This document shows positions 1-43,313 of a DNA stretch of 43,313 nt, in pieces; positions within the stretch are counted from its first letter, which is position 1, and each line of letters begins with the position of its first letter. The notes under the pieces are model-generated. The model had not been told where the DNA came from. It saw only the letters and a list, made by a program, of their open reading frames with translations, and did no database searches. A program made the position numbers and the translations under genes. Source of the stretch: Acidimicrobiales bacterium (GTDB lineage: Bacteria; Actinomycetota; Acidimicrobiia; Acidimicrobiales; Poriferisodalaceae); NCBI GenBank assembly GCA_004214275.1, contig SGYJ01000001.1, forward strand, positions 1 to 43,313. The letters are read 5' to 3'.

Positions 1-1161
1 ACAAGGACCGAAACATCCGTTACTCCGTCATCAATAGTTGAGCAGCCGACGACGACATCTGAGTCTGAACTCGCATCCATTGAGTATGAGGTCGCGAAGA
101 TTCCAGGAAGTTTCTCTGCGGTTACTGCTGCCGTCGAAAGTTTCGTTGCTGAGAAGAACTTGAATGGTGCTGGGTTGATTGTCGTTGACCGTGATCGAGG
201 GGTTAGGTACCACAATCATTGGGGGGAATTCTCTACTGATCGAATCTCCCTGATTGCGTCTACAAGCAAAGTGATTAGTGCCGGGGTTTTGGTTCATCTT
301 CATGATCAAGGGTCGTTGGACCTTGAGGCACCGATTGGCGATGTCGTCGATTATGCGGGGCGGCTTAGCAACATCACGTCATCGCAATTGCTGTCGGGGA
401 GCTCCGGAATTCCAGGGCTTCGAGCCGACGACCCTCTGTACATTTGCATGTTTCTGCCTACTAGTTCGCTGCAACAGTGCGCAATCGAAGGCCTCTCGGT
501 AGCTGCTTCGGATCCTAGAACCGTCTCGCCAGACACTGAGTTTCGGTACGGAGGTATTCAGTTGCAAATTGCGGGTGCTGTGGCTGAGATAGCTTCAGGC
601 AAGAGTTGGGCTGAGTTGATCGACGAAATATACGTTGAGCCATGTGATCTCAGGTCGCTTGGTTATACGAATCCTTGGATCCCTCTCGGGGCGATCAGTG
701 GGAGCTACCCCGACTGGGATGGCGATCTATCTCTGCTCCCGCCGACCGACAACCCCCATATTGGAGGCGGCGCTTATGTGACAACTGGTGATTACGGAAA
801 ACTTCTCTCCATGCATCTGAACGGCGGAAAATGCAACGGACAAGAGGTGTTATCGCCAGGTGGTGTGGATTTAATGCAGCGCAATCGATCCGGTGAAACG
901 TATGGATCGCCTGTCGGTTATGGACTGGGGTGGTGGACACAAGAAATCGTCGGGTATGGCGGATCAACGGCGCAACCTTCTGACCAGAAGGACGTCATAC
1001 GTTTGAGAGATCCCGGTCTTTACGGTTCGACTGCGTGGATCCAGCCTGAAGATGGGTTCGCTGTTTATCTCGTTGTGGAGAGCACCTCGAATGTGGGAAA
1101 TCAACTTGCCCAGAAGTTGTACCCGCTGGTTGAGGCTGCCGTTTCAGTGATCAACGATTGA
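1..1161 (+). CDS. Serine hydrolase, beta-lactamase/class C-like family (5'-truncated by window edge)
   Basis: The frame of the 160..1161 ORF is open back to base 1 (TRTETSVTPSSIVEQPTTTSESE..., a Thr/Ser-rich linker), so the true start is outside the window. SxxK motif (ASTSK), FRYGG Tyr motif and GYGLGWW motif typical of the family. Confidence 0.8.
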   Translation, partial: TRTETSVTPSSIVEQPTTTSESELASIEYEVAKIPGSFSAVTAAVESFVAEKNLNGAGLIVVDRDRGVRYHNHWGEFSTDRISLIASTSKVISAGVLVHLHDQGSLDLEAPIGDVVDYAGRLSNITSSQLLSGSSGIPGLRADDPLYICMFLPTSSLQQCAIEGLSVAASDPRTVSPDTEFRYGGIQLQIAGAVAEIASGKSWAELIDEIYVEPCDLRSLGYTNPWIPLGAISGSYPDWDGDLSLLPPTDNPHIGGGAYVTTGDYGKLLSMHLNGGKCNGQEVLSPGGVDLMQRNRSGETYGSPVGYGLGWWTQEIVGYGGSTAQPSDQKDVIRLRDPGLYGSTAWIQPEDGFAVYLVVESTSNVGNQLAQKLYPLVEAAVSVIND

Positions 1162-1172
1162 AACTGTGATTT

Positions 1173-3488
1173 CTATTGTGTGCTGAACCCCGCTCGAAGG
1201 AGCCCTTGTCTTTCAGCCGCTTGTACTGCTTGACCAGGTTCGTTGAGACGGGTGAGAGTGACACCGTTAATAATTGCTGTGCATTTGAAATCATGTGGAT
1301 ACGGACCTACTGGTGATCCGGCATCGGTTCCGACATCAAAGGTTTCGCCACTCATTGAAAACCCTATTGGGACAGTTCGGTCGAGGCGTTGGTGGGCGAC
1401 AGCTGTGTCGTCAACGACTAGAACTAGTTCGCCGCCTTTGCCGAATCCGCCGTCGTAATCAAAAATTGCTTCGATCTGGTGGGGGCCCGAATCGAGTGTC
1501 ATTCCGGTCAAAGTGGTGATCTCGTGGCCGAAACAGTTATAAGTGAAGTTCGGGATTGCCTCGTGGAGCCACATTGACCATCCGGACATGTTGCCGCCCT
1601 GGCATGCGATCACTCCGCTGTCTTTGCTTGACATCTCTAAGTCTCCTGTAATCCTCCATGAGCAATTTTTGAGACGAACTACGACACTTTCTGGCATTCT
1701 CACGTGAGCTGTGGTGTAGGTCATACTTCGCAAACCATCGAGCGCGTGGGGTACTGCAAGTTCACCGCCTCTCGTGGACCCTGCGTCTCGCAGTGGGTAC
1801 ACCCCGAATCTTTTAGCTTCAGAATCAAAGAGGGCTAATAGTTGTCGCAGTATTTCGGGATGTTCATCGGCTAAGTCCACTGATTGGGAGAAGTCGTTCT
1901 TGATGTCGTAAAGCTCCCATTGTTCTTGCGGGCCGTCGAATTCGAATGCTTGCATGCGTATCCAGGGGACTCGGCCGTGGAAGCAGGATGCAATCCATCC
2001 ATTGTTGTACATGGCCCGGTTGCCAAGAATTTCGAAGTACTGGGTGGTTCTTTGGCTGGGTCCATCTTCGGCATATGAATAACCCATGGGAGTTCCATGA
2101 AAAGGCATTTGGGTTATGCCATTCACACTGTCCGGAACGGTAATCCCGGCTGCTTCGAGAATTGTTGGGGCGATGTCCACAACGTGATGGAACTGTGACC
2201 GCAGCCCACCTTTATCGTTTATGTGTCCTGGCCATTCGATGGCAAGACCGTTTCGTGTCCCTCCGAAGTGAGAAGCGACTTGTTTCATCCATTGGAACGG
2301 TGAGTCAAGTGCCCATGCCCAGCCAACGTTGAAATGGTTTTCGCACTTCGAAGTGCCAAAATCATCAATGTGTTCGAGGAGCCATTCGGGGTCTTCGTGT
2401 ACGCCGTTTTGGAATGATGGGGCGCTCCATGCTCCGTGGATGGTGCCTTCGGCAGAAGCTCCATTATCTCCGGAAAGATATATGACAAGAGTGTCTCGGT
2501 CTTCTTGCCTAGCGGCATCAATGACGCGTCCGATGTGATGATCGGTGTGGGCGAGGAACCCGGCGAAGCATTCCATCAGCCGTGTAGCTACTGGCCGGTA
2601 TCGCTCTGGGTATTCATCCCATGCAGGAATTTCGTCTGGTCTTGTTGTGAGAGTTGTGTCCTCTGGAATGACGCCGAGATGAAGTTGTTGTTCGTATATT
2701 TGTTCTCTTAGCTCGTCCCATCCCGCGTCAAATTTGCCTCGGTATTTTTCGATCCAATCCGCTGGGGCGTGATGGGGCGCGTGAACCGCTGGAGTTGAGA
2801 AATAACAGAACCATGGTCGATTGGGTGCTGACGCTCGATGGCGGTCCATCCAACTTATTGCTTGGTCGGCGAGGTCTTCGGTGAGGTGGTAGTCGGGGCG
2901 CCCGATATGCGGTGAGATTGGTGTGGTCTGGTCATATGCTGCTGGTTCCCAATGGGAAGCTTCGGCTCCGATGATCCCGTAGAAGCGGTCGAAACCCATA
3001 CCAGTTGGCCAACGGTCATAGGGTCCTGCAGGGCCTTGTTCCCACGAGGGTGTTAGGTGCCATTTGCCAAAGCATGAGGTTGCGTAGCCTGACAGTTGCA
3101 GTATTTGGGCGACGGTGGCTGCTTCGGCCGGAATCTGGGAGTCATAGCCAGGAAATGAGTTGGCGATCTCGGTAATCCCTCCCATGTGGACACTGTGGTG
3201 TTGCCTTCCTGTCAGCAATGTTGCTCGGGTGGGTGAACAAAGTGCAGTGGTGTGAAATTGGTTATAGACAAGACCATTATCGGCAACGCCTTGAAATGCG
3301 GGCGCTTCGACTGGGCCGCCGAACGAGGAGAACGATCCGAAGCCCACGTCGTCAAGCATCACAAGCAAAACGTTGGGTGCCCTTTCGGGAGCTTGAGCCG
3401 CTTCAAGACGCCGTGGTTCTGCGTCTTCGAGTAGCCGGTCCACTCGACCATTAAATGGCGGTGTGGGTTTCGGCAAATTTTCTGTCAT
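1173..3488 (-). CDS. Arylsulfatase, formylglycine-dependent (Cys-type)
   Basis: 771 aa; LVMLDDVG metal motif, sulfatase signature LCSPTRATLLTGR (CxPxR), GKWHL, SGDNG. Confidence 0.92.
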   Translation of the reverse strand: MTENLPKPTPPFNGRVDRLLEDAEPRRLEAAQAPERAPNVLLVMLDDVGFGSFSSFGGPVEAPAFQGVADNGLVYNQFHTTALCSPTRATLLTGRQHHSVHMGGITEIANSFPGYDSQIPAEAATVAQILQLSGYATSCFGKWHLTPSWEQGPAGPYDRWPTGMGFDRFYGIIGAEASHWEPAAYDQTTPISPHIGRPDYHLTEDLADQAISWMDRHRASAPNRPWFCYFSTPAVHAPHHAPADWIEKYRGKFDAGWDELREQIYEQQLHLGVIPEDTTLTTRPDEIPAWDEYPERYRPVATRLMECFAGFLAHTDHHIGRVIDAARQEDRDTLVIYLSGDNGASAEGTIHGAWSAPSFQNGVHEDPEWLLEHIDDFGTSKCENHFNVGWAWALDSPFQWMKQVASHFGGTRNGLAIEWPGHINDKGGLRSQFHHVVDIAPTILEAAGITVPDSVNGITQMPFHGTPMGYSYAEDGPSQRTTQYFEILGNRAMYNNGWIASCFHGRVPWIRMQAFEFDGPQEQWELYDIKNDFSQSVDLADEHPEILRQLLALFDSEAKRFGVYPLRDAGSTRGGELAVPHALDGLRSMTYTTAHVRMPESVVVRLKNCSWRITGDLEMSSKDSGVIACQGGNMSGWSMWLHEAIPNFTYNCFGHEITTLTGMTLDSGPHQIEAIFDYDGGFGKGGELVLVVDDTAVAHQRLDRTVPIGFSMSGETFDVGTDAGSPVGPYPHDFKCTAIINGVTLTRLNEPGQAVQAAERQGLLRAGFSTQ

Positions 3489-5188
3489 CGGAAGCCTGGG
3501 TGATCAACTGCTTGAAGGACGTTTCTTACTGCGTCCAAGTCGCCTTTCACTGCCATATCACCAGAGCTTATGGCTGACTGCAGGTCAGCTGATCCTGTGA
3601 GGATCTGATTCCAGGTTGCCCTGCGACCCGATAGGACTGCCTCGCCGGCTTGTCCGTCAGTTGGACAGGCGATGTGGTTGCGAAAGTGGATGCCTGTCCG
3701 TTCGCCATCGAGTTCGATTGCGAGGTGAAAATCAATATCGGTGAGTCTGTCTGGGTCAATGAGGACTCTGAGTATGGACACAGCAGCATCGGTGGACCAT
3801 CGCTCTACCTGACGTCGACTGAATCGATGAGTGTTGAGTCTCGCTCCGTCAATGTGGCCTTCTAAATCGAGTGCACGGGTTATGCACCAGTTACGGACGT
3901 TGGAAGAGGTTGTCCGTTGAGCCGCAGCGCGAAGAGCTGTGGCAAGGAGGCTCCGGTCAATTTCCGAGGCTTCTGACCGATGGATGAGTCGACCGGCCAG
4001 TGAGATGGCCCACCTGAGATCATTTTGAGATCCTTGTATAGCTTCGGTACAGAGCTTTCTGACCTGTTCAGGCCCTCCCATTGCAGAGACCATTCGTTCT
4101 GCTTCTTCGGAACTATCTAACGGCAGTAATCCGATTGGGTCCCCGTCAAAAAACCCGAAGAGCCCCGACCGGATCTGCCGTACATGGTGTTCAGCCAGAC
4201 CGTAGTGCTGTTTTGTTAACCAATCTTCGTCGTACACAGCGGGGAGTTGGATGCGATGCGCTAACTCTGGGCCAGTCGCTCCCCTATTGGCCCAACGAAC
4301 CGTTTGGTCCCATAGAAACTGGATCGAGTCCCGGTACGCGGTCACCCTACGTTGTATTTCTTCCATCCCAGACAGCGGTGGGCCGTGTGTGGCTAGGAGG
4401 TGTTCCGCGTCGAGGGAGCGGAGATGATCAATACCTTTTATAAGTACGCGTGGGTCTCGATATTCCTCTCCACGAATCGCAAAAATATTGAACAACGCCG
4501 GCCAGACAAGATTTTGGACTGCAACCTTGAGCTCGGGGAAATAGAGAGTGACGGAGTCATCAGCATCAGAAGGAGCATGAGTAACGATCATTTCCAGACC
4601 AGCAACAACTACAGAACCATCCTCAGAAAAAGTGTGGTCTGCGGGAACGTGACCCGGGGTCGAAGGGGCATGGTGTGCCATTCGGTAGGCAAGCCCAAGA
4701 CCCACATTGACTAGCCCGTCAGGCCCGTCTTCGGGCATTTGGATTCCAAACTGCTCTATTAATCCTCTGGAGTAGGCGGGTGCTATTTCGGTTGCCGATC
4801 GCTCAAGGTTGTAGCTGATTCGTTTATGGCCCCATATGGCTTGTATGGGTTCTTTTTCTATTAGAGCGGTCGTTCCGTTCACATAATGAAAATGGGTGTA
4901 GACGACAGCTACAACAGGTTGGTCGGACACGAGCCGAAGATGCTCTAGAGCACTATTCATCTCTTCGATCGATTCACCGGTATCGATCGCGATGATGCCG
5001 TCCGGGCCTTGGATAAACGTCTGGTTGGACAAACCATTGCCTACGAGGCACCAGACCCCAGATGCGACTTCATACATTTGTGGCGCTAAACGCTCAGTGT
5101 GTTCATGCAACGAGCGGTTCGCTATACCACCTCGTGCACCGGCCACAACATCAGAGTCGTCATTGGCAAATGGTTGTTGATGCCCCAT
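3485..5188 (-). CDS. Alkyl sulfatase (SdsA1/BDS1-like): metallo-beta-lactamase fold, dimerisation domain, C-terminal SCP2-like domain
   Basis: 567 aa; GLSNQTFIQGPDGIIAIDTG N-terminal motif, IRGEEYRD, FLWDQTVR, GFFDGDP, and an SCP2-like tail (AISSGDMAVKGD). The metal motif is atypical (THFHYV). Overlaps the arylsulfatase start by 4 nt (ATGA). Confidence 0.8.
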   Translation of the reverse strand: MGHQQPFANDDSDVVAGARGGIANRSLHEHTERLAPQMYEVASGVWCLVGNGLSNQTFIQGPDGIIAIDTGESIEEMNSALEHLRLVSDQPVVAVVYTHFHYVNGTTALIEKEPIQAIWGHKRISYNLERSATEIAPAYSRGLIEQFGIQMPEDGPDGLVNVGLGLAYRMAHHAPSTPGHVPADHTFSEDGSVVVAGLEMIVTHAPSDADDSVTLYFPELKVAVQNLVWPALFNIFAIRGEEYRDPRVLIKGIDHLRSLDAEHLLATHGPPLSGMEEIQRRVTAYRDSIQFLWDQTVRWANRGATGPELAHRIQLPAVYDEDWLTKQHYGLAEHHVRQIRSGLFGFFDGDPIGLLPLDSSEEAERMVSAMGGPEQVRKLCTEAIQGSQNDLRWAISLAGRLIHRSEASEIDRSLLATALRAAAQRTTSSNVRNWCITRALDLEGHIDGARLNTHRFSRRQVERWSTDAAVSILRVLIDPDRLTDIDFHLAIELDGERTGIHFRNHIACPTDGQAGEAVLSGRRATWNQILTGSADLQSAISSGDMAVKGDLDAVRNVLQAVDHPGFR

Positions 5189-5194
5189 TTCGGG

Positions 5195-5200
5195 ATCCTA
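5195..5200 (-). promoter_or_regulatory. Putative -10 box TAGGAT of a leaderless transcript
   Basis: TANNNT hexamer 6 nt upstream of the ATG at 5188, with no Shine-Dalgarno sequence. Confidence 0.55.
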
Positions 5201-5257
5201 GATCGGCGAACGATCAATTTTCGATTTCGTCGCAGTAATGGAAGACGACCGGTTCTC

Positions 5258-6664
5258 TTAGCTCTTTGGCTGGAAACGTTCAGCAACTTGGCGATGTCTA
5301 GTGAGCATCTCGTCGATCTGTGGGTTAGTCAGCACTCCACCATCCACAATCTGTTCTCCATGGACAAACACGTGGGTCGCTGAAAAGGGGCCGCACCGCA
5401 GCCATCCTTCTATCGGGTCGTCAAGAACACCAGCGATTTGAGGCCCCTCTAGTCTCCATACAGCTACATCACCTACCGAACCAACTGACAATTCACCTAT
5501 TTCACCAGTTCGGCCAAGACACGCAGCCCCACCCCGAGTCGCTATTTCCAAGGCCATTCTCGCGTTCATCTGATCAGCCCCAGACACAAGCTTCCCTTGA
5601 AGCATCGCGAGCCGAGCTTCCTGCCATAACGAAGCTGAATCGGCAGACGAGGAGCCGTCACATCCCAAACCTACGGGGCACCCCGCGTCTCTCATCGCGA
5701 CAACTGGGGAAATGCCCGAAGAAAGGATCATGTTGGAACTTGGACAATGAGCGATACCGACGCCAGCTGCACCAAGACGAATAATTTCATGTTCGTTAGG
5801 GCGAACAACGTGCGCTCCCCAACTTCGATCAGTGAGCCATCCCACGTCTTCATACAATTCGACTGGGCGCCTCCCGAATTGGGCTATTGAAAATTCGTCA
5901 TCTTCAGAGTTTTCAGCCAGATGAGTGTGGAGTCTGACGTCAAGACGTTCCGCCAACTCTGCTGTTCGTAGCATTAAATCAGGGGTGACCGTAAACGGCG
6001 AACAGGGAGCAAGCGCTATCTGGAGCATCGATCCCACTGCAGGGTCATGCCAACGATTCACATGTCGTTCACTTTCGGCAAGAATGTCATCTTCGGTCCG
6101 AACAGCATCATCTGGAGGGAGACCTCCATCCTTGACCGACAAACTCATAGACCCGTAGGTCGGGTGAAACCTCATCGACAGCTCAACCGCTGCTTGAATT
6201 TCAGCTGCTAAGAGATCACCAGCTCTCGCCGGGTGAAGATAATGATGATCGGTCGTGGTGGTGCATCCGGACATTGCTAATTCCGCCAGTCCGACCCAGG
6301 CAGCCAGATATACCGCTTCTTCATCGATTGCTGCCGTCCACAACGGGTACAGCGACTCCAACCACCCGAATAGCGGCGCTGATGTCATCGGTCGGTAGGC
6401 CCGGGTCATGTTTTGGAATAAATGGTGATGAGTGTTGATTAACCCCGGAGTCACCAAACAGCCACTCGCGTTGACGCGGCGCTGAGCAGCGGGTGTCTGC
6501 TCAGTGCCCCCGCCGAGCGCAACAACAAGGCCGTTGTCGACTGCTACCCAACCGCCTGCTAGCTCGCGACGTTTCTCGTCCATAGTCGCAACCAGCCAAG
6601 CGTCCTCTATAAGGAGGTCAACGGGTTCAACCATCGAGGACAGTCTGACATTGATGTCAGACAT
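5258..6664 (-). CDS. 8-oxoguanine deaminase-like amidohydrolase (AtzB/TrzA/guanine deaminase group)
   Basis: 468 aa; PGLINTHHHLFQNMTRA (HxH), TTTTDHHYL, APCSPF, HTHLAE, HCPSSNM and GCDGSSS motifs match the 8-oxoguanine deaminase subgroup. The start could instead be the Met at 6634. Confidence 0.8.
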   Translation of the reverse strand: MSDINVRLSSMVEPVDLLIEDAWLVATMDEKRRELAGGWVAVDNGLVVALGGGTEQTPAAQRRVNASGCLVTPGLINTHHHLFQNMTRAYRPMTSAPLFGWLESLYPLWTAAIDEEAVYLAAWVGLAELAMSGCTTTTDHHYLHPARAGDLLAAEIQAAVELSMRFHPTYGSMSLSVKDGGLPPDDAVRTEDDILAESERHVNRWHDPAVGSMLQIALAPCSPFTVTPDLMLRTAELAERLDVRLHTHLAENSEDDEFSIAQFGRRPVELYEDVGWLTDRSWGAHVVRPNEHEIIRLGAAGVGIAHCPSSNMILSSGISPVVAMRDAGCPVGLGCDGSSSADSASLWQEARLAMLQGKLVSGADQMNARMALEIATRGGAACLGRTGEIGELSVGSVGDVAVWRLEGPQIAGVLDDPIEGWLRCGPFSATHVFVHGEQIVDGGVLTNPQIDEMLTRHRQVAERFQPKS

Positions 6665-6694
6665 CTGTGTTGACTAATTGGAGACTCATACCTC

Positions 6695-6700
6695 TATCTT
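6695..6700 (+). promoter_or_regulatory. Putative -10 box TATCTT of a leaderless transcript (possible -35 TTGACT at 6670-6675)
   Basis: TANNNT 6 nt upstream of ATG 6707, in a 42-nt divergent intergenic gap. Confidence 0.55.
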
Positions 6701-6706
6701 GGAAGA

Positions 6707-8206
6707 ATGCGCCGTCCACTGGCAGTTTTCGATGATTTCAATCCAGAAGGCAAGACGTCTTTTGCCAACGCGGTCACGCGTTTTCGCGAACGAAACATCG
6801 TTCTACCGCGATTTAGTGAGTTGAGAGACCCTACGACCTTCAAACCGGACCTTCTCGATGCTCTGGCCCATGTCGACCCTGATGATGCTGATCCGATCAA
6901 TCTTTTCCGAGTTCACTGGTTCAACAGTCCAACTCAACCAACACCAGTTGCCATCCCCGATCACATTGAACTACCACCAGAGGTCACCGGAACTGACGCT
7001 CGCATAGTGGTAGCGCTTGGGAATCGATTCCCGATGATCGCAGCCCACAAGGTACTCGCAGCGTATTCCTGTCTTGTCGCCCGCTTGGTTACAGGCCGCT
7101 TTGACCCAACTATCAACCGAGCTGTTTGGCCCTCCACTGGTAACTACGCCCGAGGTGGTGTTGCTATCTCAAAGATAATGGGCTGCCGTGGGGTCGCCGT
7201 TCTACCTGAGGGTATGAGCCGGGAACGATTTGAATGGTTAGATCGGTGGATCGAACACCCAGAAGACGTCATCCGCACACCCGGCACTGAAGCCAACGTC
7301 AAAGAAATTTACGATGAATGTGGTCGACTGGAGGCTGATGAATCAAATGTAATTCTCAATCAATTCAGCGAATTCTCGAACCATCTGGGGCACTACGCGG
7401 TGACAGGACCGGCTCTTGAGTCCATCTTTTTGGAAGTGACGTCTAAGCAACCTGCTCAACTCGCTGCTTTCGTTTCAGCTTCCGGGTCAGCCGGAACTTT
7501 GGGAGCTGGCGACTATTTGAAGGACACCCACGACACCCGGATTGTGGCTGTCGAAGCTCTTGAAGTGCCGACAATGCTTTATAACGGATTCGGTGACCAC
7601 AACATTCAGGGGATAGGCGATAAACACGTCCCCCTCATCCATAACGTCACTAACACTGATCTCATTGTTGGCATCTCGGACAAGGCAACAGATCACCTGG
7701 ACGTCGCATTTAACACGCCATCCGGCCTTCGCTCGTTGGAACGCCAAGGCGTCGATCCGGAGCTCGGATCGCTGTTAACAAATTTGGGGTATTCATCCAT
7801 ATGCAACATTTTGGCTGCAATCAAAGCAGCGAAGCACTGGGGACTCGGTCGCGAGGATGTCATTGTCACAGTCGCTACAGATGGGTCTGAACTGTATAAC
7901 TCCGAACGAGAAAAGGTTATGCGTCGGGATTTTCCAGAAGGATTTGACGATACCGAAGCCGACACTGTGCTCGGAACTCATTTGAACGACATCAGTACCG
8001 AACACATCCTTGATATGGACGCAGCAAACCGAGACCGTGTCTTCAACCTCGGCTATTTCACTTGGGTCGAACAGCAAGGAATTTCAATCGACGATTTCGA
8101 ACGCAGAAGAAGCCAAGATTGGTGGAACGAGTTACGACCCCTCATTGAGAAGTGGGACAATCGCATTAGCGAATTCAATGAGGCAACCGGCGCAAAGCAT
8201 CGTTAG
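6707..8206 (+). CDS. PLP-dependent enzyme, fold type II (cysteine synthase/Trp synthase beta-like), function unknown
   Basis: 499 aa; PLP-Lys motif AAHKVLAAY, PSTGNYARGG substrate loop, Gly-rich SGSAGTLGAG, HNIQGIG. Confidence 0.8.
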   Translation: MRRPLAVFDDFNPEGKTSFANAVTRFRERNIVLPRFSELRDPTTFKPDLLDALAHVDPDDADPINLFRVHWFNSPTQPTPVAIPDHIELPPEVTGTDARIVVALGNRFPMIAAHKVLAAYSCLVARLVTGRFDPTINRAVWPSTGNYARGGVAISKIMGCRGVAVLPEGMSRERFEWLDRWIEHPEDVIRTPGTEANVKEIYDECGRLEADESNVILNQFSEFSNHLGHYAVTGPALESIFLEVTSKQPAQLAAFVSASGSAGTLGAGDYLKDTHDTRIVAVEALEVPTMLYNGFGDHNIQGIGDKHVPLIHNVTNTDLIVGISDKATDHLDVAFNTPSGLRSLERQGVDPELGSLLTNLGYSSICNILAAIKAAKHWGLGREDVIVTVATDGSELYNSEREKVMRRDFPEGFDDTEADTVLGTHLNDISTEHILDMDAANRDRVFNLGYFTWVEQQGISIDDFERRRSQDWWNELRPLIEKWDNRISEFNEATGAKHR

Positions 8207-8210
8207 TGAC

Positions 8211-9314
8211 GTGAAAGAGACAAACCCCTTTATCCTCTACCGGGATCGCCTCGACTCCTACGATCACGCAGTTGCAGCCGGCTGGAGTGATCAGCAGTTT
8301 ATGGATCTGGTAGCTAGGTTGGATGCGGGGATACAGGTAGTTGATGGAGCCGGATTTTCTGTAACTCCCGTCATTAACGGCGGCCCGCTAGCAGCTGCGC
8401 TTGGCCTTGATATTGATCTGAAGATCAAGGTGGAAATCAATTCGGTTGGAGGGTCTCATAAGGCCAGGCACCTTTTTGGTGTTGCCCTTCATTCGGCGGT
8501 CGAAAACGCAACCAAAGATCCTCCGACGGGGTCTTTGGCAATTGCCAGTTGCGGCAATGCCGCTATAGCCGCAGCAATCGTAGCAAAGGCAATTAACCAA
8601 CCGATTGACGTGTTCGTCCCTGTTTGGGCTGAACGATCTGCACTTGACTTGTTGCAAGAATTGGGCGCGCAAATCCAAGTATGCACGCCAGCAACTAACG
8701 AAAAAGGGGACCCCTGTTACGCCCGCTTTCAACAAGCGCTCGCTAATGGCAGCCGCCCATTTGGCGTTCAAGGAACCGACACTCCTGCAGCTTTCGACGG
8801 CGGTCGAACTTTAGGGTGGGAGTTACACGACCAGGTCCCAAATCTAGACACCGTGTTCGTCCAAGTGGGAGGCGGTGCATTAGGGACAGCAACAGCAATG
8901 GCGTTGCCTGGTGTGCCGATCTATCCAGTTCAGGTTTCTGGATGCGCGCCTCTTAAACGAGCTTGGGACCTTCTGGCACCAGATTTTGATATGGCGGAAG
9001 CCGCTGATAACCCCGAAAATTTTATGTGGCCTTGGGACGAACCATCCAGCGCTGCTTCGGGTCTTCTCGATGACATTACCTACGACTGGCTGCCGTTGTT
9101 AGAAGCAACTTTGGTGGGTGGAGGAGAACCCGTAGTGGTACCTGAGGCAACTCTTATTGAAACCCATCGAATTGCCACTAGCGTTACAGGTTTAAATGTT
9201 TCTCCTACCGGGGTAGCGGGGCTAGCTGGTTTGGTAGAAGCCCCTCCAAAGACTGGCGAGGTCGTAGCGGTTTTATTTACAGGGGTCGACCGCCAAAACG
9301 AGGTAGCGGCATGA
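8211..9314 (+). CDS. PLP-dependent enzyme, fold type II (threonine synthase-like)
   Basis: GGSHKARH Lys motif, ASCGNAA, VQVGGGALG, terminal VLFTG. The track start at 8010 overlaps the upstream gene by about 200 nt; in-frame GTG 8211 (4 nt after the upstream stop) or ATG 8178 is more plausible. Confidence 0.75.
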   Translation: MKETNPFILYRDRLDSYDHAVAAGWSDQQFMDLVARLDAGIQVVDGAGFSVTPVINGGPLAAALGLDIDLKIKVEINSVGGSHKARHLFGVALHSAVENATKDPPTGSLAIASCGNAAIAAAIVAKAINQPIDVFVPVWAERSALDLLQELGAQIQVCTPATNEKGDPCYARFQQALANGSRPFGVQGTDTPAAFDGGRTLGWELHDQVPNLDTVFVQVGGGALGTATAMALPGVPIYPVQVSGCAPLKRAWDLLAPDFDMAEAADNPENFMWPWDEPSSAASGLLDDITYDWLPLLEATLVGGGEPVVVPEATLIETHRIATSVTGLNVSPTGVAGLAGLVEAPPKTGEVVAVLFTGVDRQNEVAA

Positions 9315-10144
9315 CAAATCTTCAAGAATTCCAAGTCTCTGGACATGCCGGCGAACTCCATGCACGACTCTGGCAGCCTTCTTCGACACCAAGAGCTCTC
9401 GTATTCATCCTTCACGGCTACGCCGAACATGGAGGCAGATACGCCCACGTTGCCGAAGCACTAGCTGCCGCTGACCTTGCCGTACTCGCTTCAGACCACG
9501 TTGGTCACGGCCTTTCCGGCGGAGAACGCGCACTGATCACCGATTTTGGTCTTGTGGTAAACGACTTAAATGCTGTGGTTTCGGAGGCCGTTAATCGACT
9601 CGATCCCGACATACCTCTCCTCTTGGCGGGACATTCAATGGGTGGGCTGCTTGCTGCTCGATTCGTCCAACGTTGGCCAGACCGAGCTATCGGTGCGGCT
9701 TTCTTCGGCGCGGTTATAGGTGACTGGAAGTGGGCACGCGAAGTGCTCGAATTACCAGAGCTACCTCCTGAAGACTCCGATCCAATGGGGATGTCACGGG
9801 ACATCGATGTTTGTCGGGATTATGACGCCGACCCGTTGGTTTACCGCGGCTTGTACAAACGACCTTTGCTCGAGGCAGAAGTCATCGCTCTGGACGACTT
9901 CCGTGACGAGATCAACAGGATCGAAATCCCGGTGGGGTTCTTTCATGGCACGGCGGATCCATTTGTACCCTACGAAGATTCTTTACAAGCCATTCACGAC
10001 ATGCCCAGCTCAGCAAAAACAGTGCATCTTTACGAAGGAGCAAAGCACGAGCTACTAAACGAGATCAACAAAGAGGAAGTTTTAGCCGATCTTCACAACT
10101 GGATAGATGGCACTCTCATTAACTCTTCGGAAGTACCCCAATGA
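9311..10144 (+). CDS. Alpha/beta hydrolase, lysophospholipase/monoacylglycerol lipase-like
   Basis: 277 aa; HGYAEH oxyanion motif, GHSMGG nucleophile elbow, HGTAD acid, KHEL catalytic His. ATGA overlaps with both neighbours. Confidence 0.85.
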   Translation: MTNLQEFQVSGHAGELHARLWQPSSTPRALVFILHGYAEHGGRYAHVAEALAAADLAVLASDHVGHGLSGGERALITDFGLVVNDLNAVVSEAVNRLDPDIPLLLAGHSMGGLLAARFVQRWPDRAIGAAFFGAVIGDWKWAREVLELPELPPEDSDPMGMSRDIDVCRDYDADPLVYRGLYKRPLLEAEVIALDDFRDEINRIEIPVGFFHGTADPFVPYEDSLQAIHDMPSSAKTVHLYEGAKHELLNEINKEEVLADLHNWIDGTLINSSEVPQ

Positions 10145-11598
10145 GTTCGGAGGTGGGACGTCTACATGAGTCGCAACAGCTAGGGACTCACATTGCGGAG
10201 ATCCTTCGTCCTTCAACTTGGTCTGAAGCAGTCGAATTGTACGACGCTTCACCAAATGCCGTGCCGGTAGCCGGAGCTACAGACCTCCTCCTGGATCTCT
10301 CACGCACCCCTGACACCCAAGGTTCTGGAGCAATTCTCCTAGACCTTTGGGGCTTACCGGATTGTTCACAAATCACCATCAGTGACAACGACGTTGTTAT
10401 CGGCTGCGGGGTGACACACAACCAGATCATTAGTTCACCGAATTTGGATTCTGCTCTCGACATACTTCGGATGGCATGTCTAGAGATTGGGTCCCCTCAA
10501 CTTCGGAATCGTGCGACTGTCGTTGGAAACATCGTCACAGCAAGTCCCGCTAATGACACTATTTCGGCGCTGGTGGCCCTCGACGCATCTGTTCTTATTG
10601 AATCGGTTGGCGGGAGACGTGAAGTCCCAATTAGCAATTTCTTTACCGGCTTTAGGCAAACAGTATTGGCGCAGTCAGAGTTAGTTCGCTCCATCAGAAT
10701 CCCTAAGTGGAACTCACAAACTGTTGGAACGTGGTTCAAGGTAGGCAACCGGACCGCCCAAGCAATATCTGTAGTTCACGCCGGGATTGTTCTTGAGTTT
10801 GACGAAGCAACATCACTCATTACAAAGGCTGACGTTGCGATCGGAAGCGTCAGCGAAACAATCGGTGTGTCAAAGCCATTGAGTGAATACCTAGTCGGTA
10901 AAAACCTTGACGCCGAAACGTCCGCTGCGGCTGCTCGTGTTGCTGCACGCGAGATCTCGCCCATAGATGACATACGCGCCACTGCTGCCTATCGAACCGC
11001 TGTCACCGAGGCCGCTATCCGTCGAGCCCTCACGAACCTTTCCGAATTCTCTACCCCCCGGTCTGAAGTTGTTCCGTTATTGGGTTGGGTTGCTAACCGT
11101 CCAACACCTCCTCAACCAAATCTGTCGTCGGCAACGGAAATCGCTTGCGTAGTCAACGGATCCAATGTCACCGCCCAAATTGCTGCCAATTCAACGCTTC
11201 TGGAATGGTTGCGAGCCAATGCTTCTACCGGAACTAAGGAAGGTTGTGCTGAAGGTGAATGTGGGGCTTGCACTGTCATGCTCAACGGCGCTGCTGTAAC
11301 AAGCTGCTTGGTTCCAACAGCGCAAGCCGACGGATCTTCTGTCGTAACGGTTGAAGGGCTTGCTAAGGGATCAGACTTGCACCCGGTCCAACAGGGGTTC
11401 CTAGACCAATTTGCTGTGCAGTGCGGATTCTGCACACCTGGGTTTCTTGTCGCAGCTGCCGCCCTATGCGATGAAAACAACTCGCCTTCAGCTGATGAGA
11501 TACGGGTGGGACTTTCGGGCAATCTCTGCCGCTGCACCGGGTATTACTCGATAATTGAAGCTCTAAGCGGCCTACCCACGCGTCAGGACTCGTCCTGA
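10141..11598 (+). CDS. Xanthine-dehydrogenase-family FAD-binding subunit fused to a C-terminal 2x[2Fe-2S] subunit
   Basis: N-terminal AGATDL, IGSPQLRNRATVVGN, ASPAND and PIDDIRAT FAD-subunit motifs. C-terminal GTKEGCAEGECGACTV...SC and QCGFCTPG...GNLCRCTGY iron-sulfur motifs. Confidence 0.9.
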   Translation: MSSEVGRLHESQQLGTHIAEILRPSTWSEAVELYDASPNAVPVAGATDLLLDLSRTPDTQGSGAILLDLWGLPDCSQITISDNDVVIGCGVTHNQIISSPNLDSALDILRMACLEIGSPQLRNRATVVGNIVTASPANDTISALVALDASVLIESVGGRREVPISNFFTGFRQTVLAQSELVRSIRIPKWNSQTVGTWFKVGNRTAQAISVVHAGIVLEFDEATSLITKADVAIGSVSETIGVSKPLSEYLVGKNLDAETSAAAARVAAREISPIDDIRATAAYRTAVTEAAIRRALTNLSEFSTPRSEVVPLLGWVANRPTPPQPNLSSATEIACVVNGSNVTAQIAANSTLLEWLRANASTGTKEGCAEGECGACTVMLNGAAVTSCLVPTAQADGSSVVTVEGLAKGSDLHPVQQGFLDQFAVQCGFCTPGFLVAAAALCDENNSPSADEIRVGLSGNLCRCTGYYSIIEALSGLPTRQDSS

Positions 11599-13835
11599 TG
11601 GCTGTCGGGAAAACGCCTCAACGTATTGATGCCGTCGACAAAGTCACCGGTGCGGCCACATACCCCGCGGATCGTGTCCCAGACAACGCTCTGCATGCTG
11701 TTGTCGTGTTCACAAATCAGCCTCATGCTCGTCTCGTCGATCTTGATTTCACAGATACTCTCACTGCGCCTGGCGTCGTAACGGTTGTGACTGCCGCCGA
11801 TGTTCCGGTCAACGAATATGGGCTGACATTATTTGATCAACCCGTTTTCATTGGGCTCGATGACACCGGACGCAGTTCAGTCCCATGTGATGTGAGCCGA
11901 TGGGAAGCAGACCATCTCGCAGTCGTTGTTGCTGAAAATCTGCTTCAGGCCCGTGAAGCTTCTGCTTTGATCAAAGCGCAATGGGAGATTCTGCCTCTCG
12001 TTTCCGATGTCAGCACTGCGCGGTCTGATGAAGTCCTTGTCCACCCCAACTCAACGAGTAACACCTACCACGAGCTTCGAATTCGGAAAGGAGATTCTGC
12101 TCAGGGGATGGAATTAGCCGACGTGGTCATAGAGGACACGTATGAACTCCCCCACCAAGAACACGCCTATTTGCAGGTGGAAGCCGCTACTGCATGGCTA
12201 GATGACAATAAGCGCGTCACTGTTGAAACAAGCGGGCAGTGGGTTCACGAAGATAGAGAACAAATAGCTCATGCGCTGGACGTCGATCCCGAAGAGGTTC
12301 GTGTTCGGTACGCCTCAATTGGCGGCGCTTTCGGCGGTAAGGAAGACATGAGTTTACAAATCGTTATGGCCGTGACGATTAAGAAACTTGACCAGCTTGG
12401 GGTTCGGCGTCCCGTGCATTGCAATTGGACTCGCGAAGAGTCCATCGTTGGTCACCACAAACGTCATCGAGCTACTGTTCACGCTCGGTTGGGCGCTACA
12501 GCGGATGGGATTATCACTGCTGTCGAAGCAGAAGTGCTCCTTGACGCAGGCGCATACAACTACACCTCCAACAAAGTACTTGGGAACCTCCATCTATCAG
12601 TCGCCGGCGCGTATGACGTACCGAATGCTCACATAGATAGCAAAGCCATTTACACCCACAGTGTCCCCGGTGGTGCTTTTCGAGGATTCGGCGGTCCACA
12701 GGGCGCTTTTGTCGCTGAATCGCAGATGAACAAGATGGCGCATGCATTGGGGTTGGACCCGTTAGAACTTCGCAGCCGCAATGCTCTTAATGATCTGTCT
12801 GACGGAATTACCCAGTCAGGTCTTCCAGAAGGTGTCGGCGTCAATCGAGTCATAGAAGCGTGTGCCGAAAAAGCGCCAGCTGATGCCGCATTACCGCGGA
12901 CACCACCATTTCGTTCTATTGCTTCACTCCCAGCTGAAATGGGCCAGTTAAAACAGGGTCGCGGATACGCCGTTGGCATGAAGAACGTCGGTTTTAGTTT
13001 CGGGTTCCCAGAAGCCTGCGAAGCAGACGTTGTTTTCCATGGCGACCCAGATACTGATCGCCCTACCCGGGTCGAACTGTTTCACAGCGCCGCCGAAGTT
13101 GGCCAAGGTGTGCACACCGCCCTGGTACAAATGGTGGCCGACGCGGCTGACATCAGCATCAGCAACATTGACGCCATTTACAGCGATACTGCTACCGGTG
13201 GGGATTCCGGGTCGGCGTCAGCCTCTCGCCTCACATTCATGGCCGGGAATTCGGTCTTGGGTGCTGTCGAAGAAGCAGAAAAGGCATGGGCTGACGGTGC
13301 CAGACCTGCTGTGGGACATTTCCGGTACAAACCGCCAGCAACCGAAGCACTCGATCCCGAAACAGGAGTCGGGCAACCCAACTTTTGTTATGGCTACATG
13401 GCACAGGCCGTGGATTTGACTGTCGACGTTGCCACTGGCCATATACGTGTCGACCGTGTTCTTTCAATTCATGACGTTGGCAAAGTCATCCACCCTCACA
13501 TGTTGAGGGGCCAAATTGAAGGTGCTATCGCGCAGGCTCATGGATACACCCTGAGCGAACAGCTAGTGGTTGAGGAAGGAAGGATCCGAAACCCTCGTCT
13601 TTCCCAATACCTGATCCCAGGGATTGGGGACGTACCCGTCAAGGTGGAATGCCTGATTTTGGAAGCAGCTGACCCCCTTGGCCCTTGGGGTGCGCGCGGT
13701 GTTTCTGAAATGCCATACATCACCTACGCCCCGGCAGTTACAGCAGCTCTTCATGATGCAACCGGTGTTTGGATGAACACTTTTCCTCTAACACCATCGG
13801 TAGTTCTCGAACACCTAAGCGCCGCGAGTGGTTAG
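11598..13835 (+). CDS. Xanthine-dehydrogenase-family molybdopterin-binding (large) subunit
   Basis: 745 aa; KVTGAATY, EHAYLQ, GGAFGGKE, GAFRGFG, EVGQG, SASASR, GQIEG, GARGVSE (catalytic Glu). TGATG overlap with the upstream gene. Confidence 0.92.
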   Translation: MAVGKTPQRIDAVDKVTGAATYPADRVPDNALHAVVVFTNQPHARLVDLDFTDTLTAPGVVTVVTAADVPVNEYGLTLFDQPVFIGLDDTGRSSVPCDVSRWEADHLAVVVAENLLQAREASALIKAQWEILPLVSDVSTARSDEVLVHPNSTSNTYHELRIRKGDSAQGMELADVVIEDTYELPHQEHAYLQVEAATAWLDDNKRVTVETSGQWVHEDREQIAHALDVDPEEVRVRYASIGGAFGGKEDMSLQIVMAVTIKKLDQLGVRRPVHCNWTREESIVGHHKRHRATVHARLGATADGIITAVEAEVLLDAGAYNYTSNKVLGNLHLSVAGAYDVPNAHIDSKAIYTHSVPGGAFRGFGGPQGAFVAESQMNKMAHALGLDPLELRSRNALNDLSDGITQSGLPEGVGVNRVIEACAEKAPADAALPRTPPFRSIASLPAEMGQLKQGRGYAVGMKNVGFSFGFPEACEADVVFHGDPDTDRPTRVELFHSAAEVGQGVHTALVQMVADAADISISNIDAIYSDTATGGDSGSASASRLTFMAGNSVLGAVEEAEKAWADGARPAVGHFRYKPPATEALDPETGVGQPNFCYGYMAQAVDLTVDVATGHIRVDRVLSIHDVGKVIHPHMLRGQIEGAIAQAHGYTLSEQLVVEEGRIRNPRLSQYLIPGIGDVPVKVECLILEAADPLGPWGARGVSEMPYITYAPAVTAALHDATGVWMNTFPLTPSVVLEHLSAASG

Positions 13836-14884
13836 GGCATAGCTTCAAGTCTCGTGAACAGGCGTTGAGCCTGTTCGGACGCCTTTGCTCGTACTTCCTG
13901 TGCATCGACTCGAGTGGCAACCCCGTCGTTCAAAACAAGTTCGCCACTAATTTCCACCAATCTAGGGTGAATATTGGTGTGGAATGCGAGTCGCCATGGG
14001 TCGATTGGTTCGTCGGACCAGACCACCCGGTCTTGCAGGGCTTCGGGGATTAACTGGTAGCCGCCTTGCAGAAATCCCCATGCCGTTTCAGGAGTTGCTG
14101 TGACGTCATATTCCCTCATCCGTGCGTAGGCGACTCGAAACTCGTCAAACATGGCAGCACCAATACCATCAGTCCCTAACGCAACCGGCAGACCGAGCCG
14201 CTGGGGCGCTGCATAGCCGACGGAATTATTCATATTGGATCGGGGGTTATGGACGATGGTCCCACTCAGTTCATGATTGTCAGAGAGATGAACGCCATGG
14301 ACCAAGAGCCAACTATCTTCGCTTAAGTCTCGCAGCCGCGATGCCGCGTCGACGTCATCGGCTCCTTCGGCGACATGTATATGAACTCCAACCCCGTAGG
14401 AGTTCGCCAGTTCGGTCGCTGCAACCAGCGTGTCGTTCTCACAAGTAAACGCAGCATGTACACCAACCATCCCATGGCCGCCGCTAGCTAAGAACCGTGA
14501 ATTTTCTTCTAGGCCTTTAGTTGCTCCTTCTGTCCCGTGGCGGTCGGTCACCCCATAGGAACACACCACCCGAACTCCTACTTCTGCACAAGCATCAGCG
14601 ATTACATCTAACGATCCTTCAATGGCGTTCGGTGATTCATGGTGATCAATGATTGCCGTCGTGCCAGATTCGATTGCTTCCAGCGCCCCTAATTTTGCGG
14701 ACCATTCCAACATTTCTAGGTCCAGTGCTTGGTCAAGTCGCCACCAAACAAGTTCTAAAATTTCACGGAAAGATCCAGGGGTTCGCGGAGGTGCAGGCAT
14801 ACCACGGGCCAATGAACTGTATAAGTGATGGTGCGCACATACGAGCCCAGTCGTCTCGTTTGGTTGCAGACCGGTCAAGTCCAC
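13832..14884 (-). CDS. SsnA-like amidohydrolase (short form)
   Basis: 350 aa; GLVCAHHHLYSSLARGMP, WWRLDQALD, GTTAIIDHHESP, GVHAAFT, HIHVAE, HNPRSNMNN and LGTDG motifs characteristic of SsnA. Confidence 0.8.
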   Translation of the reverse strand: MDLTGLQPNETTGLVCAHHHLYSSLARGMPAPPRTPGSFREILELVWWRLDQALDLEMLEWSAKLGALEAIESGTTAIIDHHESPNAIEGSLDVIADACAEVGVRVVCSYGVTDRHGTEGATKGLEENSRFLASGGHGMVGVHAAFTCENDTLVAATELANSYGVGVHIHVAEGADDVDAASRLRDLSEDSWLLVHGVHLSDNHELSGTIVHNPRSNMNNSVGYAAPQRLGLPVALGTDGIGAAMFDEFRVAYARMREYDVTATPETAWGFLQGGYQLIPEALQDRVVWSDEPIDPWRLAFHTNIHPRLVEISGELVLNDGVATRVDAQEVRAKASEQAQRLFTRLEAMP

Positions 14885-17448
14885 GCGCTGGCTCGTTCAC
14901 GGTTAGCGACATTCCGGATTGGCAACTCAGTGGGCCAGGAATCATCATATGAACGTATCGCTGCGGCTACCGCGCCGGCAGTTGGGACTAACCCAATCTC
15001 GCCTACTCCTTTAATGCCGTAAGGCGCCCCTGGTTGAGGTGATTCGACGATAATTACTTCAACTGGAGGCATATCTTTGGGTCGGATGATATCCAGACCG
15101 CGAAGGGTGGTATTTGTTGGGCGCCCAGATGGATCTGTTGGGAAGCCTTCGGTAAGCGAGTACCCCAGCCCCATGTGCACTGCCCCTTCAATTTGTCCCT
15201 CACACAGCTGCGGGTTGACAGCACGGCCGACATCGTGGGCAGCGACGACGTTCTGGACTTCCCCGTTATCTGGGTTGAGGATGACGAGTTGTGACGCGTA
15301 TCCAAAAGTGGAGTGAATAACAGGATTTTCTAGTCCCTCGTTGAGCGAATTTGTCCAATTAATTCGATAGGTACCTTCGTAATCGATACCGATCTGGCAA
15401 CCGTCGAGTAGCGCTCTTTGGCAGGCATCTTGGACGGCCCCTGCGCCCATGAGTGTGCCACGACTGCCTGTGGTTTGTCCTGCTCCCAGTTCACGAGTTG
15501 AGTCGACGATGACCTTTATTTGTTCAGCTGCGACACCGAGTTCTTCAACTGCTACTTGGAGTGCCACGTTGTGGACGCCCTGACCCATCTCGGTCCAGCA
15601 ATGTCGAACTTCGACGGCGCCGTCTTCTTCAAACCTAACTACTGCTTTAGCTATCTCATCGAAACCATTCCCAAGACCGGAATTCTTTAATCCAAGGCCA
15701 ACACCAACGGGCAGCCCTGCCTGAACAGCTTCGTCATAGGCGGGCTTTACTGCATCAAGACATTCTCGAGCTCCGAGGCATCCGTCGTCCATGATTTGGC
15801 CGGGGCCCCATACATCGCCTGGGTTTACGACGTTTCGTGATCGGATTTCCCAACCACTGATACCGACTTTTTCGGCCAACCTGTCCATAATCCCTTCCAT
15901 GGCAAACTGGGCTTGGTTTGCACCAAACCCTCTGAAAGCTCCACATACAGAGTTATTTGTCCGTGCCGCGATCGCTTCAACGTCTACTGCCTGAAGCGCG
16001 TAAGGCCCTGTTGCATGGCCGGCAGCTCGCTCTAAAACTTTCATGCCGACTGAGGCGTATGGCCCAGAATCCCCGAGCATTCTTGCTCGTAGGGCGATCA
16101 GTTTTCCATTTGCGTCGCATCCAGCTTCATACGTCATTCGAATTGGGTGACGCTTCGGGTGCATCAGCAGCGATTGTTCTCTAGAAAGCGTGATCTGGAC
16201 AGGTTTGTCGAGAAGCCACGCAGCTAACGCCGTGTGCGCTTGATTCGACATATCTTCTTTACCGCCAAAAGCCCCCCCATTGCTGACGAGTTCCGTGGTT
16301 ACGAGAGATGCGTCAACACCTAGGACGCGAGCTATGTCGTCGCGGTCGTCCCAAATTCCTTGACCACCTGTGTAGACGTAAAGGCCATCTCCGGTAGGTG
16401 TCGCAAGTGTTGACTCTGGCTCCAGAAATGCATGTTCAACTCGTTGGGTTTGAAAAGTCTCGCAGACCACGTGGGCGGAGCTTTCCAGACCTAAGTCAAC
16501 ATCTCCTCGTTGATATGAGGACGTCGATAACGTGTTTCCTTCAAGACCCCAGACCGCGTTTTCGTCACTCTCAATAACTCGAATTGGGTCAGTCATTGGT
16601 TCATAGACTTGATAGTCAATCTCAATCGTTGCTGTTGCTTCGACAGCAGTCGCTCTATCAACAGCAACGACAACTGCAAGAACGTCTCCGAGGTAGGAAG
16701 TACGTCCTCCTTCGGGGATCATGACCGGCCAATCTTTGTGGATCAGGCCAACTTTCAGTTCGCCAGGAATGTCCGCGGCTGTGAAAACAGCAACCACGCC
16801 GTCCATGGCCAGTGCTACTTCTGTCTTAATCTTGAGTATGTCTGCTCTCGCGTGATCGCTGAGTTTCAACGCCCCATGAAGCAGGCCGTCAACCTCCATG
16901 TCATCTATAAAAGGTCTCGTCCCTGCTGCCAAGGCAGCTGCCTCGTATTTCGTTCCACCGGATCCGACACCTTTGGGAGCTTGAGGTTCGGGAACAACTC
17001 CCTTCGCTAAATCTTGGATGGCATCGAGGATCTTTATATAACCGGTGCATCTGCAGAGATGAGCGCCGAGGTGCCGCGCGCTTTCGTCCCGGGTAAGCGC
17101 TTCGCCCTTCTTTTCTATGAGCGCCTTAGCGCGTACCAAGATGCCGGGGATACAAAACCCGCATTGCAAAGCTCCGTGTGCAGCAAAGCTGTCGCAGTAA
17201 CGTTGGAGTTCTGCATCGTCGAATCCTTCGAGTGTGGTTACGTTCTCACCGTTGGTTCGTTCTAACGAGGTTTGGCACGCTACTCGGGCCTTATCCCCTA
17301 CCAACACGGTGCATGCACCACACTGACCCGACGGCGCGCATCCATCTTTGGCGGAGATAACCCCAAGTTCATCTCGGAGTGCTCCTAATAGATGTTCGTG
17401 ATCTTCAGAGACGACTACCTCTTCGCCATTAAGTTCGAACGCGGTCAT
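14875..17448 (-). CDS. Fused [2Fe-2S]-molybdopterin protein of the selenium-dependent xanthine dehydrogenase type
   Basis: 857 aa; N-terminal KDGCAPSGQCGACTV and QCGFCIPG...LCRCTGY. Moco domain with EHAFLEPE, GGAFGGKED, VLERAAGHATGPY, GAFRGFG, TTGSR and GIKGVGEIG. Length and architecture match the fused Se-dependent XDH type; selenium dependence itself is inferred. Confidence 0.85.
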   Translation of the reverse strand: MTAFELNGEEVVVSEDHEHLLGALRDELGVISAKDGCAPSGQCGACTVLVGDKARVACQTSLERTNGENVTTLEGFDDAELQRYCDSFAAHGALQCGFCIPGILVRAKALIEKKGEALTRDESARHLGAHLCRCTGYIKILDAIQDLAKGVVPEPQAPKGVGSGGTKYEAAALAAGTRPFIDDMEVDGLLHGALKLSDHARADILKIKTEVALAMDGVVAVFTAADIPGELKVGLIHKDWPVMIPEGGRTSYLGDVLAVVVAVDRATAVEATATIEIDYQVYEPMTDPIRVIESDENAVWGLEGNTLSTSSYQRGDVDLGLESSAHVVCETFQTQRVEHAFLEPESTLATPTGDGLYVYTGGQGIWDDRDDIARVLGVDASLVTTELVSNGGAFGGKEDMSNQAHTALAAWLLDKPVQITLSREQSLLMHPKRHPIRMTYEAGCDANGKLIALRARMLGDSGPYASVGMKVLERAAGHATGPYALQAVDVEAIAARTNNSVCGAFRGFGANQAQFAMEGIMDRLAEKVGISGWEIRSRNVVNPGDVWGPGQIMDDGCLGARECLDAVKPAYDEAVQAGLPVGVGLGLKNSGLGNGFDEIAKAVVRFEEDGAVEVRHCWTEMGQGVHNVALQVAVEELGVAAEQIKVIVDSTRELGAGQTTGSRGTLMGAGAVQDACQRALLDGCQIGIDYEGTYRINWTNSLNEGLENPVIHSTFGYASQLVILNPDNGEVQNVVAAHDVGRAVNPQLCEGQIEGAVHMGLGYSLTEGFPTDPSGRPTNTTLRGLDIIRPKDMPPVEVIIVESPQPGAPYGIKGVGEIGLVPTAGAVAAAIRSYDDSWPTELPIRNVANRERASAWT

Positions 17449-18362
17449 TGGTCTGTCTTTGGCCGTGTAATTAATTCGTACATTTCAGGTCGTCGATACC
17501 GATCAAAGTCGAAAAGAGTGTTCTTGTAGTGTTTGCACCAATCGAGGTCACAATCAGCTACGACTAGTTCATCATCGGTGGTTGTTGCTTGAGCGACAAT
17601 TTGTCCTGATGGTGCGATAATCACCGACTCAGCTAGAGAATCAACGCCTTCTTCGATACCTCCCTTTGCGACTCCAACGACCCAGGTTCCGTTTTGGTAT
17701 GCGCCTGCTTGCATCACTAATTGATTGTGGAACGACTGCAAAGGATTTTGTGACGGGTCAGGGGCGTAGTGCATGGGGGTGTTGTAGCCAATAAGAATCA
17801 TCTCAGCGTTTTGCAGCGCCATGACCCGGTATGTCTCGGGCCAACGGCGGTCATTGCACAGAGCCATCCCAATGATGCCGTCAAACGCCTCCCAAACCCC
17901 GAACCCATCGGGTCCTTCTTTGAAATAACGACGTTCCAAGTGTTGGAATGGACGCTCAGGTTCGTGTTCTTCGTGACCGGGCAAGTGCACCTTTCGGTAT
18001 TTGCCAACAAGCGAGCCACTTTCATCTACGAGAACTGAAGTGTTGTAGCGCTCTCCTTCTGGGGTTAATTCCGCATATCCAAGGTAGAAGCCGATACCAA
18101 GGGCCTTTGCTTCATCAAATAGCCGTTGCGTTTCAGGACCGGGCATTTGAGTCTCGTAATACGAGTCCAACTCCTGAGGATCGTCGTCCAAATACCATCG
18201 AGGGAAAAAGGTAGTGAGCGCCAACTCGGGGAACACAACTAGTCCACAGTCTTCAGCGTTGGCTTCTCTCATCAAAACAATTAATCGGTCCACAACTTCG
18301 CGTCTTGTGGTGTCTCTCATTATCGGCCCCAGTTGCGCGGCACCTACCCGTAATGACCTCAC
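17445..18362 (-). CDS. N-carbamoyl-D-amino-acid hydrolase-like protein (nitrilase superfamily)
   Basis: 305 aa; E-K-C triad in FPELALTTFFPRW, KYRKVHLPGH and LCNDRRWPE; QAGAYQNG and RRPEMY, closely resembling D-carbamoylase. Confidence 0.88.
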   Translation of the reverse strand: MRSLRVGAAQLGPIMRDTTRREVVDRLIVLMREANAEDCGLVVFPELALTTFFPRWYLDDDPQELDSYYETQMPGPETQRLFDEAKALGIGFYLGYAELTPEGERYNTSVLVDESGSLVGKYRKVHLPGHEEHEPERPFQHLERRYFKEGPDGFGVWEAFDGIIGMALCNDRRWPETYRVMALQNAEMILIGYNTPMHYAPDPSQNPLQSFHNQLVMQAGAYQNGTWVVGVAKGGIEEGVDSLAESVIIAPSGQIVAQATTTDDELVVADCDLDWCKHYKNTLFDFDRYRRPEMYELITRPKTDQ

Positions 18363-19612
18363 CAGTCCACCTCGGTCAAAGCAAGCATCGTGTCGCTGAG
18401 CAGCTGAGCTCCAGCTATTAAATCTTTTTCATCAGTATGTTCTGCTGGGTTATGGCTAATGCCGTCCAAGCTGGGGACAAAGATCATGCCGGTTGGGCAA
18501 ATGCGAGCCATCATTTGGGCATCGTGACCCGCGCCTGATGGCATGCGTTTTGTCGACAGGCCGGTCTGTTCTGCTAGTTGTTCAATTTGTTCAACGACCC
18601 TGCCGTCAAATTCAACTGGTTCGAAGCGAGCAAGTGATCGACTTTCAACCGTTACATCCTCGTCTTCGGCGATAGCTGCAACTCCAAGTCGAAGTTGTTC
18701 TTCGGCAAGTTGAAGCGAAGCTTCGTCCGTGTTGCGCAGGTCAACGGTCATGGTTGCGCTAGCCGGGACGACGTTCACTAGGTTTGGGTGGAGGTGCAAA
18801 GACCCGACGGTCGCTACTTGGCTACCTCCTATCTCGGACGCTATCGACCGCGCGGCCACCACAACTTCAGCTGCCGCTCGCATGGGATCTCGGCGGAGCG
18901 ACATGGGTGTTGTGCCTGCATGGTTCGATTGCCCGATCAAAGTCAGTTCTGTCCATGAAATGCCTTGCACACCTTCGACAATTCCGATCTGGATACTTTC
19001 CTTATCTAGGACCGGTCCCTGTTCGATATGCAGCTCTACAAAAGCGTGGGGCGTTACGCCAGGACAAGGGGATGACCCTCGATAACCAATGCGGTCCAAC
19101 TCTTCTCCAACTACCGTGCCGTCGGAACCCTCGACTTGTAGCACGGCCTCGACACTCATTCCTCCCACATATGCGAGGCTTCCCATCATGTCTGGTGCAT
19201 ATCGGGATCCTTCTTCATTGGAGAAAAACGCGACAGCCAATGGCCGCGCAAGTTCGATGTCGGCTGCGAGTGTTGCTTCGATAACTTCTAACCCCGCCAG
19301 GACCCCGAGGTTACCGTCGTAGCGGCCTCCGGTTCCTACCGTATCGATATGGGAACCAGCCATTACTGCGCCCGACGCGCCGTCAGGGTTCGTGGAAGCG
19401 ACGACGTTTCCCACGACATCGATTGTTACCGTCAAGCCCAGATCTCGCATCCATGTGACAACCAGATCTCGCCCTTCACGATCAGCATCAGTGAACGCCA
19501 GTCGCGAACATCCTTTAGTGCCTTCGATTTCTCCGATTCGGGCAAGCTCGGCTATTCGTTCAAGAAGCCGTTCCCCGTTGATTGACACCGATGGGCTATT
19601 TGGCAAAGCCAT
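18359..19612 (-). CDS. M20-family Zn-dependent hydrolase (N-carbamoyl-L-amino acid hydrolase / beta-ureidopropionase / allantoate amidohydrolase group)
   Basis: 417 aa; GSHIDTV, GRYDGNLG, NEEGSRY, ELHIEQGP, NHAGTTPM, SGAGHDAQ, SHNPAE. Confidence 0.9.
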   Translation of the reverse strand: MALPNSPSVSINGERLLERIAELARIGEIEGTKGCSRLAFTDADREGRDLVVTWMRDLGLTVTIDVVGNVVASTNPDGASGAVMAGSHIDTVGTGGRYDGNLGVLAGLEVIEATLAADIELARPLAVAFFSNEEGSRYAPDMMGSLAYVGGMSVEAVLQVEGSDGTVVGEELDRIGYRGSSPCPGVTPHAFVELHIEQGPVLDKESIQIGIVEGVQGISWTELTLIGQSNHAGTTPMSLRRDPMRAAAEVVVAARSIASEIGGSQVATVGSLHLHPNLVNVVPASATMTVDLRNTDEASLQLAEEQLRLGVAAIAEDEDVTVESRSLARFEPVEFDGRVVEQIEQLAEQTGLSTKRMPSGAGHDAQMMARICPTGMIFVPSLDGISHNPAEHTDEKDLIAGAQLLSDTMLALTEVDW

Positions 19613-19710
19613 ATCTTCATTGAACCCGATTCACCGACAAAATAGCTAGTGATTCCCGTTGTCCTCATATTTCGTTAGTGTTCACTGACTACTACTTCAT
19701 CGGAGATCTT

Positions 19711-20715
19711 GTGACTCGACCGGCTCTGTACCTCCAAGATGCTCACGCAATTACTGAGGGAATTGAATTTGCTAGGTACGCGGAGGACAGCGGATTTGAT
19801 GCAGTTTGGCAGGCTGATTCACGCTTGGTTCGCGAAGCTTCTGTACCCATGGCTGCATTTGCGGCGACCACTGAGCGAATCAAGATCGGTTCAGGGGTAG
19901 TAGATGTATGGACCCGCAATCCTGCTCGGCTTGCTTCAATGTTCGCGACACTCGATGATCTGGCGCCCGGGAGAATTTTGTGTGGGTTAGGTGCCTGGTG
20001 GGATCCTTTAGCGACAAAGGTCGGAGTGTCACGAGATCGGCCTTTGACAGTTATGCGCGAAGTAGTTGCTGCAGTCCGTGCTCTTCTCGCTAATGAAACC
20101 GTGACCGTTGACGGGTATTTCGTGAAACTCGATGGTGTCGAGTTGGACTATGTCTACCAGGATCGCAAACCCAAAGAGGTTCCGATATATATCGGAGCTA
20201 CTGGGATGAAAATGATGGAGTTAACTGGTGAAATCGCTGACGGAGTTGTCCTTAACTACCTAGTTTCGCCTGATTACAACGCTCGCGCTATGGATGCTTT
20301 AGAACGAGGCGCGGAAAAGAGTGGGCGCTCAGTCGATGATCTTGATCGTCCTCAACTGGTTGTGTGTTCAGTCCACGAAGACCGTTCCACTGCACTGGAT
20401 ATGGCCAGAAATATGGTCACTCAATATCTCGGGCAACAACCTCACATAATGGAAGCTTCGGGTGTGCCGAAGTCCTTGCTTGAAGCGGTGGGCGAAGTGC
20501 TGACCTGGCCGGCTACACACGAACAAGTAGAAGCTGCATCGAAGCTGATACCGGATGAAATTGTCCAGATGTTGACAGCTTCAGGCACAGCAGCAGAAGC
20601 ACGTGAAGCGGTAGCCGGTTACATGTCGAATGGCTGCACTTCACCCGTGCTGTATCCATTAGGCGACGTTTACGCCACTATTGATGCTTTCGCTGACTGG
20701 GACGGCTCGAGTTAA
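19711..20715 (+). CDS. LLM-class oxidoreductase, Mer-like (probably F420-dependent)
   Basis: [27 protein letters not shown] and [20 protein letters not shown] resemble methylene-H4MPT reductase-type LLM proteins. GTG 19711 is preceded by GGAG (track start is 19678). Confidence 0.8.
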
Positions 20716-20848
20716 ACCAAATTATGGAGGCTGCCAAAGCCCTTTAATTTCTTCTTTGATCATTCTCTGTAAGGTCTCATCGCTCGCTCAGAATGTGACA
20801 GAATGCGGAGGTTCGATGTCGAAAAAACATAGAGATAGGGCGGTAGAA

Positions 20849-21928
20849 ATGCGGAGGAAGATTGCAGCACTGCTAGCGGTCTGTATCGGGCTGGGCTTTG
20901 TACTCACTAGCTGCGGTGGAGACGATGGTGCCGATACAAAGGCTGCGTTCGTATACGTGGGCCCGGTCGGCGACGCCGGTTGGACTTATGCACACGACGA
21001 AGGTCGGCAGTATGCGGAAAGTGAAACTGGAGTTGAAACGGCTTACGTGGAAGCAGTTCCTGAGGGAACAGCTGATTTTGCTAACTACGTTCGAGATTTC
21101 ATTGACCAGGGGTACAACGTAATTATTGGTACCTCGTTTGGGTATATGGACGACATGCTCGCGTTGGCAGATGAATACCCTGACGTTGTTTTTGAACATG
21201 TCTCTGGGTACAAGATGAATGACAGCAACTTCGGCAACACCTTTGGCCGAATGTATGAGCCTCGTTATCTTTCCGGAATGGTTGCTGGTTCAGCTACAAG
21301 TTCAGGTTTGATCGGCTACGTCGCTGCTTTCCCAATTCCTGAAGTTATAAGAGGAATTAACGCTTTCACCCTTGGCGTCCAAGCCATAAACCCAAGCGCT
21401 CAAGTAGAAGTAATCTGGACCAGCACGTGGTTTGATCCAGTCGTCGAAGGTGACTCTGCTCAAGCGTTGCTTGATAAAGGTGCCGACGTGATCGCTATGC
21501 ACCAAGATTCAACGGCAGCGGGCGAGAAGGCTGAAGCAGCCGGCGCACGGTGGGTTTCCTATAACTCCGATATGAGTGCGTTTGCCCCGAACGCTTTCCT
21601 AACTGCCCCTGTCTGGAACTGGGGACCTCGGTACGTTGAAATTATCGAGGATGCGAAAGCGGGCAATTACGCGCCAAGCTCCTATTGGGGGTCAATGGCT
21701 GACGGAATCGTTGATCTTGCACCAATAGCAAGTGACGTCGACCAATCCGTAGTTGATCAGGTAATGGAAGCAAAGGCTGCCATTATCGCTGGTGATATGC
21801 ATCCGTTCACCGGTCCAATCATGGATCAGGACGGCAACCAAGTCCTCGGTGCTGGTGAAGTTATGGATGACGGAGCAATGCTCGGGATGATGTTCTTCGT
21901 TGAAGGCGTCATTGGATCCACTGGCTGA
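20849..21928 (+). CDS. BMP-family ABC transporter substrate-binding lipoprotein (purine/nucleoside type)
   Basis: Signal peptide with lipobox MRRKIAALLAVCIGLGFVLTSC; YVGPVGDAGWTYAHDEG, GTSFGYMD, AFPIPEVIRGINAF, WFDP. Alternative start at ATG 20816. Confidence 0.9.
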   Translation: MRRKIAALLAVCIGLGFVLTSCGGDDGADTKAAFVYVGPVGDAGWTYAHDEGRQYAESETGVETAYVEAVPEGTADFANYVRDFIDQGYNVIIGTSFGYMDDMLALADEYPDVVFEHVSGYKMNDSNFGNTFGRMYEPRYLSGMVAGSATSSGLIGYVAAFPIPEVIRGINAFTLGVQAINPSAQVEVIWTSTWFDPVVEGDSAQALLDKGADVIAMHQDSTAAGEKAEAAGARWVSYNSDMSAFAPNAFLTAPVWNWGPRYVEIIEDAKAGNYAPSSYWGSMADGIVDLAPIASDVDQSVVDQVMEAKAAIIAGDMHPFTGPIMDQDGNQVLGAGEVMDDGAMLGMMFFVEGVIGSTG

Positions 21929-21950
21929 GTTAGTTAGCTGTTAACAGCAT

Positions 21951-21991
21951 TTAGCGGCGCCGGCGAGGACTACCCACGTCGGCGCCGCTAA
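21951..21991 (+). other. GC-rich intercistronic stem-loop
   Basis: TTAGCGGCGCCG (21951-21962) is the exact reverse complement of CGGCGCCGCTAA (21980-21991), extendable by 3 more pairs including one G-U. It lies between the binding-protein and ATPase genes. Confidence 0.75.
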
Positions 21992-22021
21992 CGCGTTTAA
22001 GCAAAGCAGGTTCTCCTCTCG

Positions 22022-23563
22022 ATGACGCAACCCTCATCTCCTACCGATAGCGGCCAACTCTCCATCGAATTGACCGATATATGGAAAACATTTCCAGGGG
22101 TTGTCGCGAATGCTGGAGTGGAACTCGCCGTGCGACGTCGGTCAATTCATGCTCTTCTAGGAGAAAACGGGGCCGGCAAATCAACCCTGATGAACATCCT
22201 TGCGGGCGTCTACCGCCCCGACAGCGGTGAGGTGAAAATCCATGGTCTTCCCCACCAATTTCGAAGTCCGGCTGATGCCTTATCTGCTGGAGTTGGCATG
22301 GTCCATCAAGAATTCCGGCTAATTCCTTCTTTTTCAGTAGCCGAAAATATTGTCCTCGGTTCAGCCCCATCCATCATCAATAATCGCCAGGTCGAGAACG
22401 ATGTTGAAGACATGGCACGCAAGTACGGATTAAAAGTTGATCCGGCCCAGCCGCTGTGGCAGCTATCTATGGGTGAGCGCCAAAAGGTGGAGATATTGAA
22501 AGTGTTGTGGCGTGATGCGCAGGTGCTGATCCTCGACGAACCAACCACTGTTTTGACACCCAGCGAAGTAGACGAATTAGGTGAGATCCTGCGACGTATG
22601 GCTAATGATGGGCGCTCCATTATTTTTATTAGCCACAAATTGCATGAAGTCTCCGGGATCTGTGATGAAGCCACTGTCTTAAGGCAAGGGGAAACCGTTG
22701 CGGGATCCTTAGACATGGCAACAACGGACCAAAACGAACTAGCACGTCTCATGGTTGGATCGTCTCCTGTCATTGCAGCCCGGCCTGCGGCAGCAACTCC
22801 AGGGAAACCTTTGCTAGAGCTGCAAAATCTGAGCGCAATGGGTGACCGCGGTGTCGACGCGTTTTCCGACGTCAACTTCCGAATCCATTCAGGGGAAATA
22901 GTTGGTATCGCTGGCGTGGCTGGCAATGGGCAACGAGAACTAGCCGACGTCATTGCTGGTTTACGGCCTTCAAACAACGGCACATTAATCATGGATGGCA
23001 CTGACATAACTGCGGTCAGCGCTCACCGTCGCTTTCAGTCTGGCCTGGCATACATACCTGAGGATCGCCTGGGCGTAGGGTTAGCACCACGCCTCTCAAT
23101 AACCGATAATGCGATACTTCGCGTTTACCGGCAACAACGGCGAGGCCCATTTATCATCGCCGAAAAAGCCCTGTCCTACTGCGCCGACCTCGTTAAACGT
23201 TTCGGAGTTCGATCAGGTGATCCCGATGGGCCAATCGCTGCCCTGTCGGGAGGAAATCTTCAACGCCTTTTGGTCGGTAGAGAATTAGATGGGAAACCTT
23301 CGGTGGTCATCGCTTCCCAACCCACACGAGGTCTTGACGTGCAAGGAGTGAAAGCGATCCAAGATCTGCTACTTGATCAGCGAAATTCAGGTGCGGCGGT
23401 AATGATGATCTCCGAAGACCTTGACGAACTCCTCACGCTAACTGACCGGCTTCTCGTGATGGAAGGGGGCGTCATCCGTGGCGAGTTCGATCCTCGAACT
23501 GTGTCTCGACACGAAGTTGGGATGGCGATGCTCTCTGATGCGCAAGCCTCTTCGCACTCATGA
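22022..23563 (+). CDS. ABC transporter ATP-binding protein (CUT2/nucleoside type, two ABC domains)
   Basis: GENGAGKS Walker A, LSMGERQ, ILDEPT; degenerate second Walker A GVAGNGQ; LSGGNLQ, QPTRGLD. Confidence 0.93.
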   Translation: MTQPSSPTDSGQLSIELTDIWKTFPGVVANAGVELAVRRRSIHALLGENGAGKSTLMNILAGVYRPDSGEVKIHGLPHQFRSPADALSAGVGMVHQEFRLIPSFSVAENIVLGSAPSIINNRQVENDVEDMARKYGLKVDPAQPLWQLSMGERQKVEILKVLWRDAQVLILDEPTTVLTPSEVDELGEILRRMANDGRSIIFISHKLHEVSGICDEATVLRQGETVAGSLDMATTDQNELARLMVGSSPVIAARPAAATPGKPLLELQNLSAMGDRGVDAFSDVNFRIHSGEIVGIAGVAGNGQRELADVIAGLRPSNNGTLIMDGTDITAVSAHRRFQSGLAYIPEDRLGVGLAPRLSITDNAILRVYRQQRRGPFIIAEKALSYCADLVKRFGVRSGDPDGPIAALSGGNLQRLLVGRELDGKPSVVIASQPTRGLDVQGVKAIQDLLLDQRNSGAAVMMISEDLDELLTLTDRLLVMEGGVIRGEFDPRTVSRHEVGMAMLSDAQASSHS

Positions 23564-24645
23564 AACGTCCTCGTTTAAGCCTCCGGGAGCAACCCCTACC
23601 GGGAGGGCAGCCTCTCGCGTTCGGCATAGGTTTAGCAATAGCGCTCTTTGTCGGCACACTGCTTCTTTTAGGTGCTGGACATGACCCTTTGAGAATCTAT
23701 TCAAGAATGTTTGACGCCTCACTCGGCGGCCCTGATGCTTGGGCCATAACACTGAACCGCGCTGTTCCTCTTGGGCTTGCCGGGTTAGCAGTAGCTATTG
23801 CGGGCTCTATGGGACTTTGGAACATCGGCGCTGAAGGCCAAATAATGGCAGGAGCAATCGGGGCAGCTTGGGTGGCCCGTATAGGCGGTGATTGGCCCGG
23901 GCTTGTACTCATCACAATGATGCTTGTCGCAGCGATCGGCGGAGGAGGGCTCCTAGCAATTGGGCCCGCTGTAGCTCGAGCCAAACTCGGTGTTAACGAA
24001 ATCATCACAACTTTGATGCTTAATGAGGTCGCAATTCGGCTGGTTCAATGGCTTATCCATGGTCCTTGGAAAGACCCCGACTCATTTAACTTTCCGTTGG
24101 CTCCTATGTTGCCTGACCAGGCCCGCTTACCAACACTTTTTAGCCGGGCACACTTCGGATTGCTCATAGCAGCAGCCGTGATCGTCATTGCCTCTGTCGC
24201 CGTCCGTTACACAGCGTGGGGATATGAGCTCAGAATCGCTGGGTCTTCTGAATCCACCGCACGGTACAGCGGTATCTCATTGCCCAAGAAAGTCCTCACC
24301 GTGCTCGTGTTGAGTGGTGCTGTAGCGGGATTAGCCGGCGGCGTTGAACTAACAGGCACCGCCGATCGTCTAACAGAGACGATTTCGAATGGTTTCGGTT
24401 TCGCGGGCATCATCGTTGCTGCCTTGGCGCTTATGCGCCCGTCGGGCGTAGCCGCGGTCGCCTTACTCTTTGGCGCCGTCCAAATAGGTGGTCAAAGTAT
24501 TCAAACCCTTGGGGTTTCTTCCTCGGTTTCCACAATTCTCCAGGCGTTTGTTCTATTTGGTGCAATCGGAGCTGGCGTCTTTAGCCGGTATCGCGTGACC
24601 TTAGACAGCGGGCCAGCCTCAACCCCAGAAGAAGCCATGTCATGA
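23560..24645 (+). CDS. ABC transporter permease (nucleoside/sugar type)
   Basis: Multiple transmembrane segments; WNIGAEGQ, VNEIITTLMLN, GFGFAGIIVA. Confidence 0.9.
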   Translation: MKRPRLSLREQPLPGGQPLAFGIGLAIALFVGTLLLLGAGHDPLRIYSRMFDASLGGPDAWAITLNRAVPLGLAGLAVAIAGSMGLWNIGAEGQIMAGAIGAAWVARIGGDWPGLVLITMMLVAAIGGGGLLAIGPAVARAKLGVNEIITTLMLNEVAIRLVQWLIHGPWKDPDSFNFPLAPMLPDQARLPTLFSRAHFGLLIAAAVIVIASVAVRYTAWGYELRIAGSSESTARYSGISLPKKVLTVLVLSGAVAGLAGGVELTGTADRLTETISNGFGFAGIIVAALALMRPSGVAAVALLFGAVQIGGQSIQTLGVSSSVSTILQAFVLFGAIGAGVFSRYRVTLDSGPASTPEEAMS

Positions 24646-25574
24646 ACGAAGCATCATTAATTGGTCTGCTTTTCGCGACGGTCTCTTTTGGGGCCCTTCT
24701 CTACTTGGCGGCGCTAGGCGAACTATTAGCCGAGAAAGCGGGCGTCTTGAATCTTGGCGTCGAAGGCATGATGGCCATCGGCGCTGTCACTGCTTTTATC
24801 GCAGGAGTTGAATTCCAAAACCCTTGGTTGGCCTTAATAATTGCGATGTTCAGCGGCGCTTTGTTGGCTTCCGTTCACGGCTTTTTCACCGTTGGGCTAG
24901 GCGCAGAACAAGTTGTTTCAGGCCTATCACTCACTATTTTAGGATTGGGCCTTGCTGCTTATCTGGGCAAGAGCTATGTCGGACTACCGCCGGGTGCCGA
25001 ATTGGTACCCGTTGAATGGGGAAGTTTGTCTGATTTGCCATGGGTTGGCCCAATTTTGTTTAACCAGGCTCCAATCGTTTATTTAGCACTCCTGTCGGGG
25101 ATAGCAGTGAGTTTCATCCTTTCAAGCACTCGTCTCGGTCTGGCTTTACGAGCAGCAGGTGAGTCTGCCTCTTCTACTGATTCGGCAGGCCATTCTGTTC
25201 TTGGTCTTCGACTCGCTGCTGTAGCTGCTGGAGGGGCGCTAGCAGGGGCATCGGGAGCTTATTTGACATTAAGCATCACCCCCCAGTGGGCCGAAGGCGT
25301 AACTGCTGGTCGTGGGTGGATAGCCGTTGCTCTTGTTATTTTTGGCGCTTGGCGTCCTAGCAGAGTTGGTTGGGGAGCCTTGCTTTTTGGTGGGACGTTG
25401 GCATTAAAGACCCGCCTACAGACCTTTGGTGTCGATTTTTCGCCAATAATTTTATCGATGCTTCCCTACATCCTCACACTGCTGATTCTGCTCATCATTT
25501 CAGTTCGAGCGCGCAAACGGCCATCACCAGCTCCAGCCGCGCTTGGATTGGCGTATCGACGAGAAGAGCGTTAA
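24642..25574 (+). CDS. ABC transporter permease (nucleoside/sugar type)
   Basis: Multiple transmembrane segments; EKAGVLNLGVEGMM, RAAGES, AGRGWIAVALVIFG, MLPY, PAALG. Confidence 0.9.
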   Translation: MNEASLIGLLFATVSFGALLYLAALGELLAEKAGVLNLGVEGMMAIGAVTAFIAGVEFQNPWLALIIAMFSGALLASVHGFFTVGLGAEQVVSGLSLTILGLGLAAYLGKSYVGLPPGAELVPVEWGSLSDLPWVGPILFNQAPIVYLALLSGIAVSFILSSTRLGLALRAAGESASSTDSAGHSVLGLRLAAVAAGGALAGASGAYLTLSITPQWAEGVTAGRGWIAVALVIFGAWRPSRVGWGALLFGGTLALKTRLQTFGVDFSPIILSMLPYILTLLILLIISVRARKRPSPAPAALGLAYRREER

Positions 25575-25596
25575 CAGGTAACCCCCCAAAGTCTGT

Positions 25597-25725
25597 CTAG
25601 AGAATGGCTCTCGCCGCAGCCCAGATATACGCAATGATGACGATGAGAAACATGTAACGCCAGATTCGTTTCCTCACACCGTCAAAGTTAAGCGCTAGGA
25701 CTCTCTGTTCTGTTGCATCCCACAC
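25597..25725 (-). CDS. Putative small membrane protein (42 aa; alternative 26-aa start at 25677)
   Basis: Hand-translated MWDATEQRVLALNFDGVRKRIWRYMFLIVIIAYIWAAARAIL*. GGAGGAGG Shine-Dalgarno at 25735-25742; basic patch followed by one hydrophobic helix. Not in the ORF track. Confidence 0.45.
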   Translation of the reverse strand: MWDATEQRVLALNFDGVRKRIWRYMFLIVIIAYIWAAARAIL

Positions 25726-25808
25726 AGTTATGGACCTCCTCCGCGCAGAATCCCACAGCAAAGCGCTCACACCGAGCCCATCTTGTCAACACTCAGGTGA
25801 TGTATGAG

Positions 25809-27512
25809 TCACCAAAGACAACTGCACTCGACGGTAGCTTCCAGAGCTTTCCACCGAAACGGGGTGGGTTCCGATGCTGCTCCGCATCCGGTGCATCGGA
25901 GCACAAAGTCACCATTCACCTTGCTCATCGTTACTGGTTGTTCACCAGTCGACAACCTCGCTTCCTTTTTCGGAGAAACCTTTTGCCGCATTATTTCGGG
26001 GAGCTCTAAGACATCAAAGTCGAGGTACAGGGGGTCTGGTGTCAGGGACGGAGGGTTACCCCAGGCTTCTCTATGAGCATCGGTTTCTTCGGACCAACCC
26101 AAAAAACTTAACCATGCGTATTGATCTACGGAGTCAAGGCTGTCTGGAAGCTCTTGGATCGAGCTCATAGGACCAATTTTCTCTGGGATAACTGGTTCAT
26201 CCGGCCCGGCATAATTGAGAAATGAAACGAGTTCACGTTGCTCGCCGATCCCAAAAATGCGAGCCGACTCACTGATGTCCTCTATTTCCTCCATGAACCC
26301 ATCGCGTTCAGATGCGGTCGGGTCCTCCAAGGTGTCACTCGCATACAACACAACAAATCGGGCCCCGACACCATGCTGCTTCAGCCGCAAAATCCGTCCC
26401 ATTCGCTGAATCATCTGTCTTCGGGTTCGGCTTGCATTAACAACAACACCGAGGTTGGCGTCGGGAACATCAATACCTTCATCAAGGACCCGAGGTGCTG
26501 CTACTGCATCCAACTTTCCGTCGCGAAGATCATTCAAGATTGTTTCCCGTTCAAGACGAGCAGTATCTCCAGTAATAATTTCGATACCCAATAACGGATC
26601 AAGCCGATTAATGGCGTGATTTGCGGCCTTTACTGTCTGAGTAAAAATGAGGGCACCTGATGCCTCCTGGATTACTGACGCGAAGTTGGATAAGACTTCA
26701 TATTTTGAGCGGCTTGTAGCAACTATCTCGCGACGTTTTGAAAATGAATCCAGATATGTGGTTGCTGCTTTCCCATTAGGGCCAGCATCATTTTCTGACA
26801 GATAACTGACGGCTGCTAAGAAGGCTCCGAACGGCTCTTGAGGCATGTCAGGAATCGCCCTCAATGTTTGTCGAGCAGCAACTAAGTCTGCTTCCATCAA
26901 GTCGTATTCGTCACGTTCCTCTTTGGCTAAAGGTACTGCTACAAACGCGACTCTCGGTTGGGCACACACCCCGTCGGCAATGGCCTGCCCAAAGTCATAC
27001 TTGTAACAGACGCCACCGAAATAAGGGACCAGAGTTTTCTCAACGGCATCGTCTGATCGTTCCAGGGTAGCTGTGAGCCCCAAGCGTTCTTCATATTCAT
27101 GGATAAGCGATTTACGTAAGGTCGCTCCCCCAAACCCATGACATTCGTCAGCAATCAAAAGACCCCCAAGGTCTCCTGGGGGTAGTGGCTTCTTGGCACT
27201 AGCCGAGTGTCGAGTTGTCACTAACACGTCGCAATCGTCTGCCCTGTCACTAAAACTGTCTCCTAGCCGTCCAATGACGCATTGAGGCAAAGCTTTCTTA
27301 AGGCTTTCAGACCATTGCTCCATAAGGACACGACTAGGAACGACAACCAGAACAAAGAGGCCGCGTCTGTGAGCATCAGCCGCGGCCTGCATGGCAACAT
27401 TTGTTTTCCCGGCACCGGTAACAGCTTCAATGATTCCTCGCCGTCCACATCTCAACCAGCTTGCTAACGCCAGCAGCTGCCATTTGTAGAGAAAATGTTG
27501 CGATTTATTCAT
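25809..27512 (-). CDS. Superfamily II DEAD/DEAH-box helicase (XPB/RadD/UvsW-like) with Cys-rich C-terminus
   Basis: 567 aa; Q motif LYKWQ, Walker A AVTGAGKT, DECH, TAT, LDEGIDVP, QRMGRILR; C-terminal CTGC...CSC. Confidence 0.88.
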   Translation of the reverse strand: MNKSQHFLYKWQLLALASWLRCGRRGIIEAVTGAGKTNVAMQAAADAHRRGLFVLVVVPSRVLMEQWSESLKKALPQCVIGRLGDSFSDRADDCDVLVTTRHSASAKKPLPPGDLGGLLIADECHGFGGATLRKSLIHEYEERLGLTATLERSDDAVEKTLVPYFGGVCYKYDFGQAIADGVCAQPRVAFVAVPLAKEERDEYDLMEADLVAARQTLRAIPDMPQEPFGAFLAAVSYLSENDAGPNGKAATTYLDSFSKRREIVATSRSKYEVLSNFASVIQEASGALIFTQTVKAANHAINRLDPLLGIEIITGDTARLERETILNDLRDGKLDAVAAPRVLDEGIDVPDANLGVVVNASRTRRQMIQRMGRILRLKQHGVGARFVVLYASDTLEDPTASERDGFMEEIEDISESARIFGIGEQRELVSFLNYAGPDEPVIPEKIGPMSSIQELPDSLDSVDQYAWLSFLGWSEETDAHREAWGNPPSLTPDPLYLDFDVLELPEIMRQKVSPKKEARLSTGEQPVTMSKVNGDFVLRCTGCGAASEPTPFRWKALEATVECSCLW

Positions 27513-27687
27513 AGACCGATCCGTTGAAAGACGCTAAGGCCCAGCGCCCTTAATTCCACGCCATAGGATGAGGTTCCTCTCTTCGGAACTTCCGAAATTG
27601 CATTACTACGCCAACGGCGGACTTCGTATCTAACGCCAAGCCACACGAAATCCGCAATCACTCGATCAACAACTCCACGGATCACCA

Positions 27688-28338
27688 TTGACCACCACTG
27701 ATACCAAACCTCTATTTCGGGGAGTGTCACATCGGGCAGCTTTTATAGCTTCGGTCACGCTCGCCCCAATTGTGATTGTCTCAGCTCCAGGAATATGGCC
27801 ACGCCTAGTGACGGGTCTTTACACAACGGCGATAGTTGCCTTATTCGGGGTATCGACGTTATATCACCGGGTTAATTGGGGAACTATCAACCGTCAGCGA
27901 CTCCAAAAGTTTGACCACGTAACAATTTTTCTTGCTATCGCGGCTACCTACACACCAGTAGCAGCCTTCGTGCTATCCCCTTGGGCCGCAAAGCTGGTAC
28001 TGGTCATGGTATGGAGTGGCGCCTTTTTAGGCGCCTTAATACGAATCCGATTCTCGGACTCTCCGCAATGGCTTGTTGCCGCTCCGTATTTAATAGTCGG
28101 CTGGTGTTTGCTCGCAGTCATCAAAGATGCTTGGCAGCAGCTTGGAGTTGTTGGGTTCTTCCTTTTTCTTTCTGGAGGGATGTTGTACACGGCGGGCGCT
28201 GTGATATTTGCTGCCCAAAGACCTAATCCTTGGCCACACAAGTTTGGATTTCACGAAATATTTCACACGTTCACGGTCGTAGCTGCGTCACTTCACTACA
28301 TAGCGTTCGTATTCGTTGTTCTTCCCAAAGCTCAATGA
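27688..28338 (+). CDS. Hemolysin III / PAQR-family membrane protein
   Basis: About 7 transmembrane helices; STLYH, FDHVTIFLAIAATYTP, GFHEIFH. Confidence 0.9.
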   Translation: MTTTDTKPLFRGVSHRAAFIASVTLAPIVIVSAPGIWPRLVTGLYTTAIVALFGVSTLYHRVNWGTINRQRLQKFDHVTIFLAIAATYTPVAAFVLSPWAAKLVLVMVWSGAFLGALIRIRFSDSPQWLVAAPYLIVGWCLLAVIKDAWQQLGVVGFFLFLSGGMLYTAGAVIFAAQRPNPWPHKFGFHEIFHTFTVVAASLHYIAFVFVVLPKAQ

Positions 28339-28368
28339 GTGTGACTGATCTTGGTAACACCAGTCTTG

Positions 28369-29859
28369 TCAGGTCACTTGGAACGTAGCGGCGAAGAAGG
28401 AGTGTGGGGGAAGTTGGACTAAAGGTGCAGCACCGTCTGAAGTTTCAAACGCACTCCGCCGCACAGCATGTGGGTTCTCCCAAGTGTTTTGTGTTGATGG
28501 GGTTGGGTGATGCAAGAGCTCACTAGAAACAACGCTGAGTTGTGCCCCAGATAGATCGATTGTTAAATCCACAGTGCTATCAACTGAGCGGTTGACCGCG
28601 TAGACGTGCAACTCGGCGTTGTCGCTCAATATGACTGCCCCGTCCAGCATCGCCACATCACCAAAATCTGGGGATTCCACAGTAGGTCCGTGATACCCCA
28701 GATGGAGTGATCGGCCCTCTCGACGATTCACAAACATTGCCAATGCTTCAAAAATAGTTTGCCGCAGCAAATGATCGCCATCGGTAAGAACGGGCGCTAT
28801 GACATTCACAATCTGGGCGATGTTAGCGATCTTCACTACGTCAGCGTTTCGGATGAAACTCATCAAGAACTGCGCACAGACAAGCGCATCTTGGAGGTCA
28901 TAGACCTCCTCAACTAAGTGGGCGGGGAAATTTCCACCAGCCCACATACCATCTCTGTTTCGAGTTCGGTACCAGACGTTCCATTCATCAAACGCTATAA
29001 ACGGTCGCTTCGATGAACGCCTCTTTCCTGCGACGTATCGGCACACGGAATCAATTTCTGCAATTTGTTGATCAATCGCAGCGCCGGAGGTCAAAAACGC
29101 TGCAGTGTCACCGGAGTAGTTGTCCAGATACCTGTGAGTAGATAAATAGTCGGCGAATCCCCCGACTGCTTCTAGCGCTTCTCGGTCCCAGTTGAGGTAG
29201 GTCTCGTTATCGGGTAGTGACGTGCCTGAAACCACTAACTCGATCGATGGATCAACCAGCTTCATCATGTGAGCTGCTTGACGTGCTTTGGTTCCATATT
29301 CAGCCGCAGACACGTGCCCGATTTGCCACGGTCCGTCCATTTCGTTTCCTAGGCACCACAGCGGAACCGTGGGAGTATTTGAGGATTGGTCGAGCTCGCG
29401 TTGTTCGGTGATGTCCGTTACGAATTGACCATTGGTGTATTCAACCCAATCTGCTGCTTCTTCAGGTGAGCCTGTGCCTAAATTGACAGCGAACATGGGG
29501 GACCACCCAGTTCGGTTGCACAAAGATAAGAACTCATTGGTACCGAAACTGTTCGGCTCGATCGTCCCCCATGCCAACTCCCGACGAGTAGGCCGTTCTT
29601 CGACATCTCCCACACCGTCTCTCCAGTGGTAATTGGAAACAAAATTGCCACCTGGGTAGCGCATGACGGTGAAGTCGAGTTCATTTAAAGCAGTTAGCAC
29701 GTCAGCTCGACATCCAAACTCATCAGCGTGAGCTGAGGTCGGGTCATATATGCCTTCGTATACGGCTCTCCCCATGTGTTCCAAAAAGCCACCAAAGATC
29801 CTCGGGTCGACTGGTCCAGCATGATGGTGAGCGTGAAGATTGAAGGTGGCTTTAGTCAC
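28369..29859 (-). CDS. abfA: Alpha-L-arabinofuranosidase, GH51
   Basis: 496 aa; FLEHMGRAVYEG, RYPGGNF, WCLGNEMDGPWQ (acid/base Glu), FDEWNVW (nucleophile), AQIVNVIAP. Confidence 0.9.
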   Translation of the reverse strand: MTKATFNLHAHHHAGPVDPRIFGGFLEHMGRAVYEGIYDPTSAHADEFGCRADVLTALNELDFTVMRYPGGNFVSNYHWRDGVGDVEERPTRRELAWGTIEPNSFGTNEFLSLCNRTGWSPMFAVNLGTGSPEEAADWVEYTNGQFVTDITEQRELDQSSNTPTVPLWCLGNEMDGPWQIGHVSAAEYGTKARQAAHMMKLVDPSIELVVSGTSLPDNETYLNWDREALEAVGGFADYLSTHRYLDNYSGDTAAFLTSGAAIDQQIAEIDSVCRYVAGKRRSSKRPFIAFDEWNVWYRTRNRDGMWAGGNFPAHLVEEVYDLQDALVCAQFLMSFIRNADVVKIANIAQIVNVIAPVLTDGDHLLRQTIFEALAMFVNRREGRSLHLGYHGPTVESPDFGDVAMLDGAVILSDNAELHVYAVNRSVDSTVDLTIDLSGAQLSVVSSELLHHPTPSTQNTWENPHAVRRSAFETSDGAAPLVQLPPHSFFAATFQVT

Positions 29860-29945
29860 AAGCTGAGCGTAGTTCGAACTGGCTTTACTTCTTCCAGTAG
29901 CCCTCGAAGAGGGTGGTCAAGGGCGAACCTCAGGGGTTTCGTTCG

Positions 29946-30019
29946 TGGAGCTGATCGGAATCGAACCGACGACCCCCTGCTTGCAAAGCAGGTGCTCTAG
30001 CCAACTGAGCTACAGCCCC
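29946..30019 (-). tRNA. tRNA-Ala(TGC)
   Basis: GGGGCTGTAGCTCAGTTGGCTAGAGCACCTGCTTTGCAAGCAGGGGGTCGTCGGTTCGATTCCGATCAGCTCCA; 74 nt cloverleaf, G3-U70 identity pair, CCA not encoded. Confidence 0.97.
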
Positions 30020-30146
30020 CAGTAACCCTCAGAGGGTACCGAAATAAAGCTTCGAGCACGACTTAAGCAAACCATGGATTTTGCGGGCATGATCAAGGTA
30101 TTGAATTTCGATATAAATCGAAAATTCCCTTGAGGAGGGACCTCTA

Positions 30147-31049
30147 ATGACTATGCCCGCAATTTCGTTAGCTGCGGTAAACGGCCGGCGTCAACAAACA
30201 CTCGATGTAGCTGCAGAGATTGAACAGCGCGGCTTTACCGGCATTTATTGCCCTTCTATGGGTGACTGTGTCGCTCTTTGCCAAGCGATCGCTTCGGTCA
30301 CCAACGAAATAACTTTCGGCACTTCAGTCCAACCCATTTATTTCAGAAACCCTGAGGACCTCGCAGCGACCGCTGCTTTCATCCACGAAATAAGCAACGG
30401 ACGGTTCCGCTTAGGAATTGGGGTAACCCACGGACCAGTTCACCAACGCTTAGGAATCACTCCGGGGAAACCTTTAGGTGACACCCGTGACTATGTAGCC
30501 GCGATGCAACGGGCCGCTGAGCATCACGGTGAGCTACCTCCAATTGTCTTAGCCACCCTCAGACGAAAAATGGTTGAACTTTCAGTTGAAATCAGTGGCG
30601 GCGCGGTGTGGGCGAACGCGAGTCGTAACGACTTCAATAACTCGGTTGCCGATATCCCTCAGGATGTTCAGAGCAGCGATTTCTTTATCGGCAACATGAT
30701 CCCAACAGTGATCGATGACGATCGAGACGCAGGCGCCGCACGTAATAGAAAAACTCTTCAGGGGTATGTAGCACTGCCCAATTATCGCAATTACTGGAAA
30801 CAAGCTGGATACGCCGAGGAAATGGAAGGCATAGAAGCCGCTCTTGACGAGGGAGACCGAGATCGAGTCTTGACATGTATGTCAGATAAATGGCTATCGA
30901 ACGCAACACTCTATGGTTCTCAAAACGAAGTGAGGGAAGGCGTAGAAGAGTGGTTCGACCAAGGTTGTAAAACTCCGATTCTGGTGCCCTCCAGCACTAG
31001 CGGCGGCCAAATGCACGCCATACAAGAACTGTTCGACTGTTTCTCGTGA
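30147..31049 (+). CDS. LLM-class flavin/F420-dependent oxidoreductase
   Basis: 300 aa; GTSVQPIYFRNP, SNGRFRLGIGVTH, PPIVLATL; Shine-Dalgarno GAGGAGGG upstream. Confidence 0.8.
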   Translation: MTMPAISLAAVNGRRQQTLDVAAEIEQRGFTGIYCPSMGDCVALCQAIASVTNEITFGTSVQPIYFRNPEDLAATAAFIHEISNGRFRLGIGVTHGPVHQRLGITPGKPLGDTRDYVAAMQRAAEHHGELPPIVLATLRRKMVELSVEISGGAVWANASRNDFNNSVADIPQDVQSSDFFIGNMIPTVIDDDRDAGAARNRKTLQGYVALPNYRNYWKQAGYAEEMEGIEAALDEGDRDRVLTCMSDKWLSNATLYGSQNEVREGVEEWFDQGCKTPILVPSSTSGGQMHAIQELFDCFS

Positions 31050-31070
31050 GTCAGTCAACTGGAGTTCTAG

Positions 31071-32027
31071 TTGTCGTCTGAAATAGACCTCGATGCTGCC
31101 ACTGCGCGCCTTGCTGGTGTTGTCAGACGAACACCAGTGCTGAGGTCACGTCTACTAGATGAACGTGTCGGCGCGGAAGTACATCTAAAGGCGGAGCATC
31201 TCCAGCGCACCGGGGCCTTTAAGTTCCGCGGCGCATTTAACGCGATCGCTGCATTACCAAGTTCTGTTCGTCGCTTAGGAATCATCTCTTATTCTTCGGG
31301 GAACCACGCTCAAGCTGTCGCGCGTGCCGCCCAACTATTCGATGTTCCGGCGACCATCGTGATGCCGACTGATGCTCCGGACTCGAAGCGGAAAGCAACA
31401 GAAAGTTACGGCGCCGAAATCATTAGCTACGACCGGTACACCCAACATCGCGAGGACATCGCCGCTGAGGTGGTGCAGCATAGAGATTTAACCCTAATTC
31501 CCCCTTTCGATCATCCAGACGTAATTGCTGGTCAATCAACCTGCGCTCAAGAATTGTTCGCGGAGTCCGGTCCTCTCGATCAACTGATTGTGTCGGTAGG
31601 CGGAGGGGGGTTGATCTCTGGAAGCGCGTTGGCTGCTCACCGCGAAAACGCAAGCTGTGAGATTGTCGGGGTTGAGCCTGAGTCGGGTAACGATGTTCAG
31701 TTGTCACTTCGCGAGGGCAGAATCATAGAAATTGATGTGCCGGAAACCATTGCTGACGGACAGCAAACAACATCGCCTGGTGCCCACACGTTCGCTGTGA
31801 TGCAGCAACACGTTTCGGAAATAGCGACTGTGAGTGACGAACAGATTCTGGATGCCATGGATTATTTATTTCGGTTCCAAAACCAGGTTGTAGAACCGAG
31901 CGGTGCTTGTGCTTTGGCCGCCCTTCTCACAGGCGCAGTCAAACCTTCAGGAAATCGAATTGGGGTAATTCTGTCTGGCGGCAATATTTCACCAGAACGA
32001 TTTGTAGCGCTAATGGAGCAACGTTAA
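31071..32027 (+). CDS. PLP-dependent serine/threonine dehydratase-like enzyme (threo-3-hydroxyaspartate ammonia-lyase/serine racemase group), no regulatory domain
   Basis: LKAEHLQRTGAFKFRGA, SSGNHAQ, VGGGGLISG, TIADG, VEPSGA, SGGN. Confidence 0.87.
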   Translation: MSSEIDLDAATARLAGVVRRTPVLRSRLLDERVGAEVHLKAEHLQRTGAFKFRGAFNAIAALPSSVRRLGIISYSSGNHAQAVARAAQLFDVPATIVMPTDAPDSKRKATESYGAEIISYDRYTQHREDIAAEVVQHRDLTLIPPFDHPDVIAGQSTCAQELFAESGPLDQLIVSVGGGGLISGSALAAHRENASCEIVGVEPESGNDVQLSLREGRIIEIDVPETIADGQQTTSPGAHTFAVMQQHVSEIATVSDEQILDAMDYLFRFQNQVVEPSGACALAALLTGAVKPSGNRIGVILSGGNISPERFVALMEQR

Positions 32028-32041
32028 AAATCTCAGCTTCT

Positions 32042-33070
32042 TCATCCCACCCGGCTCAAACTTTGGACCTGCCCGAGGTAGCGAACCTCCTCGTCACGAG
32101 CGACATCTACATCATCAACCCATGGTGAGAAGAGTGACCGCCACCGTTGAGCCCAGGTGTGTTGCGCAGTAACCCGCGACCAAGCCGCCTCTCCAATCTT
32201 CTCCATTTCCTGTTGATCCGCGATAAGCACCGGGACCAAGTCAACGAGATCTTCGCTTGATTGGAACGTCACAATTTCTTCACCCGGGGCCAAAACATGG
32301 TCGACTGCGGCTCTCGCTTGAACAAGAGATGGCGTTCCCACAACGGCAGCTTCATAGACGCTGTTGGACAGGCCTAATTCAAAAAATGATTTCCTCACCT
32401 GTGATTGGTGGGCCAACGAAACTGGCAGTTCAACTAACAAACGTGCGCCAGCGAACAGGGTCGCTCGTTCTGGTAAAGGCATAACGTCGACAGTCGACAC
32501 GTCGAGCGGCAATTCCGACCAGCCTTCACCTACTACGACTAGATCGTCCAGATGGTCAAAACTCATCACGACATCAATATTTGTTGGATCGGCATCTCCT
32601 ATAACGACAGCTCCTCGCCTTTCGGAAGGAACAAAATTCATTAACGCAGGTGGATGAACTGCGGGCTCCATCAGCGAAAGTCGAAAGGTGCCGAGGTTCG
32701 CGTATTCTTCGAAGGTTTGCTGGTCAGGGACTACAACCAAGTCGTACTCCCTCAAATCATCACTGAGTCCACTTAGGTCTGTTGTGGCACCTTGCGGCGA
32801 CGGGCCGGTGTGCATACACAGAGCCACCGTTTCGGACGCGGCCGTCAAAGCACGTATTTCTTCTCGGTCGGGAACACCAGCGGCTGGAATGACAACCAAC
32901 ATTTCAGGTGAGTAACGATCAAGTCCCCACTTAATCGCTGCGTTTGTAGGTGCGACTGCGACTACTTCGTGCCCTAAAAACCTCAAGGGGTCGGCTACCT
33001 GTAAGCGCAAGTGTGACTCAGGGGCATCTACTCCGTAACCGGTTACTACTATCCGCATTGTGGGGGCCAT
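32042..33070 (-). CDS. Glycosyltransferase-like protein (CgeB-type C-terminal GT domain)
   Basis: C-terminal VYEAAVVGTP...PGEEIVTF...IGEAAWSRVTAQHTWAQRW pattern typical of CgeB-like GT-B domains. Confidence 0.6.
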   Translation of the reverse strand: MAPTMRIVVTGYGVDAPESHLRLQVADPLRFLGHEVVAVAPTNAAIKWGLDRYSPEMLVVIPAAGVPDREEIRALTAASETVALCMHTGPSPQGATTDLSGLSDDLREYDLVVVPDQQTFEEYANLGTFRLSLMEPAVHPPALMNFVPSERRGAVVIGDADPTNIDVVMSFDHLDDLVVVGEGWSELPLDVSTVDVMPLPERATLFAGARLLVELPVSLAHQSQVRKSFFELGLSNSVYEAAVVGTPSLVQARAAVDHVLAPGEEIVTFQSSEDLVDLVPVLIADQQEMEKIGEAAWSRVTAQHTWAQRWRSLFSPWVDDVDVARDEEVRYLGQVQSLSRVG

Positions 33071-33113
33071 CTCTATCGGTCAAGCTGATCGGTCCGCTGT
33101 GGGGCCTCCCACT

Positions 33114-33947
33114 TCAGTGTGGAACACTTTTAGATGAATTTCGATGACCATCAGAGGGTTCGTTGCGGAGACCTCTCATCACAACCGCCACCGCTGCCGC
33201 CAACACAACGATCGAAGTCCACACGTTTACTCGGACACCGAACACCTCAGTAGCCTTGTCAGTCCGGAGTAGTTCAATCCATAGTCTCCCGATCGTGTAC
33301 CCGGCTACATAAATGGCCCAGCTGTATCCCTTTCTAAGTTGGGGAAACAACCTTGGTACAAGCACTGCTATAAACCCCGCAACTCCCATATTCCATAACG
33401 CTTCGTAGAGAAAAGTCGGATGAAAAGATGGTGAGTCCGCGTATTCCAAAGGACGATTCTCCCTGTCAATTCGCAGCCCCCAAGGCAAATCTGTCGGTCT
33501 TCCGAATAATTCTTGATTAAACCAATTTCCCAGCCGTCCGACCGCCTGCGCGATCGGAACCCCAACAGCTGTGGCGTCAAACATTGCAGCGACATCACCG
33601 TTTTCTCGACGTACTACCCACCATGCAACTAACGCACCACCAGCTACTCCCCCCCAAATCCCGAGTCCGCCTTTCCAAAGTTGTGGGATCTCATCCCAGT
33701 TGCCCTGGAATCGACCGAAGTCGGTGGCAACGTGGTAAAGACGAGCCCCTATTATTCCCACCGGAATGGCCCAAGTCGCCATCCGATGCACCATCACCGG
33801 ATCTCCACCCGCGGCTTCGTAGCGGCGGCTGCTTACCCACACCGCCAGTAGAGCTCCAATAGCAATCGTCAATCCATAAGCGCGTAACTCAAAAACACCG
33901 ATTTGAATGGAGCTTGTCGATGGGCTTGGGATTGCAGCAAACATCAC
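33114..33947 (-). CDS. lgt: Prolipoprotein diacylglyceryl transferase
   Basis: RAYGL, GARLYHV, GGLGIWGG, AQAVGRLGNWFNQELFGRPT, HPTFLYE; AGGAG Shine-Dalgarno. Confidence 0.95.
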   Translation of the reverse strand: MMFAAIPSPSTSSIQIGVFELRAYGLTIAIGALLAVWVSSRRYEAAGGDPVMVHRMATWAIPVGIIGARLYHVATDFGRFQGNWDEIPQLWKGGLGIWGGVAGGALVAWWVVRRENGDVAAMFDATAVGVPIAQAVGRLGNWFNQELFGRPTDLPWGLRIDRENRPLEYADSPSFHPTFLYEALWNMGVAGFIAVLVPRLFPQLRKGYSWAIYVAGYTIGRLWIELLRTDKATEVFGVRVNVWTSIVVLAAAVAVVMRGLRNEPSDGHRNSSKSVPH

Positions 33948-34038
33948 ATTCTCCTGTCACGCTGAGGATATAGGTAACGGATTACTTCGAGCGACAAGAC
34001 GTGCGCAGCACAGACTCTCCAATGTTGTCGGTTCAGCA

Positions 34039-35028
34039 CTACGTATTGGAAAGACCCTCATAGACAGCAGCGGTAATTCCGCGATTTTCGAGTTCCTGTA
34101 ACCAAGGAAGTGGATCATCCAACATTCCTAGACTCCAGGACCCTGACGGCAACACACCCAACAGTGACCATTCTGCTGCGATCGCTGCTACCGCACCAGC
34201 TGCCGCTGAAGGGTAGTCAATTGCTCCGATCACTTCAGTGGTTTGAATTTGGTCTCGGATGCCCCGAATTTCAATTCGGACTGCTCCTGGACCGCCGTCT
34301 CTGTGGGGAGGACGAAGCATTGGTAGCCAAGCTGTTAGCCGATCACGTCTTGTGGCCGCTACCTTCGCCGTGATCCGTTCTGCTTCAGGGAAACTTGCCG
34401 ACAACAAAACGGGGTCGGCGAGTGCTGCTCTATAACAATCTCTAGCGCCAAGCGGATCAGGGAACCAGACCAGTTCTCTGCCCGCACCGCTCGGTCGCTT
34501 CATCCAGTTTCCGTTACGCCGCTCGAGTGACTCCTGTGTCCTTGCACGATGAAGCTGCCGTTGACAGGCGGGTCCACCTGTACCCATTCGTGCCACATGT
34601 ACTTCTTCGACGCGATCGAATCTATCTCCACCGTGACGCGCGAGCAGGCAACTTAAACCGGGTGAGAAAGCAGCCCCCACAATGACAGACCGTTCAGCTT
34701 TATTAGCTGCGGAGTCAAGCTCTAACAGCCCCTCTACATCATTTAATGCATCTGACAGCGAGACAACGTGAGAACCATTTCCGATTGCTTCTTCAGCTAG
34801 TTCTGTATGTCCGCCGGAAGGCTGAGCTAATACAGTCACGTCAGCTGCCGGAAGTGGTCCGGGAGCAACAACTTCAATGTCTACGTCAACCAGTTGGCGA
34901 ACAAAGCCGTGCATCCGTTGAGGACGTCTCGCTCCAAGAATCAACCTTTCGACTAATCCCGAAGCCGCAAGTTGTCGCGCTACACGCCGACCAACAACCC
35001 CCGAACCGATAACAGCAACTGTGGACAC
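34039..35028 (-). CDS. NAD(P)-binding Rossmann-fold oxidoreductase (saccharopine dehydrogenase-like)
   Basis: VIGSGVVG dinucleotide-binding motif; GAAFSPGLSCLLAR resembles the saccharopine-dehydrogenase-like GxxPG motif. Confidence 0.65.
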   Translation of the reverse strand: MSTVAVIGSGVVGRRVARQLAASGLVERLILGARRPQRMHGFVRQLVDVDIEVVAPGPLPAADVTVLAQPSGGHTELAEEAIGNGSHVVSLSDALNDVEGLLELDSAANKAERSVIVGAAFSPGLSCLLARHGGDRFDRVEEVHVARMGTGGPACQRQLHRARTQESLERRNGNWMKRPSGAGRELVWFPDPLGARDCYRAALADPVLLSASFPEAERITAKVAATRRDRLTAWLPMLRPPHRDGGPGAVRIEIRGIRDQIQTTEVIGAIDYPSAAAGAVAAIAAEWSLLGVLPSGSWSLGMLDDPLPWLQELENRGITAAVYEGLSNT

Positions 35029-35029
35029 G

Positions 35030-35167
35030 TCAGCGGAAGTCCGGGCCGCTTAACTGTCTCCACTTGCCTTGACGCGGAGGAATTCCTCCCGACCCCCTCA
35101 GCCGCAAGATGGCAGCAACAACTGTTCCTACACCCATTGCCAAGATTGCTCGGCGTAGTGCTCGCAC
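35030..35167 (-). CDS. Small protein, 45 aa, with N-terminal hydrophobic helix
   Basis: Hand-translated MRALRRAILAMGVGTVVAAILRLRGSGGIPPRQGKWRQLSGPDFR*. GGAGGT Shine-Dalgarno at 35172-35177; the stop lies 1 nt before the next gene's GTG. Not in the ORF track. Confidence 0.7.
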   Translation of the reverse strand: MRALRRAILAMGVGTVVAAILRLRGSGGIPPRQGKWRQLSGPDFR

Positions 35168-35191
35168 AACTACCTCCGCTCAGAGATTCAA

Positions 35192-35208
35192 ATCACATGT
35201 TATGTGAT
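35192..35208. promoter_or_regulatory. Inverted repeat ATCACAT-N3-ATGTGAT, candidate operator
   Basis: Perfect 7-3-7 palindrome that overlaps a TAACAT -10-like hexamer on the minus strand, upstream of the 45-aa ORF. Confidence 0.45.
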
Positions 35209-35225
35209 ACCAGGTGTTCGGAACG

Positions 35226-35299
<74 letters not shown>

Positions 35300-35353
35300 G
35301 AACAAGTGTCAGATAGTAGCGGCGCTACTGACACTCCACCAACGTGAATGTGT

Positions 35354-36127
35354 TTAAGAGGGTGGTTGATCTTCCTCTAATAGCGTCACTCGCACTCCAC
35401 CAACAAGGTCACTAATCAGATTAAAGATGATGGTCAACAGAACATTAAACGCAACCCCGGCAACAAATAACACCGCTCCAATGACCGTCGCTCGCCGGAA
35501 AATTTCATCCCCATTGATCTCCCAAACTTCATATGAGCCGACTTCTGCAATAAAGGATTCAATGTTGGTAATCACGCCGGATTGCACAGCTGCGGTCCAC
35601 AGTAGGTAGCCGGCGATGACTGTTGCTCCATACAGGCAGGCGTACAACAGCACGGAAACCTTTAATACTGACCAAGGATCAACGTGTCTGATGGTTCGGC
35701 GAGTTCTCTTTACTCGAGCGCGGCGTTTACCTATCCAACCAAGGTCTTCTTCCGGCAATAAAATTGGTCGTTCATCTACCGGTGTCTTTGGCAGAACTGG
35801 CTCGATTTGCTGACTTATTTGGGTATCAACAACTAGAGGTTGCTCTTTGTCAATTGCTGGGACAACTCCAGTTTCATCGTTTGGTTCTGGGACCTCAACT
35901 TGTTCACGTCCTTTTTGGCCAGCTGGGGGACGTCTAACGACTTGTTTGTCCTTTGTTCGCCGTTCTTCTTTGGGGGGACGGGCAGACTTTGCTCCGGGGA
36001 TTCTTCGTTTTCTTGGGCTCCGACGACCAATTTCTTGCTGGTCTAGCCCAACTGCACGCGCGAACGTTTCATCGTCAACCCCATCTGAGGGAGGGTTTCC
36101 TTGGTCTGGTTGATCGGAATCAGCCAC
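35354..36127 (-). CDS. DUF3566-domain transmembrane protein
   Basis: C-terminal RHVDPWSVLK...FNLISDLVGGVRVTL with two transmembrane helices; disordered N-terminus; canonical position after gyrA. Start placed at GTG 36127, 7 nt after TACACT (track start is 36151). Confidence 0.85.
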   Translation of the reverse strand: MADSDQPDQGNPPSDGVDDETFARAVGLDQQEIGRRSPRKRRIPGAKSARPPKEERRTKDKQVVRRPPAGQKGREQVEVPEPNDETGVVPAIDKEQPLVVDTQISQQIEPVLPKTPVDERPILLPEEDLGWIGKRRARVKRTRRTIRHVDPWSVLKVSVLLYACLYGATVIAGYLLWTAAVQSGVITNIESFIAEVGSYEVWEINGDEIFRRATVIGAVLFVAGVAFNVLLTIIFNLISDLVGGVRVTLLEEDQPPS

Positions 36128-36171
36128 GCGTCGAAGTGTACGGGAGGCCAAGCCGTAGCTGGGCGCGGTGT

Positions 36172-40607
<4,436 letters not shown>

Positions 40608-40713
40608 TTAACCCCTTTTCGTGAGCCAAATACTACCAGTAGGAGGGGGGCCAAAGAGGTAGGGTTAAAACCGTTATACGGCTTCTCAAGGCTTCTGAAG
40701 CAAAATACTTGAC

Positions 40714-41034
40714 TTATGAACCTTTGACGTGAACTTTAAGACCAGAAAAGTTGAGTTTTGGGTCTTTGTCTTTCAACTTTGCAACCAACTCTTGTTCCAA
40801 ATACCGAATTTCTGTTGCCCACCCTGGATGGTCAACATCAACGAGAAGACAATTGTCGATAACTCTGCGCGGCTTACAGTGATCAGCGATGGTGGGACCG
40901 ACGGCCTCTTCCCAATGTTGGTAAACGAGAAACATGACCCCGTCATCGCCGAAGCCACTGACAAGTCGTTTCAAAACATCCGCCAAGGATCGCGGTTCAT
41001 GCCATCGAGCTGATCCCCCTCCTCTAGTGTCCAT
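40714..41034 (-). CDS. DUF721 / DciA-family protein
   Basis: WEEAVGPTIADHCKP...LLVDVDHPGWATEIRY signature; canonical position between recF and gyrB. ATG 41034 overlaps the end of recF. Confidence 0.85.
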   Translation of the reverse strand: MDTRGGGSARWHEPRSLADVLKRLVSGFGDDGVMFLVYQHWEEAVGPTIADHCKPRRVIDNCLLVDVDHPGWATEIRYLEQELVAKLKDKDPKLNFSGLKVHVKGS

Positions 41035-42106
41035 GAATTCGACCTTCAACAATTTCCAATGTCTGGCCTGGATCAATCCCGTCCGGAACCGTTCCTGTTG
41101 CGGAGGTTAAAATTATCTGCGAATCAGGAAGGCATTCCACGAGTCTTCTAGCCCGAGTTTCATCCAGTTCAGAAAACACGTCATCTAATAGGACAACTGG
41201 TTGATCTCCTGTTGCCTCTTCAACAAAAACGTAGCTGGCTAGCCGCAACGCCAAAGCCAAACTACGTTGCTCACCTTGTGACGCGTGAAAGCGAGAATGA
41301 AGTGACCCTAAAAGAATGGTCAAATCGTCGCGATGAGGACCCACCAACGTCATTCCTCTTCTAATTTCATCATCCTGCATTCGTGAAAGGGCAGCCGCGA
41401 GTCCCTCGTCTCGCCAGTCAGTCTCAAGTTGCAATAACACTTCAACATTGAGACCTGCTATCCGCTGGTAAAAATCACAAACCACTGGCTGGATGGACGC
41501 TACAAAATCCGATCTGTGCTGTCCCACAACATTCGCGGCCTCTATTAATTGCTCGTCCCAAACAAGCAGGTTGGACCTCAAATCCTCGGAGTTACGTCCT
41601 CGAGCCTGTTTCAGGAGATTATTTCGCTGCCGAAGAATTTGATCAAAGTCTGTTCGCGCTGCCCTGAACTCTGCGCTCCCTATGGCAATGGTTTCATCCA
41701 GCAGAGAGCGTCGGACCGAGGGCGAACCTTTAATGATGTTTAGATCGTCTGGGCTAAAGACGACAATCCGAACCGCGTCTCCCAAGTCTCGGAATCTCTT
41801 TATTTTTTGCCTGTTGACCTGGGCTTTTGAACGTCCCTGTGCTGCTAACTCCACTTCGACAAGCGATGTTCTACCTGCCTGTTCGACTTCGGCCCTCAAG
41901 TATGCAGATGAACTGCCGGCAGCAACTAAAGCGTCAACCTTTGCTCCGCGAAACGACCGGGCGCCACTTAACAAATGGAGACCTTCAATTAGGTTGGTTT
42001 TCCCATGCCCGTTTAGTCCAACAACAAGAGTGACCTTTTCATTAAGTTCAACATCGGTTGCTAAGTGGTTACGGAAGTCTGTAAGCCACAGGCGCTTAAT
42101 GATCAA
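41024..42106 (-). CDS. recF: DNA replication/repair protein RecF
   Basis: FRNH, GLNGHGKTN, GPHRDD, SQGEQR, LLDDVFSELD. Confidence 0.97.
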   Translation of the reverse strand: MIIKRLWLTDFRNHLATDVELNEKVTLVVGLNGHGKTNLIEGLHLLSGARSFRGAKVDALVAAGSSSAYLRAEVEQAGRTSLVEVELAAQGRSKAQVNRQKIKRFRDLGDAVRIVVFSPDDLNIIKGSPSVRRSLLDETIAIGSAEFRAARTDFDQILRQRNNLLKQARGRNSEDLRSNLLVWDEQLIEAANVVGQHRSDFVASIQPVVCDFYQRIAGLNVEVLLQLETDWRDEGLAAALSRMQDDEIRRGMTLVGPHRDDLTILLGSLHSRFHASQGEQRSLALALRLASYVFVEEATGDQPVVLLDDVFSELDETRARRLVECLPDSQIILTSATGTVPDGIDPGQTLEIVEGRIHGH

Positions 42107-42122
42107 TATCTTGTCGGTTTAC

Positions 42123-43229
42123 TCAAGAAACTCGAACTGGCATCAATAAATACAGGAAGTCGCCGCCTTCACTTGAGCGAAGGACAGCTGGTTTTAACGC
42201 ATCAAGTGTTTCGAGCACAACCTCATCGCCTGGGGCCGCTTCTAACCCTTGAATTAGATAGTCAGGATTGAAAGCAACCGTCAGCTCGTCTCCGTTGTAT
42301 TGGGCGTCGACTTCCTCCTGTGCTTGACCCACATCTTGCGTAACCGCCATTAGTTCAACACAATCAGACTTCTGGGTGATTCTTAGTGGCGTTGTGTCTC
42401 GCGCCATCAACTTCACGCGGCGAACCGCTTCTAGTAGTGGTTCTCGACCAATGGTCAACTGGTTCGGATAGCTACTCGGAATTAGCTGTCGGTAATTAGG
42501 GAACTCTCCCTCAATTAGTCGAGTTGTTACTTGAACCTCTCCATCGTCGACTGTCACGTCGAAGCTGACTTCGCGTTCGCCCAACCGAACGGTGACCTCT
42601 TCGGAGTCGCCTAATACTCGCCCCAACTCATCAAGAGCTCTCGAGGGAACCAGCACTTTCTGACCCTCACTCAACACCGTCGCTTCAGGAAGATCTCGCA
42701 CAGCAAGGCGATATGAGTCGGTCGCCACCAAACGAAGCCCGCCGTCTTCAGCCGACATCAGGACACCTGTAAGGATGGGCCTCGCATCATCTCCGCTTGC
42801 AGCCCGGACAACTTGCTTCAACCCGGCAGCCAGGTCCGCTGTCGAAACAGTTACCTCGTCACCTTTTGGGTCGGACAGAGAAGGAAAATCGTCGACGGGA
42901 AGCGTCCGGACAGAAAATTGTGAACGCCCCCCTGAGATTTTTGCTTCCTCCCCGTCAACCTCAACTTCAATTGCCCCAGAGTCAAGGGAACGAATGATGT
43001 CGACGGTTATACGCGACGGTAAGACAGCTTCACCGGATTCGGTGACAGCAACAGGTACTGATGCCCGAACTGTGATCTCTAGGTCACTGCCAGTCATTGT
43101 TAGGACGTCTTTGTGTGCTTTTAAATGGATGCCGGTGAGGACTGGCAGAGCACCTCCTCGACTACTGACAGCTCTGCTTGCAGTGCTTAGTTGTTCGACG
43201 AGTGCGTCGCGTTCACATCGAAATTTCAC
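42123..43229 (-). CDS. dnaN: DNA polymerase III beta clamp
   Basis: MKFRCERD, ATDSYRL, RLIEGEFPNY, AFNPDYL, LLMPVR. Confidence 0.97.
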   Translation of the reverse strand: MKFRCERDALVEQLSTASRAVSSRGGALPVLTGIHLKAHKDVLTMTGSDLEITVRASVPVAVTESGEAVLPSRITVDIIRSLDSGAIEVEVDGEEAKISGGRSQFSVRTLPVDDFPSLSDPKGDEVTVSTADLAAGLKQVVRAASGDDARPILTGVLMSAEDGGLRLVATDSYRLAVRDLPEATVLSEGQKVLVPSRALDELGRVLGDSEEVTVRLGEREVSFDVTVDDGEVQVTTRLIEGEFPNYRQLIPSSYPNQLTIGREPLLEAVRRVKLMARDTTPLRITQKSDCVELMAVTQDVGQAQEEVDAQYNGDELTVAFNPDYLIQGLEAAPGDEVVLETLDALKPAVLRSSEGGDFLYLLMPVRVS

Positions 43230-43237
43230 GTCGCCCT

Positions 43238-43313
43238 TCTTCTTTCTATTTGTTTTCTAAAATTAAATAGTGGTAATAGGTCCTGTGGATTGTGGACAAA
43301 CTCACATAACCCC
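43238..43313. other. dnaN-proximal edge of oriC (DnaA boxes, DnaA-trios, AT-rich unwinding region), partial
   Basis: Minus strand reads TTGTCCACA-ATCCACA-GGACC-TATTACCACTA-TTTAATTTTAGAAAAC. Perfect actinobacterial-type DnaA box at 43291-43299, overlapping second box at 43284-43292, and an AT-rich tract directly upstream of dnaN. Confidence 0.85.

Follow-up and report, generated by a model that had tools for sequence, protein, structure and literature searches.

A candidate F420-linked, hydrolytic variant of the reductive 2,8-dioxopurine route in a marine member of the Acidimicrobiia

The reductive urate route, worked out in gut anaerobes in 2025, has been described as restricted to obligate or facultative anaerobes (PMC12990295). 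Could a version of it be encoded by an oxygen-respiring marine member of the Acidimicrobiia, whose genome, 78% complete, carries a haem-copper oxidase? The question is raised by a locus at 5258..25574 in Acidimicrobiales bacterium (Poriferisodalaceae; GCA_004214275.1). The window analysed is positions 1-43,313 of contig SGYJ01000001.1, forward strand (43,313 nucleotides). The cluster is likely to encode a form of the reductive 2,8-dioxopurine pathway that is linked to F420 and hydrolytic throughout, each reaction being predicted from gene identity, linkage, co-occurrence and gene swaps between genomes. The locus forms four units in two divergent pairs, deduced from strand and overlapping stop and start codons and not from transcripts:

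Unit 1 (5258-6664, minus strand)
5258..6664, minus: 8-oxoguanine/guanine deaminase family amidohydrolase (NF006055, 566 bits, cut-off 532; 380 bits to PDB 7WW2)
Unit 2 (6707-13835, plus strand)
6707..8206, plus: PALP1, 499-aa fold-II PLP enzyme of an unstudied family, cysteine-synthase-like fold (PF00291)
8178..9314, plus: PALP2, fold-II PLP enzyme, threonine deaminase/serine racemase-like (PF00291; PDB matches serine racemase and threonine deaminase)
9311..10144, plus: alpha/beta hydrolase (S33; PF12146), accessory
10141..11598, plus: FAD + 2Fe-2S subunit of a second XDH-family enzyme (PF00941, PF01799)
11598..13835, plus: Mo subunit of the second XDH-family enzyme, PucD-like (TIGR03196, 473 of 784 bits)
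Unit 3 (19612 to 13832, minus strand)
18359..19612, minus: M20 hydantoinase/carbamoylase-family amidase, beta-ureidopropionase/L-carbamoylase type (TIGR01879, 415 bits, cut-off 204)
17445..18362, minus: N-carbamoyl-D-amino-acid hydrolase (D-carbamoylase), nitrilase family (409 bits, E 1e-121 to PDB 6LCG)
14875..17448, minus: fused Fe-S + Mo enzyme, TIGR03311/DOPDH type (811 bits, below the cut-off of 830)
13832..14884, minus: short SsnA-like amidohydrolase, 350 aa (NF005540, 255 of 444 bits; 37.5% over 296 aa to E. coli SsnA)
Unit 4 (19678-25574, plus strand)
19678..20715, plus: Mer-like LLM oxidoreductase (PF00296; closest solved structures F420-dependent Mer)
20681..25574, plus: BMP/PnrA-like binding protein, ATPase and two permeases of an ABC importer (PF02608, PF00005, PF02653)

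All the enzymes that the initial annotation had listed in four transcription units were found in place. The alpha/beta hydrolase is an addition to that list; in the same-genus loci L003, L022, L026 and L027 no such gene separates PALP2 from the FAD subunit. Probable starts lie near 8178 for PALP2 (its frame is open from 8010, and the start is placed where homolog alignments begin), near 19711 for the LLM protein and near 20849 for the BMP protein. No Rfam element was found in the cluster. Four marine RNA-library assemblies contain near-identical pieces (15-24 of 30 bins covered), but these are contigs, which cannot show transcription, and they are not counted as evidence.

Forty-one related genomes, non-independent samples and mostly incomplete MAGs, served for comparison. 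The TIGR03311-type Mo enzyme and the short SsnA mark an identical set of 27 of them, here termed pathway genomes, against 14 others. The LLM protein, the D-carbamoylase and PALP1 are concentrated in the same set, as the proposed co-occurrence in relatives would have it, and co-occurrence holds even where the genes are unlinked. The association is not due to chance: of the 80 top-ranking LLM loci in GTDB, 70 have SsnA and/or the Mo enzyme within the fetched DNA; several of the remaining 10 are short contigs.

The TIGR03311-type enzyme is predicted to reduce urate to 2,8-dioxopurine. It is closest to enzymes of ygfK/ygeW clusters and 40% identical to that of one such cluster in E. faecalis. Equivalents of Q767, E802, R880, F914 and E1261 are retained, A1078 is replaced by Thr as in DOPDH, and F1009 by Leu (Val in DOPDH). 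Liu et al. (bioRxiv 10.1101/2025.04.24.650524) define DOPDH by at least 46% identity to C. sporogenes XdhAC together with F1009V and A1078T/S; here A1078T is matched and position 1009 is Leu, the identity of 40% being to the E. faecalis ortholog and not to C. sporogenes XdhAC. Glu606 of E. coli XdhD, lying in a loop that aligns poorly, gave no information. The neighbouring shortened protein has SsnA as its best family although it scores below the cut-off, its metal and SsnA-type motifs are intact, and it is the predicted opener of the six-membered ring.

The Mo enzyme had initially been taken for a selenium-dependent type adjacent to ssnA. The adjacency stands; the selenium dependence is doubtful. 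A genome search had been suggested for selD, yqeB and yqeC, and only selD was found, so that the selenium-cofactor trait (all three genes) is incomplete here. Among the relatives, yqeC occurs in 0/9 genomes of the genus and 7/27 pathway genomes overall, yqeB was not found in G000, G001, G007 and G030, and no selD over cut-off was detected in G030 (100% complete) or G040 (98%). Because yqeB and yqeC were not found in genome or genus, the enzyme is probably not selenium-dependent here, and a Mo enzyme without need of YqeBC would bear on the question of selenium versus sulfur dependence. The DOPDH of C. sporogenes works anaerobically only and requires SelD, whereas the present host respires oxygen, a contrast that counts against the proposed pathway.

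In the YgfK slot, the LLM protein is predicted to act as an F420H2-dependent reductase of 2,8-dioxopurine. Orthologs occur in 23/27 pathway genomes and 0/14 others, and their distribution is complementary to that of a half-length YgfK: 22 of the 27 have the LLM gene only, three the YgfK half only, one both and one, at a contig break, neither. The two were found together in none of 103 ssnA loci, and the YgfK half was not found in G000-G008. At E<=1e-60 no LLM match was obtained in four further genomes (98-100% complete) with ssnA beside the YgfK half, while a control genome matched. In the present genome a search for YgfK gave only a GltD-like partial match. This pattern backs the earlier suggestion that an LLM reductase replaces YgfK. 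The search for F420 biosynthesis genes that accompanied it recovered fbiC, over cut-off in 5/5 genomes tested including this one, which also has an NpdG-like gene (31%). In other Actinomycetota families the LLM gene (59-71%) occurs with SsnA, the Mo enzyme, YgeY, a HyuA-like protein, carbamoyltransferases and carbamate kinase.

As first annotated, the window holds no ygfK, ygeW, hyuA or ygeX, and no uricase or allantoinase. The canonical genes were also sought elsewhere: tblastn of the 78%-complete genome with E. coli and E. faecalis proteins returned no ortholog of ygfK, ygeW, ygeX, ygeY, carbamate kinase or yqeC. Near-complete genus members agree; among the YgeW/YgeY/YgeX models, TIGR03316 matched in 0/5 genomes and TIGR01747 was absent from 9/9 genomes of the genus. 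The oxidative urate route was rejected on the absence of uricase (0/41 related genomes, this one being searched as suggested), of OHCU decarboxylase (0/5 genomes) and, in this genome, of allA, allD and allE. Urease is absent from 4/5 genomes tested, including this one.

The hydantoinase step has no secure candidate. The genome-wide search suggested for it yielded a fragment and no linked HyuA ortholog: the sole hydantoinase, 37% identical to E. coli HyuA, lies at the end of contig C53, with none in the cluster. It is 31-35% identical to cluster-linked hydantoinases (40% for one short fragment) and falls outside their clade, and was rejected by identity and tree as an ortholog of the cluster-linked HyuA. 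Hydantoinase genes occur in 22/27 pathway genomes, in several loci inside the cluster; at E<=1e-60 none was found in the other five, which include G008 (93% complete) and the three YgeY genomes described below (93-98%).

Removal of the ureido groups is predicted to be hydrolytic. The nitrilase-family protein would cleave the 2-ureido group (YgeW/UacY slot). Its 11 PDB matches are all D-carbamoylases, and its gene occurs in 24/27 pathway genomes and 0/14 others. The M20 enzyme would cleave the 3-ureido group (YgeY slot). Its PDB matches include 8C46 and beta-alanine synthase; it belongs to TIGR01879 and lies outside the YgeY family (TIGR03526), and E. coli YgeY gives no tblastn match. M20 was never found with YgeY in the 103 ssnA loci (53 with M20, seven with YgeY), and alternative enzymes of one ureido slot were never combined in the ssnA loci examined. 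Exactly three pathway genomes have neither D-carbamoylase nor the M20 ortholog; these carry a YgeY (above cut-off in the single genome scanned) and a D-aminoacylase next to the Mo enzyme. In Haloarcula marismortui and Haloterrigena turkmenica, a D-aminoacylase is paired with an M20 enzyme 42% identical to that of the window. The published sets (PMC12507026) are YgeW with YgeY in E. coli and UacY with YgeY in C. difficile. These swaps, pairs and published sets are the reason for the two slot assignments, and the distribution of D-carbamoylase versus D-aminoacylase and the exclusion between M20 and YgeY bear out the initial view that the nitrilase carbamoylase replaces YgeW and that the M20 enzyme takes the YgeY role. 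The D-aminoacylase of the three YgeY genomes might instead fill the ring-opening slot, which would weaken this chain of swaps.

N-carbamoyl-D-amino-acid hydrolases are known mainly as industrial biocatalysts. The protein of the window resembles the known members (EC 3.5.1.77; PDB 6LCG, 1FO6, 1ERZ) over its full length, with the catalytic Glu-Lys-Cys, the NDRRW stretch and the substrate arginines conserved. Its gene, unlike theirs, is a fixed part of a purine operon, and this points to 2,3-diureidopropionate as a natural substrate.

For the YgeX slot, PALP1 and PALP2 are candidates predicted from sequence. PALP1, with an invariant Lys115 in 25 aligned sequences and CysK/CBS as best Foldseek matches (TM about 0.5), occurs in 26/27 pathway genomes and 1/14 others. 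Neither protein matches the diaminopropionate ammonia-lyase models TIGR01747 and TIGR03528, and the catalytic Asp120 of E. coli YgeX is not kept, its column being occupied by Cys in 25/25 PALP2 homologs and by Thr in PALP1. Structure models of the pair find general fold-II relatives only (15-27% identity). For the claim that these enzymes replace YgeX, exclusion is only partial. In each of the five pathway genomes found to lack PALP1, the cluster holds a YgeX-like gene (a PALP2 search of five YgeX-type genomes gave no match, but had no positive control and so shows little), while PALP1 and a YgeX-like gene coexist in 4/27 genomes, which rules out strict exclusion, and in six Poriferisodalis-type loci. 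Two alphaproteobacterial plasmids also carry PALP1 by itself, in unrelated settings.

The remaining genes are predicted to supply substrate. The deaminase would convert 8-oxoguanine to urate and guanine to xanthine, and the second XDH-family enzyme is a predicted purine/xanthine hydroxylase feeding urate, with its FAD + 2Fe-2S subunit a possible electron module; in the alignment, its Mo subunit retains the E802, F914 and E1261 equivalents and has Asn at the R880 position. The ABC system is a predicted importer of purine bases or nucleosides, and BMP homologs (38%) are present in the haloarchaeal cluster too.

Taken together, these assignments would describe a route from imported purines to four ammonia, two CO2 and pyruvate. 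Purines would enter through the ABC system, and the deaminase and the FAD-containing XDH would supply urate, to be reduced by the TIGR03311-type enzyme, probably without the YqeBC selenium cofactor. The LLM protein would reduce the ring of 2,8-dioxopurine with F420H2, SsnA would open the six-membered ring, and an unlinked hydantoinase, not securely identified, would yield (R)-2,3-diureidopropionate. Removal of the 2-ureido group by the D-carbamoylase would give D-albizziin, and of the 3-ureido group by the M20 enzyme D-2,3-diaminopropionate, from which the PLP pair, most likely PALP2, would eliminate ammonia to form pyruvate. Since no carbamoyltransferase or carbamate kinase was found, nitrogen and carbon would be gained without substrate-level ATP. 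The core of the initial proposal, a rewired reductive 2,8-dioxopurine locus, is thereby retained with three of its four replaced slots (LLM, D-carbamoylase, M20), the PLP slot and the selenium type excepted. Both the Mo enzyme and SsnA falling below family cut-offs counts against it, as does the failure of the cluster to reach the 4-of-7 gene set of Liu et al.

It seems unlikely, though the most probable of the alternatives, that only the upper route (Mo enzyme, LLM protein, SsnA) operates as proposed and the lower route differs, with an SsnA product needing no HyuA or a PLP enzyme eliminating urea from albizziin. Plant cysteine synthases form albizziin from urea, and the fold of PALP1 is of the CysK-like beta-replacement kind, with YgeX-like genes occurring alongside it; SsnA is shortened, and the hydantoinase is unlinked here and was not found in five pathway genomes. 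Yet that enzyme is present in the other 22 and inside several clusters, urease is lacking in four of the five genomes tested, and alternative enzymes of one ureido slot keep apart.

A little less probable again is the same reductive chemistry directed mainly at another N-heterocycle (pyrimidines, pterins, or methylated or oxidised purines) and not at urate. Hydantoinase and carbamoylase families serve pyrimidine reduction, relatives of the deaminase include isocytosine among their substrates (PMC6186785), the R880 equivalent is absent from the second Mo enzyme, and a 48%-identical LLM paralog lies beside pyrimidine-type genes in G007. In relatives, however, genes of pyrimidine type (nitrilase, dihydropyrimidinase, aminotransferase or MMSDH) form a cluster of their own, the first Mo enzyme keeps its purine-binding residues and its affinity to ygfK/ygeW-cluster enzymes, the LLM gene swaps with a YgfK fragment, and the H. 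turkmenica cluster adds adenine deaminase and two NCS2 permeases. That the locus is a loose scavenging island for N-heterocycles, with oxidative Mo enzymes and the other enzymes in unrelated jobs, is very improbable: an oxygen-respiring host, four separate units and the unlinking of PALP1 and PALP2 in several relatives would suit it, but co-occurrence survives unlinking, no oxidative urate route was found and the slot pattern is repeated in haloarchaea and other classes.

The proposed pathway shares with that of C. sporogenes and E. coli (XdhAC or XdhD-YgfM, YgfK, SsnA, HyuA, YgeW, YqeA, YgeY, YgeX; bioRxiv 10.1101/2025.04.24.650524) a FAD-less DOPDH-type Fe-S + Mo enzyme adjoining ssnA, two ureido-cleaving enzymes, a terminal fold-II PLP step and the absence of uricase. 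It differs in lacking orthologs of YgfK, YgeW, YqeA, YgeY and YgeX, in its unlinked HyuA, in the missing yqeB/yqeC, in its oxygen-respiring marine host and in predicting no ATP from carbamoyl phosphate. The C. difficile variant of Li et al. 2025 (PMC12507026) has UacX for YgfK and the D-aminoacylase UacY for YgeW; common to both are hydrolytic, D-specific removal of the 2-ureido group and an alternative reductase and reductant, whereas here the enzymes are a nitrilase-fold D-carbamoylase, a hydantoinase/carbamoylase-family M20 for YgeY and an LLM reductase.

The same paper proposes the F420/LLM swap for Chloroflexota, from bioinformatics only, so the possibility raised initially that the variant is undescribed falls in this respect. 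As in that variant, SsnA, an XDH-family enzyme and a PF00296 protein lie within 15 genes here, without YgfK or UacX. Identity with the Chloroflexota clade rests on an Atlas cluster lead: the Atlas clusters closest to the LLM protein of the window are most frequent in Actinomycetota and Chloroflexota. The words carbamoylase and nitrilase have no occurrence in the main text of Li et al., both families being in this cluster, and its available sections do not mention Acidimicrobiia, haloarchaea or the PLP pair. No description of the present variant was found in open-licence PMC and bioRxiv literature. Haloarchaea hold a parallel cluster, and in H. turkmenica npdG (F420H2:NADP reductase) lies beside a 53%-identical LLM gene; in the LLM tree the haloarchaeal proteins fall among SsnA-linked ones without strong support, the deep nodes being unsettled.

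The order and stereochemistry of ureido cleavage are listed as open questions (PMC12990295). Published work disagrees on which ureido group is cut by which enzyme, and the finding is relevant to that dispute. If the YgeW/UacY slot is filled by an alpha-ureido hydrolase of D specificity, the albizziin version and the R configuration are favoured. The question becomes testable with soluble, oxygen-stable enzymes, and the predicted F420 reductase in cultured Haloarcula. If the proposed pathway operates, the route also runs in aerobes of oceans and lakes that have no uricase, and in haloarchaea, adding an unrecognised sink for dissolved purine nitrogen. More tentatively, at somewhat under even chances, a reductive route driven by F420 and free of selenium may be the chief means by which the abundant Acidimicrobiia of sea and fresh water, which respire oxygen, harvest purine nitrogen, with haloarchaea running an F420 version in parallel. 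If so, it would be settled that the enzyme of the YgeW slot cuts an (R)-configured intermediate at its 2-ureido group, the D-carbamoylase would gain a natural substrate, and PALP1/PALP2 would be a new diaminopropionate-lyase family.

By gene set, the cluster lies outside the canonical 2,8-dioxopurine cluster, whose route and selenium requirement were defined by Liu et al. (bioRxiv 10.1101/2025.04.24.650524). It nevertheless works, quite probably, like the 2,8-dioxopurine pathway. All the enzymes named in the initial annotation are confirmed; they make up two divergent pairs of predicted transcription units and include:

6707..8206, + strand: fold-II PLP enzyme PALP1
8178..9314, + strand: fold-II PLP enzyme PALP2
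10141..13835, + strand: second XDH (FAD+2Fe-2S/Mo pair)
14875..17448, - strand: fused Fe-S/Mo enzyme without FAD, TIGR03311/DOPDH-type (Mo enzyme)
19678..20715, + strand: Mer-like PF00296 oxidoreductase (LLM)

The 8-oxoguanine deaminase passes its family cut-off (566 against 532) and the Mo enzyme falls narrowly under that of TIGR03311 (811 against 830). The latter shares 40% identity with the E. faecalis enzyme of a ygfK-hydA-dpaL-ygeY-ygeW cluster, but only 24-26% with E. coli XdhD/XdhA. In alignment it keeps the equivalents of Q767, E802, R880, F914 and E1261 of xanthine oxidoreductase. Of the two DOPDH positions singled out by Liu et al., one holds Thr here, a match, and the other Leu where DOPDH has Val; the corresponding residues of the E. 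faecalis and Collinsella enzymes, a check on the position mapping, are Thr/Ser and Val. The SsnA-like protein, at 350 aa, is missing parts of the small beta-domain; its metal and SsnA-type motifs are intact. By sequence, the nitrilase-family enzyme (409 bits; 11/11 PDB matches in the D-carbamoylase family) is assigned as a D-carbamoylase, and the M20 enzyme is placed in the hydantoinase/carbamoylase family rather than the YgeY family. The nearest solved structure to LLM is F420-dependent Mer. PALP1 is CysK-like and PALP2 threonine-deaminase/serine-racemase-like, both with the PLP lysine. The second XDH, which has no R880 equivalent, and the alpha/beta hydrolase are tentatively placed in the pathway.

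For the LLM gene of the host genome (1.69 Mb, 78% complete; the window is its contig C1), the nearest named GTDB records are marine Acidimicrobiales MAGs (90-99% identity). A gene for subunit I of a haem-copper oxidase (41% identical to E. coli CyoB) makes oxygen respiration likely in this host. The genome also carries fbiC, NpdG-like, XdhC-like and MocA/MobA-family genes. No ortholog of ygfK, ygeW, ygeX, ygeY, carbamate kinase, yqeC, allA, allD or allE was found in this 78%-complete genome. The reported lack of uricase extends beyond the window, with uricase found in 0/41 genomes; OHCU decarboxylase was found in 0/5 genomes searched and urease in 1/5, the host being among those without. Around the cluster, genes for an alkyl-sulfatase and an arylsulfatase (1173-5188) share the strand of the deaminase gene and lie downstream of it, separated by 70 bases, with no pathway link seen. 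A GC-rich inverted repeat (about 21951-21991) separates the binding-protein and ATPase genes, a common site of mRNA-stabilising hairpins. At 30147-32027 a second, distant LLM adjoins a PLP enzyme that resembles threonine dehydratase/hydroxyaspartate lyase (429 bits against 452), directly preceded by a tRNA (29946-30019). A tRNA, DUF3566, gyrA, gyrB, recF and dnaN (35226-43229) place the purine cluster near the usual replication-origin gene block.

Co-occurrence of these families is seen among 41 genomes from the host's genus, family or order, relatives that are not independent samples: the Mo enzyme and SsnA occur in an identical 27/41 (positive, or pathway, genomes).

Occurrence in positive and negative genomes
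LLM ortholog (at least 68%): 23/27 positive, 0/14 negative
D-carbamoylase: 24/27 positive, 0/14 negative
PALP1: 26/27 positive, 1/14 negative (57%-complete MAG)
Hydantoinase: 22/27 positive, 2/14 negative
yqeC: 7/27 positive, 0/14 negative
selD: 22/27 positive, 7/14 negative

Acidimicrobiia from lakes, soil and sponges repeat the arrangement M20, D-carbamoylase, Mo enzyme, ssnA, LLM as a single operon. A wider sample, of 401 Actinomycetota, yielded 56 matches resembling SsnA, 15 of them above cut-off; genomes marked as unpublished account for five of the 56 and enter no other result.

The predicted replacement of the YgfK reductase by LLM is largely supported by their alternation. A 603-616-aa protein matches only the N-terminal half of YgfK, under the TIGR03315 cut-off. 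The four positive genomes without LLM have this YgfK-half in 3/4 cases and a contig break in the fourth, but one further genome has both. Four more near-complete genomes in which ssnA adjoins the YgfK-half have no LLM, and a control genome matched. Among 103 fetched ssnA loci (partly overlapping sets, leaving out 30 short loci from the 401-genome sample), LLM occurs in 93, the YgfK-half in 4, full YgfK in 2 and both in 0. In several Acidimicrobiia (L010:5721-7532; L175, L176, L179, L180), the YgfK-half occupies the place of LLM, either next to ssnA or within the operon. Four relatives (L103, L105, L106/L107, L108) have a second module with an LLM paralog (47-48%), a deaminase-like amidohydrolase, YgfM, an E. 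coli-XdhD-like Mo enzyme, a second SsnA-like protein and yqeB/yqeC. In relative G007 (L118:6127-14473), an LLM paralog (48%) accompanies an ABC transporter, a nitrilase, an omega-aminotransferase and a dihydropyrimidinase; this paralog may be an F420 enzyme that takes the place of dihydropyrimidine dehydrogenase when pyrimidines are broken down reductively.

The ureido-cleavage swaps proposed for YgeW and YgeY are also supported. The D-carbamoylase is absent from only three positive genomes; in these the M20 ortholog is missing too, one of them having a 40% paralog, and YgeY and D-aminoacylase lie beside the Mo enzyme. In other Actinomycetota families LLM is accompanied either by YgeY and a single carbamoyltransferase or by carbamate kinase and a pair of carbamoyltransferases. 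Chaining these natural swaps, and the combination of M20 with D-aminoacylase on two haloarchaeal plasmids, with published sets maps the D-carbamoylase to the YgeW/UacY slot and M20 to the YgeY slot, as predicted roles. D-carbamoylases act on alpha-N-carbamoyl-D-amino acids; given this substrate class, the YgeW/UacY slot would cut the 2-ureido group. Such a cut would agree with the argument of Li et al. In L165-L168 and L177, from other Actinomycetota, ATCase-like and OTCase/YgeW-like carbamoyltransferases lie in the LLM/SsnA cluster, several with carbamate kinase; two such enzymes could conserve ATP from both ureido groups. In G030, a relative, a PRK07046-family transaminase gene (L017:5013-6449) is divergent to the M20 gene and has no ortholog in the host genome.

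For the terminal step, the substitution of YgeX by PLP enzymes is partly supported by PALP1 without a YgeX-like gene in 22/27 pathway genomes and by a YgeX-like gene inside the cluster in all five genomes with the pathway, within and beyond these 27, in which PALP1 was not found, but both occur in 4/27 and in Poriferisodalis loci. In PALP2, the column that aligns with YgeX Asp120 holds an invariant Cys; the base for D-substrates sits at this position. Asp120 and Lys77 have been named as potential catalytic residues of YgeX (PMC4000059). PALP1 homologs (52-54%) occur on Rhizobium and Bosea plasmids (L130:13941-15440; L131:14070-15404) near amino-acid/TRAP transporters, with no purine genes. No hydantoinase for the HyuA step was found in 5/27 pathway genomes. 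A hydantoinase fragment at the end of host contig C53 was rejected as an ortholog of the cluster-linked HyuA, as it falls outside the cluster-linked clade.

As for selenium, the host genome has selD (C45:3028-3969), whose in-frame TGA, seen in most relatives of the family, likely encodes selenocysteine. The gene yqeC was not found in 20/27 pathway genomes, including 9/9 of the genus, nor yqeB in 4/5 genomes searched, and selD is not above cut-off in G030 (100% complete) or G040 (98%), two relatives with the core operon. In 4/5 yqeC regions viewed, yqeBC border another module, of E. coli-XdhD-like type; the fifth (G015) lacks that module, and its yqeBC are about 12-20 kb away from the core genes. 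These absences suggest that the window Mo enzyme is likely a sulfur form, unlike the SelD-dependent DOPDH of C. sporogenes (Liu et al.).

For the SsnA clusters of Chloroflexota, Li et al. (PMC12507026) already proposed a 'luciferase-family' reductase that uses F420, and the key swap had been predicted in print. They count Actinomycetota as carriers of SsnA, and neither carbamoylase nor nitrilase appears as a word in their main text. The lower-route swaps, apparent selenium independence, and aerobic and archaeal range were not found in print. Percudani (PMC12990295) treats ureido order and stereochemistry as unsettled and describes the route as confined to anaerobes, and in PMC8305020 passages about purine degradation in haloarchaea name no cluster other than an oxidative one. 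Searches of open-licence PMC and bioRxiv papers found neither the Acidimicrobiia nor the haloarchaeal variant described; subscription journals or the supplement of Li et al. may describe them.

A parallel cluster lies on plasmids of Haloarcula marismortui (NC_006395.1 250677-273881) and Haloterrigena turkmenica (NC_013744.1 179496-214639), the two inspected of the 15 plasmid records whose LLM is at 54-57%; in one more record, where the LLM is at 43%, the gene context is unrelated. Both clusters encode two XdhA/D-type Mo enzymes, M20 (42%), D-aminoacylase, LLM (53-55%), a ThrC-like PLP enzyme, a cyclic amidohydrolase and an SsnA-like protein, and that of H. turkmenica adds npdG, selD, yqeB, yqeC, adenine deaminase and NCS2 permeases. 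Every pathway slot has a candidate in these clusters, and both species provide cultured hosts of the parallel cluster.
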